Part shown: positions 1 to 51,533 of the stretch, one piece after another
How the letters are laid out: each line of letters begins with the position of its first letter
Position numbering within the stretch: the first letter of the stretch is position 1
Source of the DNA: an uncultured bacterium
GTDB lineage: Bacteria > Fidelibacterota > Marinisomatia > SCGC-AAA003-L08 > JACNLC01
Length of the DNA stretch: 51,533 nucleotides
NCBI GenBank assembly: GCA_964607375.1
Contig: CAZSJY010000004.1
Coordinates: forward strand, 1-51,533
Direction: 5' to 3'
Translations under genes and position numbers: made by a program
Notes under the pieces: generated by a model
Database searches by the model: none
What the model was told of the DNA's origin: nothing
The model's input: the letters and a program-made list of their open reading frames with translations, nothing else

Positions 1-20
1 AGACCAAAAACTTTGTTCAT
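1..20 (-). CDS. 5' start of a gene running off the left edge (MNKVFG...)
   Basis: ATG at 20 on the minus strand, preceded by GGAG (ATGGAGAACTAAATATG) and directly after the stop of the 23-208 ORF; only 6 codons visible. Confidence 0.4.
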
Positions 21-22
21 AT

Positions 23-208
23 TTAGTTCTCCATTTCATTAGAATTTATGATTGAGAATATCTCCTCATCAGTTAGATTTGGAAATTGTTGTATGTATTT
101 GTTGTAAAGTAAGAACTCTGAAACAGTAAGGAAACCCTCATCAAATAGTGTTAGATAATCGTAGTAGTCAGAGAAGTTCTCGTCGGTGAAGTTTGATGAG
201 GAAACCAT
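23..208 (-). CDS. small acidic hypothetical protein (61 aa, MVSSSNFTDENF...), no alanine; part of a putative mobile element
   Basis: ATG at 208, stop at 23-25 followed 2 nt later by the next ATG; its 5' end is repeated at 51160-51198. Confidence 0.45.
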   Translation of the reverse strand: MVSSSNFTDENFSDYYDYLTLFDEGFLTVSEFLLYNKYIQQFPNLTDEEIFSIINSNEMEN

Positions 209-338
209 CAGAAAATAATTGTTGTAAATTTGTTGTAAATCCGAGATATATCGACGGGAAAACTGTGTTTTGTTGTAAAAATGTTGTGATTTATAAAAAA
301 ATAACTCCAATGATAAGTTACTGTTATCATTGGAGTTA
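170..338. repeat. tRNA-3'-associated repeat, copy 1, with tandem TTGTTGTAAA motifs and terminal hairpin
   Basis: Manual alignment to 51160-51315 gives about 90% identity; motifs at 219-229, 230-240, 270-280, 281-290. Confidence 0.92.
295..338 (-). terminator. intrinsic terminator downstream of tRNA-Asn
   Basis: Perfect 15 bp stem TAACTCCAATGATAA/TTATCATTGGAGTTA (302-338) followed by a T run on the minus strand. Confidence 0.8.
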
Positions 339-341
339 CAG

Positions 342-415
342 CTCCGGTGGTAGGACTCGAACCTACGACACGTGGATTAACAGTCCACTGCTCTAACCGA
401 CTGAGCTACACCGGA
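342..415 (-). tRNA. tRNA-Asn(GTT), CCA not encoded
   Basis: Reverse complement TCCGGTG-TAGCTCAGTCGGTTAGAGC-A-GTGGA CTGTTAA TCCAC...GGTTCGAGTCC-TACCACCGGAG folds as a cloverleaf. Confidence 0.97.
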
Positions 416-553
416 AATATTATACCAATCAAAGCTTGATAATTTAGGGCATATTTAACATTTAGAGACAACTACTATTTTGAATAATTATTTATATTTT
501 TTGACAGCATGTAACTAACTTTGCATTATTTTTTTGTTTAAAATTTCTATTAT

Positions 554-964
554 TTGGAGTTGGATAAAATGTTAAAGAATGAAAAGAATATGATTATCTT
601 ATATGTTAAAGACCAACATATTAGTAAGTCCTTTTATCAAAGATTGTTAAACATATCTCCAATTTTAGATGTTCCGGGGATGACCGAGTTTAAATTATCA
701 GATGGTTTATTCTTAGGATTGATGCCTGAAGACGGTATTTATAGTATTTTAGGTGATAAAGTTCCTCATCCTAAAACAGGCAACGGAATCCCAAGATGTG
801 AATTGTATTTATTCATAGATGATATTAGTCAATCATATTCAAATTTAGTTGATTATGGAGGTAATCAAATTTCACCGGGAGAAGTAAGACCTTGGGGAGA
901 CATAGTAGCATATGGTTCAGATCCTGACGGTCATATTATAGCTCTAGCTAAAACAAATAGATAA
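554..964 (+). CDS. VOC/glyoxalase-bleomycin resistance family protein (start may be ATG 569)
   Basis: IILYVKD..S..FY and RPWG...AY..DPDGH motifs. Confidence 0.85.
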   Translation: MELDKMLKNEKNMIILYVKDQHISKSFYQRLLNISPILDVPGMTEFKLSDGLFLGLMPEDGIYSILGDKVPHPKTGNGIPRCELYLFIDDISQSYSNLVDYGGNQISPGEVRPWGDIVAYGSDPDGHIIALAKTNR

Positions 965-965
965 G

Positions 966-3059
966 ATGCTTCGAAATAAAGTACTAGTCATATTTATTTT
1001 CATAATATTCAGCTGTGGGAAACAGGAGTCTTTACCGCAAATTCAGAATTATTCTGATATAGCACTTCAATTTAATAAAGTACTTTCTTTACCTACCTTA
1101 AATGTAACAACCAATGAGCTTATATCAGAAACAAATTATGCTATCCATTATACAGATAGTATTTTAGACAAATTGATTTCAATCGATGATAACCAAATTA
1201 ATTTCGAGTCTGTAATTGTAGCTATAGAAAATATTTACTATCCAACTTCTATGCTATCAAATAAACTGGAATTGATTGCAAATACTAGTCCAAATGAACA
1301 TCTTAGAGCTATTTCAGAAAGGTTATCTGAAGAGTTAAGTGAATGGAGTATCAAATCAAGTTACCGAGAAGATATTTATGAAGTTATCAAGAAATTAGAA
1401 AAACTAAATCCTGTGTTGAACGGAGAAGATGAAAAATTATTTAATGATTATCTGATTGGTTACAAACGAAGTGGTTTTGATTTACCAAGTGAAGTTCGTG
1501 AAAATATCATTTCTCTCAGTCTGGAACTATCACAACTTTCAGCAGAATTTTACACAAATATAAGGGAGTTTGATGCTTCCATTTGTTTTTCACAAGCTGA
1601 ATTATCGGATATCCCAAAAGATTTATTATCACAACTTTCAGTTGATTCAAGTGGGAATTACATTATTGATCCCACTATATATTTTCAAACGAATCTGATT
1701 TTGAAAAATTCTTCAGATGAACAAATTAGAAAAAAAGTTTGCATTGCATCAAACTCAGTGGCTAAAAATACGAACATTGCATTGCTTGATTCAATAATAA
1801 GAAAACGCTCGCACTTAGCACATTTACTCAATTATTCATCTTGGGCAGATTATTCAATTGAACCAAAAATGGCTAAAACTCCGAAAGTTGTCCGTTCATT
1901 ATTGGAAGATTTGTCTTCAAAGTTAGGTCCAAAATTTACAAAAGATATTGAAGTTTTAAGACAGATGAAAATCTCAGAAACAGGAGATGGAAGTACTCAA
2001 ATGAACTACTGGGATGTAAATTATTATGAAAATAAACGAATTAATCAAACATTCAATTTTAACCCGGAGTTATTACGAGAATATTTTTCTTATGATAGAG
2101 TATTGTCAGGTATGTTTAGTATTTTTGAAGAAATATTTGGAATTACAATCACTAAAATCCAACCACCATTCAAGTGGGTAGAGAGCATTGAGTTATTTAT
2201 TATAACAGATAAGGAAAATGAAAATCCACTAGGATTATTTTACACAGATATGTTTCCTAGAAAAGGTAAATACAATCATTTTGCACAATTTGATTTAATT
2301 TCTGGGAGAAAACTATCAGATGGGAAATTTCAATGTCCGGTTGCAGCATTGGTTTGCAATTTTCCACCACCCAGCCAAGATACACCATCATTACTTTATC
2401 TTGAAGATGTAATTACATTGTTCCACGAATTTGGTCATATACTACATTTCATTTTCTCAAAAGCTGATTATCCATCCAATTCAGGGACAAATGTACCGGA
2501 TGATTTTGTAGAAGCACCTTCTCAATTATTAGAGAATTGGGTTTATCAAAAACAAATTCTCGATAGATTTGCAAAGCACTACAAAGATACTTCCAAAACG
2601 ATTCCTCTAAATGTTATTAGTAATCTCTCAAAACTTCAAAATCTAACGGTTAGCACGAGTTACAGAAGCCAAATTTCATACGCACTAATAGATATTATAT
2701 TACATTCTATAACTTTCAGTAATGGGTTTCAAGATATTAATGAAATTGCAAACAACATTATATCAAAATATTACCTTCCATTGCCTACTGGGTGTGCATT
2801 TATTGCAAGCTTTGACCACCTAATTGATTATGATGCTGGTTACTATGGATATATCTGGTCGGAAGTTATTTCTGATGACATGGCATCAATATTTCAAAAT
2901 TCTCCAAATGGATTTCTTGATAGAAAAACAGGCATAAAACTTAGAAAAGAAATTTACGAGGTAGGAGATTCACGAGATATCAATAAATCTATAGAAAATT
3001 TTTTGGGAAGAAAGTGGAACTCTAAATCGTTTACAAAAGAACTTAATCTTTCAGACTAA
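966..3059 (+). CDS. M3A (thimet oligopeptidase-like) zinc peptidase with predicted lipoprotein signal
   Basis: FHEFGH zinc motif, DFVEAPSQ, YDAGYYGYIWSE; N-terminal hydrophobic stretch ending IFSC. Confidence 0.9.
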   Translation: MLRNKVLVIFIFIIFSCGKQESLPQIQNYSDIALQFNKVLSLPTLNVTTNELISETNYAIHYTDSILDKLISIDDNQINFESVIVAIENIYYPTSMLSNKLELIANTSPNEHLRAISERLSEELSEWSIKSSYREDIYEVIKKLEKLNPVLNGEDEKLFNDYLIGYKRSGFDLPSEVRENIISLSLELSQLSAEFYTNIREFDASICFSQAELSDIPKDLLSQLSVDSSGNYIIDPTIYFQTNLILKNSSDEQIRKKVCIASNSVAKNTNIALLDSIIRKRSHLAHLLNYSSWADYSIEPKMAKTPKVVRSLLEDLSSKLGPKFTKDIEVLRQMKISETGDGSTQMNYWDVNYYENKRINQTFNFNPELLREYFSYDRVLSGMFSIFEEIFGITITKIQPPFKWVESIELFIITDKENENPLGLFYTDMFPRKGKYNHFAQFDLISGRKLSDGKFQCPVAALVCNFPPPSQDTPSLLYLEDVITLFHEFGHILHFIFSKADYPSNSGTNVPDDFVEAPSQLLENWVYQKQILDRFAKHYKDTSKTIPLNVISNLSKLQNLTVSTSYRSQISYALIDIILHSITFSNGFQDINEIANNIISKYYLPLPTGCAFIASFDHLIDYDAGYYGYIWSEVISDDMASIFQNSPNGFLDRKTGIKLRKEIYEVGDSRDINKSIENFLGRKWNSKSFTKELNLSD

Positions 3060-3577
3060 GAAATAATCATCTTTACAATTTCTTTTTGGAATTTATCAAC
3101 ATCTTTTTTATTATTCAAAATAATAGATGTGGTTTTCTCTCTATTTCTCTTAATTTGCTTAATTATCAAAGGTTTAATTTGTTTTGGATAATTCCATATC
3201 CATACTAAAAATCCCCAGTCAATCTTTTCATTACAATGTTCACCCATATCAGGACGGGTTTGATTTCGATATTTGAAATATCGTTTAACAACTCGCCACA
3301 AACAAATAGCCCTAGGTAAATCAATAAAAACAATAGTATCTGCAAATTTTATTCGTTTTTCAAGTGAATCTGGCCAGTTGCCGTCCATCACCCAGTTATC
3401 CTTCTCTAACAATTCTGATAATTTTATTTGCCATTCTTCCTTTGGTGTTTCTGTCCAACCAGGATTCCAAAAATATGAATCTAAATGGATAACTTCTATA
3501 TCAAGCATTTCTCCCAACCATTTTGCCATTGTAGATTTTCCTGACCCTGCGGAACCTAAAATCAACACTCTTTTCAT
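3056..3577 (-). CDS. FlaR-like DNA topology modulation protein / P-loop kinase
   Basis: GSAGSGKST, IHLD..FW.PGW, WVMDGN. Confidence 0.85.
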   Translation of the reverse strand: MKRVLILGSAGSGKSTMAKWLGEMLDIEVIHLDSYFWNPGWTETPKEEWQIKLSELLEKDNWVMDGNWPDSLEKRIKFADTIVFIDLPRAICLWRVVKRYFKYRNQTRPDMGEHCNEKIDWGFLVWIWNYPKQIKPLIIKQIKRNREKTTSIILNNKKDVDKFQKEIVKMIIS

Positions 3578-3578
3578 A

Positions 3579-4160
3579 CTATTTTCTCAACCATTTATTT
3601 AACATACTATTTAGATGTGTTTGTGATAAATCTGAATTAGGATAGTTTCCATTTTGTAATCGTTGTCTTAGAATTTCATATAGAATAACAGCAGTTGCTA
3701 CTGAAACATTTAAACTCTCAACCATTCCAAACATTGGGATGAAAACATTTTGATCTGATATTTCCAATGCTTCATTAGAAACACCACTATGCTCATTTCC
3801 CATAATAATTGTTGAAGGTTTCGTCCAATCAATATCATAAATAGATATCGCTTTAGTATTCAAATGAGTTGCATAAATAGTTTGATTTTCAGTTTTTAGT
3901 TGTTTCTTAAGGTCATCGTAGTTTGATACTTTATTGGTTTTTACCCATTTACGAGCTGATGCGGAAGATTTTGCACCCATTCTTGGATATTCATTGTTGG
4001 TATAAAGTAAATGGATTTCAGGAATTCCAACTGAATCACAGGTTCTGAGCATTGCACTAACATTGTGTGGATCGTTTATATTTTCGCACACAATTTTTAC
4101 ATCCAATTGGCGATGTTCCAATACAGAAGTTAATTTTTGTTTTCTTCTTTCTGTCCTCAC
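3579..4160 (-). CDS. trmH: tRNA (guanosine-18-2'-O)-methyltransferase, SpoU family
   Basis: DPHNVSAMLRTCD, GNEHSG, IPMFGMVESLNVSVA, YEILRQR. Confidence 0.88.
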   Translation of the reverse strand: MRTERRKQKLTSVLEHRQLDVKIVCENINDPHNVSAMLRTCDSVGIPEIHLLYTNNEYPRMGAKSSASARKWVKTNKVSNYDDLKKQLKTENQTIYATHLNTKAISIYDIDWTKPSTIIMGNEHSGVSNEALEISDQNVFIPMFGMVESLNVSVATAVILYEILRQRLQNGNYPNSDLSQTHLNSMLNKWLRK

Positions 4161-4299
4161 AATAGAATCAAGTAATGTGTGGAATTAATCCTTACCTTAC
4201 CTGTAAATTTAAATAATTCGTAAATATTCTAACTGCAATTTTTTAAAAAAACAATGGTTTAACTTGGGAGATTATCCATCATACCCATAAATTTACTCT

Positions 4300-5712
4300 G
4301 TGAAATTACTTTCTAGATACATATTAAGAGAGCATACTCTACCGTTTTCTTTTGCTTTGGTTGTATTGACTTTTGTTCTTTTGACCAATTTTTTGTTAAG
4401 AACAATAGATAGATTCTTAGGAAAAGGGCTTTCCATTTCCGTTTTGTTGGAGTATATGTTTTTGAATCTAGCGTGGATTTTAGCGTTAGCTGTTCCTATG
4501 GCGGTTTTGATTGCAACACTTATGGCTTTTGGTAGAATGTCATCTGATAACGAAATTTCTGCTATTAGAACATCAGGAATTCATTACAACTCTATACTAT
4601 TACCCTCCCTTATCTTCGGAATTTTAATTTGTTTAGGTATGATTTTGTTTAACAATTTGATTTTACCAGAACTTAATCACAAAGCTAGATTACTGTCTGC
4701 AGATATCAGTAGAAAAAGACCCGATTTGGAATTTGATGTTGGATATTTTATTGAATCACTTCCAGAGCATAGTATTCTAATTGGTAGCCGTGATGAGAGT
4801 GTTTTTAGAGATATTACGATTTTCAGTAAAGGAAAAAATGTTTCTCAAAGAACGATAACTGCTAATTCAGGTACAATTGAAACAATTTATGGTGGTGTAG
4901 TTTTGCATTTATCTGATGGAATTATACACGAACTTGGACAAAATTCTGAAGAATACAGGCAAATTTATTTTCAGGATTATCAAGTCGTTGTCCCTATTGA
5001 TAATTTAATTCTAACCCGAAAAGACAGTAAAATCAGAGGTGATAGAGAAATGACATTTACAATGATCAACAACAAAATTAGTGGTTATTATCAAAAAATA
5101 AATGAAACAAAAGATAGGATCATCTCAAGAGTTAAAAAAGAAGATTTGATTGAAGATAATTTGTTCCCTGATTCATTAATTAACTTCTCGAGTGTTGCTG
5201 TGCAAAATGATATTAAATCAACACTTGATTCATTACAAATATCTCTATTGAGTTTAGAGAAAGAGAAAAATAACAAGAAAATATCATATATTAAACGCAG
5301 ATTTAAAAACCTAATCCGGGGAGTCACAAGTGACTTTAAATTGATCGGTGCTTACGAAAAGTCCATTAACAAATATTCAGTTGAGTTGCATAAAAAATTC
5401 TCTATTCCATTTGCAAGCATCATTTTCATTTTGATTGGAGCTCCTCTTGGGATTATGGCAAGGAAAGGCGGATTCGCGATAAGCATGGCACTTAGTTTGG
5501 GTTTTTTTATAGTTTACTGGGCTTTTTTAATCTCAGGTGAAGAATTAGCTGATAGAGGATATTTCTCTCCAATAATGTCGATGTGGATGCCAAATATAAT
5601 TTTGGGATTAGTTGGAATGTACCTTTGCTATTTCACTTCTAAAGAGCAACATTTCCTAAAACTGGAGTTACTGAGTTTGTTCAAATTCCGCAAAAATGGA
5701 AAGAAAAATTGA
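4300..5712 (+). CDS. lptF: LPS export permease LptF/LptG family
   Basis: LAVPMAVLIATLMAFGRMSSDNEI.A, ELHKKFSIPFA..IGAPLG; 3+3 TM layout with enlarged periplasmic region. Confidence 0.85.
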   Translation: MKLLSRYILREHTLPFSFALVVLTFVLLTNFLLRTIDRFLGKGLSISVLLEYMFLNLAWILALAVPMAVLIATLMAFGRMSSDNEISAIRTSGIHYNSILLPSLIFGILICLGMILFNNLILPELNHKARLLSADISRKRPDLEFDVGYFIESLPEHSILIGSRDESVFRDITIFSKGKNVSQRTITANSGTIETIYGGVVLHLSDGIIHELGQNSEEYRQIYFQDYQVVVPIDNLILTRKDSKIRGDREMTFTMINNKISGYYQKINETKDRIISRVKKEDLIEDNLFPDSLINFSSVAVQNDIKSTLDSLQISLLSLEKEKNNKKISYIKRRFKNLIRGVTSDFKLIGAYEKSINKYSVELHKKFSIPFASIIFILIGAPLGIMARKGGFAISMALSLGFFIVYWAFLISGEELADRGYFSPIMSMWMPNIILGLVGMYLCYFTSKEQHFLKLELLSLFKFRKNGKKN

Positions 5713-6215
5713 TTTCACAATTTCAAAATAAATCACCTGTGATTCCAAACTCCTGCTATATTTCTCAAACGGTAGATATAATCGGTGATGTTACTCTAGG
5801 AGAAGATGTAAATATTTGGTTTGGAACTGTAATTCGTGGAGATATGAATTATATAAAAATTGGACAACGAACAAATATCCAAGATAATTCTACAATTCAT
5901 GTAACCACACAAACTGCACCAACGATCATAGGAGAAAATGTAACCATCGGCCACAACGCGATAATTCACGGGTGCAAAATTAATGATAATTGTCTAATTG
6001 GTATGGGTTCAATTATTATGGATAACGCACAAATCGGAGAGGGTTCAATTATTGGTGCAGGTTCAGTTATTACAGAAAATACAATAATTCCACCAATGTC
6101 ACTTTGTTTGGGGATTCCTGGGAAAATTATTAGAAAAGTAACCAAAAATGAATTTAACGAGATACTAGCAAGAGCAGAATATTATGTTCAATTTTCTAAA
6201 AAATATTTGGAATAA
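5709..6215 (+). CDS. gamma carbonic anhydrase family (YrdA/PaaY-like)
   Basis: Hexapeptide repeats, IRGD, NIQD, GHNAIIHGC. Confidence 0.92.
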   Translation: MISQFQNKSPVIPNSCYISQTVDIIGDVTLGEDVNIWFGTVIRGDMNYIKIGQRTNIQDNSTIHVTTQTAPTIIGENVTIGHNAIIHGCKINDNCLIGMGSIIMDNAQIGEGSIIGAGSVITENTIIPPMSLCLGIPGKIIRKVTKNEFNEILARAEYYVQFSKKYLE

Positions 6216-6223
6216 TAATTGAA

Positions 6224-7513
6224 ATGAGTATGTACACAATTGATGAACTAATAAAAAAGAAACAGAAGAGTTTACAACATTCTATATCTGAATTTGAATT
6301 TTTGATTAATGGATTCATCTCTAACAAAATTCCTGATTATCAAATGGCTTCTTGGCTGGCAACGGTATTTTTGAACGATATGTCATTTCAAGAAATTTCT
6401 GATTATACTTCTGTGATGATAAATTCTGGAAAAAAAATGGACTTTTCCGATTTACCAGGTCCAGTTGTAGACAAACATAGTACAGGTGGTGTGGGTGATA
6501 AGGTTTCTTTAATATTAGGACCAATTCTATCTGCTTGCGGACTTTATGTTCCAATGATTTCGGGTAGAGCTTTAGGGCATACCGGAGGTACACTAGATAA
6601 ACTTGAAACAATTCCTGGATACAAAACAGATTTATCTTTAGAGAAATATCGTAAAATAGTAAAGGAAATTGGATTTTCTCTAATTGGACAGACAGACGAT
6701 ATCTGTCCAGCTGATCGCAAAATTTATGCACTTCGAGATGTTACATCTACGGTTGCATCACTACCATTAATTTCTGGAAGTATAATGAGCAAGAAAATTA
6801 CAGAAGGAATTCAAGGTCTTGTTTTGGATGTTAAAACAGGAAATGGTGCATTTATGAAAACTCACGCAGATGCCAAAAAACTAGCAGAACTTTTGACAAA
6901 AATAGGACAAAATCACGGTTTAAGAGTTTCATCGTTGATTACAGATATGAACCAACCTCTCGGAAATTCGAGTGGATTATGGTGTGAAGTTCAGGAATCT
7001 ATAGACGCTCTTCAAGGCAATGGACCTAAAGATTTAATGGAAGTAGTTTATAGTTTATGCGAAGAAGCACTATCGTTGTTTGATCCATATTGCGATAACA
7101 GACAGAAAGTAGAAGAAGTAGTTTCAAATGGTAGTGCAATGGAGAAATTCTTAGAATTAGTTTCAGCTCATGGAGGTAATGTAGAACAAATGTTAAACAA
7201 CAAACTACATCAACCAAAATTTAATGAAACAATCGTTTCTCAACAAAAAGGTTATATCTCTGAAATGGATACATACAAACTTGGATTATCAATAATAGAA
7301 TTGGGTGGAGGACGCAAAAAACAAGACGATGTTTTAGATAACTCAGCCGGATTTACTTTCCACAAAAAGATTGGGGATTCAATTGAAAAGGAAGAACCAA
7401 TTGCAGAAGTATTCTGTTCTGACTCCAGCAAACTTGACCGAGGTAAAATTTCAATCCAACAAGCAATAAAAATATCGCAAATGCACCCGAAACCTATTAG
7501 GTTAATTTATTAG
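6224..7513 (+). CDS. pdp: pyrimidine-nucleoside/thymidine phosphorylase
   Basis: DKHSTGGVGDK, SGRALGHTGGTLDKLE, YALRDVT, SIMSKK. Confidence 0.93.
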   Translation: MSMYTIDELIKKKQKSLQHSISEFEFLINGFISNKIPDYQMASWLATVFLNDMSFQEISDYTSVMINSGKKMDFSDLPGPVVDKHSTGGVGDKVSLILGPILSACGLYVPMISGRALGHTGGTLDKLETIPGYKTDLSLEKYRKIVKEIGFSLIGQTDDICPADRKIYALRDVTSTVASLPLISGSIMSKKITEGIQGLVLDVKTGNGAFMKTHADAKKLAELLTKIGQNHGLRVSSLITDMNQPLGNSSGLWCEVQESIDALQGNGPKDLMEVVYSLCEEALSLFDPYCDNRQKVEEVVSNGSAMEKFLELVSAHGGNVEQMLNNKLHQPKFNETIVSQQKGYISEMDTYKLGLSIIELGGGRKKQDDVLDNSAGFTFHKKIGDSIEKEEPIAEVFCSDSSKLDRGKISIQQAIKISQMHPKPIRLIY

Positions 7514-7555
7514 TAGTTAATTTAAACAATTTGTATTTTTTCCGATTAGTTGATC

Positions 7556-9709
7556 TCATTCATCTCTAAATCTAGAAAATGGACTTTGGTGTTTGCTACA
7601 CAAACTTTTTGGTTGATTTTGTATAATAAATATTTCTGTCATTCGTGTATCACCAGGGCACCATCGGGTAGTTTTTTCATAAGTTTCTGTGCAAATTTCC
7701 AATTCAACAATTCCATCAGGTATTTCCCAATCTTCTTCGGGATATTCCTTAACTTCATAAATTTGATTTATAGCTTTTGCCCAAATAGGAAGTGCAGCTA
7801 CGGACCCAAATTGTTCGTTTCCTAATGAAATGGATGGATCATCAACACCTATCCAAACGCCCATCGCAATTTGTGGTGTATAACCTACAAACCAAGCATC
7901 AGTTTTGCTGTCTGTAGTCCCTGTTTTACCAGCTGCGGGTCTTTTAAATTTATACTTCCAGCGTAAAGCTCCACCAGTACCTGCATCAACTACTGACCTC
8001 ATCATATCCCGTAATAGATAAATAGTAGATTCGTCTTTAATTTCTCTAGATTCTGGAAAAAAATCTCGTTTACTTCTACCATAACGATCTTCTATTTTTG
8101 TTATAGCAAATGGTTTTGAGTAAATTCCATTACTGGCAAAAACAGAATATGCGGCTGTAATTTCTAGTGGATAAACCTCCGATACTCCTAATGCAATAGA
8201 TTCATAAGCACGGATGTTGGTTGTTAATCCAAACAATTTAGCATTTTCCTTGACTGCGTCAGGAGTAACCAATTCTTGTACGACTCTAACCGATACTAAA
8301 TTTAGAGATCTTCGTAAACCATCTCTAAGAGTAGTCAGCAAACCTGTTGAACCATCGTGATTTTGAGGATTCCAAAGAGTTGTATCATCAATAAACTTTA
8401 CTAAAGGTTGGTTTAACAACTGTGTAGTTGGCTTGTAACCATTCTCTAAAGCAGTTAGATAAATAAAAGGTTTGAAAACTGAACCAGGCTGTCGTTTCGC
8501 TTGAACTGAACGATTAAAATGATCAACATATTCATCTTCTTGTCTTCCACCAATCATCCCAAGTATATGGCCATTTTTTGGATTTATTACAACAGCAGCA
8601 CCTTGAACTAAAAACTGATTTCGTAAAATTCCCGGTATAGTGGTTCCTTCAGAAAGAATCTGTTTAATTGAGTCCATATCAAAACCAGATTGAGTTAGAG
8701 CATTTTCTAACCTTTCTTGATCCTCTAAAAATTCCGAGTTTAACACTTTCTGATTTTTTTCCATCCCGGACAAGAAGGCACCTTCAAGTGCCTTTTGGAT
8801 TTCCATATCTAAAGTTGTATGAATTACTAATCCGTCTTTATACAGATTAATTTTAAGGTCTTCATCAATTTTCTCAAGTTCTCTTCTAATATATTCGGAG
8901 AAATATGGTGCACGACCTGGATCTTCACCAGCAACTTTTTCGGATAAAGGACTGGAACTTATTTTGTTATATTCTGATTCACTTATATATTCTCTTTTTG
9001 TCATAACAGAAAGAACCAAATTCCTCCTCCAGTTAGCTTTTTCAGGATGATTGATTGGAGAATAATATGCTGGTGCAGGAAGTAAACCGATTAAAGTAGC
9101 ACATTCATTCAGATTCAAGTCATCAACATCCTTTCCAAAATAATATTTGGAAGCTGTCTGAACCCCATAAGTCCCATGTCCGAAATATACCGAATTGAGA
9201 TATAATTCCATTATTTCTGATTTGGTGTATGTTCTCTCGATTTGGATCGCAGTTAATAGTTCTTTTAATTTTCTGGTAACAGTTTTTTTGAAACCAATAG
9301 TGTCATACATGTTTCTAGCAAGCTGTTGCGTGATGGTACTTGCTCCCTGCTTGCGACTCATTGTTAAGATATCTATTACAACTGCTCTTAAAATTCCACG
9401 AATACTTACCCCAGGATGAGCATAAAACCTATGATCTTCCATAGAAATTAATGCATTAATTAAATCTCTTGGAATTCTACCAATTGGTACAACATCTCTT
9501 TTAAATGTGTAAAGTTCTTTGATTAGTTGGCCATCAGCAGACATAATTTTTGTAACAGTTTCCGGATTAAATGTACGAAGCTCATCAAGTGAAGGTAAAT
9601 CTTCAGATAGAATAATTAGATAAATAATTCCACCTAAAAACAATGTAAATAAACATAAAAAGGTGTTTATGAACACCTTTTTCCATGTTGATATTTTTTT
9701 AGTTTTCAC
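7556..9709 (-). CDS. mrcA: class A penicillin-binding protein 1A
   Basis: EDHRFYAH, GASTITQQL, RKLKE glycosyltransferase motifs; SVFK, SLN, KTGT transpeptidase motifs. Confidence 0.92.
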   Translation of the reverse strand: MKTKKISTWKKVFINTFLCLFTLFLGGIIYLIILSEDLPSLDELRTFNPETVTKIMSADGQLIKELYTFKRDVVPIGRIPRDLINALISMEDHRFYAHPGVSIRGILRAVVIDILTMSRKQGASTITQQLARNMYDTIGFKKTVTRKLKELLTAIQIERTYTKSEIMELYLNSVYFGHGTYGVQTASKYYFGKDVDDLNLNECATLIGLLPAPAYYSPINHPEKANWRRNLVLSVMTKREYISESEYNKISSSPLSEKVAGEDPGRAPYFSEYIRRELEKIDEDLKINLYKDGLVIHTTLDMEIQKALEGAFLSGMEKNQKVLNSEFLEDQERLENALTQSGFDMDSIKQILSEGTTIPGILRNQFLVQGAAVVINPKNGHILGMIGGRQEDEYVDHFNRSVQAKRQPGSVFKPFIYLTALENGYKPTTQLLNQPLVKFIDDTTLWNPQNHDGSTGLLTTLRDGLRRSLNLVSVRVVQELVTPDAVKENAKLFGLTTNIRAYESIALGVSEVYPLEITAAYSVFASNGIYSKPFAITKIEDRYGRSKRDFFPESREIKDESTIYLLRDMMRSVVDAGTGGALRWKYKFKRPAAGKTGTTDSKTDAWFVGYTPQIAMGVWIGVDDPSISLGNEQFGSVAALPIWAKAINQIYEVKEYPEEDWEIPDGIVELEICTETYEKTTRWCPGDTRMTEIFIIQNQPKSLCSKHQSPFSRFRDE

Positions 9710-10728
9710 TTTACTTCCCAGGTGTGTCCTTCGTTGAATAGCTTATCAATACTACCATTCCCTTTTTGTAATTTAGCATTATCAATTTGTTCCAATAACA
9801 TTTCTTCATAAGAAGATTTATCTTCGCGATATAAAATTCCAATAGGTGTTGGGAATTCATCTTCATAGGTAAGCTCACTCAATAGAAGTCCTTGTATTTT
9901 ATTGGTTTCATTGTGAACTAATACATCGGAAATTTTGTATTTATCACCAATACTAACTACTTTAAGCTTTGAACCAACAAGACATAATGCTTTATCTCTG
10001 TCTTTGCCAAACAACATTGGTTCTCCGTGCTCTAACATAAGAACATTTTCTTGTTTTTCTTTCTTTTTAGTTAGATTTGAAAATGCACCGTTGTTAAAAA
10101 TCACACAATTTTGGTAAATCTCTACAAAAGAAGTTCCTTTATGTGCATAGGCAGATTTCATAAGTTCCTGGAGATGTTTTTGCTCCATATCAATTCCTCT
10201 GGCAATAAAGGTACCAGCTGCACCAAGTGCTAATTGTGGAGGATTAAATGGATAATCAACGGTTCCCATTGGTGATGATTTTGTCCGTTTACCAAGTTCT
10301 GTAGTAGGAGAATATTGTCCCTTTGTTAAACCATAAATTCGATTGTTAAACATCAGAATATTGATGTCTAAATTTCTTCGTAGAATGTGAATAAAGTGAT
10401 TTCCACCAATTGCCATCGCATCTCCATCACCAGTAATCATCCAAACTGATAAATCCGGATTTGATAGTTTTGCACCTGATGCTAGTGCTGGTGCACGACC
10501 ATGGATGCTGTGAAATCCGAATGTATCCATGTAGTATGGAAAACGACTTGAACAACCTATCCCTGATACTACCAGAAATTTCTCTTTTGGGATTCCAAGT
10601 TGAGGAAAAACTTTTTGAACTTGAGATAAAATTGCATAATCACCACAGCCAGGACACCAACGAACTTCCTGTCCAGATATAAAATCTTTTTTTGTAAGAG
10701 GTTCTTCTAAATTTTTGTAATTACTCAT
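9706..10728 (-). CDS. korB: 2-oxoacid:ferredoxin oxidoreductase beta subunit
   Basis: WCPGCGD, SGIGCS, GDGD..NN TPP motif, YGLTKGQYSPT. Confidence 0.92.
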   Translation of the reverse strand: MSNYKNLEEPLTKKDFISGQEVRWCPGCGDYAILSQVQKVFPQLGIPKEKFLVVSGIGCSSRFPYYMDTFGFHSIHGRAPALASGAKLSNPDLSVWMITGDGDAMAIGGNHFIHILRRNLDINILMFNNRIYGLTKGQYSPTTELGKRTKSSPMGTVDYPFNPPQLALGAAGTFIARGIDMEQKHLQELMKSAYAHKGTSFVEIYQNCVIFNNGAFSNLTKKKEKQENVLMLEHGEPMLFGKDRDKALCLVGSKLKVVSIGDKYKISDVLVHNETNKIQGLLLSELTYEDEFPTPIGILYREDKSSYEEMLLEQIDNAKLQKGNGSIDKLFNEGHTWEVK

Positions 10729-10734
10729 TTGTCG

Positions 10735-12585
10735 TTATCCCTTCAGAACTTCTTGTAATTTATCATAGATTTCAGTGACTGTTAATGGTCTTCCTTGAAT
10801 TATATTTAATCCTTCAGAATTAACTAGATATTTTGCCCTAATTATATTTTTCAGTTGACCAGAATTAACTTCCGGAATAAGAATATTCTTAAATCCTTTA
10901 AGTAACGAACCAAGATTTTTTGGAAATGGATTCAAGTACATTAGATGTATATGTGATACTTTTTGTCCATTTTTAATACACTGTTTTACAGCAGTTCGAA
11001 TTGCACCATAAGTACTTCCCCAACCGAGAACTAGTAAATCACCTGTCTCATTACCCAAAGGTTTAATTAACGGAATATTTTCAGCGATGATATCCACTTT
11101 TTTCTGCCTGAGTTCGGTCATATATTGATGATTGTCAGCTTCATAGTTAACATTTCCACTACCTTCAGTTTTTTCCAAACCGCCAATTCTGTGTTCCAAG
11201 CCCTTTGTCCCTGGTATTCCCCAAGGTCTGGCTAAAGTAGTTTTATCATGAGAAAACGGTAAAAAGTTTTCTGGATCAGTAGTTTGATGTGTTTTAATGG
11301 GTTGAAGTTCTTCAAAGTTTGGAATTAACCAAGGTTCAGAACCATTTCCGAGATACCCATCGGTTAATAGAATAACTGGAATCATATGTTCTAAGGCAAT
11401 TCTACTCGCTTCGTAAGCTGCTTCAAAACAATGAGCAGGGGTCGATGCAGAAACAACCGGAACAGGTGTTTCTCCATTTCTACCAAACATTGCTTGATAT
11501 AAATCAGATTGCTCAGTTTTGGTTGGTAATCCTGTTGATGGTCCACCGCGTTGAACATTTACAATTACCATTGGAATTTCAGCAGAAACAGCTAAAGTAA
11601 GTGCTTCTGTTTTGAGAGCCATCCCCGGACCACTTGTTGCAGTAACAGCAAAACTTCCAGCATAAGCTGCTCCAATTGTGCTAACAACACCTGCTATCTC
11701 GTCTTCAGCTTGAAATGTTTTTACTCCAAAGTTCTTATACGATGCTAAATAATGCAAAATATCGCTAGCAGGAGTAATAGGATATCCACCATAAAACAAC
11801 TCAAGTTCTGCTTTCTCAGATGCTGCAAGTAATCCAAAAGTTATTGCCTGATTTCCCATTACATTTCTGTAAGTGCCCTCTTTGAATTTTGCTTTAGGAA
11901 CTCTATATGATGTTCTAATTATCTCAAGTGTTTCACCATAATTATAACCAGCTTTTAATGCGCGTGTATTTGATTCTATAACATCTGGTCTATTTGTAAA
12001 TTTATTTTTTAGAAATTTGATTGTGGATTCAATGTTTCTATCATACAGCCAATACAAAAATCCCAAAGCAAACATATTAGTACTTCTGTTGACAATTTTA
12101 GGGGATAATCCTATATTACCAACTGCATCGGCAACTAATTGCGTCATATCGACTTTGATTAATCGATAATTGTTTAATGATTTATCCATTAGTGGATTAT
12201 CAATCCACCCAGCAAGTTTTAAATTCTTCTTTGTGAAACCAGCTGTGTTTACCAATAGAATACCGTGATCTCTCAAATCTTTTAGATGGACCTTCATAGC
12301 AGCAGGATTCATCGCAACTAGAACATCCAATTTATCGCCAGGGGTGTGAATATCTAAACTGCTAAACTGAATCTGAAATGAGCTTACTCCGGCAAGTGTA
12401 CCTGCTGGTGCTCGTATTTCCGATGGGTAGTCAGGAAAAGTAGATAAGTCATTTCCTACAATAGCAGTATTATCAGAGAATTGCGTACCTGTCAGTTGCA
12501 TTCCGTCTCCGGAATCCCCAGCAAATCTTATAGTTACAACTTCAAGATTTTCTCTCCGCTGGGAACTGTTGTCCACATCATTCAT
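10735..12585 (-). CDS. korA: 2-oxoacid:acceptor oxidoreductase alpha subunit (gamma-alpha fusion)
   Basis: AGDSGDGMQLTG, YPITPAS, QAEDEI, QRGGPSTGLPT. Confidence 0.92.
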   Translation of the reverse strand: MNDVDNSSQRRENLEVVTIRFAGDSGDGMQLTGTQFSDNTAIVGNDLSTFPDYPSEIRAPAGTLAGVSSFQIQFSSLDIHTPGDKLDVLVAMNPAAMKVHLKDLRDHGILLVNTAGFTKKNLKLAGWIDNPLMDKSLNNYRLIKVDMTQLVADAVGNIGLSPKIVNRSTNMFALGFLYWLYDRNIESTIKFLKNKFTNRPDVIESNTRALKAGYNYGETLEIIRTSYRVPKAKFKEGTYRNVMGNQAITFGLLAASEKAELELFYGGYPITPASDILHYLASYKNFGVKTFQAEDEIAGVVSTIGAAYAGSFAVTATSGPGMALKTEALTLAVSAEIPMVIVNVQRGGPSTGLPTKTEQSDLYQAMFGRNGETPVPVVSASTPAHCFEAAYEASRIALEHMIPVILLTDGYLGNGSEPWLIPNFEELQPIKTHQTTDPENFLPFSHDKTTLARPWGIPGTKGLEHRIGGLEKTEGSGNVNYEADNHQYMTELRQKKVDIIAENIPLIKPLGNETGDLLVLGWGSTYGAIRTAVKQCIKNGQKVSHIHLMYLNPFPKNLGSLLKGFKNILIPEVNSGQLKNIIRAKYLVNSEGLNIIQGRPLTVTEIYDKLQEVLKG

Positions 12586-13008
12586 AGTTTGTTTTCTCAA
12601 ATTTCTATTTAATTATGGTGTTTATTTGTAAATGTTACTTATTTACAAGCAAGCAAAATTACCTTGCATTATGTGATTATAACAAAATCAAATTTTAGCT
12701 TATCCAATTAATTGTTGCTTTGGGAAAACAGTAATCATAAAATTGTTCATAACTAAGAATTTAGATGAAGTATTTTGTTTATTGTTACAAATTTTCATAA
12801 CAATAACTGACCAAAATAGTATTTTGGGTTAAAACCTACATTATAAATAACTGTGTAAGTATGCGACTAAATTACCATTGTGTAAATAACATCTGCACAA
12901 GTGTCATATTGATTTAGATAAATACTTTATCTCTTCATCAAAATTATTGTAAACTTGCGAGGTCTCACGGGGAAGTATTTGACTAAAACAATAAACTTAG
13001 GAAATATT

Positions 13009-15054
13009 ATGTCACACATTAATAATAATCCATTTTTACATGAAAGTAATTTACCATATAATGTAGTTCCATTTGATAAAATAGAAACTGATCACTTTAT
13101 ACCAGCGATACAAGAAAAAATGGCAATCGCTAGGAGCAATATAGAACAAATTAAAAACAATTCCGATGAACCTAATTTTGAAAACACAATATTAGCTTTG
13201 GAAACTTGTTCAGAAGATTTGGGTACGATCGTTGAAACTTATTTCAATCTATATAGTGCTGAATCAGACGGCAAATTTAAGGAATTAGCACAACAAATCT
13301 CTCCTATGATGGCTGATTTTAGTAACAATATTATTTTAGATGAAACTCTATATAAAAAGGTTAAAGAAGTCTATGATTCAATGGCTTCTTCCGATTTGAC
13401 AAATGAACAGATACGATTAACCGAAAAAAAATATCTTGGATTTGTTAGAAATGGGGCTAACCTAGATGAAACTAAAAAAACTAGACTAAGGACTCTGAAT
13501 CAAGAATTATCCAAATTAGGTCCACAATATTCTAAGAATTTGCTTGATGCCACAAACGATTTTGAGCTTCATATTACCGATAAGAGTAAATTATCAGGAA
13601 TTCCTGAAATTGCGTTATCTTCAGCCGAGAATATTGCAAAGCAAAAAGGTAAAGATGGGGGCTGGTTGTTTACACTTCAAATGCCGAGTTGGCTACCAAT
13701 TGTTAAATATGCTGAGAATCGTAAACTCCGGGAGACTATTTTAAAGGAACTTGGGACATTAGCAGTTGATGGGAAATTTGACAATAGCAATATTCTAAAG
13801 AGAATAGCAAAACTAAAGCACGAAAAAGCTGTACTTCTAGGTTTTAACTCTCACGCAGATTATACACTTCAAGAACGGATGGCAGAAAAGACCGAAGCTG
13901 TAATGGACTTTTTAAGTACTGTAAAATCCACAGCTATAGCAACAGCAAAAAAAGATGTTGAAGAAGTTAGACTACTTGCAAAAGAATTAGATGGAATTGA
14001 TGATTTTAGTTCTTGGGATTTTTCATACTACTCAGAAAAATTAAAACAAAAGAAGTTCGATTATGATGGAGAAAAACTAAGACCATATTTTAAAATTGAA
14101 AATGTATTCGATGGAATATTTACAATTGCTTACAAATTGTATGGATTAAATTTCAAGAAATTATCTGAAATTCCTGTATATCACCCTGATGTAACTGTCT
14201 ATGAAGTCAAAAATGAAAATGGTAAATTTGTTGGTCTATTATATATGGACATGTTCCCGAGAGAAACCAAACGTAACGGAGCATGGATGACTACTTTCAG
14301 AGGTCAAGGACTCTATAAGGGTGAAGTTATCAGACCCCATGTATCTATTGTTACCAATTTAACTCCATCCACACAGGATAAACCTTCTTTGTTAGACATG
14401 TCAGAAGTTAGGACTATTTTCCATGAATTTGGACATGCATTACATGGATTGTTGTCAGATTGCACTTACCAATCACTCGCAAGTCCGAATGTATTTTGGG
14501 ATTTTGTTGAGTTACCATCTCAAATTATGGAGAACTGGCTCTTAGAAAAGGAAGCACTCGATATTTTTGCAAAGCATTATGAGACTGGTGATTCAATTCC
14601 ACAAGAACAAATCGAAAAAATCAAAAAGGTTCAACATTTTAATGCGGGCTATCAAAGTATTCGACAGATTACGCTTGGTCTGATAGATATGGCTTGGCAT
14701 ACACAGGATACCTCCTTTGTTGAAAGTATTACTGATTTTGAGAACTCTATTGTTGAAGAATTGAGGTTATTACCAAGGATAGAAGGAGCTAATACTTCAT
14801 GTAGCTTTGCTCATATTTTCGGAGGAGGATATTCTGCTGGTTATTATTCTTACAAATGGGCTGAAGTACTGGATGCAGATGCTTTTGAGTATTTTAAAGA
14901 AAATGGAATTTTCAACAGGGATGTTGCTAATTCGTTCAACAACAATATTTTATCAAAAGGAAATACTGACCATCCAATGGACTTATATATAAAATTCCGA
15001 GGTAAAAAACCAGACCCTAATGCACTTTTTAGGAGAGATGGGTTTATTAGATAG
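13009..15054 (+). CDS. M3 family peptidase (peptidyl-dipeptidase Dcp / oligopeptidase A-like), no signal peptide seen
   Basis: FHEFGHALH, WDFVELPSQ, GYSAGYYSYKWAEVLDAD, NNPFL start. Confidence 0.92.
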   Translation: MSHINNNPFLHESNLPYNVVPFDKIETDHFIPAIQEKMAIARSNIEQIKNNSDEPNFENTILALETCSEDLGTIVETYFNLYSAESDGKFKELAQQISPMMADFSNNIILDETLYKKVKEVYDSMASSDLTNEQIRLTEKKYLGFVRNGANLDETKKTRLRTLNQELSKLGPQYSKNLLDATNDFELHITDKSKLSGIPEIALSSAENIAKQKGKDGGWLFTLQMPSWLPIVKYAENRKLRETILKELGTLAVDGKFDNSNILKRIAKLKHEKAVLLGFNSHADYTLQERMAEKTEAVMDFLSTVKSTAIATAKKDVEEVRLLAKELDGIDDFSSWDFSYYSEKLKQKKFDYDGEKLRPYFKIENVFDGIFTIAYKLYGLNFKKLSEIPVYHPDVTVYEVKNENGKFVGLLYMDMFPRETKRNGAWMTTFRGQGLYKGEVIRPHVSIVTNLTPSTQDKPSLLDMSEVRTIFHEFGHALHGLLSDCTYQSLASPNVFWDFVELPSQIMENWLLEKEALDIFAKHYETGDSIPQEQIEKIKKVQHFNAGYQSIRQITLGLIDMAWHTQDTSFVESITDFENSIVEELRLLPRIEGANTSCSFAHIFGGGYSAGYYSYKWAEVLDADAFEYFKENGIFNRDVANSFNNNILSKGNTDHPMDLYIKFRGKKPDPNALFRRDGFIR

Positions 15055-15590
15055 TATTGCAATCCAAAAATATTTTCTAAACATTTACTATAGTAATATT
15101 GATTACTTCTGAAACCAGTATGTGTTACTCCTTGTCTTCTAGTACTGACGAACTATTCTATAAAAGGTTGATCATCTTTTTGTAATAAAACTGTATAAGG
15201 TGTATGTTTCCATGTATCCTTCATATTGACAATAGGAGATTTACAAGTACCAAGCCTTCTTGATGCTAATTCGTAAATCCTGCCTAAACATAATAATTCT
15301 AATGAACTAATGTTAATCAGTTTGTCTCAAACTATCTAGCGATAAATTTCCAAAAGGTAATGAAAAATTATATCAAATTGACAATTCATTAGATAGATTT
15401 TGTTCAAATAGAGAAATTCGCAATATTCTTAAATTGGTTGTAAATTACAAAACCTTCCCAGGGTTGTAAAAAACTATATATAATCCAAAAAACGCAAGAA
15501 ATAGAAATTCCTCAGCCAGTACAGAAATGTATGGTAAATGCGATGGTATTTCAGCTTCAGGAGGTTATATTCGTCTTTAATTATTTTTGA

Positions 15591-17861
15591 ATGGTTAAGG
15601 TTATGGCAATAAAAACACAAAAGAAATTGTTTCTATTGATGATTGTATTTTCAGCACTAATAGGACAAACACAAACTGTAATTGGTGAAGGTCTCCTTGG
15701 CCAAGACCTACTTGATTATCTTGTTGAGAATTATAAACCAATAAGCACACTTGGTTATGATAATGCAAGAGAAAAGCTCTATGGTGAAATTGATATACAA
15801 AACGGAAATCAATTAGTAGGAGTTTATTCTGGTTATACAATTACAATTACAGATTTACAAAATCCATTGCCAGAGGTTACCGAACAGGGAATGAATTGCG
15901 AGCATACTTGGCCTCAGAGCTTAGGTTCAAGTGTAGAACCCCAAAAAAGTGATATGCACCATCTCTATCCTACTCGACTTGAAGTTAATTCTTCACGCAA
16001 TAATGCCCCATATTACGAAATTAATGATTATAATACTGATACTTGGTTTAGGAATAACTACTCACAATCTACAATTCCAACAAATTCAATTGAAGAGTAT
16101 AGTGAAAAAGAAAATGATACTCCTGATAAATTTGAACCACGAGAAGACCATAAAGGTAATGCATCCCGTTCTATATTTTATTATTACACAATGTATCAAG
16201 ATGGTGCTGATGAAACATTTTTCAACCAACAGAAGAATACTTTAAAGAACTGGAATTCAATCGATGTAGTTAATCAAAGAGAATATGATAGGACTATGGC
16301 TATCGCTGGATATCAAAATGGGAAACCCAATCCATTTGTTTTGGACTCTACATTAATCAAAAGAATATGGTTTTATGATGAAGTTGAACCAGTCAAAAAT
16401 ATTGTGATTAATGAATTACACTATAATCCAACTCCAGATCAAGGTGCTGATGATGACTACGAATTTTTGGAATTGTTTAATCTAGAAAACGAATCAATAG
16501 ATTTGTTTGGTTATTATTTCTCAGATGGAATTTCTCTATACTTTTCAGAAAATGATATTATCCAAGCCAACAGTTTTGTAGTATTAGCAAAAAATGGTAC
16601 AACTTATTCTAATAGCATTGAGTGGACATCAGGCAACTTAGGAAACTCTGGAGAAACCATTACATTTGTAAATCCAGATGGTCTGGTTGTTGACCAAGTA
16701 AATTATGGAAACTCGAGTCCTTGGCCATCTTCACCGAACGGAGTTGGACCATCATTGGAATTGACTACTGTAGAATCAGATAATAATTCACCATCAAATT
16801 GGCTTGCAAGCTTAGAAGTGGGCGGTACTCCGGGATATCCAAATTCTGTATCAAATAATAATCCATATTTACAGATTAATTTTCCAAATGGTGGAGAGTC
16901 ATTATACATTGGACAAACCACAACTATTGAGTGGATTGCTCATAATATTGATTCTCATATCCGAATTTTGATTTATGAAAATGGTTCTGAAGTAGATACT
17001 ATAGCAACTGTTTTGTCATCACAATTCCAATGGAGTTGGGAAGTATCAGAAACATTGTTCCCATCCAATTTATACAAAATTGTTATTGAGGATAGTTCTA
17101 CTGGAGATGTTTTAGATGAAAGTGATACCAATTTTTCGATATCTAATGAAAACCAACTTGGTAGCGATTTATTAATATCGGAGTACTGTGAAGGATCAGG
17201 GTACAACAAATATCTTGAAATATTTAATCCCACAAATGAAACTATAAGCTTGAATGACTATCAAATATGGAAAATAACAAATGGAGGTGAATGGTACCAA
17301 TACTCTTTATCAATGACAGGAGAAATTGTTTCCAATGATGTTTATGTAATTTACCATAGTGGTGCTGATAATGAAATTGTTCAACAAGGAGATATAACTT
17401 GGACTCAATCCAATTGGAATGGTGATGATGCAATTGGTTTAGCGAAAAATGGAGAATTAATAGATGTAATTGGTACTGATGGAGTTGATCCCGGTAATGG
17501 ATGGAGTGTATCAGGTGTTACAGATGCCACAAAAGATCACACTATTGTTCGCAAACCAGAGGTGCTGGCTGGGGCAACCGATTGGTTGTTATCTTCCGAA
17601 ACTCAGTGGTTTGTTTATCCACAGGATACTTTTGAATATTTGGGATTTCACATAATAGAAACTGACCAATGTGCACAAGTATTATTAGGTGATTATAACT
17701 CTGATGATGTCGTAGATCTACTAGATGTTATTGGGGTTGTAGATGTTATATTGGGAATTGATTCTCCAACAGAAATTCAAGTTTGTGCTTCAGATCTAAA
17801 TCAAAATGAAATGATAGAAATAGTAGATATAGTTCAAATTGTTGATTTAATTCTTGATTGA
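15591..17861 (+). CDS. secreted endonuclease I family nuclease with two lamin-tail domains, an Ig-like domain and a C-terminal dockerin
   Basis: Signal peptide; NCEHTWPQS, SDMHHLYP, N..RNN, GKPNPF; INELHYNP..EFLEL and ISEYCEG..KYLEI; GDYNSDDVVDLLD...SDLNQNEMIEIVDI. Confidence 0.88.
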   Translation: MVKVMAIKTQKKLFLLMIVFSALIGQTQTVIGEGLLGQDLLDYLVENYKPISTLGYDNAREKLYGEIDIQNGNQLVGVYSGYTITITDLQNPLPEVTEQGMNCEHTWPQSLGSSVEPQKSDMHHLYPTRLEVNSSRNNAPYYEINDYNTDTWFRNNYSQSTIPTNSIEEYSEKENDTPDKFEPREDHKGNASRSIFYYYTMYQDGADETFFNQQKNTLKNWNSIDVVNQREYDRTMAIAGYQNGKPNPFVLDSTLIKRIWFYDEVEPVKNIVINELHYNPTPDQGADDDYEFLELFNLENESIDLFGYYFSDGISLYFSENDIIQANSFVVLAKNGTTYSNSIEWTSGNLGNSGETITFVNPDGLVVDQVNYGNSSPWPSSPNGVGPSLELTTVESDNNSPSNWLASLEVGGTPGYPNSVSNNNPYLQINFPNGGESLYIGQTTTIEWIAHNIDSHIRILIYENGSEVDTIATVLSSQFQWSWEVSETLFPSNLYKIVIEDSSTGDVLDESDTNFSISNENQLGSDLLISEYCEGSGYNKYLEIFNPTNETISLNDYQIWKITNGGEWYQYSLSMTGEIVSNDVYVIYHSGADNEIVQQGDITWTQSNWNGDDAIGLAKNGELIDVIGTDGVDPGNGWSVSGVTDATKDHTIVRKPEVLAGATDWLLSSETQWFVYPQDTFEYLGFHIIETDQCAQVLLGDYNSDDVVDLLDVIGVVDVILGIDSPTEIQVCASDLNQNEMIEIVDIVQIVDLILD

Positions 17862-18134
17862 TAATAACTTCCCTATCAACAACTTAGTCTATATAAACGC
17901 TAATGTCCTCAAAAACCAACAATTCTTTCTAATTTTCATTATTGCTGTCCAAGACAAATTAGATTCCGTTTTATATTGATACATTAGTTTTTCAAGCTCG
18001 ACGAGAGTTATTTGTTTTGGACAGATTGGAATGTGGTGAGTTGTAGGTTGTTTAAATTGTGTAATTGGTTGAATAGTTGTAAACTTTATTATGTGTTTTA
18101 TACTATGTCTTATACCAATTTAATGGTGATTAAA

Positions 18135-19166
18135 ATGAAAACTACTAAACGAGTTCTTTATGTATTATTTATTCTATTGATATTATCAGTTGTGTGGGGA
18201 CGGGATTGTATTGATGGTGTTGAAGTGGAGTTATGGGGTGAGTGTTATGATATTGAGGAAACAACTGAGTTGGATTTATCAGTGAGTGGACTCACAGGAG
18301 GAATTCCACCAGAGATAGGGAACCTCACGAATTTAACTGATTTGTCTTTATCTTCTAACCAACTCACAGGCGAGGTCCCACCAGAGATAGGTAACCTGCC
18401 GAATTTAACTTGGTTGAGTTTAGGTTGGAACCAACTCACAGGAGAGGTCCCACAAGAGATTGGGAACCTCGTGAATCTTGAAATTTTGTCTTTATCTTCT
18501 AACCAACTCACAGGCGAGGTCCCAGAAGAGATATGTAGTCTAGCAGGTAGTTACCTTTCATTATATAACAACCAACTTTGTCCGCCATATCCAGGGTGTT
18601 TGGATTTAAGTGATATTGGAGAGCAAGATACATCTGAATGTGAAGATTTTGAATGTGATGATGGTTTTGTAGAATTATGGAATTTCTGTTTTGATATTGA
18701 GACTACTACTGAGTTACATTTATCAAATAGTGGTTTAACAGGAGAGGTCCCACCAGAGATATGTAATCTATCAGGTATTGTCCTTTCATTATCAAACAAC
18801 CAACTTTGTCCGCCATATCCAGAATGTCTATCTGAATATGATATTGGAGAACAAGATACAACCAACTGTTCATCAACATCAATATCTGAACTATCACTTC
18901 CAATTGAATATAATTTACACCAACCATTTCCAAACCCATTTAATCCAACTACTACCATATCATTTACCATTCCCAATTCAGATATGGTGTCAGTTAAAGT
19001 TTACAATATCAATGGACAGTTAGTTGAAACAATGGTTGATGAATATTACAATGTTGGTGAATACACAATCAACTGGAACGGTAATTCACAACCAAGTGGT
19101 GTGTATCTTGTTAGAATGGAAAGTGGTGAGTTTGTTCAAACACAGAAAGTTATATTGCTGAAGTGA
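18135..19166 (+). CDS. secreted protein with plant-type 24-aa leucine-rich repeats in two Cys-capped modules and a C-terminal sorting domain
   Basis: [22 protein letters not shown] repeats; [11 protein letters not shown] caps; [11 protein letters not shown]...SGVYLVR...KVILLK. Confidence 0.9.
18341..18524 (+). repeat. identical 40 nt direct repeats inside the LRR gene (18341-18380 and 18485-18524)
   Basis: TTTGTCTTTATCTTCTAACCAACTCACAGGCGAGGTCCCA twice, 144 nt apart (two LRR units). Confidence 0.9.
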
Positions 19167-19223
19167 TGAGAGATTGTATTAGAATCCTTTGATAAACCAT
19201 TAAAATGGTTAAAACAAACCGAA

Positions 19224-19245
19224 AAATAAACCCATGGGTTTATTT
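19224..19245. other. perfect 22 bp palindrome downstream of the LRR gene (weak terminator or binding site)
   Basis: AAATAAACCCATGGGTTTATTT equals its own reverse complement. Confidence 0.5.
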
Positions 19246-19506
19246 CATCAAGCAGTTTTGGCCATTTACACAAAAAACTTTATATTCCAAAACGGTCTTA
19301 TAGTAATCCTCTCGCGATTATTTACTCATATTCATTCTACGGTTACATTATTTATGAGGTAACTGGCAATCGTTTTGGATAGATATGAACTTTCATAAAT
19401 AGCATAAAGTTTTACTGTGCAATATTGTAGCTAACTAACTTAAATTTAGTGCTGAATTTTTGCAACAAAATTGTGCATTAAACTCAAATTTAGAAAAGGA
19501 GAAAAA

Positions 19507-21438
19507 ATGTTATCAAAATATAGAATTATTATATTAGCGACACTTTCATTAATGTTAGTTTTTGTAATAGGTTGTGGTGGTGAAAAAAACAAGTCAGATG
19601 GAACTAAAACGGAAGAAATTACAACAAACAATGTTCCTGATGAGGTGGTTGCTCTAGAATTTGGTGGACCAGGTTTTGATGAAATCGCTGAAGATTTAGG
19701 ATATACAACATACAATTTTACCGAAGAAGACTATTTTTTCTATGGTGATCCAAGGGCTGTAAAAGGTGGCTTGCTCCGTCATATAACCAGTCGTTTCCCA
19801 GCTACTTTGAGAACTGTGGGTCAAAATTCCAATTATGTAGAAAACTCTACAATTGAAGGAATGTGTTACGAAAGCTTGATTTCTACGCACCCATTAAATT
19901 TGGATTTTGTTCCCGTATTAGCTACTCATTGGAAAATTTCCGATGATAAAATGCAATTTTGGTTTAGAATTGATCCGCGAGCAAAATTCTCTGATGGGAT
20001 GCCTGTAACATCTTATGATGTAGTTGCAACTTGGGATTTGTTAATGGATGAAACCATACTTGAACCGTCATCACAACTAGTGTATGGAAAATTTGAAAGA
20101 CCTGTTGCAGAAAGTAAATATATAGTTAGTGTAAAGTGTAAACAATTGAGCTGGAGAAATCTATTATATTTTGGTGGGATGTCCATCCTTCCAGCCCACA
20201 TACTAAATGACCTTGATGGAACTGCATATCTTGAGGAATATCAATTTAAAATGATGCCAGGTTCAGGTTCTTATATCATTTATGACAAAGATGTAGTAAA
20301 TCAAGAATCATTTACTTTGACAAGAAGAACAGATTACTGGGGTGCTGATGATAGAACTAGCTTGTATTCATCTAATTTCGATAAGATTAAGTTTATTGTT
20401 GTGAAAGATAATATGGCATTGGAATTTGAAAAATTCAAAAAAGGGGAATCAGATTTTTACACAGTATCAAAAGCACGAGAATGGGTTGAAGAATGTGACT
20501 TCAAAGCAATACAAAAGGGTTGGATTCAGAAGCACAAAGTGTATTCAGAAAAACCTGCAGGAACCAGTGGCTATGCTTTTAATATGAGAAAATGGCCGTT
20601 TAACGACAAAAGAGTTCGATATGCATTTACTTATTTGTATAATCGAGAAAAGATGAATCGCGATATGTACTACAGTGAATATTCAATGATGAATTCATTA
20701 TACACCGGTTCCGTTTATGAAAATCCGAACAATGAAAAAGTGAAGTATAATCCAGAAAAAGCAGTACAATTACTTTTTGAAGCTGGATATACAGAAAGAA
20801 ATCCGGAAGGCTGGTTGGTTCACGATGAAACAGGTAGAGTCCTTCAATTTGAAATTTCAATAGCCAAGGGATCTGCATATATGGTAACACCGGTTCAGCA
20901 AATGTTAAAAGAATACGGAATCAATATGCAAATCAAATTTATGGATGGAAATACAATGTGGAAGAATATTATGGAAAGAAATTTCACTGTCTTTATGCAA
21001 GCGTGGGGCGGTTTGGTATTCCCCAATCCTGAAACTTCATTATCATCAGAATTAGCTGACCAAAACAACACCAATAATATTACTGGGTTTATGAGCTCAC
21101 GAGTTGATGAATTACTAGATATATATGATGTTGAATTTGATCAACAGAAGCGAGTCGAAATTATCCGAGAGATTGATGGTATTTATTCAGATGTTCATCC
21201 TGCTGCTTGGGGAATTGCTCGAAATTACCAACGACTTCTTTGGTGGGACAAGTTTGGATATCCGGAATATGTAGTATCTCGATTTGGAGGTGATTATCGT
21301 TCGATTTTTGGTAGTTGGTGGATTGACCCTGAAAAAGAAGCTCGTTTAAAAGAAGCTATAGAAAATGATGAATCTCTGCCTATTGACCACAGCGATATCA
21401 AGTTCTGGCCAGAGTATTTAGAAAATCTAAATAAATAA
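19507..21438 (+). CDS. peptide ABC transporter substrate-binding lipoprotein (family 5, YejA-like)
   Basis: AGGAG RBS, lipobox VIGC, GDPRAVKGG, AKFSDGMPVT..DV, PFND.RVR.A. Confidence 0.9.
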   Translation: MLSKYRIIILATLSLMLVFVIGCGGEKNKSDGTKTEEITTNNVPDEVVALEFGGPGFDEIAEDLGYTTYNFTEEDYFFYGDPRAVKGGLLRHITSRFPATLRTVGQNSNYVENSTIEGMCYESLISTHPLNLDFVPVLATHWKISDDKMQFWFRIDPRAKFSDGMPVTSYDVVATWDLLMDETILEPSSQLVYGKFERPVAESKYIVSVKCKQLSWRNLLYFGGMSILPAHILNDLDGTAYLEEYQFKMMPGSGSYIIYDKDVVNQESFTLTRRTDYWGADDRTSLYSSNFDKIKFIVVKDNMALEFEKFKKGESDFYTVSKAREWVEECDFKAIQKGWIQKHKVYSEKPAGTSGYAFNMRKWPFNDKRVRYAFTYLYNREKMNRDMYYSEYSMMNSLYTGSVYENPNNEKVKYNPEKAVQLLFEAGYTERNPEGWLVHDETGRVLQFEISIAKGSAYMVTPVQQMLKEYGINMQIKFMDGNTMWKNIMERNFTVFMQAWGGLVFPNPETSLSSELADQNNTNNITGFMSSRVDELLDIYDVEFDQQKRVEIIREIDGIYSDVHPAAWGIARNYQRLLWWDKFGYPEYVVSRFGGDYRSIFGSWWIDPEKEARLKEAIENDESLPIDHSDIKFWPEYLENLNK

Positions 21439-21462
21439 TAACTAAAGGATAACTAACCAGTT

Positions 21463-22752
21463 ATGACAACGTATTTTATTAGACGAATATTATTGATGAT
21501 TCCAACATTTTTGGGATCAACAATTCTTGTTTTCACTATATTACAAATGGCTCCTGGAGGTCCGTTGGAACAACAAATCCAGCGACTTCAAATGGGTGCT
21601 GCAGCTGAAGGTGAAACTGCAGGGAGTGTTTCCGATATTATGAGTGGAGGTTCACAGATTCTACCGGAAAAAGCACTTAAAGAACTCAAACGATTCTATG
21701 GTTTTGACAAACCAGTTTGGCAAAGGTACTTGATGTGGCTCGGTGTTTGGCAAAGAGAAATCCAACATCGCGATTTTAAATTCAAATCAGACGAATATAC
21801 TGTAGATAAAAGAGTCGGGAAAAAAGCTGGCAAAATTCTTCGAGTAGATATCTCAAGGGATGCTGAAGGTAATCTCATTGTTTACGAAAAAGATGGATCA
21901 GAAAGTCCAATTTGGAAAGCACATATCGAGGAAACTGATGAAAATGGAGTTTTGCATTCCGTCATTTATCAGACTGAGTTTTCCGGAATTCTAACAGGAA
22001 ACTTGGGGAAATCATATACTTTTCAACAACCTGTTACTGAAGTAATGAAACCAAGATTTAAGATTTCTCTGTTTTTCGGGTTAACAGGAATGTTCTTGTC
22101 ATATATGGTTTGCGTTCCTCTTGGTATTAGAAAAGCTCTAAAACACGGCTCACCATTTGATTTTGTCTCAAGTGTGATTATTTTTGTTACATATTCAATA
22201 CCTGGTTGGGCGTTTGGTGGTGTTTTGCTTGTATTGTTCGGTGGAGGTTCGTTTTGGGATGTTTTCCCACTTGGAGGTTTTCGCTCACCAATGGAAGTTT
22301 GGGAATCACTTTCTCTTTGGGGTAAAATAGTTGACCAACTTCACCACGCAGTATTACCAATTATCGCTTGGTCTATTGCCAGTTTTACTACATTGACTGT
22401 TCTTATGAAAAACAGTCTTCTTGAACAACTTTCACAAGATTACATTAGAACCGCATTTGCTAAGGGAATTTCAGAAAAGAGAGTGGTTTGGCTCCACGCT
22501 ATCCGAAATTCTGTAATTCCAATAGCTTCTGGAATTGGTCACATAATTGGTATAGTCATTGCTGGGTCTTACCTTATTGAAAAAGTATTCAATATTGATG
22601 GATTTGGTCGATTAAGTTTCCAAGCAATTTTAGATAGAGATTATCCAATTGTACTTTCATTTTTAGTTATAACAGTAATGCTCCGACTTATAGGAAATTT
22701 ACTTTCAGATATTGTATTAGCAACCGTAGATCCAAGGATTCGATTTAGATGA
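21463..22752 (+). CDS. peptide ABC permease (YejB/OppB-like) with a soluble insertion
   Basis: RRILLMIPT, APGGP, YIRTAFAKG, VDPRIRF. Confidence 0.9.
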   Translation: MTTYFIRRILLMIPTFLGSTILVFTILQMAPGGPLEQQIQRLQMGAAAEGETAGSVSDIMSGGSQILPEKALKELKRFYGFDKPVWQRYLMWLGVWQREIQHRDFKFKSDEYTVDKRVGKKAGKILRVDISRDAEGNLIVYEKDGSESPIWKAHIEETDENGVLHSVIYQTEFSGILTGNLGKSYTFQQPVTEVMKPRFKISLFFGLTGMFLSYMVCVPLGIRKALKHGSPFDFVSSVIIFVTYSIPGWAFGGVLLVLFGGGSFWDVFPLGGFRSPMEVWESLSLWGKIVDQLHHAVLPIIAWSIASFTTLTVLMKNSLLEQLSQDYIRTAFAKGISEKRVVWLHAIRNSVIPIASGIGHIIGIVIAGSYLIEKVFNIDGFGRLSFQAILDRDYPIVLSFLVITVMLRLIGNLLSDIVLATVDPRIRFR

Positions 22753-23837
22753 TATTTAAACGAAAAAAACAAAATAACGAAGAAATTTCACTATCAATAT
22801 ATAAAAAACGTTGGTTGAAATTTAAAACAATGAAACGAGGGTATTACTCGTTTGTAATCATTGTAACTCTCTATGTATTATCGTGGTTTTTACCTATAAT
22901 GATAAATAGTAAAGCACTCATTGTTCATTACGAGGGGGAGTATTTTTTTCCTGCCTTACGTGATTTTTCTTTGGTTCCAGATAGAGTATTTCGCGGAGAA
23001 GAATTTGGACAAGATGTACCTGGCCAAGCCAAATACCGTGAATTGCAAAAACAATGGCAAGTTGAAAATTCAGACAATTGGGTTATTATGCCACTTTATG
23101 AATATGGTCCCTTTGAAGATATTACATCAGGGAATAAAATGTATGACCCACCATCTAATAATCACTGGTTAGGAACGGATGATACAGGACGAGATGTTTT
23201 TGCAAGGTTGTCTTATGCTTTTAATATTTCGATTTCGTTTTCATTGTTACTTGCTCTGTTTGGATATTCCATAGGAATTGCTGTAGGAGGTGCAATGGGA
23301 TATTTCGGAGGTAAATTCGATTTATTGTTTCAGCGTATAATTGAAATTTGGTCTTCTCTACCGATGCTTTTTGTAATTATTATCATATCATCAATAATTC
23401 GACCAACTTTTTTCCTGCTGATTTTTATATATATTTTGGTAAACTGGATTGGTATGACTTACCCAATGAGGGCTGAATTTTACAGAGAAAAAGCAAAGGA
23501 TTATGTTGCGGCAGCACTTTCTATGGGGCAGAGTAATAGAAAAGTTATATTCAAGCATATATTACCAAATTCATTAGTCCCAGTTATTACTTATTTACCA
23601 TTCTCAATTGTTGGAGGTATTGCTTCGCTGGTTGGTCTTGATTATTTAGGATTTGGTATGCCACCTCCAACACCAAGTTGGGGGCAAATGCTCGATGTTG
23701 GACTACAGAACATTTCTAAATGGTGGATGGTATTTTCTCCGGTTGGAGCGGAATTTTTAACATTGATGTTAGTTGTTTTTATTGGTGAAGGGGTCCGTGA
23801 GGCTTTTGATCCAAAAGTATATTCAAGATTGAGATAA
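22749..23837 (+). CDS. peptide ABC permease (YejE/OppC-like)
   Basis: HWLGTDDTGRD, HILPN, FIGEGVREAFDP. Confidence 0.9.
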   Translation: MIFKRKKQNNEEISLSIYKKRWLKFKTMKRGYYSFVIIVTLYVLSWFLPIMINSKALIVHYEGEYFFPALRDFSLVPDRVFRGEEFGQDVPGQAKYRELQKQWQVENSDNWVIMPLYEYGPFEDITSGNKMYDPPSNNHWLGTDDTGRDVFARLSYAFNISISFSLLLALFGYSIGIAVGGAMGYFGGKFDLLFQRIIEIWSSLPMLFVIIIISSIIRPTFFLLIFIYILVNWIGMTYPMRAEFYREKAKDYVAAALSMGQSNRKVIFKHILPNSLVPVITYLPFSIVGGIASLVGLDYLGFGMPPPTPSWGQMLDVGLQNISKWWMVFSPVGAEFLTLMLVVFIGEGVREAFDPKVYSRLR

Positions 23838-23842
23838 TTCAA

Positions 23843-25321
23843 ATGAATAAAAAGAAATTAATAGAAGTAAAAGGATTAAAAACTCACTTCAAAGTTGGTA
23901 AACAGTGGGCAACTGCAGTTCATGGTATAGACTTTGATATATTCGAAGGTGAAACTCTTGGAATTGTGGGTGAGTCTGGTTCTGGAAAATCGGTATCTGT
24001 ATTGTCACTTATCCAACTTATTCCGAACCCACCAGGTGAAGTGTCAGAAGGAGAAATCTATTTCAAAGGTGAAAAAATCTTTGACGGAAAAGGATTGGAA
24101 AGAATAAAAGCTATCCCTCAATATCGATTTTTCAAAGGAATATCAGATAATCTTAGAAAAACTGCAGCTTTTGCTTTTTTTGGTGGATGGTTGTTTATCC
24201 ATGCTTTTCTTAATATTCCAGGTATATTACTTTTCTTTGCTTCATTATTCCTAAATGGTTTTCTTACTTCATATATATTTTTTAATTCACCATTTAAAAA
24301 AGAATATGGTGGATGGCGAGAAAAAATGTATAGTCGAATGCGGGAACTTCGCGGGAAGAATATCGCAATGATTTTCCAAGAACCTATGACATCTCTAAAT
24401 CCGGTTTATACAGTTGGATTTCAAATTATTGAAGCTCTAAAACCGTTGAAATTTATCGAGTATATAAAAAACGGTATTATTGGTTTAGCGAAAAATCTAA
24501 AAAGTACTCCAAAGATTAATCGAGTTAAAACATCAGTTATTTTCGCTATAATTTTTACTTTACTCTCACAACTTTCAAATGGATGGACATTTCAAGTTTG
24601 GGATGTAATAATTGCTTTGATCAAAGGTGGTATTTTTCCAACAATCTTTGCATATGTAATTATAGGCTTTGATAAGCTTATTTCAGATGAATATCACAAA
24701 GAATGGGATAATTTATTTTCCGAAGGTGTCAGACTACTAAAAACTGTTGGCATACCTTCGCCAGAAAATAGAATGGGAGACTATCCGCATCAATTTTCTG
24801 GAGGTATGCGTCAAAGAGCGATGATTGCAATGGCACTCGCGAAGAATCCTTCACTTCTTATTGCTGATGAACCAACAACAGCACTGGATGTAACCATTCA
24901 AGCTCAAATTTTGGACTTAATGGTTGAACTAAAACAAAAGAAACTGGATGCAGCTGTTGTATTAATAACCCACGATTTGGCTGTAATTGCAGAAACCTGT
25001 GAAAGAGTTATCGTAATGTATGGTGGACGAATACAAGAGGTAGCTTCTGTTAATGAGATTTTTGAAAACCCGAAACATCCTTATACTTTGGGATTGCTTA
25101 GATCTATTCCTCATCCTGAAAAAGGCAATAAAAAAGAACGATTGGAAATAATTAAAGGAATGGTCCCTAGCATACTAGAAATGCCAGAAGGTTGTAAATT
25201 CTGCACTCGATGCGATGTTAAGTTAGAAAAATGTGATGTTGAAGAACCTCCGTTAATAGAAATTAAGCCTGAACATTTCGTGAGATGTCATGTGATTCAG
25301 TCTGAAGGAGTAAAAGGATGA
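23843..25321 (+). CDS. oppD: peptide ABC ATPase (OppD/DppD-like) with two hydrophobic insertions
   Basis: GESGSGKS, MIFQEPMTSLNP, FSGGMRQR, IADEPTTALD, C-terminal Cys cluster; 492 aa versus 337 aa for its partner. Confidence 0.88.
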   Translation: MNKKKLIEVKGLKTHFKVGKQWATAVHGIDFDIFEGETLGIVGESGSGKSVSVLSLIQLIPNPPGEVSEGEIYFKGEKIFDGKGLERIKAIPQYRFFKGISDNLRKTAAFAFFGGWLFIHAFLNIPGILLFFASLFLNGFLTSYIFFNSPFKKEYGGWREKMYSRMRELRGKNIAMIFQEPMTSLNPVYTVGFQIIEALKPLKFIEYIKNGIIGLAKNLKSTPKINRVKTSVIFAIIFTLLSQLSNGWTFQVWDVIIALIKGGIFPTIFAYVIIGFDKLISDEYHKEWDNLFSEGVRLLKTVGIPSPENRMGDYPHQFSGGMRQRAMIAMALAKNPSLLIADEPTTALDVTIQAQILDLMVELKQKKLDAAVVLITHDLAVIAETCERVIVMYGGRIQEVASVNEIFENPKHPYTLGLLRSIPHPEKGNKKERLEIIKGMVPSILEMPEGCKFCTRCDVKLEKCDVEEPPLIEIKPEHFVRCHVIQSEGVKG

Positions 25322-26331
25322 GCAACAATAAATTAGTTGATGTTAAGAATTTGAGTGTTCACTTTCCAATTCATGGAGGTGTATTTTCCAAAAGAGTAGC
25401 AACTGTAAAAGCAGTAGATGGTGTATCATTTTCAATTGGTAAAAAGGAAACTATTGGTTTAGTTGGAGAATCCGGATGTGGTAAAACTACCGTTGGTAGA
25501 GCAATGATCAATATTCTTCGCCATATCGCACCTGATGTGGAAATTGGTGGCGGTATCGAATATCACTTTGGAGATGAAATTGTTGATTTTGCAACTCTTC
25601 ATCCAAAACATATGGGACAGTATCGTTCTAAAGTGCAAATGATATTCCAAGATCCTTATGCATCGTTAAATCCAAGAATGACAGTCGCACAGATAATTTC
25701 TGAACCTTTACAACTTCATACTGACATGAATTCCAAAGAATTGCAAGATCGAGTCATGTGGCTTTTAGAAAAAGTTGGTTTACAGAATGAACAATCACGC
25801 CGTTATCCACACGAATTTTCAGGAGGTCAACGACAACGAGTAGGTATTGCTAGAGCATTGGCTACAAATCCAGAGTTAATAATTTGTGACGAACCTGTAT
25901 CAGCATTAGATGTTTCAATTCAAGCACAAGTTATAAATCTGATGATGGATTTACAGGACGAGTTTGATCTTTCATATTTATTTATTGCACACGATCTATC
26001 AGTTGTAGAACATATATCATCAAAAATAGCTGTTATGTATCTTGGTGATTTAGTAGAATTTGGTGATAGCCAGGATGTTTTCCATAATCCAAAACACCCA
26101 TATACAAAGGCATTGATTTCTTCAGTACCTCTACCTGATCCAAAAAAGAAAGAAAGAGAGAGGATTGTGTTAAAGGGAGATATTCCAACTCCTATGGCTA
26201 AACCTAGCGGGTGTGGGTTTAGGACTCGTTGCCCAATTGCGAAACCTGAATGTTCAGAATCAGTACCAGAGATTGTTGATACAGGTGGTGCTCATCAAAT
26301 TGCTTGTCCGTATTGGGAAGAGAAGTTTTAA
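25318..26331 (+). CDS. oppF: peptide ABC ATPase (OppF/DppF-like)
   Basis: GESGCGKT, FSGGQRQR, ICDEPVSALD, GCGFRTRCP. Confidence 0.9.
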   Translation: MSNNKLVDVKNLSVHFPIHGGVFSKRVATVKAVDGVSFSIGKKETIGLVGESGCGKTTVGRAMINILRHIAPDVEIGGGIEYHFGDEIVDFATLHPKHMGQYRSKVQMIFQDPYASLNPRMTVAQIISEPLQLHTDMNSKELQDRVMWLLEKVGLQNEQSRRYPHEFSGGQRQRVGIARALATNPELIICDEPVSALDVSIQAQVINLMMDLQDEFDLSYLFIAHDLSVVEHISSKIAVMYLGDLVEFGDSQDVFHNPKHPYTKALISSVPLPDPKKKERERIVLKGDIPTPMAKPSGCGFRTRCPIAKPECSESVPEIVDTGGAHQIACPYWEEKF

Positions 26332-26415
26332 TAAAAATGGAAGTGTGGTGTTAGTCTCCATACTTTAAATAAATTTTCTTTAATCTTGCGTAATTTGTAC
26401 AAAGTCAGTAAATTT

Positions 26416-26440
26416 ATACAGGACTAAATAAGTCGTATAT
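26416..26440 (+). promoter_or_regulatory. IscR type-1-like operator
   Basis: ATACAGGACTAAATAAGTCGTATAT follows the ATA-n3-GACT-n5-AGTC-n3-TAT pattern of the E. coli type 1 site, just upstream of the Rrf2 gene. Confidence 0.75.
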
Positions 26441-26447
26441 ATTGATT

Positions 26448-26846
26448 ATGTTAAAGTTAACGAAAAAAACGGAATATGCACTAACTGCCCTTTCTCATAT
26501 GCAATCTAAGGGAGAGGGTGAAATCATTACTGCAAGAGAAATATCTGAACAGTATGGTATTTCTTTCCAATTACTATCTAAAATTCTTCAACATCTTTCA
26601 AAAGAAAGTTTTGTTAAACCAATTCAAGGAGCAAAAGGTGGATATAAACTAATCATAGATTTATCATCAATTAGTTTATGGGATTTTATTGAGATGTTGG
26701 AAGGTCCACTTGGATTGGTTGATTGCGTCATAACATCCGAATGCCAAAAAATGGATAGTTGTGTGATTCTAACACCAATCGGAAAAATTAATAAAGCTGT
26801 TCAGGAAATTTTTCTGAATATTCCTGTAAGTGATATCACTAATTAA
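26448..26846 (+). CDS. iscR: Rrf2 family regulator, IscR-like
   Basis: [16 protein letters not shown], three Cys (DC...EC...SC); heads the isc operon. Confidence 0.8.
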
Positions 26847-26853
26847 GGATTTT

Positions 26854-28062
26854 ATGAAGAAAATATACTTAGATTATCATTCCACTACACCTGTTGATCA
26901 TCGAGTATTCGATGCTATGGTTCCATATTTTTCAGATAAGTTCGGAAATCCAGCTAGCAGAAATCACGCTTACGGTTGGGAAGCAGAAGAGGCGGTTGAT
27001 ATTGCACGAGAAAGAATCGCTAAATCAATTGGAGCAACTCCCAGAGAAATTATTTTCACAAGTGGTGCAACTGAATCAGATAATTTGGCAATTAAGGGTA
27101 TTGCCCAAATGTTCCGCGATAAAGGTAATCACATTATCACTCTAAAAACTGAACATAAGGCAGTACTCGATACTTGTAAAGCTCTTGAACGAGATGGATT
27201 TGAAGTAACGTATCTTCCAGTAGAAAAAAATGGTTTAATCAACCTTGACAAGCTGAAATCAGCCATTAAAGATAAAACAATTTTGGTTTCCGTAATGCAC
27301 GCAAATAATGAAATAGGTGTGATTCAACCAGTTGCAGAAATCGGGCAAATTTGTAAAGAAAACGGAATATATTTCCATTGCGATGGTGCTCAATCTGTAG
27401 GGAAAATTACGGTGGATGTTAATGAAATGGGAATTGACTTATTAGCTATTTCCGGGCATAAAATTTATGGTCCAAAAGGAATTGGTGCTTTGTATGTTCG
27501 CAGGAAAAATCCACGTGTTCGATTAAAATCACAAATTGACGGTGGTGGACACGAACGCGGTATGAGATCAGGAACTCTCCCCACACCACTCATAGTTGGA
27601 TTGGGTAAAGCTTGTGAATTATCCAGTAAATTAATGGCTGAAGAAACAAAACGATTATTAACTCTACGAGAAAAATTATACAAAGGAATTTCATCTCAAC
27701 TACCTAAAATTATTTTAAACGGTGATACTGAAAATCGTTTACCTGGAAATCTGAATTTGAGTTTTTCATATGTTGAAGGTGAGTCGCTTATTATGAGTCT
27801 CCCGAATATTGCTCTTTCAAGTGGTTCAGCATGCACATCTGCCAGTTTAGAGCCTTCGTATGTGCTGAAAGCTCTTGGAGTCAGTAAAGATTTAGCACAT
27901 TCATCCATCCGTTTTGGTTTGGGAAGGTTTACAACTGAAGAAGAGGTTGACATCACAATTAATAGTGTTGTTAAAGCAGTTAATAGATTGAGAGATATGT
28001 CTCCGCTTTGGGAAATGGCACAAGAAGGCATCGATTTGGAAAGTGTGAAGTGGAGTGAATAA
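26854..28062 (+). CDS. iscS: cysteine desulfurase IscS
   Basis: [53 protein letters not shown]. Confidence 0.96.
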
Positions 28063-28173
28063 ACGACTAAAATGTCGAATGTGAAAAGTAGAAAGTAAGG
28101 ATTGAGGATAAGGTTGAGATTGCAATAACCTATAATCTAAAATTTTCGATTTACAATGTATTTGAGGTAAGAT

Positions 28174-28551
28174 ATGGCATATTCAAAAAAAGTAGTTGAG
28201 CATTTTACTGATCCACAAAATATGGGTTCATTGGATAAAGAAGACGAAAATGTCGGAACTGGAATAGTCGGTGCTCCTGAATGTGGAGATGTGATGAAGC
28301 TACAACTCAAAATTGAGGATGGAGTCATACAAGACGCTAAATTCAAAACATTTGGGTGTGGAAGTGCAATTGCTAGTTCCAGCTATATTACAGAACTCGT
28401 AAAAGGAATGAGTGTTGAAGATGCCCAAAAAGTAAAAAATACTGAAATTGTGGATGAATTGTCGCTTCCGCCAATAAAAGTCCACTGCTCAGTTCTTGCT
28501 GAAGATGGCATCAAAGCCGCCTTGGCAGACTATGAAAAAAAGAAGAAATAG
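28174..28551 (+). CDS. iscU: Fe-S scaffold IscU
   Basis: GAPECGDVM, TFGCGSAIASS, LPPIKVHCS. Confidence 0.96.
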   Translation: MAYSKKVVEHFTDPQNMGSLDKEDENVGTGIVGAPECGDVMKLQLKIEDGVIQDAKFKTFGCGSAIASSSYITELVKGMSVEDAQKVKNTEIVDELSLPPIKVHCSVLAEDGIKAALADYEKKKK

Positions 28552-28706
28552 GTTTAGTGGTTAGCAATTAATAGATAGTAGGTTAGCGTTAGAGATAAAC
28601 AAATTGATTTCTCTCTACTACTTAGCGAGAAAATCAGTATTTGAATATCACTTTCGATTTTCAAAGTTTTCATACTATTAAGTGAAACTCAACGAAAGGA
28701 CAAAAA

Positions 28707-29045
28707 ATGTCAAAGATAAATGAAGAACAAGTAATTGAAGTATTGAAACAATGCTTTGATCCGGAAATTCCAATTGATTTATGGAATCTTGGTTTGATTT
28801 ACAGTATCAAAATTTCTGATGCTGAATCAGGTAATAACAATGTAGATATCACGATGACACTCACCACACCTGGATGTCATATGGGGAGTTATATGGCGAA
28901 TGATATAAAAACCAAATTAGAAGGTTTAGAAACCGTTGACCTTGCCACAGTTCAAGTAGTTTTCGAACCTGTTTGGACACCAGATATGATGACAGATGAA
29001 GCTCGAGAACGACTCGGTTTCAAAAAACCACAGACAGAGGAATAA
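28707..29045 (+). CDS. DUF59/SufT (MIP18) Fe-S assembly protein
   Basis: DPEIP..NLGLIY, TLTTPGC, FEPVWTPDMM. Confidence 0.88.
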   Translation: MSKINEEQVIEVLKQCFDPEIPIDLWNLGLIYSIKISDAESGNNNVDITMTLTTPGCHMGSYMANDIKTKLEGLETVDLATVQVVFEPVWTPDMMTDEARERLGFKKPQTEE

Positions 29046-29049
29046 TCCA

Positions 29050-29403
29050 ATGGTAGTACCTCAAACACCTGAAACTGACGATATTCAAATTACAGAAAAA
29101 GCAGCGAATCGTGTAAAAGGAATCCTCAAATCAGAAGGTAAGGATGGCTACGCACTACGAATTTCCGTTATCGGCGGTGGATGTTCCGGAATGTCATATA
29201 ATATGTCGTTTGATAATGAATTGGGTGAATTTGACAAAGTATTTGAAGCACAAGGTGTAAAGATTTACTGCGATCTGAAAAGTTGGTTGTATCTCAAAGG
29301 AACGACTGTGGATTTTTCAGATGATATTTTATCTGGTGGATTTAAAATTAAAAATCCAAATGCAGCACGAACTTGCGGTTGCGGAACGAGCTTTTCTGTA
29401 TAA
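29050..29403 (+). CDS. iscA: A-type Fe-S carrier IscA/ErpA
   Basis: GGGCSGMSY, NPNAARTCGCGTSF. Confidence 0.92.
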   Translation: MVVPQTPETDDIQITEKAANRVKGILKSEGKDGYALRISVIGGGCSGMSYNMSFDNELGEFDKVFEAQGVKIYCDLKSWLYLKGTTVDFSDDILSGGFKIKNPNAARTCGCGTSFSV

Positions 29404-29645
29404 TGGAAACGATTCATCTAGACGATTTTCTAACAGACGGTATTTTGAAAGAGGGTGAGTTCAGAGCAAAGGTCAAAGGAATTGATTGGTCAGAGTTTTT
29501 AAGTAAGACTGTGTTAATTCGTGGGTGTGCATCTGTACCGGTACCAACTTGGGCGCATTTAATAATCACTGCTGAATTAGCTCAATTCGCAAAAGAAATT
29601 TGCTACGGTGAACCGAACTCTTTTTTAACAGTTTACAGAAAATAA
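29403..29645 (+). CDS. short DUF2480-like protein
   Basis: GILKE.EFR...IDWSEF..K.V...C....PTWA; TAATG coupling to iscA. Confidence 0.7.
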   Translation: METIHLDDFLTDGILKEGEFRAKVKGIDWSEFLSKTVLIRGCASVPVPTWAHLIITAELAQFAKEICYGEPNSFLTVYRK

Positions 29646-29673
29646 ATAATGTTTCAATTCTTTATACACTTTG

Positions 29674-30324
29674 ATGATTAATAAAAAGAAAATAAATTCT
29701 AAATCCTGTTGGAAGTGCAATAACTCAATCGAAAAGTTCCGACATTTTTGTCCGGATTGCAACACCATCCAAGCACCAATCGAAGAAAATTTCTATTCAT
29801 TTATGCGATTTGACAAAGAATTGGGAATTTGCACAGCCACGCTGCAAAATCGGTATTATGAAATGAGTCGAAAATTCCATCCGGACTATTTTCAAAACCA
29901 ATCTTTGCAAGAATTAACATTTGCTTTAAAGTTTTCATCGATTCTCAATCGTGCATATTTTACACTGAAGAATCCGATTGCACGAGTTAGATATTTGATG
30001 ATGCTGGAAGGTATTCACGAAAATCGTGATTCTGGTAGTATTCCAGTTAAATTTGCTGAAGACATTTTTGAAATTCAAGATTGTTTGATGGAATACAAAT
30101 CGAATCCAAAAAGTCATTGTAGGGTAGAATTGAAAACTCATCATCAAAAACTAAAAACAGACATTGAAGAAATTGACCAGCATATCCACAAATATTTCCA
30201 AAATTACGATGAATCAGAAGACAAGAACGAAAAATTGGAAGTATTGAATAACATAAGTCTGATACTGACGGACAGGAATTATCTCGACAAAATGAAAGTG
30301 GAATTGGATGGAGTGTTTGAATGA
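29674..30324 (+). CDS. hscB: Fe-S co-chaperone HscB with N-terminal CxxC..CxxC finger
   Basis: CWKC..FCPDC, FHPDYF J-domain, LN.AY.TL.NP..R..Y. Confidence 0.9.
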
Positions 30325-32159
30325 AAACGATAGTTGGAATTGATCTTGGAACCACCAACTCGTTGGTTGCGGTTATGAAAAACGGAGTTCCGCAAATTCT
30401 TGAGAACAGAAATAGAGAGCGCATTCTTCCTTCAGTATTAGCATTTATGGAAAATGGGAAAATTCTTGTTGGAAATCCAGCGAAAGAACTTAGGTCGGAG
30501 ATTCCATTTAGTGTAGTAGCTTCCACCAAACGATTGATGGGCAAAGGAATCAACGATTTAACTGAAGAAGATAAACTGTTTTTCCCGTTTGATTTTTCCG
30601 AATCCGACGAAAAAGGAATTTTGAAATTTCGAGTTCAAAATCACACTGTCACCCCACCTGAACTTTCCGCTCGATTGTTGCTGGAATTAAAACGAACTGC
30701 AGAAAATATTTTGGAAGAATCTGTTACAGATGCGGTTATTACAGTTCCAGCGTATTTTAATGATGCTCAACGACAAGCAACCAAAGATGCTGGAGAGCTA
30801 GCTGGACTGAAAGTTTTAAGAGTTGTCAACGAACCTACTGTGGCTGCATTAGCTTATGGTTTACAGAAAAATCAACAAGGCAACATTGCAGTTTTCGATT
30901 TGGGTGGTGGGACTTTTGATATTTCCATCCTTCAGTTAAAAGATGGAATTTTTGATGTGATTTCGACTAATGGTGATACTCACCTTGGTGGGGATGATTT
31001 TGATATGGAATTGGTGAAATACTTCCAACAGGAAATTGAAAAACTTAAACCCAACTTTTTTTCTAATCATCCCGAAGCGGGTTATTTCATCCGCAAAATT
31101 GCAGAACAAACCAAAATTTATTTATCTACACACGATGAAGCTCCGGTGAAAATTCAGTATCCAAAAGGAAATTTGGATTTCGAAACCACTATCACAATAC
31201 ACCAATTTGAGGAGATGATTTCTCCAATTTTACAAAAAGCATTTGATGCTTGTAGCATCGCTCTAACTGATGCAGACTTCCAATCAGTAGATATTGATAA
31301 TGTGGTTTTAGTGGGAGGTTCTACTCGAATTCCATTTGTCCAAAAAAAAGTTGAAGAATTTTTTGGTAAAACTCCCAAAACTGATATTAATCCTGATGAA
31401 GTGGTTGCGTTGGGTGCATCCATCCAAGCGAATATTTTGGCTGAAGGAAATTCCGATATGCTTTTGTTGGATGTTGTTCCACTTTCGCTAGGAATGGAAA
31501 CTTACGGAGGAGTGATGAATAAAATGATTCTGCGAAACACAAAAATCCCAACAACTCATACAGAAGTTTTCACTAACTTTGCTGATGGTCAAAATGCCAT
31601 CAATTTTAATATTTTTCAAGGTGAACGCGAGATGGTAACGGATTGTAATCATTTAGCAAGTTTCAAGTTTTCAGGCCTGGAATCGCTTCCTGCAGGTGTG
31701 CATAGAATTGAAACCACTTTTATGGTGGATGCCAATGGAATTCTCAACATTTCAGCAATTGACCAACGCACCCAAAAAGCTCAAAAAGTACAGGTTAATC
31801 CGAGTTATGGACTTAAAGATAGTGATGTGAAAAATATCGTAAAAGATTCTTTCCTGAATGCAGAAGAAGATTTCAAAAATCGGATGCTAGCGGAATCTTG
31901 TTCCGAAGCTAAACAAGTTTTGAATGCAGCTCATAAAGCATTGAAAGAACATCAAAGTTTGATTGAATCAGCCGAGGAAATGGAAGATATTCGATTGTCA
32001 ATCAAAGAACTTGAAGAGAGTATCAAAAATGATGACCATAATATCATCATTGCTTTGACAGAAAGTTTGAGTAAAGCAACCAATTCACTAGCGGTGCGAA
32101 TTATGAATATCGCTACACAGAAATCACTAAAAGACCAGAATGTAGAGGATATAAAATAA
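30321..32159 (+). CDS. hscA: Fe-S chaperone HscA (Hsp70)
   Basis: [35 protein letters not shown]; lies between hscB and fdx. Confidence 0.9.
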
Positions 32160-32482
32160 TGTCAAAATTCACTATAAAATTCTTACCTGACGATGTTTCG
32201 ATTACAGTTGATTCAGAAGACTTCCCTTTTGGTGTCCACGGAGAACCAGGTTCAATTTTAGATATTGCACTTGCTAATGACATTGAACTCGACCACAATT
32301 GCGGTGGAGTCGGAGCTTGTTCTACTTGTCATGTTATTGTTAAATCCGGTATGGAAAATCTTTCTGAGATGGATGATGATGAAGCCGATCAGGTTGATAA
32401 TGCTGATGGCGTAACTCTCAACTCTCGTTTGGGTTGTCAATGTATCGCACAGGGAGATGTAACTGTAAAAATCCCAGAGTAG
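32159..32482 (+). CDS. fdx: ISC 2Fe-2S ferredoxin
   Basis: HNCGGVGACSTCHV...SRLGCQ. Confidence 0.92.
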   Translation: MSKFTIKFLPDDVSITVDSEDFPFGVHGEPGSILDIALANDIELDHNCGGVGACSTCHVIVKSGMENLSEMDDDEADQVDNADGVTLNSRLGCQCIAQGDVTVKIPE

Positions 32483-32647
32483 TGTATGGAGTGGGAGAAC
32501 GCATACTGAAATGGGACTGTTCAGTTAGCATGTAAAATCAATACATGTGTAACACTTTAGTTTTAATACAAATGAAACAATAGTTTACATTGTTTAAAGT
32601 GAAATTAAATTCCTAATAAATTACTTTTGGAGTATCAAATTAAAACA

Positions 32648-33265
32648 ATGAATCTAACACAACTCGGAACCGAACTTAAAAAGCGATGGAAATACCCTTA
32701 TCGTTGGGGGAGAAAGCAATCCGATGATTGGGATAAACAAACGAATTTTATTTATGATACGGTTAGTTTTAATTCACTGATACAAAGGACTAAAAGTTTC
32801 GACAAACCATTATTTAATTATGCTCTAAATCGGTGGTATAATTTTTGGTCGGCAATGGCAGTAGAAAATATTTTTACAACTCATCAATGTGTTATTTCCA
32901 ATCTAAACGCTAAAGACAAACTTGTAGATTTCAAAATTAACGGAATTCCATTTGACCATAAGACTTCTGTTTTTCCAAAAGGATTTGGACATTCGTTTAA
33001 ATATGCCTGTGAAAACCAAAACGATTTGATTTTATGGTTGTATGAAAATCAAAGTCAAGAAGGACGAAAGCATCTTAAGAATCGATTGTTTGTGGTATTA
33101 TTTGATGAAATATCAAATCAACATTGGAAACTAAAAGCTGAAATTTCTTTATTGAAAATTGCCATTGATAATTATGTAAACGAATTTTTACCACAAAAAT
33201 TAACTCAATTAAACTTTGGTGATGGCATTGTTTTATCGGATATTATCTGGATCAAAAAACAATAA
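32648..33265 (+). CDS. hypothetical protein, candidate restriction endonuclease
   Basis: Directly upstream of a DNA methylase; VDFKINGIPFDHK resembles a PD-(D/E)xK core. Confidence 0.55.
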   Translation: MNLTQLGTELKKRWKYPYRWGRKQSDDWDKQTNFIYDTVSFNSLIQRTKSFDKPLFNYALNRWYNFWSAMAVENIFTTHQCVISNLNAKDKLVDFKINGIPFDHKTSVFPKGFGHSFKYACENQNDLILWLYENQSQEGRKHLKNRLFVVLFDEISNQHWKLKAEISLLKIAIDNYVNEFLPQKLTQLNFGDGIVLSDIIWIKKQ

Positions 33266-33277
33266 AAAGGATAATAT

Positions 33278-34282
33278 TTGAATTACATTGGCTCAAAACA
33301 TAAACTGATACAATTTATAAAAAATACTGTTTATTCAGTAGTCGGAGAAAATTTATCCGATATTGTTTTCTGTGATATTTTTGCAGGGACTGGTATTGTT
33401 GGGCGTAACTTTAAAAAGGAAGTTAAAACAGTACTTAGTAATGATTTTGAGTACTATAGTTTTGTCTTAAATAAAAATTATATTGAAAATCATTTACCTA
33501 TCCAAAATAACATTGAATTACTATCCGAGTTAAATTCTGTTAAACCAATTGATGGATTTGTTTTTAATAATTATTGTTTAGGTGGAGGTAAAGATCGACA
33601 GTATTTTTCAGATTTCAATGGAAGAAAAATAGATGCAATTCGTCAGAAAATTAAGTCTTGGGAAAACAACAAATCTATTAACGATTCAGCTTGCTATTTT
33701 TTATTAGCAAGTTTACTCGAAAGTGCTGATAAAGTAGCCAATACTGCATCGGTTTATGGAGCTTATTTAAAACAACTTAAAAAATCTGCTATAAAAGAGT
33801 TGATAATATCCCCAGCTGAGTTTGATCTATGTGATAATAAACATCAAGTATTTCAAGAGGACAGCAATCTTCTTATCAACAAAATTGAAGGTGACATTTT
33901 ATATTTGGATCCACCTTACAACACTCGCCAATATGGAGCAAATTACCATTTGTTAAATACAATTGCAGAATATAAGAATTTTGTTCCACAAGGGAAAACG
34001 GGACTAAGGAAATATAATAAATCGAGATACTGCAGTCAGCAATCTGTGGAAAAAGAGTTTGAAACATTGATAAAAAATGCGAGATTTGAATACATATTTT
34101 TAAGCTACAATAATGAAGGTTTGATGTCTGTTGGTAAAATTCAAAAGATCTTGAGAAAGTATGGGGTTTACGATTTAACTTCGAAAGTTTATCAAAGATT
34201 TAAAGCTGATAAAGATACTAATAGAAATCATAAAGCAAATGTAACAAAAGAGTATTTACACATTTTGAGGAAAAGTGGATAA
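33278..34282 (+). CDS. N6-adenine DNA methyltransferase, M.NlaIII/M.HpyI-like (probable CATG)
   Basis: [47 protein letters not shown]; closely resembles M.NlaIII as recalled. Confidence 0.88.
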
Positions 34283-34733
34283 CATTAGAATAGTAGAGAT
34301 ATTTACAGACGGTGCGTGCAAAGGAAATCCAGGTATTGGTGGATGGGGTGCAATTTTGCGATATGGAAACATCACAAAAGAACTAAACGGATGTTCTAAC
34401 AACACTACAAATAATATTATGGAATTGACCGCTGTTATTGAAGCACTCAAATCGTTAACAAGACAATGTAAAGTTTCAATTACTACCGATTCCAACTATG
34501 TCAAAAATGGAATTACCAAATGGATAGAAAATTGGAAAACTAACGGTTGGAAAACTGCAAATAAAAAACCAGTTAAAAATAAAGAACTTTGGGGAAGACT
34601 GTTAACAGAATCCGAAAAACATGAAATAAAATGGCATTGGGTAAAAGGACATTCTGGACATCCAGAAAATGAAAGAGCAGATGAACTTGCCAATATAGCA
34701 ATAGAAAAAATATTAGCAAATGTCGATCATTAG
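34275..34733 (+). CDS. rnhA: ribonuclease HI
   Basis: [41 protein letters not shown]. Confidence 0.96.
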
Positions 34734-34760
34734 TAACTTGAAGTTTTCATCTGTAATGAT

Positions 34761-36140
34761 TTAGTCATTACTTTGGTTAGGTAAAGTAATTGTTACAATA
34801 AAGCCAGGATTAGCATTAGCAAATGTAATTGAACCATTATGGTATTCGACTATTTTACTGCAGATTGCTAATCCTAATCCAACACCAGTTTTGGGTGAAA
34901 CATTTTGATCTGAACGATAAAATCTCTTTGATAGGATTGGGATTTCTTCTTCGATTACTCCAGGTCCATCATCGCGTATGATCAACTTGATATTATTATC
35001 AATTTGTTTCAATATTATTTCAATAAATCCATTTTCATAGTTGTATTTAATTGCATTATCAAGAATATTACGAATAAGCATCTTCAACCATTGTTTATCA
35101 CCTGAAAACTCTATAGAATCTACTTCAGTTAAACTCAATTGTAATCCCTTTTGTGCTATATTGGTTTGGAAGTGAGTTATGGTATCAAAAACAAGATCAT
35201 TCATCCAGACTTTTTCTTCAACAATTGGGCTTTGGGAAGATTCCAATAGTGCTAAATTTGTCAATGTTTATGTTATATCTTCAAGATATCTGATTTCTTC
35301 ACTTATTGAATCTACAGATTCCTTTATGTGTTCTTTGTCATCAGAGGTTAAAACGGATGAGATTTCACTTTTAATAATTGCTAATGGTGTTTTGAGTTCA
35401 TGAGATGCATTTGCACTGAATTGTTTTACCGATTTGAATGATTGTTCCAAACGATTTAGTAAACCGTTAATCTGTTTAACCATATTTGAAATTTCTTCAT
35501 CTTTGCAATCAGTGAGAATTCTAGTTTTTAGATTTTCTCCTTTAATGGAGTTTAATTGTTGAGTAATATTACCAAATGGTCGGAGTGATTTTTGGCTTAT
35601 ATACAAACCACCGAAATAGCTCAACAATAATCCGAAAATTAAAACAGGAATTAATGTTGCTAAAAACGACTTTTTATATTCTGTAACTCTTTTCATTGTA
35701 ATCGCGGCATTAATGTATCCAATAATTTCATCATTATCTTGAATAGGTTTTGTGATTCCTCGAATATTATAAGAGTGGAAATTTGCATTATAGAATTGGT
35801 TTTTAGTTTTTGGCCAAGGGAGAGAGTTGTCTTGTAAATTATCTGTTTTATGTGTGATTTCATTATGTTGCATAATTTCAACAAAAATTGGGTAATCAGA
35901 GCCAAGAAGATGTTCAGGTTCTGTCCATTCTCTAGAATATGAAATTAGCAAACTATCATTTTTGTACTGTAGAGTATATGCCATTTCATCAGCTTCAATT
36001 AAAAGGTGTTCATCAATTGATTTTTTTATCAAGTTAACATTTGAGAAATAGTTTATCATACTTACAATAAAGAGTATCAACAGAAATACTATGGTAGAAA
36101 CTGAAGCTAATTTTTGTCGAAGAGAAGGAAAATAGATCAT
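34761..36140 (-). pseudogene. CusS/CzcS-like HAMP sensor histidine kinase interrupted by one in-frame TAA (35268-35270)
   Basis: 2 TM, HAMP, ASHELKTPL, then EDIT*TLTNLALLE continuing in frame into NILDNAIKY, DDGPG, GVGLGLAI. Confidence 0.85.
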
Positions 36141-36811
36141 TGCTCTATGGATATTTTGTATCCTATACCACGAACAGAATGAATAAGAGAATTAGCACCA
36201 TTGTAATGCAACTTATTCCGCAGATAGTTGATGTAAACATCTACAATATTTGATTCTGGGGAAAAATTTAATCCCCATACTTCCTTCAGAAGTACTTCTC
36301 TTGATTGGGGTTTATCCAAATTCAACATTAGAAATTCGAGGAGTTCATACTCTTGAGTGGAAAGAAAAATTCGTATATTGTTTCTTGTAATATGTCGATT
36401 TGATGTATCAATTACCAAATCATCAATTTCTAAAGTAGTATTTTTTTCTAGTTTGCTTCTTCGATAAAGTGAGTGAATTCTTGCCACTAACTCTGAAAAG
36501 TCAAATGGTTTACAAAGATAATCATCTGCACAGGTTTCAAGAGCCTTTACCCTATGTTGAACTGAATCCATCGCTGTTAACATTAAAATTGGAGTTGAAA
36601 TATCAGTTTTTCTTACATCTTCGCAAATTTCAATACCGGATTTTTCTGGCAACCTCCAGTCTAGGATAATGATATCAAATTTGTTTTGAGAAGCCATTTC
36701 GAAACCGGATTTCCCATCAAAACAAATTTCAACAGTCATATTTTGTTTTTCTAACTGTCGAGCAATTGAACGAGCAAGCTTAATTTCGTCTTCTACAAGT
36801 AGAATTTTCAT
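36137..36811 (-). CDS. OmpR-family response regulator (CusR-like)
   Basis: ILLVEDE, IILDWRLP, DDYLCKPF, SNIVDVYINYLRNK, VRGIGY. Confidence 0.92.
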   Translation of the reverse strand: MKILLVEDEIKLARSIARQLEKQNMTVEICFDGKSGFEMASQNKFDIIILDWRLPEKSGIEICEDVRKTDISTPILMLTAMDSVQHRVKALETCADDYLCKPFDFSELVARIHSLYRRSKLEKNTTLEIDDLVIDTSNRHITRNNIRIFLSTQEYELLEFLMLNLDKPQSREVLLKEVWGLNFSPESNIVDVYINYLRNKLHYNGANSLIHSVRGIGYKISIEQ

Positions 36812-36860
36812 AGTATAAATTAAATATCCTTTACTGTTATATATCAAAATAAAATATGTT

Positions 36861-36876
36861 TATTAGAGTATTCTAA
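36861..36876. promoter_or_regulatory. putative operator TATTAGAGTATTCTAA, copy 1
   Basis: TTAGA-GTAT-TCTAA dyad ending 85 nt before ATG 36961; identical copy at 40190-40205. Confidence 0.65.
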
Positions 36877-36960
36877 TTTTTATTTATCATCTGCTAAAAG
36901 ATACATTTGTTTAGGATATATATGAAACATATTAATCATTAATTAGAAAAAGGAAAAAAA

Positions 36961-39900
36961 ATGAAGAATTATAAAATTACATTTAGTTACAAAGTGATAC
37001 CTATGGTAGCTCTTTTAGGTATGTTAATTTCGTTTGTATATCCAGAACATAATTCTGGTTACAATTGTATGAATTGTCATTTTAACAATGGTCCGGGAGA
37101 TGCAGTGTTTGATTTTTCAGGAACAGTGTATTCCTCATCTCAGGGAGGTAGTCCAATGTCGGGTGTGACCGTGAGAATACAAGATAGCACAGGTCATATT
37201 TTTACAGAAAACACACATAATCCAACTGGAAATTTTTGGATGGAAACCGATGAAGATGACAGAGTAACTCCTGTCCCTCCTTATACAGCAACAGTTTCAA
37301 AGGATGGGGTCACAATTCCTATGGTATCTGCATTTTCTAATGGATCGTGTAATAGTTGTCACAATAGTAATATGAGGATATTCTTTGATGAAAACTACAA
37401 TAATGATCCTCCAACAGTAGTAATAGTTTCACCTGCAAATGGAGATAATTTTGAAATATCTGATATTGATGTAGAGATTTTATCAGAAAATATTACTGAT
37501 GGTGATTACTTTAATGCTTATATCGATGGTATTTTAGTAGGTACATTTTCTTCAACTGCATTTACATTGCAGGATATTTCTGATGGAGAACATAATCTCG
37601 AAGTAGCGATAGTTGAGAGTAACGGACAAGAATATGATAATCCTGAAGCAAGAGCAACAGTATTTTTTACGATAAATTCTTCCTCAACTTTGACAGTTGA
37701 TTATTTGACACAAATCCAGCCAATATTAAACAACAATTGTGTAAGTTGCCATAGTTCAAGCTGGGCTGCAGGGGGAGCGAGTTACGAAGATTATAATTCT
37801 ACAATTAACACTGGAGGTGTGGTACCTTTCGATCATTCAAGTAGTTTAATGTGGCAAGTTGTAGACAATGGAAGTATGCCTACTAGTTACAATTTAAGTA
37901 GTAGTGATATAGATTTGATATCTCAATGGATTGATGAGGGAGCATTGCCTGAAGGCTCGATTTCTTCTCCTCCAATTTCTGGTTTTACATCAGATATAAC
38001 AAATGGTAATGCACCCTTATCAGTTAGCTTTACCGATATTTCTATTGTTGGCGATGCTCCAATCATTTCTTGGGATTGGGAATTTGGTGATGGTGGTACG
38101 AGTGTAGAACAAAATCCTACATATGTTTATTCAAATGTAGGTACTTTTTCCGTTAGTTTAACAGTTGTTGACGAAAATGGTTTATCAGACTCAATTACAG
38201 AAATTGACTTTATCACAGTTACTGAAGAACAAGTGAATCCAAACTACCCAAATTGGTCTGTTAATCCACCCTCGTTTGAATTTAATATGACCTTAACCAG
38301 TGTTATATTCTTTAATGGAGAAGAGTCATTTGATGAAAGTGATTTACTTGGTGCATTTGTAGATGGAGAATGCAGAGGTTTAGCGTCACCGTCATTTTTC
38401 CCCGTTACAGAACACTATACAATAAATTTAATAATTTACAGTAATCTGACAACAGGAGAAGAAATTACATTCAGAGCTTATGATTATTCGGAAGATATTG
38501 TTTTTGAAACAGTAACAGAAACAATTAGTTTTAATGTAAATGATAATCAAGGAAACGATATAAGCCCAATTGAACTTCACGCCATCTCTGAACAAATGGA
38601 TTTGATAACATTAATAATACCTCAGGAAACTGCATTTACTGGTGATGACATTTCACTCGGAATTGCACTTGACTTACCACCTGATGTTTTTTTTAATGCA
38701 ATTGAACTTAATATAAATGGTTATTTTGATGGTTTGGATTTAGTTTCAATAACTACAGAAAATAGTTTATCTTCAAGCTGGGAAGTAGAATATAATGAAG
38801 TTGATGAGGAGTTATTAGTTGCTCTATACGGTTCGAGTTCTATTGAATCCAGTGGAACCTTGTGTTATCTCGATTTTGTAATTGAGGAATCGGCTGACGG
38901 TTTTATTCCGATTAATATATCGGATGCAATTATTGATGAAACTTTGTATGATATAAACTTAGTTTCAGGTGGTGTAGAAGTTGAAGGTGGTGTTCCTCCT
39001 GTTGCAGATTTCTCTGCTACGCCTGTAACTGGTTTTGGAGAATTGGATGTTCAATTTACAAATCTGTCTGATTTAGGAAATGGTGACATAATTTCATATC
39101 AATGGGATTTTGGAGATGGTGGAACTTCGAACGAAGAAGATCCATCGCATACTTATTATGAGATAGGTATCTACTCCGTAACTTTGGAAGTTAGTACGAC
39201 TTTTGGTTACGATGAAGTTACTCAAACAGACTTAATTATTCTGGGAATTGCAGGGGATGTAAGTTTGAATGGAGAGGTTCACGCTTACGATGCAGCATTA
39301 ATTCTGCAATACCTAGTTGATGAACAAGAACTATCGCCTCTTCAGTTATTCAATTCTGATGTTAGCTTGAACAATGTAGTAACTGCATACGACGCTTCTT
39401 TGATAGCTAAATTCGTGGTTGAATTAATTGATGATCTTCCATATCCTGAAGTATTATCAGCTGATGGTGTGATTTCTATGAATGATCTTGAGATTTATTC
39501 TCAACAGGATCAGATTTCTATACCATTGTATTTGACGGAAGGTGAGAATATTTTGTCATTCGAAACAGAAATCGAATTTGATTCTGAATTGTTGAATCTA
39601 GAAAATATTATTTGGCCAAATCAAGAAGATGGTTTTATGATTGAGATTAATGAAGATGATGGTATAATCAAAATTGCAGGAGCTGGCCAAACTCCCTATG
39701 GAAATGAGGAAATATTTGCTGAGTTAATATTTGAAAGTGAAAGTGAATTTATTGGAGAAGCTGTAGTAAATATTTCATCTCATCGTTGGAATGAAGAAGA
39801 AATTCAGGAAGATATTACTCAATCAATATTAACGTTTGTACTTGACATATCAAGTAATGAAATTCCTAATGATTTTCAACTATCTAAAATATATCCCAAT

Positions 39901-40131
39901 CCTTTCAATCCAACTGCAACCATTGAGTACTTATTACCAATTCAAACTAGTATTGAGTTAGTAATATTCGATTTACAAGGATTGCAAGTGCAGGAAATTT
40001 GGAATGGTAAACAAGTTGCAGGTATCCACCAAGTTTCCATTGATGGTTCTGAAATGACAAGTGGTGTATATTTTGTAAGGATGACAACTCCATATAATAG
40101 CCAAATACAGAAACTTGTTTTAATGAAGTAA
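36961..40131 (+). CDS. secreted triheme cytochrome c with 2 PKD, 2 cohesin-like, dockerin and C-terminal sorting domains
   Basis: Signal peptide; CMNCH, CNSCH, CVSCH; two WxFGDG; GDVSLNGEVHAYDA..SDVSLNNVVTAYDA; YPNPFNP..KLVLMK. Confidence 0.85.
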   Translation: MKNYKITFSYKVIPMVALLGMLISFVYPEHNSGYNCMNCHFNNGPGDAVFDFSGTVYSSSQGGSPMSGVTVRIQDSTGHIFTENTHNPTGNFWMETDEDDRVTPVPPYTATVSKDGVTIPMVSAFSNGSCNSCHNSNMRIFFDENYNNDPPTVVIVSPANGDNFEISDIDVEILSENITDGDYFNAYIDGILVGTFSSTAFTLQDISDGEHNLEVAIVESNGQEYDNPEARATVFFTINSSSTLTVDYLTQIQPILNNNCVSCHSSSWAAGGASYEDYNSTINTGGVVPFDHSSSLMWQVVDNGSMPTSYNLSSSDIDLISQWIDEGALPEGSISSPPISGFTSDITNGNAPLSVSFTDISIVGDAPIISWDWEFGDGGTSVEQNPTYVYSNVGTFSVSLTVVDENGLSDSITEIDFITVTEEQVNPNYPNWSVNPPSFEFNMTLTSVIFFNGEESFDESDLLGAFVDGECRGLASPSFFPVTEHYTINLIIYSNLTTGEEITFRAYDYSEDIVFETVTETISFNVNDNQGNDISPIELHAISEQMDLITLIIPQETAFTGDDISLGIALDLPPDVFFNAIELNINGYFDGLDLVSITTENSLSSSWEVEYNEVDEELLVALYGSSSIESSGTLCYLDFVIEESADGFIPINISDAIIDETLYDINLVSGGVEVEGGVPPVADFSATPVTGFGELDVQFTNLSDLGNGDIISYQWDFGDGGTSNEEDPSHTYYEIGIYSVTLEVSTTFGYDEVTQTDLIILGIAGDVSLNGEVHAYDAALILQYLVDEQELSPLQLFNSDVSLNNVVTAYDASLIAKFVVELIDDLPYPEVLSADGVISMNDLEIYSQQDQISIPLYLTEGENILSFETEIEFDSELLNLENIIWPNQEDGFMIEINEDDGIIKIAGAGQTPYGNEEIFAELIFESESEFIGEAVVNISSHRWNEEEIQEDITQSILTFVLDISSNEIPNDFQLSKIYPNPFNPTATIEYLLPIQTSIELVIFDLQGLQVQEIWNGKQVAGIHQVSIDGSEMTSGVYFVRMTTPYNSQIQKLVLMK

Positions 40132-40152
40132 ACTTCAAGTAACAATTTTAAA

Positions 40153-40190
40153 AATAGAAAAACGCTCTCATTGGAGAGCGTTTTTCTATT
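40153..40190 (+). terminator. intrinsic terminator, potentially bidirectional
   Basis: Perfect 17 bp stem AATAGAAAAACGCTCTC-attg-GAGAGCGTTTTTCTATT. Confidence 0.85.
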
Positions 40191-40205
40191 ATTAGAGTAT
40201 TCTAA
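40190..40205. promoter_or_regulatory. putative operator TATTAGAGTATTCTAA, copy 2
   Basis: Identical to 36861-36876; ends 89 nt before ATG 40294. Confidence 0.65.
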
Positions 40206-40293
40206 CTGTTTTCACTAAAATGTATTTAATATTTTACGAATGAGAATACAATGAGTATTCATTTGAGTAAATCAAAAAAAGAAGGGGAAAAAA

Positions 40294-43200
40294 ATGAAAA
40301 GAGTAATGATAATATTAACAATATTGAGTGCTTACTTTTGTGTAAGTTTCGCTCAATCTGAGGAATTTGAACCTCGGCAACCACATTATTCAGGATACAA
40401 TTGCTCTAATTGTCACAGTTTTGAATTTGGAGGAACTGTATATACTGATGCAAGTGGGGGTTCACCGGTTTCAGGTGTTCAAGTGCAAATTACTGGAAGT
40501 AATGGGAGTACAGCAAACTTTACTACTAATTCTTATGGCAATTTTTGGACATCAAGTTCTTCACCAACACCTCCATATACTACTTCAATTAGTTATAACG
40601 GAAATACTATCTCGATGGTTTCCAGTTTTTCTGATGGGTCGTGCAATGGGTGTCATTCTAATGGATCACGGATTTATGTTCCACCGACACAAAGTCCACC
40701 AACATCAAACTTTACAGGAAATCCAACAAGTGGTGATGTACCTTTGTTAGTCAATTTTACAGATCAATCTTCACAAGGTAGTAGTGCAATAACCAGTTGG
40801 AGTTGGAATTTTGGAGATGGTGGCTCTAGTTCTATTCAGAATCCAACACATACTTACAATTCTGTGGGGACTTTTTCAGTAACTTTAATGGTTACCGATG
40901 CAAGTGGTTTATCTGATTCATTTACTAGAACAAGTTACATAACCGTAAATCAGGCACAGTTTGCACCTCCAACTGCAGAATTTTCAGCAAATCCAATTAC
41001 TGGAAATGCACCTTTGTCAGTGAGTTTTGTCGATTTATCAACACCAGGTGATGGAGCTATCACAAATTGGAATTGGAGTTTTGGAGATGGTGGTTCTAGT
41101 TCTATTCAGAATCCAACACATACTTACAATTTAGCTGGTACTTTCAATGTTAGTTTAACTGTAACTGATTCTAATGGTTTGTCAGATACATTTAATCAAA
41201 CAAATCTAATAACAGTTAATGGAGAACCTACACCAGGTGAGTATGTTTTGATAGCTTGGAGCAAGGGTGGAATGCATTGTATGAATTCTAATTTTGATAA
41301 TTTTATGATTCTTCCACCTGCTAATACTATACAAGCACAATTAATCTATAAAACAGACAATCAATTCCCGGATATTGTTACAGATGGTTATAGAATTGAA
41401 TATTCAATACCGGGGAATACATATTCTGTAGGAAAAACCAATTTTTGGGATTTTGCAAGTGATATATTTGGCACAATGATACCAGAAAATATTGGACTAA
41501 CAGGTAATGGAATGACTGGTGAAATGGAAATTTCAGATAATTATTTTTTAGCTTCTGCAATTCCAATAACACCATTTACTGATTCAGATTGGAATACTTT
41601 AGATCCATATCAATTGATTCATTTGGAAGCATATTCTAATGCAACTGGTGAATTAGTTGCTTCATCTGATGTAACAATTCCTGTAAGTACAGAAATGCAC
41701 TGCGTGGATTGTCATGGTTCTGAAACAAATATATTATTTGACCACGAAGACGAATTTGATCCTAACAATACACCGATTGTTTGTGGAAATTGTCATGCTC
41801 AAAATCCATTAGGATTTCCTGGTATTCCAGAAGCACTCTCATTTTCATATCAAATGCACAAAAAACATGCGAGTGAAGTTGGTCCTGAAAATTCCATTTC
41901 ATCTTGTTATAAATGTCATCCGGGTCCAGAAACTCAGTGTTTGAGGGGTACAATGAATGAAGACTTTGGAATGGTTTGTCAAGATTGCCACGGTACTATG
42001 AATGATGTATGGCAATCTATTGAAAATGGTCGAGAACCTTGGGTAGATGAACCCACCTGTGGGGAATGCCATGGTGAAAACTATGCTGAAGAACCAAATA
42101 CGCTTTACCAAGCATCAAAGGGACACGGAGATATGTTCTGTTCAGCTTGTCATGGTAGTACACATGCTATCTATCCAACTCGAGAAGCAAATGACAACTT
42201 GCAAAGCATAGCACTTCAAGGGCATGCTGGCACAATATCAGAGTGCACAGTTTGTCACTCAAGTGTACCTGGTGGTGCTGGTCCGCACGGATCAGATAAT
42301 CCACCAGACTCACCACCTCCACCCACTAATTTAACTGCTGTAGGAGAAGTAGGAGATTATGATATGGATGGAATTTTTGACAATGCAATTAAATGGTCTT
42401 GGAATCATCAAGATTATACTACTTCTGTAGATTGTAATGGTGATGAAATTCCTGGATGGTGGATTGATGAATTTGTTGGAGATGGAAATTGTGATGTACT
42501 TTTTGATTGCGAAGGATTTGATTTTGATGGAGGAGATTGCTCCGACTTTGAAAATTGTGGGACTTCGTTGGTAATCACAAATACCGGAGATTATGACGAT
42601 GATGGGGAGGAAAATGGTCCTTGTTGGTCAGATAACTCTGCATATTTCTATTTTAGCTGGGAAGGTGGTTGTTTGGCAACAACTCTATATTATAGCGGAG
42701 CTCAAGATGGAATGGATTTAACATCTTACGGATTTACAGATGGTTTTTATTTTTATGGTTTTGATAATGATGTAACAGAAGACTTCACTTTAGATTTTGA
42801 CGACGGTTCAAGTGCAAATCAAACGGCAACTTCAGGTATCTGTGATGCTACAGAATGTGCCGAAGGATATATCCAAGATTGTGTTGATGAAGACTGTATT
42901 ATAGAAAATTGGATTGGAGATGGATATTGTGATGGCATTTCTCAAGAGTGGGGAGCTGATCTTTGTTGTTACGATCTGGATGGTGGAGATTGTACTGAGG
43001 AAGAATGTGCTGATGATGATAGATCTATTGGTGAATCTTCAAAATTTATTAGTGCATCAAAGTTAGATTCGCAAACTGTATCTAAACTTTCAAAAGTGAA
43101 TAGAAATAGAACTCTTAATAATCGTTATGATTATGTTACCTTTGAAATCTCTGTAACTTGGGATGGTGGTGGAAATACTTGGGTTACATCCGGAACAGAA

Positions 43201-44445
43201 TTTTTGGTTTACGGATTTGAACAAGGTGAGATTGGTTGTGCTTCTGTAGTCGCAGTTGGGAATGATGGGACTGTGTCAGAATCTACACCAGAAATATGTG
43301 CAAGTGCTGGTGATCCAGCAGGTGAAACAGAAATTTCCATTGATATGAGTGATGGTTGGAACTGGTTCTCTGTGAATGTTGAAGCAGAAGATATGAGTTT
43401 AGATGCTGTTCTTTTATCACTCGGTAGTGATGCAACTTTGATTAAAAACCAAACCGGTTTTGCAACATATTACGACGACTTTGGATGGTATGGTTTAGAT
43501 TTTATAGATGTAACAAGTATGTATATGATTTTCTTGGAAAATTCAAGTGAACTTGTTTTTGCAGGAACTGCAGTAGATTATGAAAACACACCAATTAGTT
43601 TATCTGAAGGTTGGAACTGGATTGGCTATTTACCACAAGCATCTAATAATCTAGACGAAGCTCTTGATAGTATTGGAGAAAGTGCTTCTATGATAAAAAG
43701 TCAAACTGCTTTTGCTACTTACTATGAAGGTTTTGGTTGGTATGGAATGGATTCTCTCGATCCAGGTGTTGGCTATATGTTAATGATGTCAGAATCAGCA
43801 GAATTAATTTATTCTTCACCGACTACTCTGATTAAGAATGTTGCTGAATTTACAGAACTATACTGGACGGTAAATCCACATCAATATGAGAATAATATGA
43901 CAATGACAGCATACTTTAATGAAATTGGAAAAAGTGATGTTCTTGCAGCGTTTGTAGGTGACGAAATCAGAGGTGTTACTGGTGCAACTTACTTTCCACC
44001 AATTGGGGCACATACTTTCAATCTGATGATATATGGTAATCCAGGTGAAGAAATCCGATTTGTTGTTTATCAATCTTACAAGGATGTTGAAGTTGATATT
44101 GAAGAGAATATTACCTTCGTTAACAATGGTAATTTGGGGAATGATTTTGAACCAGTTATGTTAAAAGTGAAAGTAATTCCGATAGCTTATAATCTTTCTC
44201 AGAATTATCCTAATCCATTCAATCCAACTACTACGATTGAATACGATTTACCACAGGAAACATTCATTACAATTGATATCTACAATGTAATGGGTCAGCG
44301 GATTGATGTATTATTAAACAGCAATCAAGTTGAGGGATGTCATAAAGTTGTATGGAATGCAGATAGTTATCCAAGTGGTATCTATTTTGTTAGAATGGTG
44401 ACAGAAACATTTGAAATGTCAAGGAAGATGCTTCTTGTGAAGTAA
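40294..44445 (+). CDS. secreted nine-heme cytochrome c with 2 PKD, LNR-like Cys repeats, GWNW repeats and C-terminal sorting domain
   Basis: Signal peptide; 9 CxxCH counted; GDGxCD..DGGDC twice; NYPNPFNP..KMLLVK. Confidence 0.87.
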   Translation: MKRVMIILTILSAYFCVSFAQSEEFEPRQPHYSGYNCSNCHSFEFGGTVYTDASGGSPVSGVQVQITGSNGSTANFTTNSYGNFWTSSSSPTPPYTTSISYNGNTISMVSSFSDGSCNGCHSNGSRIYVPPTQSPPTSNFTGNPTSGDVPLLVNFTDQSSQGSSAITSWSWNFGDGGSSSIQNPTHTYNSVGTFSVTLMVTDASGLSDSFTRTSYITVNQAQFAPPTAEFSANPITGNAPLSVSFVDLSTPGDGAITNWNWSFGDGGSSSIQNPTHTYNLAGTFNVSLTVTDSNGLSDTFNQTNLITVNGEPTPGEYVLIAWSKGGMHCMNSNFDNFMILPPANTIQAQLIYKTDNQFPDIVTDGYRIEYSIPGNTYSVGKTNFWDFASDIFGTMIPENIGLTGNGMTGEMEISDNYFLASAIPITPFTDSDWNTLDPYQLIHLEAYSNATGELVASSDVTIPVSTEMHCVDCHGSETNILFDHEDEFDPNNTPIVCGNCHAQNPLGFPGIPEALSFSYQMHKKHASEVGPENSISSCYKCHPGPETQCLRGTMNEDFGMVCQDCHGTMNDVWQSIENGREPWVDEPTCGECHGENYAEEPNTLYQASKGHGDMFCSACHGSTHAIYPTREANDNLQSIALQGHAGTISECTVCHSSVPGGAGPHGSDNPPDSPPPPTNLTAVGEVGDYDMDGIFDNAIKWSWNHQDYTTSVDCNGDEIPGWWIDEFVGDGNCDVLFDCEGFDFDGGDCSDFENCGTSLVITNTGDYDDDGEENGPCWSDNSAYFYFSWEGGCLATTLYYSGAQDGMDLTSYGFTDGFYFYGFDNDVTEDFTLDFDDGSSANQTATSGICDATECAEGYIQDCVDEDCIIENWIGDGYCDGISQEWGADLCCYDLDGGDCTEEECADDDRSIGESSKFISASKLDSQTVSKLSKVNRNRTLNNRYDYVTFEISVTWDGGGNTWVTSGTEFLVYGFEQGEIGCASVVAVGNDGTVSESTPEICASAGDPAGETEISIDMSDGWNWFSVNVEAEDMSLDAVLLSLGSDATLIKNQTGFATYYDDFGWYGLDFIDVTSMYMIFLENSSELVFAGTAVDYENTPISLSEGWNWIGYLPQASNNLDEALDSIGESASMIKSQTAFATYYEGFGWYGMDSLDPGVGYMLMMSESAELIYSSPTTLIKNVAEFTELYWTVNPHQYENNMTMTAYFNEIGKSDVLAAFVGDEIRGVTGATYFPPIGAHTFNLMIYGNPGEEIRFVVYQSYKDVEVDIEENITFVNNGNLGNDFEPVMLKVKVIPIAYNLSQNYPNPFNPTTTIEYDLPQETFITIDIYNVMGQRIDVLLNSNQVEGCHKVVWNADSYPSGIYFVRMVTETFEMSRKMLLVK

Positions 44446-44458
44446 TCTGACTCAAGTA

Positions 44459-44496
44459 AAGAGAGTGGTAGGAAAACCTCCCCCTACCACTCTCTT
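44459..44496 (+). terminator. stem-loop after the nine-heme gene (leaky terminator or RNA stabiliser)
   Basis: 14 bp stem AAGAGAGTGGTAGG/CCTACCACTCTCTT with a poor U tail. Confidence 0.6.
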
Positions 44497-44530
44497 ACTA
44501 CCTTTACCTCAATAATGGAAGGAGCTTTCA

Positions 44531-45004
44531 ATGTTAGTAAATGGAGAAAAAACTAAAGTCTTAGAAGAAATGGAAATCTTCAAAGGAATTTCTAAAGGAG
44601 ATTTGGTTAGAATATCAGATATATCATCTGAAGTTAAATTCCCGAAGAAAAAAGTTGTATTTGAAGTAGGTGACATAGGTGATTATCTAATGGTAATTAT
44701 TCGTGGAAAGGTTAAAGTTCATCGCAATGGAACAATAATTACCAACCTTAGCGCAGGAGCATGTTTTGGTGAGATGTCTATCTTCAGTTAAGAAAAGAGA
44801 TCTGCATCAATTACAACAGAAAGTGAATGCGTTTTATTGAAAATTTCGCAAGATGATTTTTTGCAAGTTCTATCACATAATACTCCATTGTTGAAAAATA
44901 TAATTGGTGTGTTAAGTTCTCGAATTAGAGAAACAAATGATCTCTTATTTCAAAAAATGAGAGATTGTACAGAAATTTGGGAAAAGGGGACAGCACTACA
45001 TTAG
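44531..45004 (+). pseudogene. stand-alone cyclic-nucleotide-binding domain protein interrupted by in-frame TAA (44789-44791)
   Basis: FGEMSIFS*EKRSASITTESECVLLKISQDDF... stays open to TAG at 45002-45004; GGAG RBS. Confidence 0.85.
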
Positions 45005-45019
45005 TAAAAAAAACAATAT

Positions 45020-45952
45020 ATGAATGTTCATGATAATAATAAAATGATGTTAACTTTCGATATCTATGAGGAAGAATATTTGAAAGTTTTCCACAAATTT
45101 ATTTTGATATTATTTTCATTGGCATTACTTACTGTTTCTTTTTGGTTTATTCAAAATGCAGGTGAATATTATTTAATTCCTCTTATCTCTCGGCCACAAC
45201 ATATTGCTCATAATCTGTGGAAACCTAGCGGAATATATGGACATACAGTAGGCATCATTGGCACATTAATGATGGTTTTTATGTTATTGTATTCAATAAG
45301 AAAACGCATAAAATTAATGAGAAGATGGGGCGCATTACCAAATTGGTTAAATTACCACATTGCACTTGGCATTGCTGGACCATTACTAATTACTTTCCAT
45401 ACTTCCTTGAAACTTGGTGGACTTGTTTCAGTAGCATATTGGGCTATGGTTTCTGTAGTTGTTAGTGGATTTATTGGAAGATATATTTACATTCAAATTC
45501 CGCACAATAGCGATGGTAATGAGATTTCATTATCAGAGCTCAAAGAGACTTACAGTAATTTTATAAAATCATTAACAGAGGAATTTAATATCTCTGAGAA
45601 AAATATTAAGTTGATTGAAGAGAATCTCAACATAGATAAAATTTCTCAAAGTAGTTTAACCTCTATATTTTTCCTTTTATATTCAGATATTTTTGGATGG
45701 ATTAAATCTAAAAAAGAGTATAGTAGTCTAATCACGAGATTTGGAGTACCTATATCAAAAACAAAACAATTTAGGAAAATCCTAAAGAAAACTACTAAGA
45801 TATCTCGTCAAATTGCGTTTTGGAATTCTGCACAAAAATTATTTCATTATTGGCATGTGATTCATAAACCATTTGCCTATGCAATGACCTTAATTGTGAT
45901 TTTACATATCACGATTTCATTTATCTTTGGTTATACTGGGTGGTTTCTATGA
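45020..45952 (+). CDS. multi-pass membrane protein, ferric-reductase/cytochrome b-like (start may be TTG 45080)
   Basis: About 5 hydrophobic helices with His at WLNYHIALG, TFHTS, WHVIHKP, ILHITI. Confidence 0.7.
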   Translation: MNVHDNNKMMLTFDIYEEEYLKVFHKFILILFSLALLTVSFWFIQNAGEYYLIPLISRPQHIAHNLWKPSGIYGHTVGIIGTLMMVFMLLYSIRKRIKLMRRWGALPNWLNYHIALGIAGPLLITFHTSLKLGGLVSVAYWAMVSVVVSGFIGRYIYIQIPHNSDGNEISLSELKETYSNFIKSLTEEFNISEKNIKLIEENLNIDKISQSSLTSIFFLLYSDIFGWIKSKKEYSSLITRFGVPISKTKQFRKILKKTTKISRQIAFWNSAQKLFHYWHVIHKPFAYAMTLIVILHITISFIFGYTGWFL

Positions 45953-47262
45953 ACCACGAGCCCATATTTACTTGGTTTCTTGGAATAATAATACTTCTTG
46001 CGTTTGTTATCCCATACATTTACAGTATTAGAAAAAAAGAAACTGAGACTAAACTTAGATTAAAAAAGACCAAATTGTTAGGGCAAGATAAGCCATTTGT
46101 CCAACATCCTATTATAAATCGTTCGGTATGTATAGGGTGTGGTATTTGTGTAGATTCTTGTCCTGAAGGAGATGTTTTAGGATTATTGTATGGTCGGTCA
46201 ACAATTATTCATGGAAGCCATTGTGTTGGTCATGGACAGTGTGCTGCAAACTGCCCAGTAGGTGCTATTGGTGTTGGATTGGGGGATATTAGTGAAAGAG
46301 AAGATATTCCATTACTAACAGAAAACTACGAAACAAATATACCTGGAATCTATATTGTAGGTGAATTAAGTGGTTTTGCGTTAATTAGAAATGCTATTGA
46401 ACATGGTGTGACAGCTGTTGGTCGAATTGCTCAAAATATGAAGAGTCATTCAAAAGAAATGTATGATATTGTAATTGTTGGAGCAGGACCTGCAGGCTTG
46501 GCTGCTGCACTCAAAGCTAAAGAACTTAAACTCAATTACATTGTGATTGACCAATACGAGCCTGGTGGAACAATTTTACATTACCCAAGAAGAAAACTCA
46601 CTTTAGTACAAAGAGTTGCACTTCCACTTTATGGCGAATTAAAGAAATATGAGTACTCAAAAGAAGAACTATTAGACATTTGGACTTCGCTCATCAAAAC
46701 TCATACTCTTAACCTCCAAACAAACTGCAAACTACTAAATGTTACACAACCAAATGGACATTTTTCTGCACGGACAACAGAAGGTGAGTTAAAGACTAAA
46801 AATGTTATTTTAGCACTTGGAAGACGAGGAACTCCTAATAAATTGAATATCCCTGGTGAAGAAACAAGTAAGGTAATGTACAAATTGATTGACGCAGATA
46901 CTTTCAAAGAACAGAATATTATAGTAGTTGGAGGTGGGGATAGTGCGATTGAAGCAGCTATTGGTTTGGCAAGCCAACAAGGAAATCAAGTTTTAGTATC
47001 TTATAGGAAAGCTAATTTTTTCAGACTAAAAGCTCGAAACGAAACAAATCTAGAGAAAATGATGAATGAAAAAAGACTCTCTGTGCTATTCAATTCTAAT
47101 CTTAAAGAAATTAAAACAAAGGATGTCAATATAGATTATTCAGGTGAAACTATCTCAAAACCTAACGATTTTGTATTTGTATTTTCTGGCGGGGAAGTAC
47201 CATTTCCTATACTCCATTCGTTGGGAATTGAATTCGGAAAAAAAATCATACCTAAAGCTTAG
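45940..47262 (+). CDS. membrane-anchored 2x[Fe-S] ferredoxin fused to a thioredoxin-reductase-like FAD/NADPH oxidoreductase
   Basis: N-terminal TM; CIGCGICVDSCP, CVGHGQCAANCP; GAGPAG; GGGDSA and YRK; no CxxC redox pair in the flavoprotein part. Confidence 0.87.
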   Translation: MVSMNHEPIFTWFLGIIILLAFVIPYIYSIRKKETETKLRLKKTKLLGQDKPFVQHPIINRSVCIGCGICVDSCPEGDVLGLLYGRSTIIHGSHCVGHGQCAANCPVGAIGVGLGDISEREDIPLLTENYETNIPGIYIVGELSGFALIRNAIEHGVTAVGRIAQNMKSHSKEMYDIVIVGAGPAGLAAALKAKELKLNYIVIDQYEPGGTILHYPRRKLTLVQRVALPLYGELKKYEYSKEELLDIWTSLIKTHTLNLQTNCKLLNVTQPNGHFSARTTEGELKTKNVILALGRRGTPNKLNIPGEETSKVMYKLIDADTFKEQNIIVVGGGDSAIEAAIGLASQQGNQVLVSYRKANFFRLKARNETNLEKMMNEKRLSVLFNSNLKEIKTKDVNIDYSGETISKPNDFVFVFSGGEVPFPILHSLGIEFGKKIIPKA

Positions 47263-48662
47263 TGGTTAAAAGAGTGAAACACTCTATCATATTACATACT
47301 ATTTTATCGATTGTCTATTCTCAAATATCACCAGGACCCTTAGCTGAATTACATACTCATTTAGAAGGAATTAATAATTGCACTCAATGCCATGAACTAG
47401 GAAAGAAAGAATTAAATAGTGGATGTTTAGATTGCCACACTCCTTTAAAAACTCTAATTGAGAATAAGGTAGGATATCACAAAGACAAGTATGATAATTG
47501 TGAAAAGTGTCACCTAGATCATTATGGCTTTGAATTTAATATGATATTTTGGCCTGATAGTATTCACAATTTTAACCATTCTGAAGCAAATTATGAACTA
47601 AATGGTAAACATCAAAAACTTGATTGTAAACAGTGTCATAACCAAAAATATATTGTTAAAGATGAGGTTATAAATTGGTACAAAGAAAATCAATCAATAA
47701 ATGGACTAAATCGCTCTTTTTTGGGGTTATCACAAAAGTGTTTCACTTGTCATAAGGATTATCATCAAAAACAAGTATCCATAGAATGTCAGAATTGCCA
47801 CGATACTCAAAATTGGAAAAATGCGATTCAAACTTACAATCATGATAAATCGGAATACATACTAGATGGAGCACATATATCTGTAGAATGCGAGAAATGT
47901 CATATTCCTTTTGATAATAATACTCAAATGTGGAATCTTACGATGTTGCAATATGAAAACTGTTTATCTTGTCATGAAGATATTCATTTGTCAAGTTATG
48001 GTAAAAATTGTAAAACTTGCCATTTTACTTCACATTGGACAAAAGAACTAAAGTACTTTGAACACGATTCAACTATGTATAAACTTCGAGGGAAACATAA
48101 AAATGTTGTTTGTCTTAAATGTCATAAAGAAAATGTGAGAGGTGAAAAGTTAGATTTCAAATCGTGTTCTTCTTGTCACATTGATGTACACAAAAAACAG
48201 TTTTCTAAGAAATTATGTGATGAATGCCATACTGTGGAGAGATTTTCTCCATCAACGTATACAATTAGAGATCATAATCAGTCTAAGTACAATCTTGAAG
48301 GTTCTCACATTGCAGTTAAGTGTGATGAATGTCATTTAACTGTAACAGCTGATTCCGCAAAAACAGTTCAATATAACTTTGAAGATCAAAGCTGTATTCA
48401 ATGCCATAAAGATATTCATCGAAATCAGTTTACAAAACACGAATCAGACCAATGTGAGCTTTGCCACAATACGAATTCATTTTCGATAGTTGAGATTGAT
48501 CATAATATTACTTCATACCCATTAGATGGAAAACACCAAAATGTTAATTGCAACGAATGTCATTTTACCATTGATGATGCAATAGGTTCTTTCGTCCAAT
48601 ATACGGGTTTCCCATATCGTTGTGAAGATTGCCATATACTTAAGGAACTAGAAACCAAATGA
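47262..48662 (+). CDS. 17-heme periplasmic cytochrome c (c7/c3-like repeats)
   Basis: 17 CxxCH counted; repeated H...Y.L.G.H..xCxxCH unit; signal peptide before QISPGPL. Confidence 0.92.
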   Translation: MVKRVKHSIILHTILSIVYSQISPGPLAELHTHLEGINNCTQCHELGKKELNSGCLDCHTPLKTLIENKVGYHKDKYDNCEKCHLDHYGFEFNMIFWPDSIHNFNHSEANYELNGKHQKLDCKQCHNQKYIVKDEVINWYKENQSINGLNRSFLGLSQKCFTCHKDYHQKQVSIECQNCHDTQNWKNAIQTYNHDKSEYILDGAHISVECEKCHIPFDNNTQMWNLTMLQYENCLSCHEDIHLSSYGKNCKTCHFTSHWTKELKYFEHDSTMYKLRGKHKNVVCLKCHKENVRGEKLDFKSCSSCHIDVHKKQFSKKLCDECHTVERFSPSTYTIRDHNQSKYNLEGSHIAVKCDECHLTVTADSAKTVQYNFEDQSCIQCHKDIHRNQFTKHESDQCELCHNTNSFSIVEIDHNITSYPLDGKHQNVNCNECHFTIDDAIGSFVQYTGFPYRCEDCHILKELETK

Positions 48663-49501
48663 AGTATTATAAACCATTTATCAGAAATTTTTTTCAACCT
48701 CGATGCATCATTTTTACAGTAATTATATTTCAAATATCAAATACTATACATTCTCAGATTATAGATTTAAACCTACCTTGTGCTGATTGCCATTCAACAA
48801 ATAGTTGGATACCTTTGAGGGCAGATATGCAATTCAATCACGACACTACGAAATTTCCACTAACAGGAAACCACCAAATAGCAGATTGCATTCAATGCCA
48901 CAATGGAACAACAGTTCAAGAAGAACATCAGTTCAAATCTGCCGAAGAAGAGTGTTTTAGTTGTCATTTGGATATTCACTTTTCTGGATTTGGAGATGAC
49001 TGTGAAAGATGCCACAATACATTTAGCTGGAATACAAAAAACTGGGTAATAAAACACGACTTTACTTTATTTCCATTATCTGGAGCACATTCAAGGTTGG
49101 AATGTGATGAATGCCATTTTGAAGGATTTACAATATTACCTAACAATCTATCAACAGACTGTTTGAGTTGTCATAACCAGAATTTTGCAAATTTCCCAGA
49201 TGTTCATGGAGGTAATAATAATTGTATTCAATGTCATAATACTAGAAGCTGGAAGCCTATTGATATGTCACACCACGATTTAATTTTTCCTATTTATTCA
49301 AGTAAACATCGCGGTGAATGGTCTGATTGTTCTGATTGTCATGCCAATAATTCTTACGAATATCAGAACATTTCTTGTGGCCTTAATGGAATCTGTCACG
49401 ACCACAGAAAAAGTAAAATGGACAAGGAACACCGTGACATAAATGGATACTTATACCAAGATCTTGAGTGTTTAAGCTGTCATCCAAACGGTAGTGAATA
49501 A
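48659..49501 (+). CDS. multiheme cytochrome c (9 CxxCH plus 1 CX5CH)
   Basis: Motifs counted in the translation; FPL.G.H repeats; N-terminal hydrophobic segment. Confidence 0.92.
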   Translation: MKYYKPFIRNFFQPRCIIFTVIIFQISNTIHSQIIDLNLPCADCHSTNSWIPLRADMQFNHDTTKFPLTGNHQIADCIQCHNGTTVQEEHQFKSAEEECFSCHLDIHFSGFGDDCERCHNTFSWNTKNWVIKHDFTLFPLSGAHSRLECDECHFEGFTILPNNLSTDCLSCHNQNFANFPDVHGGNNNCIQCHNTRSWKPIDMSHHDLIFPIYSSKHRGEWSDCSDCHANNSYEYQNISCGLNGICHDHRKSKMDKEHRDINGYLYQDLECLSCHPNGSE

Positions 49502-51024
49502 TGTATAGAATTGCATTATATACTGTATTTTTGGTTTCACTATCTTTTCCACAAACCAACAAAATCGTTAGCATTCACGGTCACATTACATATCTAACTT
49601 TAGAAAATGTTTATTGTGATATTGGAACCAATAAAAGTGTAACTCCAAACGATACATTACGAGTTTTTCGTCGTAATGAAGAAATTGGGACTTTGGTTGT
49701 TCAACAAACTTCGAGCAATTCTTCTATTTGTAATTCTCTAATACCAATTGAAGTTTATCAGTTGGGAGATAGGGTATTATTAGAAAAAATTGTTATTCAA
49801 GATATCATTAGTGACTTTGTTACTGATAAACCTGAAGTAACTGAGGAAAAACAAACATATAAATTTAATCATGATGGTAGATTTTCTTTTAGCTATAGTT
49901 ATGAGAAATTTAGTGATGAACTTGTTGACCACCACTTTTCCAATTATTTCAGGTATAAAGCTGGAGTTAATAACCTAAAAAACACACAATTATTCATCTA
50001 TGGTAAGAGTAATAATATTTCAAACAAACTGATTTTGTATCAAATGCAATTAGCTGTTAAAACCAAATCAAAAAAACTGTCTATATACTTCGGGAGATTA
50101 TTCCCAAAGGATTTTATAAGCATTGGTATTATTGATGGTCTCTTAATTGATAACAGAGTATCCCCAAATACCTCTTTTGGTTTCATAGCAGGATTTCAAC
50201 CTAATGTATATTTGATTCCTAGCATTGACAGATGGCATCATGGAATTACGATGAAAATAGAGCGGTTCAATAGAACAATTAGATTAAATGGATATTTGGC
50301 AATAGTCCAACAAATAGTAGATAAGCGAATTGATAAAGAAATTATTTATACAAGATTTAATGGAAAAATCAATTCAAATATGAATGTCTCTTTGAGACAA
50401 ACACTTGAAATATATCATTCTGATGATAAAATAGATTTTAACTCTTTGAAACTTGTTTCAAATCAGGTTTTGGTTAAAATGAGACTTTGGAAGAACATTT
50501 TACTACGGTCTCGAATTTCTTATAGTGAGCAACCAATTAACTTTGTAACAGAGTCAAATTATTTAGACACACTTATTACTACTGAATTTAGAACTGGTTG
50601 GTTTAGTTCAGTATCATATCAACACCATAAATTAGGTAGGTTTCAAACCGGAGTGAATTTACGATATGATTCAAGGGAGAAATTTTTGGCGAGAATGTTA
50701 ATGATGTTTTATAATTCTAATGCTATAAAAGATAGTTATTTTATCAGCTTCAAAAGTTACTACATAAAAAATCTGATAACCACAGGTGTTCGTAATTCGA
50801 TTGGTTGTTCGTTTACAGCAAAACTATTTTCGATTCATACTGATTATGAACATTTCATATATGGATATGGAAATAATTTGAGTGACTATCAACAACATAT
50901 TTTATCAATAAACGGTTATCTAAAAATGTCGAATAAATTAACCACAACCATATCAGTTGATTTAGTAATGGACAAAAATAATACCAGTGTGAATTTTCAT
51001 AACAATATATCTTATAGATTTTAA
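49501..51024 (+). CDS. predicted outer-membrane beta-barrel with small N-terminal domain
   Basis: Signal peptide, alternating amphipathic strands rich in aromatics, C-terminal SYRF; TAATG coupling to the cytochrome gene. Confidence 0.65.
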   Translation: MYRIALYTVFLVSLSFPQTNKIVSIHGHITYLTLENVYCDIGTNKSVTPNDTLRVFRRNEEIGTLVVQQTSSNSSICNSLIPIEVYQLGDRVLLEKIVIQDIISDFVTDKPEVTEEKQTYKFNHDGRFSFSYSYEKFSDELVDHHFSNYFRYKAGVNNLKNTQLFIYGKSNNISNKLILYQMQLAVKTKSKKLSIYFGRLFPKDFISIGIIDGLLIDNRVSPNTSFGFIAGFQPNVYLIPSIDRWHHGITMKIERFNRTIRLNGYLAIVQQIVDKRIDKEIIYTRFNGKINSNMNVSLRQTLEIYHSDDKIDFNSLKLVSNQVLVKMRLWKNILLRSRISYSEQPINFVTESNYLDTLITTEFRTGWFSSVSYQHHKLGRFQTGVNLRYDSREKFLARMLMMFYNSNAIKDSYFISFKSYYIKNLITTGVRNSIGCSFTAKLFSIHTDYEHFIYGYGNNLSDYQQHILSINGYLKMSNKLTTTISVDLVMDKNNTSVNFHNNISYRF

Positions 51025-51159
51025 CTTAAAACCTTTAACAAAAGCACATTATATAGTGTAGTTGATCGTAGGCTTATCCATTTCAACTTCCTTGTAAAAT
51101 AACTTGAATACAACTATATTGCTTATCGCAATTGAAGAAAATCAATTAGATACAAAATA

Positions 51160-51315
51160 AGAGAAGTTCTCGTCGGCGCAGTTTGATGAAGAAATCATCA
51201 CAAAATAATTGTTGTAAATCTAAGAAATATCGACGGGGAAACAGTGTTTGTTGTAAAAATGTTGTGATTTACAAAAAAATAACTCCAACGATAAGTTGCT
51301 TTATCATTGGAGTTA
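51160..51315. repeat. tRNA-3'-associated repeat, copy 2 (degenerate, truncated)
   Basis: Aligns to 170-338 with loss of one 11 bp TTGTTGTAAAT unit and about 13 substitutions. Confidence 0.92.
51273..51315 (-). terminator. intrinsic terminator downstream of tRNA-Phe
   Basis: TAACTCCAACGATAA/TTATCATTGGAGTTA stem followed by a T run on the minus strand. Confidence 0.75.
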
Positions 51316-51318
51316 GTG

Positions 51319-51391
<73 letters not shown>

Positions 51392-51533
51392 ACATTTAAA
51401 TTCAGTTTATTTACTAAATTCAAAGCTCGCAAATTTATGAATAGTTTTGGGTATTGAACATAGAAAAATTTGATTATTAATGACACTTGGATAGACCTTG
51501 TTTACAGATTTGTAATTTAAAAGTATTTTATTA

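Follow-up and report, generated by a model that had tools for sequence, protein, structure and literature searches.

Why does the same element of about 160 bp lie behind two different tRNA genes of one genome? The stretch of DNA analysed here (the window; 51,533 nt) carries one copy behind tRNA-Asn at its left end and another behind tRNA-Phe at its right end. Genomic islands in tRNA genes are textbook knowledge; moves of an integrase between tRNAs are mostly inferred from distant comparisons, in which the flanking DNA can no longer be aligned. We are confident that a family of tyrosine-integrase genomic islands inserts in the tRNA anticodon loop and has the repeat as its integrase-distal attachment arm, that the Asn copy belongs to a live island and the Phe copy is the relic of a close relative, and that the target was changed recently. 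The kind of element is known; the family is new, and it was apparently caught soon after retargeting.

Positions 170-338 and 51160-51315 are identical in 143 of 169 alignment columns (84.6%), or in 143 of 156 ungapped ones (91.7%); 13 aligned positions differ and 13 columns are gapped, with one gap of 11 nt. Outside the repeat, identity amounts to 28/45 in the adjoining 3' part of the tRNA, 0/2 at +2..+3 and 72/176 past the repeat. A BLAST search of the whole 1.66-Mb assembly returned the second copy (E = 1.4e-48) and no third. ARAGORN calls tRNA-Asn(GTT) at 341-415(-) and tRNA-Phe(GAA) at 51318-51391(-), each one base too long by our reading of the acceptor stems, the true discriminators being G342 and A51319. 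Both copies begin 3 nt beyond the discriminator, and the junctions on the tRNA strand (slashes separate discriminator, linker and repeat) read G/CTG/TAACTCC for Asn and A/CAC/TAACTCC for Phe, just as an earlier, sequence-only reading of the window had given them. The element to which that reading pointed, about 160 bp placed 3 nt past two discriminators, is real, with 92% ungapped identity, and the terminator, tandem motifs and small-ORF start ascribed to it are present in both copies according to folding, motif counts and alignment. The start common to both comprises 13 codons, after which the copies diverge; in the Phe copy, the small gene is cut at this point. That the 3-nt linker is a decayed CCA is an idea we do not favour, each linker retaining only the first C; the tRNA-Asn gene of the congener G008 does encode CCA. 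Table 1 lists the features.

Table 1. Features at the two ends of the window (C46, a further contig of the same assembly).
Feature	Position	Strand	Basis or remark
Initial codons of the following island gene, truncated where the contig ends	1..20	(-)	ATG at 20 directly after the small-ORF stop
Small island gene, 61 aa	23..208	(-)	Promoter and first 13 codons inside the repeat
TGTTGTA(A) array, proposed arm-type integrase sites	87..289 (starts 87, 100, 220, 231, 271; degenerate copy 281-289)	(+)	Motif counts
Repeat copy 1, probable integrase-distal attachment arm in tRNA-Asn	170..338	(-)	Alignment and BLAST
Promoter-like site TTTACA, 16 nt, TATTTT	212..239	(-)	Consensus scan only; directly upstream of the small gene, overlaps the tandem motifs
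Predicted intrinsic terminator, island-supplied for the rebuilt tRNA-Asn	295..339 (stem 16 bp 301-339; T run 295-300)	(-)	Folding
att core, 45-bp identity block	341..385	(-)	Part of tRNA-Asn that starts 2 nt ahead of the anticodon loop and ends at +1; exact repeat at C46:13713-13757
tRNA-Asn(GTT), sole tRNA-Asn gene found in the assembly	341..415	(-)	ARAGORN
Repeat copy 2, probable truncated arm (relic) behind tRNA-Phe	51160..51315	(-)	Alignment, BLAST, motif count, folding
Motifs in copy 2	51209-51217, 51248-51256		Motif count
Terminator hairpin of copy 2	51280-51315	(-)	Folding
tRNA-Phe(GAA)	51318..51391	(-)	ARAGORN; identical to tRNA-Phe of the congener G008

Both copies fold into a hairpin of 15-16 bp with a T run behind it (-19.7 and -19.1 kcal/mol; z about -7, with none of 200 shuffles as good). 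The motif TTGTTGTAA occurs seven times in the window, six of them inside the two arms, against 1.42 expected, and none of 100 shuffles reaches seven. At least three TGTTGTA within 200 nt are found at only two places in the whole 1.66-Mb assembly, namely window 87-277 (five motifs) and C46:13799-13860 (four motifs, the integrase-proximal arm), and both clusters coincide with the two proposed island ends. The TTGTTGTAAA repeats, which had been taken for arm sites, behave as such, and the integrase would bind the repeated TTGTTGTAA sites while the recombination complex is built.

A recombinase, which was to be sought beyond the window, exists on C46. On this contig, a 45-bp 3' fragment of tRNA-Asn, identical at 45/45 positions to the core in the window, is followed by four TGTTGTA motifs and then by the ORF of a 394-aa integrase, which matches PF00589 (1.2e-16) and PF13102 (5.5e-9). 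PF00589 has three matches in the assembly, of which this ORF is the only one not of Xer size; the other two frames (308 and 317 aa) we take, from their size, to be Xer-like. Because the exact duplicate of the tRNA-Asn 3' part adjoins the integrase, insertion takes place inside the tRNA, and the homology between the copies seems to start at +4 because the arm ceases to be tRNA-derived at that point, where its terminator stem starts. Two elements of the sequence-only reading do not survive this result: the identity of an att core with one tRNA, held to be lacking, is present in its classical form over 45 bp, and tRNA 3' ends are not targeted 'by position'. The N terminus of the integrase is conserved across related integrases; the protein showed no match to a Pfam arm-binding domain, and no excisionase was recognised.

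One island, split between contigs, probably has its two ends on C46 and at the left of the window. The orientation of the 45-bp fragment fits an island that runs from the right end of C46 to the window's left end, as it fits the flank-tRNA contig from run X5 described below, and the visible island parts have GC contents of 27.5% and 30.6%, compared with 32-34% in the flanks. None of the other contigs overlaps the left end of the window; metagenome contigs reach just 21 and 34 nt further left and then end, which to us suggests a branch point within the island. The island would account for the assembly break at this position. As to its interior, no PF02384 / N6_Mtase body was found elsewhere in the bin. 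The start of the last ORF on C46 resembles what we take, as a hint only, to be the N terminus of HsdM; the ORF gave one tblastn match (E = 0.1, 'class I SAM-dependent DNA methyltransferase'), and Pfam returned nothing for its 22-aa start.

Two small genes flank the visible parts. The 61-aa protein beside the arm found only itself in a search of 5.8 billion proteins and has no Pfam match. An integrase with 99% identity and a small protein without any difference are encoded on public contigs of 47.9 kb and 55.7 kb. With tblastx, relatives of its gene appear in 9 of 22 metagenome loci that carry related integrases (the five that were aligned are 41-50% identical), always adjoining the att core on the side opposite the integrase. 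A 76-aa gene follows the integrase on C46 and recurs beside the integrase in relatives; its product has only sub-threshold Pfam matches (E 0.057 and 0.19). The AlphaFold models of both proteins are weak (pLDDT 64 and 70, respectively), and Foldseek found no fold match for either in the PDB at E <= 0.001.

An empty site is seen in a 370-nt contig from run X5, in which 312 nt of the C46 flank are joined to window 341-398 with no mismatch; the contig comes from this one run and passes the repeat by 13 nt only, fewer than the 31 asked for in a bridge. The occupied junctions were recovered as well, that of flank, fragment and integrase in runs X1 and X6 and that of arm and tRNA in X1 and X2, where the runs with the best representation may include the source sample. 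Window 1-336 had no read cover in X5 and X6 apart from the Phe copy; we do not count missing cover as evidence. The arm was present in none of 8 family genomes and, by blastn, in none of 73 order genomes; matches of 28-44 nt in 4 of the latter sit in unrelated coding or AT-rich DNA and were dismissed as chance. G008 has different terminators behind both tRNAs, no arm and no tRNA-Asn fragment; a clean empty site was not obtained from it, the C46 flank being located elsewhere and the gene order differing. Among GTDB species representatives, which possibly leave out records of this very genome, a 21-mer of the arm had 2 matches, both in unrelated coding DNA. Viral contigs gave 3 chance matches to a 17-mer, and alignment confirmed none of 348 pattern matches to the integrase. 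With the integrase on C46, the 45-bp duplication and the empty-site contig, the proposal of a mobile tyrosine-integrase family whose end is formed by the repeat is borne out, and the observations named beforehand as speaking against mobility did not turn up: there is a recombinase, one contig shows an empty site, and the element is missing from relatives.

The 22 metagenome loci with related integrases bear on the choice of target. In four of them (L049, L051, L055 and L061), a displaced 3' half of tRNA-Phe, 45-46 nt long and ending in the anticodon loop, lies beside the integrase, and two of these loci carry the nearest integrases, 76% (L049) and 68% (L051) identical to that of the Asn island. 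The sublocation is the same throughout, the core beginning 2 nt before the loop and ending at +1 in the Asn island as in these four fragments. L053 has half of a tRNA with a CAT anticodon, and the more distant relatives L060, L063 and L067 seemingly combine a short core with a whole tRNA-Phe gene. In a tree from a quick search without bootstraps, whose outgroup is not monophyletic, the Asn integrase is sister to that of L049 (SH-aLRT 89) inside a clade of four (99) whose known targets are tRNA-Phe. Since the Asn integrase nests among integrases beside displaced tRNA-Phe halves, the family has switched tRNA, as had been suggested. The motif varies with integrase distance: the near clade has TTGTTGTAA, L053 has TTGTTGC and the 40% group has ATGTAACA. 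An alignment is possible between the integrase-proximal arms of C46, L049 and L051, which share two reverse and two forward motifs. Further relatives, at 31-37% identity, occur in 4 of 400 other genomes sampled from the phylum; the 3-4-kb loci fetched held no tRNA beside them and are uninformative on targets. From the tRNA-Phe relatives, no integrase-distal arm was recovered, and we infer that the Phe stump derives from a related tRNA-Phe island. The contrast between a fuller Asn copy and a scar at Phe proved apt, the Phe arm being cut in the small gene, and the assembly holds neither a tRNA-Phe fragment nor an integrase beyond those known.

In the live island, the order would run from the chromosome through the displaced 45-bp tRNA-Asn 3' fragment, arm motifs, integrase, 76-aa gene, unassembled cargo, 61-aa gene, arm motifs and terminator to the rebuilt tRNA-Asn and the chromosome again. 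Integration, presumably by crossover in the anticodon loop and through a circular intermediate, would swap the 3' part of the tRNA for the island's own copy, so that the DNA right after the tRNA would be island DNA; the arm would thereby supply a new tRNA terminator, TTGTTGTAA sites, and a promoter together with the beginning of the first island gene. The Phe copy would be what remains of a close-relative island that had a tRNA-Phe 3' half at its attachment site and was otherwise deleted, and the stump is predicted still to terminate tRNA-Phe. Accordingly placed in time, tRNA-Phe would be the ancestral target of the family and the Asn island a recent, retargeted derivative that may differ only in its tRNA-derived cassette (anticodon loop to +1..+3). 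The two tRNAs share a GGACTG..AATCC anticodon arm. It is conceivable, though we hold it only tentatively and consider it rather doubtful, that the two copies are the before-and-after pair of one natural retargeting. An off-target crossover of a tRNA-Phe island in the tRNA-Asn anticodon loop would have linked the integrase arm with the 3' half of tRNA-Asn; through a second joint, an illegitimate one at most 3 nt from the tRNA end, this half would have been fused to the old terminator arm. In the resulting new attP, the tRNA cassette and nothing else would have been exchanged, and the integrase would have adapted afterwards. The scar of the second joint would be the +1..+3 linker (CTG vs CAC, 1/3 alike between arms 92% alike).

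Four other explanations can be weighed against a relic at Phe and a live island at Asn. The Phe copy might never have been a separate island: ectopic recombination or gene conversion might have brought a copy of the arm from the Asn island to tRNA-Phe. Just two copies exist, and the two tRNA genes, which could have aided such an exchange, are alike at 23/30 positions in their 5' part and identical in the anticodon arm. Conversion, however, should bring Asn bases into tRNA-Phe, yet this gene is identical to its counterpart in G008; 13 mismatches and 13 gapped columns are too many for a recent copy, and nearest integrases that naturally use tRNA-Phe lead one to expect a Phe-specific sibling. We consider copying improbable. 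Very improbable, too, is a large island consisting of window 33266-51159, with the Phe copy as its live end. In G008, tRNA-Phe is not followed by this 18-kb block, which contains T9SS/PKD and multihaem cytochrome genes, and synteny breaks at the inner border of the block (33265/33278); but the arm is cut within the conserved small gene, with no integrase and no tRNA-Phe fragment to go with it in the assembly, the genes of the block encode redox and surface proteins rather than mobility functions, homologues of them occur at other places in G008 as well as in further genomes of the family, and the GC content of the window between the two elements, at 33.7%, resembles that of the remaining genome.

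Placement by position, 3 nt after any tRNA discriminator and without att-core identity, would explain why the homology starts at +4 behind two different tRNAs. It has little chance of being right in view of the exact 45-bp tRNA-Asn duplicate at the other island end, the tRNA-Phe fragments of relatives, which are 45-46 nt long and terminate in the anticodon loop, and the empty-site contig, which restores flank and tRNA with nothing left over. Scarcely any credence is due to a native, non-mobile trailer or terminator module duplicated in an ancestor: both copies are good predicted terminators, but none of the 8 family or 73 order genomes has the module, the 21-mer scan gave only 2 unrelated coding matches, G008 uses other terminators, and integrase, duplication and empty site are all present.

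Integrases of the lambda type (heterobivalent) bind arm-type sites, short repeated motifs in both arms flanking the core. The family preferred here as the source of both copies resembles them in having motifs in both arms, a motif that co-varies with the integrase clade and an integrase gene beside the core; it differs in that neither an arm-binding Pfam domain nor an excisionase was recognised, and its arm sites are putative. Among the islands compiled in Islander, the 'anticodon centered attP site A' class makes up 2083 of 3919 in Table 1 (Hudson, Lau and Williams 2015, PMC4383910), and the 45-bp repeat of the Asn island fits this class. As in the islands described there, an intact tDNA is accompanied by a displaced 3' tDNA fragment of the same orientation at the other end and by a non-Xer tyrosine integrase (PF00589) inside, the split gene is restored by the island, and an empty site was found. 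Unlike the islands in that account, the Asn island is spread across two contigs that lack its interior, stems from an uncultured marine host lineage, carries two small conserved genes without a Pfam family and has a homologous arm at a second tRNA.

Integrase subfamilies keep their sublocation and change the tDNA (Williams 2002 as summarised in PMC4383910, bioRxiv 10.1101/2020.11.02.365908); likewise, the related integrases here all use the anticodon loop, while the tRNA varies (Phe, Asn, CAT-anticodon). A survey of Klebsiella reports no BLASTN similarity between islands that have neighbouring integrases at different tDNAs (bioRxiv 10.1101/2020.11.02.365908). Here, in contrast, identity between the arms behind the two tRNAs is still about 92%, and therefore the swapped segment can be delimited. 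In phage Ms6, changing only the tRNA-like attP core redirects integration to other tRNA-Ala genes (PMC1762012); as reported there, this was a laboratory change within one isoacceptor family and in the T loop, whereas the change here would be natural, between Phe and Asn, and in the anticodon loop. The seemingly short core and whole tRNA-Phe gene of L060, L063 and L067 recall tRNA-dependent lysogeny as outlined by Guerrero-Bustamante and Hatfull (2024, PMC10865867), from which the Asn island differs in rebuilding its tRNA classically, with no whole tRNA gene in the parts seen.

With this locus, a new island family can be defined that carries two conserved small genes, apparently in an uncultured marine lineage. 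With two homologous arms at two tRNAs in one genome and the nearest integrases on what appears to be the older target, the exchanged segment is delimited to the tRNA-derived cassette. Asn and Phe cores placed in the same arms, together with integrases that are 76% identical, offer testable substrates for retargeting.

The window is one entire contig (C4) of an assembly of 72 contigs (1.66 Mb, 34% GC), and a reading from the sequence only had placed a near-identical element 3 nt past the discriminators of two of its tRNA genes. Alignment confirms this: the same sequence starts after CTG behind tRNA-Asn and after CAC behind tRNA-Phe, and a BLAST search of the 1.66-Mb assembly finds these two copies, in the following referred to as arms, and no others. 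They are identical in 143 of 169 alignment columns (84.6%), or 143/156 (91.7%) ungapped; the corresponding values are 28/45 for the adjoining 3' part of the tRNAs, 0/2 for positions +2 to +3 and 72/176 outside the repeat. Each arm contains a strong hairpin with a T run as well as the start (13 codons) of a small ORF. The motif TTGTTGTAA occurs seven times in the window, six of them within the two arms; 1.42 occurrences are expected, and none of 100 shuffles reached seven.

Coordinates of the tRNA genes and island features (C46, second contig of the same assembly)
Feature	Location	Strand	Remark
tRNA-Asn(GTT)	window 341-415	minus	discriminator G342 by acceptor-stem reading
tRNA-Phe(GAA)	window 51318-51391	minus	discriminator A51319 by acceptor-stem reading
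Asn arm	window 170-338
Phe arm (stump)	window 51160-51315
Small gene (61 aa)	window 23-208	minus
45-bp block	window 341-385		exact duplicate at C46:13713-13757
TGTTGTA cluster	window 87-277		five motifs
TGTTGTA cluster	C46:13799-13860		four motifs
Integrase ORF (394 aa)	C46:13891-15072		PF00589 (1.2e-16) and PF13102
76-aa gene	C46:15085-15315		adjoins integrase; recurs in 18/22 related loci

A BLAST search of the left end of the window against the assembly revealed the 45-bp duplicate on C46. The block corresponds to the 3' part of tRNA-Asn: it starts 2 nt ahead of the anticodon loop and includes one base past the discriminator, and its presence overturns the earlier suggestion that the element targets tRNA ends by position. 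On C46, four TGTTGTA motifs, two in reverse and two in forward orientation, lie between it and the integrase ORF. The assembly has two further PF00589 matches, in open frames of 308 and 317 aa that we take, judging by their size, to be Xer-like. Clusters of at least three TGTTGTA motifs within 200 nt occur at two assembly sites only. Together, the duplicated tRNA part, the integrase and these sole two clusters argue that the left 340 nt of the window and the right 2 kb of C46 are the two ends of a single insertion into tRNA-Asn. Its order would be chromosome, displaced fragment, integrase, cargo, small gene, arm, terminator, rebuilt tRNA, chromosome. The GC content of the visible parts is 27.5% and 30.6%, that of the flanks 32-34%. 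The island interior is absent from the assembly contigs, and public metagenome contigs reach only 21 and 34 nt beyond the window start before they end; we take these ends to mark variable cargo, whose start at this point would explain the contig break. C46 itself ends within an ORF (15663-15728), the first 22 codons of which bear a weak likeness to a DNA methyltransferase start (E = 0.1).

The integrase has a 99%-identical entry in the protein collection and relatives at 77%, 68% and lower. Searching metagenomes with an alignment of ten sequences as query gave 70 matching stretches, 22 of them confirmed as loci. Upstream of the integrase, four of these (L049, L051, L055 and L061) carry a displaced 3' half of tRNA-Phe that ends in the anticodon loop, one (L053) a CAT-anticodon tRNA half and ten a 19-nt core with resemblance to the tRNA-Phe anticodon arm; one (L054) has nothing within 269 nt, and six are too short to tell. 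We computed a quick maximum-likelihood tree (24 rows, no bootstraps; L052 and L070, both too short, and G214 excluded), with three phylum genomes as outgroup, one of which was placed inside the ingroup. Here, the Asn integrase is sister to L049 (SH-aLRT 89) in a four-member clade (99) with tRNA-Phe as known target. As the Asn integrase nests among integrases found beside tRNA-Phe halves, use of tRNA-Phe is ancestral and that of tRNA-Asn derived, and the proposed switch of tRNA was rightly called. The integrase-proximal arms of C46, L049 and L051 can be aligned up to the anticodon stem, with 99 of 141 columns identical between C46 and L049.

Three loci with integrases of about 40% identity (L060, L063 and L067) share the order serine recombinase, small gene, arm motifs, 19-nt core (16/19 matches to the tRNA-Phe anticodon arm), arm motifs, integrase, 76-aa gene and a whole tRNA-Phe gene, followed by DNA methylase, ParB_N and DUF5906 genes. 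They look like an element that has not integrated, with its attP intact and its own tRNA-Phe aboard, of which L061 looks like the integrated form. Such a tRNA is reminiscent of tRNA-dependent lysogeny (PMC10865867).

Since the island replaces the tRNA 3' part, all DNA after the tRNA is island DNA. The hairpin and T run, a structure borne out by folding, would terminate the rebuilt tRNA. The repeated motif varies with integrase distance: the near clade has TTGTTGTAA, L053 TTGTTGC and the 40% group ATGTAACA. The motifs are enriched, occur on either side of the core and co-vary in this way with the integrase clade, so that the arrays of both arms are best read as putative arm-type integrase sites. 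The 61-aa gene is preceded by a promoter-like site that overlaps the tandem motifs. A word-indexed protein search found no relative of this gene, and tblastx found relatives in 9 of the 22 loci; the five that were aligned are 41-50% identical to it and always lie beside the att core, opposite the integrase. It is thus a real family gene. Neither it nor the 76-aa gene matches a Pfam family or a known fold; our guess is that one of the products is a candidate directionality factor.

The two arms become homologous from the terminator stem's first base onward. Of the three linker bases, +1 is C in both copies, belonging to the 45-bp repeat at tRNA-Asn, while +2 and +3 differ. In the simplest reading, the exact spacing is functional in origin: a joint between tRNA cassette and arm must keep both the whole tRNA and the hairpin, so that only these few bases are left free. 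A decayed CCA is not favoured, as each copy retains only the first C. CCA is encoded by the tRNA-Asn gene of a congener (G008, contig C51, locus L038) and absent from that of this genome, in the island-supplied end as well as in the displaced fragment (window 339-342). Both tRNAs have GGACTG..AATCC in the anticodon arm, and an off-target crossover may have used this shared stretch; a new attP would then be completed by a further joint, an illegitimate one, where the tRNA ends. That the new attP was built in these two steps is our boldest reading.

Comparison of the arm with this genome and its relatives, the check proposed at the outset, yielded two copies here, none in the 8 genomes of the family and, once four short chance matches had been inspected, none in 73 other genomes of the order. 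A 21-mer of the arm had two matches among species-representative genome contigs, both in unrelated coding regions. In G008, the bodies of both tRNAs are identical to those described here, the terminators behind them differ, and no tRNA-Asn fragment was found. Window 341-33256 is collinear there, with the C46 flank coming after its far end; because gene order differs, G008 does not provide a clean empty site.

The left end of the window is present in eight marine metagenome runs from two studies, four of which (X1, X2, X5 and X6) were compared in detail. The flank-fragment-integrase junction is found in X1 and X6, the arm-tRNA junction in X1 and X2. X5 includes a 370-nt contig made up of 312 nt, with an end matching the C46 flank, and then of window 341-398 without a mismatch; it thereby joins the flank to tRNA-Asn and runs 13 nt past the 45-bp repeat into the tRNA 5' part. 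This supports its reading as a putative empty site, at 13 letters against the 31 asked for a bridge and with the best-holding runs possibly including the source sample. The X1 arm has six substitutions at window 181-211, in the 5' region of the small gene (by reading, two synonymous, two non-synonymous and two upstream). It represents a third allele, and therefore several island versions circulate. With an integrase, the X5 contig and an arm missing from relatives, the idea of a mobile family is borne out.

A scar at tRNA-Phe had also been proposed, correctly: the Phe copy breaks off inside the small gene and adjoins ordinary-looking redox genes with homologues in other family genomes, and neither a further integrase nor a tRNA-Phe fragment (seeds of 14 and 16 nt) was found elsewhere in the assembly. 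Its hairpin is retained, with one A-to-G change leaving a G-U pair. We read this copy as a deletion relic that would still terminate tRNA-Phe. As the stump and the Asn arm are more alike (92% ungapped) than the integrase genes of L049 and C46 (77% ungapped), the parent of the stump would have been a very near sibling. The inner border of the stump is a synteny break relative to G008, which fits a deletion or a rearrangement, one end of which lay in the old island.

Synteny with G008 breaks at all island and stump borders (window 341, 33265/33278 and 51160; C46:13620; contig C8 at ~29-30 kb). Behind tRNA-Phe, G008 has DNA resembling C8:8594-27858, and behind tRNA-Asn, DNA resembling C8:30199-42265; these two stretches are contiguous on C8 of this genome. 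The rearrangements appear to have ends at the 3' ends of both tRNAs.

The tRNA-Asn island belongs to the tRNA islands of Islander type, and its site is anticodon-centred (PMC4383910); according to citing papers, a change of tDNA within one integrase subfamily has already been described (Williams 2002). In a Klebsiella survey, islands with neighbouring integrases at different tDNAs lack BLASTN similarity (bioRxiv 10.1101/2020.11.02.365908); unlike these, the Asn/Phe arm pair does share it, which is its unusual point. We found no paper on this island family, or on such islands in Marinimicrobia, in the limited collection searched. In sum, this is an island of a known kind, with a pair of arms that was apparently retargeted recently.

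Next to the stump, window 36961-51024 encodes two large PKD proteins that are T9SS-sorted and bear cytochrome c motifs; one of them also has cohesin and dockerin domains. After these come a ferredoxin-flavoprotein, two multihaem cytochromes and two proteins that match no family, and the whole set may serve as a surface electron-transfer module. Lastly, the final ~55 nt (51480-51533) are a dispersed repeat with 10 further matches, on C31, C62 (two), C28, C49, C43, C14, C10, C52 and C45; many lie exactly at contig ends, and the repeat probably breaks the assembly.

Follow-up and report, generated by a model that had tools for sequence, protein, structure and literature searches.

A conserved gene module in a marine bacterium encodes a candidate electron conduit from NAD(P)H to the cell exterior

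RESULTS AND DISCUSSION

Gene content of the locus

The window analyzed here is a 51,533-nucleotide stretch of DNA from an uncultured bacterium, an organism that derives from seawater metagenomes. On its minus strand, an OmpR-type response regulator (36847-36137; Pfam Response_reg 5e-27, Trans_reg_C 5e-22) is divergent from the cytochrome genes. A histidine kinase accompanies it on the same strand in two pieces, an N-terminal piece with the membrane/sensor part and HisKA (36140-35268; Pfam HisKA 8e-10) and a C-terminal piece with HATPase_c (35264-34761; Pfam 4e-24). An initial reading made from the letters alone, hereafter the sequence-only reading, had described a divergent two-component pair; in this pair, the kinase is split by an in-frame TAA.

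On the plus strand, open reading frames, motif counts, and Pfam/NCBIfam searches revealed two secreted cytochromes, A (36961-40131; 1056 aa, 3 CxxCH) and B (40294-44445; 1383 aa, 9 CxxCH). They are followed by a gene for a stand-alone cNMP-binding domain (44531-45003; Pfam cNMP_binding profile), also interrupted by TAA, and then by five co-oriented genes at 45020-51024. These encode an inner-membrane protein of 310 aa with 12 His (45020-45952), a TM-ferredoxin-flavoprotein (45940-47262), a 17-heme periplasmic cytochrome of c7/c3-like units (47262-48662), a 9-heme cytochrome (48659-49501), and an outer-membrane protein of 507 aa (49501-51024). The coordinates and parts of this block were the same as first listed, neighboring genes share 1-13 nt as the claimed overlap of stops and starts implies, and the five genes form a conserved unit (see below). 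The count of 38 CxxCH was also reproduced (3+9+17+9). Of the 2035 six-frame ORFs with 80 aa or more in the whole 1.66-Mb genome, only 10 contain two or more CxxCH, and 4 of these 10 fall within the 12.5-kb stretch, indicating a density above chance.

Conservation of the five-gene module

When 185,579 species genomes were scanned for the pattern, at least 596 stretches matched, and 576 of them code for a protein related to the membrane protein. The best 80 of these at least 596 stretches were kept as loci, and 44 of the 80 have at least 8 kb of sequence downstream of the membrane protein. Among these 44, the flavoprotein was found in all 44, the barrel in 43, two or more multiheme cytochromes in 43, and all three together in 43. 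Depending on the phylum, the flavoprotein gene follows the membrane gene, precedes it, or follows the barrel gene; thus, the linkage of the module survives rearrangement.

In the interval from membrane gene to barrel gene, the operon studied here encodes 26 hemes, compared with 36-90 elsewhere. It lacks the large cytochrome of 16-70 hemes present in 43 related loci, and no outer-surface cytochrome is encoded within 45020-51024. Judged by gene content, the operon is a reduced version of a conserved module that is widespread in related phyla. A literature search found no published description of this module. It would represent an electron conduit starting from a flavoprotein rather than from the usual quinol enzyme, in a gene set that is common in related phyla and apparently undescribed.

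The periplasmic cytochromes and the outer-membrane barrel

The 17-heme cytochrome contains 17 CxxCH and 40 His and matched Cytochrome_C7 in four stretches (6.7e-18); its counterparts in related loci have 17-20 hemes. The cytochrome encoded directly 5' of the barrel gene contains 9 CxxCH and 23 His (Cytochrome_C7 1.6e-8). It had been given as a "9/10-heme" protein; nine sites were confirmed and the tenth was not borne out, as there is no CxxxCH, CxxxxCH, or CxxCK. With 40 His for 17 hemes and 23 His for 9 hemes, the number of His allows bis-His ligation in both proteins. Many related loci have an 8-10-heme gene just 5' of the barrel gene, and other loci have a larger last cytochrome there. We propose that the 9-heme protein is the barrel-inserted cytochrome.

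The 507-aa protein has a signal peptide, a small N-terminal beta domain (residues 20-99), a barrel of ~22 strands (121-506), and a C-terminal aromatic residue (...YRF). The earlier description as barrel-like was supported by an AF2 model (36 sequences, pLDDT 85.8), in which the protein folds as an outer-membrane barrel of ~22 strands. A Foldseek search against the PDB gave 280 matches at E<=1e-3; the matches listed were mostly outer-membrane barrels, with TM scores of only 0.25-0.42. No Pfam or NCBIfam model, MtrB/PioB included, matched at E<=0.01, and MtrB was absent from the 50 best PDB fold matches.

The module has the cytochrome-through-barrel logic and the adjoining cytochrome and barrel genes in common with MtrCAB/MtoAB/PioAB. 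The solved structure of MtrB has 26 strands. The barrel here is smaller, with ~22 strands and no match to the MtrB/PioB models. In passages of PMC4245776 on porins, MtrB is given 28 predicted strands, and the Pcc porins are predicted to have 18-22 and to be paired with 5-14-heme cytochromes. Compared by description, Geobacter Pcc (OmbB-OmaB-OmcB) likewise places a mid-sized barrel beside a periplasmic multiheme cytochrome, with more multiheme genes in the cluster, the corresponding values here being ~22 strands and 9 hemes. Unlike Pcc, the module operon has no lipoprotein outer-surface cytochrome, and its entry is a flavoprotein with a putative di-heme b protein rather than quinol-linked cytochromes. 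The strings "NADH" and "flavo" have 0 occurrences in the main text of PMC4245776.

The entry unit: a putative di-heme b protein and a flavoprotein

Five helices were predicted for the membrane protein, and its AF2 model had a pLDDT of 85.0. Alignment of 25 relatives revealed seven invariant His: H75, H113, H127, H276, H279, H282, and H296. Four of these form Hx13H pairs on two parallel helices, H113/H127 and H282/H296, which is the classic two-heme layout of cytochrome b and ferric-reductase domains. The loop at 95-105 carries 4.8 K/R and 0 D/E, and the insert at 160-272 carries 20 K/R; from this distribution, both His-bearing helices are predicted to run from inside to outside. Weak Pfam matches among the 25 members were to DUF4405 (22/25), Ni_hydr_CYTB (13/25; best E in the family 3.2e-5), and Ferric_reduct (11/25), and all weakly indicate di-heme b families. 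The membrane protein itself reached no Pfam gathering cut-off (14.5-15.6 bits vs 26.7-30.1; Ferric_reduct 14.7 bits vs 28), its model had no PDB fold match (best Foldseek E 0.97), and the best E of a PDB sequence profile search was 8.3. Since no cut-off was passed and no PDB match was found, the heme b assignment is drawn from the His pattern alone, and we propose the protein as a di-heme b cytochrome on that basis.

The flavoprotein contains Pyr_redox_3 (1.9e-46) and Fer4_10 (2.4e-9) domains (Pfam). All eight Cys, arranged in two Cx2Cx2Cx3CP motifs, lie inside the ferredoxin part, and the sequence has no redox CxxC outside it. The nearest solved relatives in the PDB were YpdA/Bdr (7a7b, 2.7e-27), TrxR, and TrxR-type FNR. 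Invariant residues include GxGxxG, GGGDSA, SYR (354-356), R362, and K364 (SYR..R.K); GGGDSA together with SYR/R362/K364 resembles the site at which TrxR-type enzymes bind the NADPH 2'-phosphate. Averaged over 32 sequences, there are 0 K/R before the helix and 7.7 within the next 22 residues. The lack of a twin-arginine motif at the N-terminus and the positive charge after the helix together suggest that the Fe-S and FAD domains remain cytoplasmic. The protein is thus predicted to be a fusion of a 2x[4Fe-4S] ferredoxin with a YpdA/TrxR-like FAD/NAD(P)H enzyme, anchored in the membrane on the cytoplasmic side.

Complex prediction of the membrane protein with the flavoprotein gave a median score of 0.33 (runs 0.19, 0.33, and 0.55), compared with 0.00 for the best control; the runs shared at least 43% of contacts, and partner pLDDT was at least 70. 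In the calibration, 58 of 80 solved complexes reached the mark, as did 2 of 110 mismatched pairs; these counts hold only roughly here, as our prediction used its own alignments and riding ligands. Passes at a score of 0.60 or less comprised only 7 of the 80 solved complexes and both passing mismatched pairs. The predicted contact is a pass of the weak class; such passes are rated as wrong in most cases where the pairing was not already likely.

NADPH oxidases (NOX), ferric reductases (FRE), bacterial NOX-like proteins, and MsrQ-Fre pass electrons from NAD(P)H through flavin and two stacked b hemes, held by Hx13H on parallel helices, to the outside. The module shares this His pattern on two parallel helices, but the unit is split into two genes, has five helices instead of six, and would deliver electrons to a multiheme chain rather than directly to O2 or Fe(III). 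Where NOX/FRE have an FNR-fold dehydrogenase, the module has a TrxR/YpdA-like flavoprotein that carries two [4Fe-4S] clusters. Flavin-based extracellular electron transfer in Listeria (Ndh2, EetA/B, PplA) is a dedicated NADH-fed outward route and the electron sink of a fermenter; it differs in using a special quinone and a flavinylated lipoprotein, without hemes, in a Gram-positive cell. A cytoplasmic low-potential donor likewise feeds a multiheme c cytochrome without a quinol start in Methanosarcina Rnf with its multiheme subunit MmcA, as outlined in part of 10.1101/2022.07.20.500911. The proteins are unrelated, however: Methanosarcina is an archaeon without an outer membrane or barrel, and Rnf is ion-pumping, an element not seen in the module.

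A quinone link is the first alternative. The membrane protein may feed the cytochromes from the quinone pool as a quinol oxidase/quinone reductase of the FdnI/HydC/CbcL type, with the flavoprotein acting with it as an NAD(P)H:quinone oxidoreductase or as a second input; the locus would then encode an ordinary pathway resembling Pcc, albeit with an inner-membrane enzyme of an unusual kind. Ni_hydr_CYTB, weakly matched by 13 of the 25 members, is a family of quinone-reactive cytochromes. A quinone pool is likely, since complex I (NuoH) and cytochrome bd are encoded in the genome along with four UbiA-family proteins and one NrfD-like protein. The conduits treated in sections of PMC4245776 are described as quinol-fed. 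However, the flavoprotein occurs in 44/44 loci with enough sequence, which would be unexpected if quinol alone were the feed, and the Hx13H pairs, carried by two parallel helices, reach across the membrane like transmembrane wires. We consider the quinone link rather unlikely.

The secreted cytochromes as neighbors of the module

Secreted cytochrome A has CxxCH at residues 36, 130, and 260, forming an N-terminal di-heme beta-sandwich module and a third heme site, together with two PKD domains (PKD_4 5e-34), Cohesin (2.3e-12), Dockerin_1 (1.1e-7), and Por_Secre_tail (1.4e-9). Secreted cytochrome B has the same kind of N-terminal di-heme module (45% identity to A over the N-terminal 136 aa), two PKD domains, a Cys/Asp-rich region, and a conserved 7-heme NrfB/MtrC-like block at about residues 460-660 (NrfB 2ozy, E 3.5e-6). 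Its residues 320-700 have 499 relatives, many with PF18962 and PF22113. The T9SS type-A tails recognized at the outset proved sound, both proteins passing the TIGR04183/PF18962 curated cut-off (38.5 bits for A and 33.3 for B vs 23). The reading of these proteins as "scaffolded" and "adhesin-like" was not sustained, as it goes back only to the Pfam cohesin, dockerin, and PKD matches. They share the signal peptide, PKD/cohesin/dockerin mosaic, and C-terminal TIGR04183 with T9SS type-A cargo of the FCB group, but differ in bearing covalent heme sites. Our literature search found no report linking T9SS with multiheme cytochromes or extracellular electron transfer; databases hold many such proteins.

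In a set of 40 genomes from the same order, the membrane protein of the module was found in 9, and the heme domain of cytochrome B was clear in 2 and weak in 2 more. No co-occurrence was seen in any of the 9 module-positive relatives, and the module was found in neither genome with clear cytochrome B relatives (0/4 with the weak ones). As no genome contained both, a "complete conduit" that includes the secreted cytochromes was not upheld, with no effect on the membrane module. By their distribution, they are an add-on outside the conserved system, although they might act as surface acceptors in this strain.

There is about an even chance that the genes at 36961-44445 are functionally unrelated neighbors, whose products might work with the second multiheme cluster (contig C61) or alone. 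Beyond the co-occurrence counts, a T9SS-tailed multiheme ORF stands complete beside the module in only one of the 80 loci (L048, 15 CxxCH) and truncated in another (L040), and a neighboring T9SS cargo gene is expected by chance, given the 57 T9SS tails of the 1.66-Mb genome. On the other hand, the secreted cytochromes sit between the module and the regulator pair, and the regulator adjoins the module in 8/80 loci. The present copy lacks the large cytochrome of other copies, and the module of L051 includes a free-standing copy of the A/B N-terminal di-heme unit (E 2.8e-14).

Proposed route and direction of electron flow

Cytochrome c maturation and T9SS secretion, which the sequence-only reading had not seen in the window, are encoded elsewhere in the genome: ResB and CcsA lie on contig C18, SprA was found, and the PorU- and PorV-like matches were weaker. 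None of three heme-synthesis markers (HemB, HemC, and ferrochelatase) was found in the genome, indicating that all heme would need to be imported.

We favor, at a probability of about 0.5, the reading of 45020-51024 as a quinone-bypassing conduit of the porin-cytochrome kind from NAD(P)H to the outside, whose entry is a two-protein unit instead of a quinol dehydrogenase. The flavoprotein would take electrons from NAD(P)H on the cytoplasmic side and pass them through FAD to its two [4Fe-4S] clusters. From there, they would enter the five-helix protein and cross two stacked b hemes, at H113/H282 on the inner side and H127/H296 on the outer side. The 17-heme periplasmic cytochrome would then hand them to the 9-heme cytochrome seated in the ~22-strand outer-membrane barrel, which would reduce an external acceptor. 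The NAD(P)H wiring suggested earlier is consistent with topology and cofactor motifs, which fit a route from cytoplasm to periplasm; a "complete" conduit ending in the secreted cytochromes was not supported. Points that weigh against the favored reading are the smaller heme complement of this copy, the missing outer-surface cytochrome in the operon, the lack of a match to MtrB/PioB models, the premature TAA in both nearby regulators, and the three heme-synthesis markers that were not found.

Genes in the window for oligopeptide uptake, M3 peptidases, and 2-oxoacid:ferredoxin oxidoreductase fit a heterotroph needing electron sinks rather than sources. The conduit would likely serve as an electron sink of a peptide-fermenting, microaerobic marine bacterium. 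Inward flow, with Fe(II), reduced humics, a partner cell, or a cathode-like surface feeding the barrel and cytochromes toward NAD(P)+ or the Fe-S clusters, appears improbable against this gene content. TrxR-type FNRs are able to reduce NADP+, which counts for this direction. Porin-cytochrome systems also run both ways in different organisms, with Mto and Pio as examples in parts of PMC3903129 and PMC4245776. However, Pfam/NCBIfam searches revealed no energy-coupling element in the module for uphill transfer to NAD(P)+, and the window has no visible carbon-fixation context.

The outward route may instead end within the envelope, supplying periplasmic or surface repair, oxidant detoxification, soluble Fe(III) reduction for uptake, or NOX-like superoxide production rather than respiration of solids. 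NADPH oxidase/ferric reductase and MsrQ-Fre are the model for such entry logic, which the unit follows (weak Ferric_reduct matches, 11/25), and a seawater organism with cytochrome bd, in whose genome no heme-copper oxidase was found, could suit it. Yet 26-90 c-type hemes and a dedicated barrel go far beyond periplasmic need, making such a limited role improbable as well.

Interrupted regulatory genes

The histidine kinase is broken by a single in-frame TAA at 35268-35270, with both pieces in the same frame, and the HisKA match ends at profile position 53 of 66 (Pfam). The stretch was reproduced in contigs of four other public runs, the kinase TAA included; those from X2, X4, and X5 show 0 differences across the TAA site. 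A relative of the response regulator (161-211 bits) lies near the membrane protein of the module in the 8/80 related loci mentioned above. In the cNMP-binding gene, the in-frame TAA is at 44789-44791, with profile positions 2-57 before it and 61-89 after it (cNMP_binding); one contig of run X6 has C at 44790, giving TCA (Ser) instead of TAA.

Gene content and conservation of the membrane module

Contig C4, which is the window in its entirety, belongs to a genome of 1.66 Mb in 72 contigs that is rated 98.8% complete. Translation of the window returned the same ORFs at 34761–51024 as the sequence-only reading had listed. A divergent OmpR-type response regulator (36847–36137, minus strand), with Response_reg and Trans_reg_C domains, lies beside a histidine kinase, two large secreted cytochromes (cytochrome A, 36961–40131, 1056 aa; cytochrome B, 40294–44445, 1383 aa) and a short cNMP-binding gene (44531–45003). 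Downstream, at 45020–51024, are five co-oriented genes, hereafter the module, whose ends overlap by 1–13 nt and which encode a membrane protein, a flavoprotein, 17- and 9-haem cytochromes and a barrel protein. The reported total of 38 CxxCH motifs was borne out (3 in cytochrome A, 9 in cytochrome B, 17 and 9 in the module), and no CxxxCH, CxxxxCH or CxxCK variants were found in these four cytochromes. Two or more CxxCH motifs occurred in only 10 of the 2035 six-frame ORFs (≥80 aa) of the genome. Because four of these ten lie in the stretch, its multihaem density is not due to chance.

The stretch was reproduced at ≥95% identity by contigs of four other public sequencing runs, which come from two marine and seawater metagenome studies; a contig of one run, X6, extends ~30 nt beyond the junction of the 17-haem and 9-haem genes. 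None of the eight public runs containing the stretch was an RNA run, and a promoter and terminator scan gave counts at the shuffle level (88 versus 86.8 and 6 versus 6.6).

The membrane protein (310 aa) was assigned to no Pfam or NCBIfam family. A word search found 312 relatives, called "hypothetical" wherever they were named, from Marinimicrobia/Fidelibacterota, the FCB group, Gemmatimonadetes, Calditrichota and Krumholzibacteriia; one of them, P0113, belongs to an isolate-level Calditrichota genome. With an exhaustive profile search, 4126 clusters were retrieved at E ≤ 1e-3, 2510 at 1e-10 and 805 at 1e-30. Carriers include Marinimicrobia, Calditrichota, Zixibacteria, KSB1, Ignavibacteria and Gemmatimonadota, lineages that are common in oceans and sediments and have few members in culture. 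A pattern scan with one genome per species gave at least 596 stretches; 576 of those listed encode a relative of the membrane protein, spread over the FCB group and neighbouring phyla.

The best 80 of these stretches were fetched as loci and searched with HMMs built from our own alignments. The flavoprotein was detected in 68 and the barrel protein in 47 of the 80, the loci that were missed being mostly short contigs. When the comparison was confined to loci with ≥8 kb of sequence downstream of the membrane gene (n = 44), the flavoprotein was present in all 44, the barrel in 43 and two or more multihaem genes in 43, and all three components occurred together in 43; locus L095 was the single exception. 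The membrane module is thus a conserved unit, made up of the parts that had been named. The flavoprotein gene follows the membrane gene in Marinimicrobia and stands before it, or after the barrel gene, in Calditrichota, Zixibacteria and KSB1. Since gene order varies between phyla in this way, the association survives rearrangement.

A related locus usually has a 17–20-haem gene, a large 16–70-haem gene, often an 8–10-haem gene, and then a barrel gene of ~530 aa, with the barrel gene starting no more than ~300 nt from the end of the last cytochrome gene wherever a barrel was identified. Between the membrane and barrel genes, 36–90 haems are encoded in related loci; the window copy, from which the large cytochrome is missing, has 17 + 9 = 26, the smallest number seen. 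Three library proteins join part of the membrane protein to other redox domains, namely P0332 and P0363 (886 and 663 aa), with cytochrome c7 domains, and P0381 (418 aa), with part of a Pyr_redox_3 domain. They were set aside as fusion evidence because the membrane protein is only partial in them and the gene calls are possibly chimeric.

A putative entry unit at the cytoplasmic membrane

Seven histidines of the membrane protein (H75, H113, H127, H276, H279, H282 and H296) were invariant in 25 aligned relatives. In the AF2 model (pLDDT 85.0), five long hydrophobic helices are accompanied by a helical insert (residues 160–270). On average, the loop at 95–105 has 4.8 K/R and lacks acidic residues; with 20 K/R in the insert as well, both would be cytoplasmic and the helices with H113/H127 and H282/H296 would both run from inside to outside. 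Two pairs of histidines ~13 residues apart are therefore present on two parallel transmembrane helices. In cytochrome b and ferric-reductase domains, two parallel helices with Hx13H on each hold a pair of b haems across the membrane.

Among the 25 members, weak Pfam matches were obtained to DUF4405 (22/25), Ni_hydr_CYTB (13/25) and Ferric_reduct (11/25), with best E-values of 1.6e-5 to 3.2e-5. The curated cut-off was reached by none of them, and the window protein scored 14.5–15.6 bits against cut-offs of 26.7–30.1. The Hx13H pattern and these matches agree with a putative di-haem b cytochrome. Foldseek found nothing usable in the PDB for the model (best E 0.97), a profile search against PDB sequences stayed at the chance level (best E 8.3), and a protein atlas search returned unnamed clusters only.

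The flavoprotein consists of an N-terminal helix, two Cx2Cx2Cx3CP motifs and a Pyr_redox_3 domain (159 bits versus a cut-off of 30). Its nearest solved relatives are YpdA/Bdr (7a7b, E 2.7e-27), thioredoxin reductases and TrxR-type ferredoxin-NADP reductases, and it fell below the equivalog level of both TIGR04018 (160.5 bits versus 339.9) and TRX_reduct (85.2 versus 343). All eight cysteines are in the ferredoxin part and the redox-active CxxC of TrxR is absent, indicating that the flavoprotein is not a disulfide reductase. Invariant in 32 sequences were GxGxxG (181–186), GGGDSA (331–336) and a SYR...R.K motif, the last of which we take to resemble the NADPH phosphate site of TrxR-type enzymes. 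K/R preceded the helix in none of the sequences and followed it with a mean of 7.7, and the N-terminus has no twin-arginine motif; from this charge bias, the Fe-S and FAD domains should stay in the cytoplasm.

The membrane protein and the flavoprotein were modelled as a complex that also contained two haems and two clusters as riders. Its median score was 0.33 (runs of 0.19, 0.33 and 0.55) versus 0.00 for the best control, with contact agreement of at least 43% and partner pLDDT of at least 70. Calibration showed that 58 of 80 solved complexes came up to the mark, as did 2 of 110 mismatches; for scores of ≤0.60, this held for only 7 of the 80 solved complexes and for both mismatches that passed. 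The calibration is only rough here since our own alignments and riding ligands were used. The prediction lends weak support to a pairing of the two proteins.

A predicted exit through an outer-membrane barrel

The barrel gene starts at position 49501, the last nucleotide of the 9-CxxCH gene. The 507-aa product of 49501–51024 has a signal-like N-terminus and ends in ...YRF. The AF2 model, built on 36 sequences (pLDDT 85.8), shows a small beta domain at 20–99, a poorly predicted linker and ~22 strands over 121–506, supporting the earlier suggestion of a barrel. With Foldseek, 280 PDB chains matched at E ≤ 1e-3, and those listed were mostly outer-membrane barrels at TM scores of 0.25–0.42, among them the FimD usher, MOMP, OccK/OccD, AlgE and OprC; MtrB was not in the first 50 matches. 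No Pfam or NCBIfam family was found for the barrel at E ≤ 0.01, and hence no match to the MtrB/PioB models. Searching the 17-haem and 9-haem proteins against PDB sequences with phmmer returned nothing.

Pcc porins are predicted to have 18–22 strands and are paired with 5–14-haem cytochromes, according to PMC4245776. The size of the present barrel and its pairing with a 9-haem cytochrome fit this pattern. The module is predicted to work like a porin-cytochrome conduit. Unlike Pcc and Mtr, 45020–51024 has no outer-surface lipoprotein cytochrome. The only outer-surface candidates are the upstream cytochromes with tails for the type IX secretion system (T9SS), which do not co-occur with the module in relatives. 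Because no homology of the barrel to the MtrB/PioB models was found and the outer cytochrome is missing, the module was not filed in the Mtr or Pcc families; OmbB was compared by description only.

Secreted cytochromes and type IX secretion

Cytochromes A and B both have signal-like N-termini. Their tails, in which a likeness to T9SS type-A sorting domains had been noticed, matched TIGR04183 at 38.5 and 33.3 bits, respectively, above the cut-off of 23. The two proteins are mosaics with several units in common, namely the tail, PKD domains, a 110-aa unit and a di-haem module enclosing a CarboxypepD_reg-like sandwich (45% identity over 136 aa); cohesin and dockerin matches were additionally found in cytochrome A. 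In a contig of run X5, the PKD repeats of cytochrome B are shorter by 270 bp, in frame (window 40824–41095), which is a repeat-number variant in the population. The 7-haem block of cytochrome B is related to NrfB (E 3.5e-6) and has 499 relatives, in proteins of 760–2421 aa from Bacteroidota, Ignavibacteriales, Chlorobiaceae, Chloroflexi and Sulfurimonas. Many of these also carry a T9SS tail, a match to the MtrC/MtrF domain II/IV model, or cohesin and dockerin.

SprA was found in the genome (623 bits summed in one frame versus a cut-off of 200), together with PorU-like and PorV-like frames that scored below their cut-offs (307 versus 420 bits and 130 versus 250 bits). Two proteins encoded farther upstream in the window (15591–19166), a leucine-rich-repeat protein bearing a T9SS tail and a secreted endonuclease I with lamin-tail domains, are ordinary T9SS cargo for such genomes. 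A T9SS-tailed 8-haem protein is separately encoded on another contig (C15:21027–22556). T9SS-sorted multihaem proteins would be a new export route for surface cytochromes.

Whether the secreted cytochromes belong with the module was examined in 40 genomes of the same order, using the membrane protein and the haem block of cytochrome B. The membrane protein was present in nine. The haem block was clear in two and weak in two more; the clear cases were G001, of the same genus (67% identity, genome 98% complete), and G004, of the same family (59%, 96% complete), where the copies sit in unrelated surroundings. The two markers shared none of the 40 genomes. The whole of 34761–51024 had been read as a candidate complete conduit from NADPH to the outside that included scaffolded secreted cytochromes; the membrane module stands as a conserved part of it, and a place for the secreted cytochromes in the conserved system is not supported.

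Among the 80 related loci, tail-like matches occurred in 19 ORFs. The only complete T9SS-tailed multihaem protein was in an FCB-group locus (L048:6059–9187; 1042 aa, 15 CxxCH), immediately upstream of the membrane gene, and another such protein, in L040, was truncated. Since there are 57 type-A tails per 1.66 Mb in the present genome, a T9SS neighbour is expected by chance. Three observations point the other way, in favour of a link between the module and the secreted cytochromes. First, a relative of the regulator pair was found near the module in 8 of the 80 loci, so that the cytochrome genes of the window lie between the module and its usual regulator. Second, the large cytochrome is absent from the window copy of the module. 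Third, a Marinimicrobia locus (L051:2718–3227) has a free-standing 169-aa di-haem protein between the flavoprotein and 17-haem genes that is homologous to the N-terminal unit of the secreted cytochromes (E 2.8e-14), in this one locus of the 80.

The closest relative, G001, has the haem block of cytochrome B and gave no match to the membrane protein. The best matches of the membrane protein among relatives (45–46%) are in another family, and those in its own family reach 39–44%. The module may have been recently gained or lost in this lineage.

In-frame stops in the neighbouring regulators

The histidine kinase is cut by a single in-frame TAA (35268–35270, minus strand) within HisKA, at profile position 53 of 66. 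The HATPase_c part continues in the same frame after it, and three other runs were identical there. An in-frame TAA also lies mid-domain in the cNMP-binding gene just upstream of the module (44789–44791). At this site, one X6 contig has C at 44790 and reads TCA (Ser), indicating that the TAA of the cNMP-binding gene is a nonsense polymorphism in the population. This strain thus carries broken versions of both regulators that neighbour the module. Recoding of TAA was considered for the two interrupted domains. Between same-frame neighbours, TAA, TAG and TGA were counted 76, 33 and 10 times, compared with 586, 212 and 253 ends of long frames; recoding was rejected on these genome-wide counts and on the TCA in another run.

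A possible quinone-bypassing route and its genomic setting

Known extracellular conduits are described in PMC4245776 as starting from the quinol pool. A more far-reaching reading, which we hold tentatively at a probability of roughly 0.3, is a route to the outside that bypasses quinone. A split, NOX-like entry unit, formed by the membrane-anchored ferredoxin-flavoprotein and the di-haem b protein, would take electrons from cytoplasmic NAD(P)H and inject them directly into a porin-cytochrome chain. In this strain, the large periplasmic cytochrome would have been lost, and surface cytochromes with cohesin and dockerin, exported by the T9SS, would have been gained. The bearer would be a marine planktonic bacterium in whose genome searches for three haem-synthesis markers gave no match. 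One rival is a quinone-linked module. An absence of quinone, considered as a test of it, was not obtained: the genome has complex I (NuoH), cytochrome bd and four UbiA-family genes, besides one NrfD-like gene.

In a search of the open literature at the level of abstracts and text passages, we found no described counterpart of the module or entry unit and no description of T9SS-sorted multihaem cytochromes. Part of the module could appear in the gene map of the Ignavibacterium album pcc cluster (IALB_1838–1840; PMC4245776) or in tables accompanying PMC7399161. If the quinone-bypassing reading is true, a conserved entry unit fed by NAD(P)H would connect metabolism to the outside by a second means and serve fermenters as a non-respiratory electron sink, and a hypothetical-protein family with thousands of members would receive a testable function.

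Cytochrome c maturation, encoded outside the window, was found as System II: ResB (PF05140, 121.5 bits) and CcsA (PF01578, 79.6 bits), both above cut-off, are in adjacent frames on contig C18. HemB (porphobilinogen synthase), HemC (porphobilinogen deaminase) and ferrochelatase models had no match in the genome or in five of five same-family genomes, and were found in 3, 3 and 2 of three other-family genomes, respectively. This matches a preprint on SAR406 in which many members are predicted to be haem auxotrophs (10.1101/2021.01.11.426183). The genome has 93 CxxCH sites in 10 ORFs, which would need imported haem as no haem synthesis was found; this suggests a haem auxotroph heavily invested in cytochromes. 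A module in seawater populations without detectable haem synthesis joins two questions, namely how water-column bacteria use multihaem cytochromes and how haem auxotrophs bearing them are supplied with haem.

Other proteins encoded in the window are an oligopeptide ABC importer, two M3 peptidases and a 2-oxoacid:ferredoxin oxidoreductase, as well as a cysteine desulfurase and an Hsp70-family chaperone. This gene content agrees with a heterotroph that uses peptides and would profit from an electron sink. No haem-copper oxidase or molybdopterin oxidoreductase was found in the genome, and the multihaem clusters may be its main alternative electron outlets. A second such cluster, at C61:69–11007, encodes cytochromes with 17, 11, 11, 4 and 4 haems, the 17-haem protein having a C-terminal hydrophobic anchor, and adjoins a 387-aa barrel-like protein ending in ...NYVF and an 822-aa TonB-receptor-like protein.

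What the first reader, a model, noticed from the sequence alone, without database searches (positions are those of the whole stretch)
36961..40131. Cytochrome-scaffoldin: hemes, cohesin-like domains, dockerin and sorting tail in one protein
Seen order: signal, diheme module (37066-37362), Ig-like, monoheme domain (IQPILNNNCVSCH..MP..QWIDEGA), PKD, W.VNP domain, cohesin-like (~38600-38985), PKD, dockerin (~39250-39440), cohesin-like (~39465-39840), PNPFNP tail. Known: cohesin-dockerin pairs build cellulosomes. Inference: with both partners it could self-polymerise or recruit dockerin enzymes onto a redox-active surface scaffold. I know no described cohesin-bearing c-type cytochrome. The cohesin calls are by pattern only.
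Basis: partly seen in the sequence, partly recalled or inferred. Interest (0 to 1): 0.88.

Follow-up and report, generated by a model that had tools for sequence, protein, structure and literature searches.

The report
Surface cytochrome on a cohesin–dockerin base
A marine bacterium exports a three-heme protein whose rear half is a common "socket–plug–socket" anchoring cassette, so the unusual part is the heme–cassette fusion and not a dedicated scaffold.

Summary
Both cohesins and the dockerin pass Pfam cut-offs, match solved cohesins and dockerins by profile, and fold as cohesins.

The interpretation needs re-framing. Residues 549-1053 are not a purpose-built scaffoldin. They are a widespread Coh-Doc-Coh-T9SS-tail cassette: its Doc-CohB unit matches 1,537 clusters. 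It sits on diverse cargo in Marinimicrobia, KSB1, Calditrichaeota and Bacteroidota. None of 256 other cassette proteins examined carries a heme motif.

The heme part is the passenger. It consists of a rare diheme head (10 of 301 phylum genomes) and a PSCyt1-type monoheme domain. The protein is a lineage-specific mosaic with no orthologue in the same-genus genome.

Context: a 9-heme T9SS paralogue lies next door and a candidate trans-envelope cytochrome operon lies downstream. The genome has only 3 cohesins and 8 dockerins, 6 of the latter on tail-less hydrolases.

Function (surface redox module, possible docking site) is inferred. Binding was not shown.

I found no paper describing such a fusion. 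Earlier notes of this scan, unchecked by me, report analogous heme-cohesin-dockerin proteins on other DNA (Poribacteria).

The parts
36961..37041 (+). Probable Sec signal peptide (aa 1-27: Lys-rich start, hydrophobic stretch VIPMVALLGMLISFV). Some annotations start at Met15.
   Evidence: Read from the sequence; no signal-peptide predictor was available. 1042-aa versions starting at Met15 are in the cluster.
37048..37383 (+). Diheme 'head' (aa 30-141): CxxCH (C36), a transthyretin-like beta-sandwich, then CxxCH (C130). His30 and Met121 are candidate distal ligands.
   Evidence: H30, C36, C39, H40, M121, C130, C133 and H134 are invariant in 14 of 14 heads. AF2: pLDDT 77.4, pTM 0.73, six strands. 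No significant PDB fold match, best E 0.03. The module is in 10 of 301 phylum genomes.
37411..37605 (+). Ig-like domain (Big_7-like, aa 151-215)
   Evidence: Big_7 scores 22.5 bits against a cut-off of 24.1. It is 46% identical to segments of giant ORFs in G006 and G008.
37693..37950 (+). PSCyt1-type monoheme cytochrome c domain (aa 245-330): C260xxCH, Met306 in G-S-M-P, and W-I-D-E-G-A.
   Evidence: PSCyt1 scores 18.6 vs 22, below cut-off here. It is 42% identical to the N-terminal PSCyt1 of a G015 protein that scores 40.6 bits. CxxCH, G-x-M-P and W-I-x-E-G-A are kept in 11 of 11 aligned copies.
37999..38220 (+). PKD domain 1 (aa 347-420)
   Evidence: PKD_4 scores 60.1 bits.
38233..38595 (+). 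Unnamed 'W.VNP' module (aa 425-545), a common module of this lineage's T9SS cargo
   Evidence: No Pfam or NCBIfam family. It is found in 20 ORFs of this genome, often about 100 aa before the tail, and in the neighbour P0002. The Atlas gives only 'hypothetical' clusters.
38605..38985 (+). Cohesin A (aa 549-675), first element of the cassette
   Evidence: Pfam Cohesin 24.8 vs 24.1. Cassette CohA HMM 114.2 bits. The profile hits PDB cohesin 3ul4_A at E 1.2e-9. AF2 block pLDDT is about 90-98, and Foldseek matches cohesins at TMt 0.72-0.73.
38992..39234 (+). PKD domain 2 (aa 678-758), an insert between CohA and the dockerin that most cassettes lack
   Evidence: PKD_4 scores 69.7 bits. The CohA-to-CohB gap is 60-79 aa in 99 of 112 cassettes and 140-159 aa in only 5 of 112; here it is 156 aa.
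39250..39447 (+). Dockerin (aa 764-829), cassette type, with two loop-helix repeats (DVSLNGEVHAYD and DVSLNNVVTAYD)
   Evidence: Dockerin_1 scores 38.2 vs 22.9. Cassette dockerin HMM 94.6 bits. D766, D777 and D811 are invariant across 86 cassettes. Three helices in the AF2 model. The profile hits 4uyq_B at 2.6e-11 and 8x39_A at 5.5e-12.
39451..39849 (+). Cohesin B (aa 831-963), joined to the dockerin by a short conserved L-P-Y linker
   Evidence: Pfam Cohesin 29.1 vs 24.1. Cassette CohB HMM 143.0 bits. The profile hits 4uyp_A at 1.3e-6 and 2xdh_A at 2.3e-6. Pro827 is nearly invariant.
39889..40119 (+). Type-A T9SS C-terminal sorting domain (aa 977-1053)
   Evidence: Por_Secre_tail 45.6 vs 27. 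TIGR04183 38.5 vs 23. The genome has 54 such tail matches and a SprA gene.
40294..44445 (+). Neighbouring paralogue P0002 (1383 aa): same diheme head, 2 PKD, 7 more CxxCH (9 in all), W.VNP module, T9SS tail; no cohesin or dockerin.
   Evidence: Its orthologue in same-genus G001 is 69% identical over 676 aa.
34761..36847 (-). Divergent two-component system: OmpR-type regulator (36137-36847) and a histidine kinase split by an in-frame TAA (35268-36140 and 34761-35264).
   Evidence: The same pair lies among the cytochrome genes in G001, where the kinase is intact at 455 aa.
45020..51024 (+). Downstream overlapping operon: His-rich membrane protein, membrane-anchored Fer4 + FAD/NAD(P) oxidoreductase, 17-heme cytochrome, 9-heme cytochrome, and a 507-aa protein ending YRF. 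A candidate trans-envelope electron conduit; context only.
   Evidence: It starts 574 bp after P0002. The 507-aa family is in 63 of 301 phylum genomes but was not found in G001.
15591..17861 (+). One of the six dockerin-tagged, tail-less enzymes of the genome: endonuclease I + 2 LTD + C-terminal dockerin. A candidate docking partner.

Best explanation
This is a cell-surface c-type cytochrome exported by the type IX secretion system of a small-genome marine Marinimicrobia-type bacterium. It is a mosaic of two halves.

Front half (the passenger, aa 30-545):
- a rare diheme head
- an Ig domain
- a PSCyt1-type monoheme domain
- a PKD domain
- a lineage-typical W.VNP module

Rear half (aa 549-1053): the generic CohA-Doc-CohB-tail cassette that many T9SS cargo proteins of the FCB group carry as a base, here with an extra PKD inserted.

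Shown:
- the module identities and their order
- conservation of the heme motifs and candidate ligands
- presence of cytochrome maturation genes and T9SS genes
- the cassette's ubiquity, and the rarity of hemes on it

Inferred:
1. The protein crosses the inner membrane by Sec, receives three hemes from the ResB/CcsA system, and is carried out through SprA. It is then held at the surface.
2. Its hemes act as an outermost redox module, together with the neighbouring 9-heme T9SS cytochrome. They may be fed by a cytochrome conduit such as the operon downstream. The likely targets are extracellular acceptors or donors, such as particle-bound or complexed metals or organic matter.
3. The cassette positions the protein by cohesin-dockerin contacts with itself or with the one other cassette protein. 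One cohesin, CohA by my guess, may be a docking site for the six dockerin-tagged hydrolases, because no other cohesins were found in the genome.
For: Architecture and domain identity.

Hemes:
- There are 3 CxxCH motifs, and 0 of 20,000 shuffles gave two or more.
- Both head motifs plus His30 and Met121 are invariant in 14 of 14 heads.
- The PSCyt1 CxxCH and G-x-M-P Met are kept in 11 of 11 copies.
- ResB and CcsA are adjacent on C18.

Export:
- The type-A tail scores above cut-off.
- A SprA gene is present.
- PorU-like and PorV-like genes are present.
- The genome has 54 tail matches.

Cassette:
- The Doc-CohB unit matches 1,537 clusters, 434 of them at E <= 1e-10.
- A CohA sits directly upstream in 112 of 149 hits.
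- Layouts are A-D-B in 150 and D-B in 88 of 256.
- 139 of 149 hits have a tail motif.
- Named hits are from Marinimicrobia, Neomarinimicrobiota, KSB1, Calditrichaeota and Bacteroidota.

Redox context:
- The 9-heme T9SS paralogue lies 162 bp downstream.
- Downstream lie a Fer4/FAD oxidoreductase, 17-heme and 9-heme cytochromes and a 507-aa protein ending YRF.
- A third cytochrome on C15 (8 hemes) has a T9SS-type tail motif.
- A two-component system is conserved beside these genes in G001.

Docking:
- The genome has 8 dockerins and 3 cohesins, and cassette-specific HMMs found no further cohesins.
- Six Sec-signal hydrolases end in a dockerin with no tail.
- Cassette and enzyme dockerins form two sequence classes.
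- In relatives, heme heads are themselves fused to dockerins.
Against: - The PSCyt1 and other cytochrome Pfam hits of this protein are below their cut-offs. Heme attachment is not shown.
- The diheme head has no solved-structure counterpart.
- The link to the downstream conduit rests on adjacency in this genome only. There is a 574-bp gap. The 507-aa family is found in only 4 of the 10 genomes that have the diheme head, one of them weakly. It was not found in same-genus G001, which does keep the P0002 orthologue.
- 0 of 256 other cassette proteins and 0 of 30 cohesin loci in the phylum carry CxxCH. G001 has no orthologue. The fusion may therefore be a recent, possibly neutral, domain shuffle.
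- The cassette's own dockerin could occupy its cohesins and leave no free docking site.
- The sequence class difference between dockerins is not a measured specificity.
Confidence: 0.5

Rival explanations
1. Dedicated 'cytochrome-scaffoldin'. The main job of the protein is to recruit the genome's dockerin-tagged hydrolases, and perhaps copies of itself, onto a redox-active surface scaffold. This would couple hydrolysis of organic matter to electron transfer.
For: - It holds two of the genome's three cohesins.
- Six hydrolases end in dockerins: GH114, a purple-acid-type phosphatase, PGA_cap, lipase/S9, an EEP nuclease and endonuclease I.
- No other cohesins were found, even with cassette HMMs.
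- A T9SS-anchored scaffoldin with dockerin-bearing non-cellulolytic enzymes has been inferred for Cloacimonadota (PMC8542988, passages read).
Against: - The cohesins belong to a generic cassette present on hundreds of non-redox cargo proteins, so they were not selected for this role here.
- Sister genera have 44-117 dockerin matches but only 1-8 cohesin matches, which is not a scaffoldin-like ratio.
- No CBM was found.
- No binding was shown.
Confidence: 0.2
2. The cassette is a self-contained stalk or clasp. The dockerin binds its own flanking cohesin(s), within one molecule or between copies, and serves only to space or lattice T9SS cargo. The hemes do surface chemistry unrelated to a respiratory conduit, for example reductive iron acquisition or detoxification of reactive oxygen.
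For: - Doc and CohB always travel together: D-B or A-D-B in 238 of 256.
- The Doc-CohB linker is short and conserved, with a nearly invariant Pro.
- The AF2 model of the four-domain stretch reaches pTM 0.62 although its PKD part is poorly predicted. This is a weak hint that the other domains pack together.
- The head-bearing cytochromes occur in G001 without the downstream 507-aa gene.
- The organism is from seawater metagenomes.
Against: - Inter-domain packing could not be inspected, because no coordinates or error map were available.
- It leaves the six tail-less dockerin enzymes without any cohesin partner in this genome.
Confidence: 0.2
3. Functionless mosaic. A recent shuffle of common T9SS-cargo modules whose heme motifs are not loaded, or do nothing useful.
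For: - G001 has no orthologue.
- It is unique among 256 cassette proteins.
- The adjacent histidine kinase is split by a stop codon.
Against: - The ORF is intact and 99.8-100% identical in six copies from independent assemblies.
- All heme motifs and ligand candidates match the family invariants.
- Both dockerin Ca-loop aspartates are kept.
Confidence: 0.07

Closest known systems
T9SS-anchored scaffoldin-like protein and C-terminal-dockerin enzymes inferred for 'Ca. Stygibacter' (Cloacimonadota), Front Microbiol 2021, PMC8542988 (passages read)
   Same: A diderm outside the Clostridia. Cohesin-bearing protein with a T9SS C-terminal domain. Signal-peptide enzymes ending in dockerins that are not cellulases. 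Genomic inference only.
   Different: That protein is 3,755 aa with tandem cohesins and CBM2/CBM3, and no hemes are reported for it. Here there are two cohesins flanking a dockerin in a compact cassette, and the passenger is a cytochrome.
Adaptor scaffoldins of cellulosomes that carry both cohesins and a dockerin (e.g. ScaB dockerin / ScaC cohesin, PDB 4uyp/4uyq; CipA cohesins 1aoh, 3kcp)
   Same: Homologous cohesin and dockerin modules: profile E 1e-6 to 3e-11 and cohesin fold at TMt 0.72-0.73. Cohesins and a dockerin in one polypeptide.
   Different: No cellulases, no CBM, no SLH or sortase anchor. A Gram-negative T9SS tail instead. The dockerin sits between the cohesins and not at the C-terminus. 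Heme domains are present.
PSCyt1 (PF07635, 'Planctomycete cytochrome C') modular secreted proteins
   Same: The monoheme domain (aa 245-330) is of this family by homology to relatives that pass the cut-off. As in that family, it is fused to non-redox modules in large secreted proteins.
   Different: The score here is below the Pfam cut-off. The PSCyt2/PSD partners that I recall being typical of the planctomycete proteins were not seen. It is combined here with a second, unrelated diheme module and a cohesin-dockerin cassette.
Outer-surface multiheme cytochromes of extracellular electron transfer (MtrC/OmcA, PgcA, OcwA) and porin-cytochrome conduits (names recalled; reviews seen only as search listings)
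   Same: c-type hemes displayed outside the outer membrane. Gene neighbourhood with large periplasmic multiheme cytochromes and a candidate outer-membrane protein.
   Different: No sequence membership: the MtrC/MtrF domain scores E 0.77 for this protein, and the 17-heme neighbour scores 43.9 bits against a DmsE cut-off of 192. Only 3 hemes, spread over two modules. Export by T9SS and not T2SS. I found no paper joining 'type IX secretion' and 'multiheme'.
Non-cellulosomal cohesin/dockerin proteins of ANME archaea and their sulfate-reducing partners (PMC9012536 section 32 read; PMC5244752 and PMC10553843 passages read)
   Same: Cohesin-dockerin modules in organisms that move electrons outside the cell. 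Scaffoldin-like proteins with one dockerin and several cohesins. A role in cytochrome adhesion has been suggested as a hypothesis.
   Different: The passages I read describe no cytochrome fused to a cohesin. Those are archaeal S-layer or other anchors, not T9SS.
Heme-LRR-cohesin-dockerin-T9SS-tail proteins of Poribacteria, and a 'widespread undescribed cassette' in a Zixibacteria-type adhesin, noted earlier by this scan (e1-1509676, e1-1235925, e1-775496, e1-362621; unchecked AI notes)
   Same: The same combination of heme c module, cohesin, dockerin and sorting tail in one secreted protein. The same idea of a generic cohesin-dockerin base.
   Different: Another phylum, with an LRR passenger and a reportedly large gene family. 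Here it is a single mosaic gene with different heme modules. No sequence look-alike was returned. I could not test those notes.

Membership tests
c-type cytochrome (covalent heme c) | CxxCH heme-attachment motif(s) | tested here: met
   Three motifs at aa 36, 130 and 260. 0 of 20,000 shuffles gave two or more.
c-type cytochrome (covalent heme c) | Conserved distal axial ligand candidates | tested here: met
   His30 and Met121 are invariant in 14 of 14 diheme heads. Met306 in G-x-M-P is kept in 11 of 11 PSCyt1 copies. Their assignment as ligands is inference.
c-type cytochrome (covalent heme c) | Match to a curated cytochrome c family above its cut-off | tested here: not met
   PSCyt1 18.6 vs 22; Cytochrome_CBB3 18.3 vs 27; Cytochrome_C7 19.2 vs 24.8. 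Relatives 42-54% identical to this domain; of those scanned, PSCyt1 scores 40.6-43.7.
c-type cytochrome (covalent heme c) | Cytochrome c maturation system in the genome | tested here: met
   ResB (121.5 bits) and CcsA-type Cytochrom_C_asm (79.6 bits) are adjacent on contig C18.
c-type cytochrome (covalent heme c) | Heme actually attached | not testable with these tools
   Needs a heme stain or mass spectrometry.
Cohesin (PF00963) | Profile match above the gathering cut-off, each copy on its own | tested here: met
   24.8 and 29.1 bits against 24.1. The first is marginal, but it scores 114.2 bits with a cassette-specific CohA HMM.
Cohesin (PF00963) | Cohesin beta-sandwich fold | tested here: met
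   AF2 block pLDDT is about 90-98 over CohA and about 84-97 over CohB. Foldseek top hits are cohesins: 6kgf_C TMt 0.73 rmsd 3.3; 3ul4_A 0.73; 4uyp_A 0.72; 1aoh_B 0.72. The profile hits PDB cohesins at 1.2e-9 to 2.3e-6.
Cohesin (PF00963) | Binds a dockerin | not testable with these tools
   Needs a binding assay.
Dockerin type I (PF00404) | Profile match above cut-off and two duplicated Ca-loop/helix segments | tested here: met
   38.2 vs 22.9. The two repeats keep Asp at loop positions 1 and 12. D766, D777 and D811 are invariant in 86 cassettes. Three helices in the model.
T9SS type-A cargo | C-terminal sorting domain above cut-off | tested here: met
   TIGR04183 38.5 vs 23. Por_Secre_tail 45.6 vs 27.
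T9SS type-A cargo | T9SS machinery in the genome | tested here: inconclusive
   SprA_N scores above cut-off in a 2181-aa ORF. The PorU-like match scores 307 vs 420 and the PorV-like match 130 vs 250, both below the equivalog cut-offs. GldK/L/M/N were not searched.
Cellulosomal scaffoldin | Two or more cohesins on a non-catalytic protein | tested here: met
   Two cohesins and no catalytic domain found.
Cellulosomal scaffoldin | Dockerin-borne glycoside hydrolases for plant cell wall, and a cellulose-binding module | tested here: not met
   The six dockerin enzymes are a GH114, a phosphatase, PGA_cap, lipase/S9 and two nucleases. No CBM was found in the protein.
Coh-Doc-Coh-tail cassette of T9SS cargo (unnamed; defined here) | CohA, cassette-type dockerin, CohB and type-A tail, in that order, at the C-terminus | tested here: met
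   All four parts score with cassette HMMs: 114.2, 94.6 and 143.0 bits, plus the tail. The order matches 150 of 256 proteins. It differs by a PKD insert, a spacing seen in 5 of 112.
MtrC/OmcA-type outer-surface decaheme cytochromes | MtrC/MtrF domain II/IV match | tested here: not met
   PF22113 scores E 0.77, 9.7 bits, against a cut-off of 30.

The most novel reading that the evidence does not exclude
In this phylum the cohesin-dockerin pair may be a secretion adaptor and not just surface glue. Proteins that carry a Sec signal and a C-terminal dockerin but no T9SS tail could bind the cohesins of cassette-bearing cargo in the periplasm. They would then ride out through the T9SS translocon with that cargo. 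There are six such proteins here, and many of the 44-117 dockerin matches per genome in sister genera may be of this kind. This tri-heme protein, which holds two of the genome's three cohesins, would then be both a carrier and a surface redox partner for nucleases, phosphatases and a lipase. The only secretin found in the genome belongs to a type IV pilus cluster, so no other route across the outer membrane is evident.
Probability: 0.1. Interest if true: 0.85.

Novelty: new variant of a known kind. Interest (0 to 1): 0.55.

Why it matters
**T9SS-exported cytochrome.** If heme-loaded and surface-exposed, this would be a c-type cytochrome delivered by type IX secretion. I found no paper joining 'type IX secretion' and 'multiheme'. 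It would extend extracellular redox chemistry to abundant, uncultured, small-genome marine bacteria.

**The cassette.** More broadly useful is what the gene led to: a Coh-Doc-Coh-tail cassette on a very large number of T9SS cargo proteins across the FCB group.

**Dockerin-rich secretomes.** Marinimicrobia-type genomes carry 44-117 dockerin matches beside only a handful of cohesins. I found no description of this; papers holding 'Marinimicrobia' or 'SAR406' together with 'dockerin' number 0.

**A small test system.** This genome has 3 cohesins and 8 dockerins, so all pairings fit in one 24-well binding experiment. That makes it a convenient place to learn what non-cellulosomal cohesin-dockerin systems do in Gram-negative bacteria.

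Tried and rejected
- **Complex prediction.** Chains were Doc-CohB, CohA and an enzyme dockerin from contig C6 as the scored partner. Result: 'no answer', score 0.00 in both runs, controls not run. This says nothing for or against binding.
- **Whole-protein homologue search and genome-contig scan.** Both were swamped by PKD repeats.
- **Word-based search with the diheme head.** It found only the protein's own cluster and missed even the neighbouring paralogue, so it says nothing about the module's range.
- **Joint alignment of the whole N-terminal region (A3).** It mis-registered the second heme motif of the heads onto the PSCyt1 motif. I did not fold it, and folded the head alone instead (A4).
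- **Fold search of the diheme head.** No hit at E <= 0.001. The best hits are generic transthyretin-like sandwiches. The PgcA non-heme domain (9i0d) appears at E 0.098, which is not significant.
- **RNA evidence.** No RNA holder is listed, only 8 DNA runs from 2 studies.
- **Inter-domain packing of the cassette model.** It could not be read, because no coordinates or error map are exposed.
- **Phylogenetic profile of the diheme head against the downstream 507-aa gene.** Only 4 of 10 overlap, one weakly. I rejected it as support for coupling.
- **Sigma-70 promoter and terminator scan of 36700-45100.** The counts were at or below the shuffle expectation, so it was uninformative.
- **PSCyt1-LTD-dockerin-tail proteins of G015 and G011.** I considered whether they hide a cassette cohesin, which would be a second heme-cohesin fusion. 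No cohesin was detected with cassette HMMs.
- **Peer et al. 2009 on non-cellulosomal cohesins.** The paper is not held. What I say of it comes from citations in other papers.
- **Earlier-findings look-ups.** Two by sequence failed with a tool error. A repeat and a look-up by place returned nothing.

Full report
**1. Observation**

The ORF 36961..40131 (+) is open and encodes 1056 aa. It has three CxxCH motifs, at aa 36, 130 and 260, and these use 6 of the protein's 8 cysteines. In 20,000 composition-preserving shuffles, none had two or more such motifs.

I scanned the protein segment by segment against Pfam.
- Two heme motifs bracket a CarboxypepD_reg-like sandwich.
- A Big_7-like Ig domain follows (22.5 bits, just under the 24.1 cut-off).
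- Next is a monoheme cytochrome domain (PSCyt1 18.6 vs 22, under cut-off).
- Then PKD, followed by a 120-aa stretch with no family.
- Then Cohesin (24.8 vs 24.1), PKD, Dockerin_1 (38.2 vs 22.9) and Cohesin (29.1 vs 24.1).
- Last is a type-A T9SS tail (45.6 vs 27; TIGR04183 38.5 vs 23).

The gene is not a chimera. Six further sequences from NCBI, ENA, JGI and Logan assemblies are 99.8-100% identical. Single contigs from runs of two studies run from the heme region into the cohesins with no differences.

**2. The cohesins and dockerin are genuine**

I aligned 85 homologues of residues 540-975 (A1). A profile of that alignment hits solved structures in three separate stretches:
- the CohA stretch hits cellulosomal cohesins (3ul4_A at 1.2e-9; also 3kcp, 6kg8, 2vn5_A, 1aoh)
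- the dockerin stretch hits dockerins (8x39_A at 5.5e-12; 4uyq_B at 2.6e-11)
- the CohB stretch hits cohesins again (4uyp_A at 1.3e-6; the Archaeoglobus cohesin 2xdh_A at 2.3e-6)

The AlphaFold2 model has mean pLDDT 85.4. Block values are about 84-98 over both cohesins and about 81-97 over the three-helix dockerin. The inserted PKD is poorly predicted.

Foldseek ranks cohesin structures first. Single cohesins match at target TM-scores of 0.72-0.73 and rmsd 3.0-3.5 Å.

Both dockerin repeats keep Asp at loop positions 1 and 12. D766, D777 and D811 are invariant across the 86 aligned cassettes.

**3. What the rear half really is**

I searched the Doc-CohB unit (aa 760-975) against 1.84 billion cluster representatives. 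It has 1,537 relatives at E <= 0.001, 434 at <= 1e-10 and 56 at <= 1e-30. In the listed hits the unit ends roughly 80-100 residues before the C-terminus. Of the 149 best hits other than the query's own cluster, 139 have a T9SS-type tail motif in the last 110 residues.

A CohA-type cohesin lies directly upstream of the unit in 112 of those 149. I added 107 more proteins from a second search, making 256, and classified them with three HMMs built from the hits. The layouts were:
- CohA-Doc-CohB: 150 proteins
- Doc-CohB: 88 proteins
- CohB-Doc-CohB: 8 proteins
- other combinations: the remaining 10

The CohA-to-CohB spacing is 60-79 aa, just the dockerin, in 99 of 112. It is 140-159 aa in 5 of 112. 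This protein's 156 aa falls in that second group because of its PKD insert.

Named members come from Candidatus Marinimicrobia, Neomarinimicrobiota, KSB1, Calditrichaeota, Bacteroidales, Chitinophagales and Paludibacter. Their passengers include parallel beta-helix, FG-GAP, LamG and regulator-propeller domains.

So residues 549-1053 are a generic base cassette of T9SS cargo in the FCB group. They are not a scaffold built for this protein. I found no paper describing the cassette. An earlier, unchecked note of this scan (e1-362621) reached the same view for a Zixibacteria-type adhesin.

**4. The heme part**

*Diheme head.* The N-terminal head recurs in the neighbouring gene P0002, in three genes of the same-genus genome G001 and in two genes of G036. 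With a profile it was found in only 10 of 301 sampled genomes of the phylum, mostly as small 155-227-aa ORFs. In 14 aligned heads, both CxxCH motifs plus one His (His30 here) and one Met (Met121) are invariant. That is what two hemes with His/His and His/Met ligation would need, but the ligand assignment is my inference. The head folds with moderate confidence (pLDDT 77.4, pTM 0.73) as a six-stranded sandwich with the heme motifs at either end. It has no significant counterpart among solved structures.

*Monoheme domain.* This is a PSCyt1 domain. It is 42% identical to the N-terminus of a G015 protein that scores 40.6 bits for PSCyt1. The CxxCH, the G-x-M-P methionine and the W-I-x-E-G-A motif are kept in 11 of 11 aligned copies.

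*Maturation.* The genome has adjacent ResB and CcsA-type genes, a System II cytochrome c maturation pair. Ten ORFs have two or more CxxCH motifs. By regex, three of these have a T9SS-type tail motif: this one, P0002 and an 8-heme protein on C15. For the first two the tail is also confirmed by Pfam.

**5. How unusual is the fusion?**

- None of the 256 other cassette proteins has a CxxCH motif.
- None of the 30 cohesin-bearing loci delivered from the phylum survey has one in its longest frame.
- In relatives, heme heads are fused to dockerins but not to cohesins:
  - PSCyt1 + LTD + dockerin + T9SS tail (G015, G011)
  - PSCyt1 + BNR/FG-GAP + dockerin (G022)
  - PSCyt1 + CBM48/CBM20 + dockerin (G032)
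  - a diheme head + dockerin (G036)
- G001 has a clear orthologue of P0002 (69% over 676 aa) but none of this protein. This protein's head is only 40-44% identical to the G001 heads, and G001's cassettes sit on other passengers.
- The W.VNP module is in 20 ORFs of this genome.

The protein is therefore a lineage-specific mosaic of modules that are each common in this lineage's T9SS secretome.

Against uniqueness, three earlier notes of this scan report a family of heme-LRR-cohesin-dockerin-tail proteins in Poribacteria. I could not test them. No sequence look-alike was returned, and one paper holds 'Poribacteria' with 'dockerin', on an unrelated subject by its title and abstract.

**6. Context**

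*Upstream, divergent.* An OmpR-type regulator and a histidine kinase that is split by an in-frame TAA. The same pair lies among the cytochrome genes in G001, where the kinase is intact.

*Downstream.* P0002 starts 162 bp after this gene. After a further 574 bp comes an operon of overlapping genes:
- a His-rich membrane protein
- a membrane-anchored Fer4 + FAD/NAD(P) oxidoreductase
- a 17-heme cytochrome
- a 9-heme cytochrome
- a 507-aa protein ending in YRF

I read this operon as a candidate trans-envelope electron conduit, but that is inference. No curated family matches its last two proteins. The 17-heme protein reaches only 43.9 bits against a DmsE cut-off of 192.

The coupling to this protein is weak. 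The 507-aa family is in 63 of 301 genomes but in only 4 of the 10 genomes with the diheme head, one of them weakly. It was not found in G001.

**7. The cohesin-dockerin economy of the genome**

The 1.66-Mb genome is 98.8% complete. It has 8 dockerin matches and 3 cohesin matches. Cassette-specific HMMs find no more cohesins. Two cohesins are in this protein. The third is in a PKD-Doc-CohB-tail protein on C13 whose N-terminus runs off its contig.

The other six dockerins end six hydrolases. At least five of these start with an N-terminal signal-like sequence by eye; the N-terminus of the C20 ORF is uncertain. None has a T9SS tail. They are:
- GH114 + propeller
- a purple-acid-type phosphatase
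- PGA_cap + PKD
- a lipase/S9 hydrolase
- an EEP nuclease + LTD
- endonuclease I + 2 LTD (window 15591-17861)

Their dockerins form a sequence class distinct from the two cassette dockerins. They differ at the loop positions 10-11 that decide specificity in cellulosomal dockerins; that rule is recalled, and the class difference is.

The only secretin in the genome lies in a PilM/PilO/PilQ-type cluster with a PilB-like ATPase, PilC and a prepilin peptidase. No classical type II secretion system is evident.

In sister genera of the order the imbalance is extreme. There are 44-117 dockerin matches per genome, many at the scoring cap, against 1-8 cohesin matches. Matches are not exact copy numbers. 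Cohesins occur in 193 of 301 genomes of the phylum.

**8. Mechanism**

*Best-supported reading (about 0.5).* A T9SS-exported, surface-held tri-heme cytochrome. The hemes are the passenger and the Coh-Doc-Coh cassette is the common base.

Shown:
- the modules
- the conserved heme chemistry
- the maturation and export genes
- the cassette's generality

Inferred:
- heme loading and surface location
- a role as an outer redox module alongside P0002
- use of one cohesin as a docking site for the six dockerin hydrolases

*Rivals.* A dedicated scaffoldin (0.2), a self-docking stalk with hemes doing conduit-independent chemistry (0.2), and a functionless shuffle (0.07).

*What was tried.* The complex prediction gave no answer, and no RNA run holds the gene.

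**9. Comparison and novelty**

The closest published idea is the T9SS-anchored scaffoldin-like protein with dockerin enzymes inferred for Cloacimonadota (PMC8542988, passages read).

Cohesin-dockerin modules have also been linked, as a hypothesis, to cytochrome adhesion in ANME consortia. I read passages of PMC5244752 and section 32 of PMC9012536.

Literature counts in the library searched:
- 'cohesin domain' with 'c-type cytochrome': 3 papers, and both works listed are ANME papers
- 'type IX secretion' with 'multiheme': 0 papers
- 'Marinimicrobia' with 'dockerin': 0 papers
- 'SAR406' with 'dockerin': 0 papers

I file this as a new variant of a known kind: a non-cellulosomal cohesin-dockerin T9SS surface protein with an unprecedented cytochrome passenger.

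The taxon label rests on the names of the nearest cassette homologues, on the marine source of the runs and on an earlier unchecked note. I did not place the genome phylogenetically.

Noticed in passing
Order-level relatives (G002-G040); Most genomes of families f1-f4 of this order carry 44-117 Dockerin_1 matches each, many at the scoring cap, but only 1-8 cohesin matches. This genus is reduced to 7-8 dockerins. I found no paper pairing Marinimicrobia or SAR406 with dockerin.
   Followed up: partly
window 38605-40119, and 256 database proteins: A CohA-Doc-CohB-T9SS-tail cassette occurs on very diverse cargo across Marinimicrobia, KSB1, Calditrichaeota and Bacteroidota. Its Doc-CohB unit alone is in 1,537 clusters at 50% identity. 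It appears undescribed in the literature I could search.
   Followed up: yes
window 35268-35270 (- strand): The histidine kinase next to the gene is split by an in-frame TAA into a HisKA piece (35268-36140) and an HATPase piece (34761-35264, same frame). The G001 orthologue is intact at 455 aa. This could be a pseudogene, a strain variant or a sequencing error.
   Followed up: partly
window 45020-51024: An operon of overlapping genes: a His-rich membrane protein, a membrane-anchored Fer4 + FAD oxidoreductase, a 17-heme and a 9-heme cytochrome, and a 507-aa protein ending YRF. The last belongs to a conserved 510-560-aa family found in 63 of 301 phylum genomes. It looks like an unnamed porin-cytochrome-type conduit.
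   Followed up: partly
G000 contig C61:2588-9854 and C15:21027-22556: A second multiheme cluster (17, 11, 11, 4 and 4 CxxCH), and a third cytochrome (8 CxxCH, 509 aa) that has a T9SS-type tail motif.
   Followed up: no
G000 C6:531-8017: Three dockerin-tagged enzymes sit in tandem: GH114 + propeller, a purple-acid-type phosphatase, and PGA_cap + PKD. Each ends in an enzyme-type dockerin.
   Followed up: partly
L120:4509-5024 (G001), L122:3161-3667 (G036): The small stand-alone diheme heads have a Cys shortly after a hydrophobic leader (for example ...LVLFCVGC..., ...LVISC...). They may be lipoproteins, unlike the T9SS-tailed versions.
   Followed up: no
PDB 8x39_A / 8x3a_A ('Serine protease', 151-152 aa): This is the best solved-structure match to the cassette dockerin (profile E 5.5e-12). 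It scores better than the classical cellulosomal dockerins. I did not look into what the entry is.
   Followed up: no
window 38233-38595, and 20 ORFs of G000: An unnamed module of about 115 aa, starting W-x-V-N-P, repeats in many T9SS cargo proteins of this genome. There are up to 4 copies in one 1871-aa ORF, and it often lies just before the tail.
   Followed up: partly
G000 C7:15957-26406: The genome's only secretin lies in a PilM/PilO/secretin/PilB-like/PilC/prepilin-peptidase cluster. This is a type IV pilus system and not a type II secretion system.
   Followed up: yes
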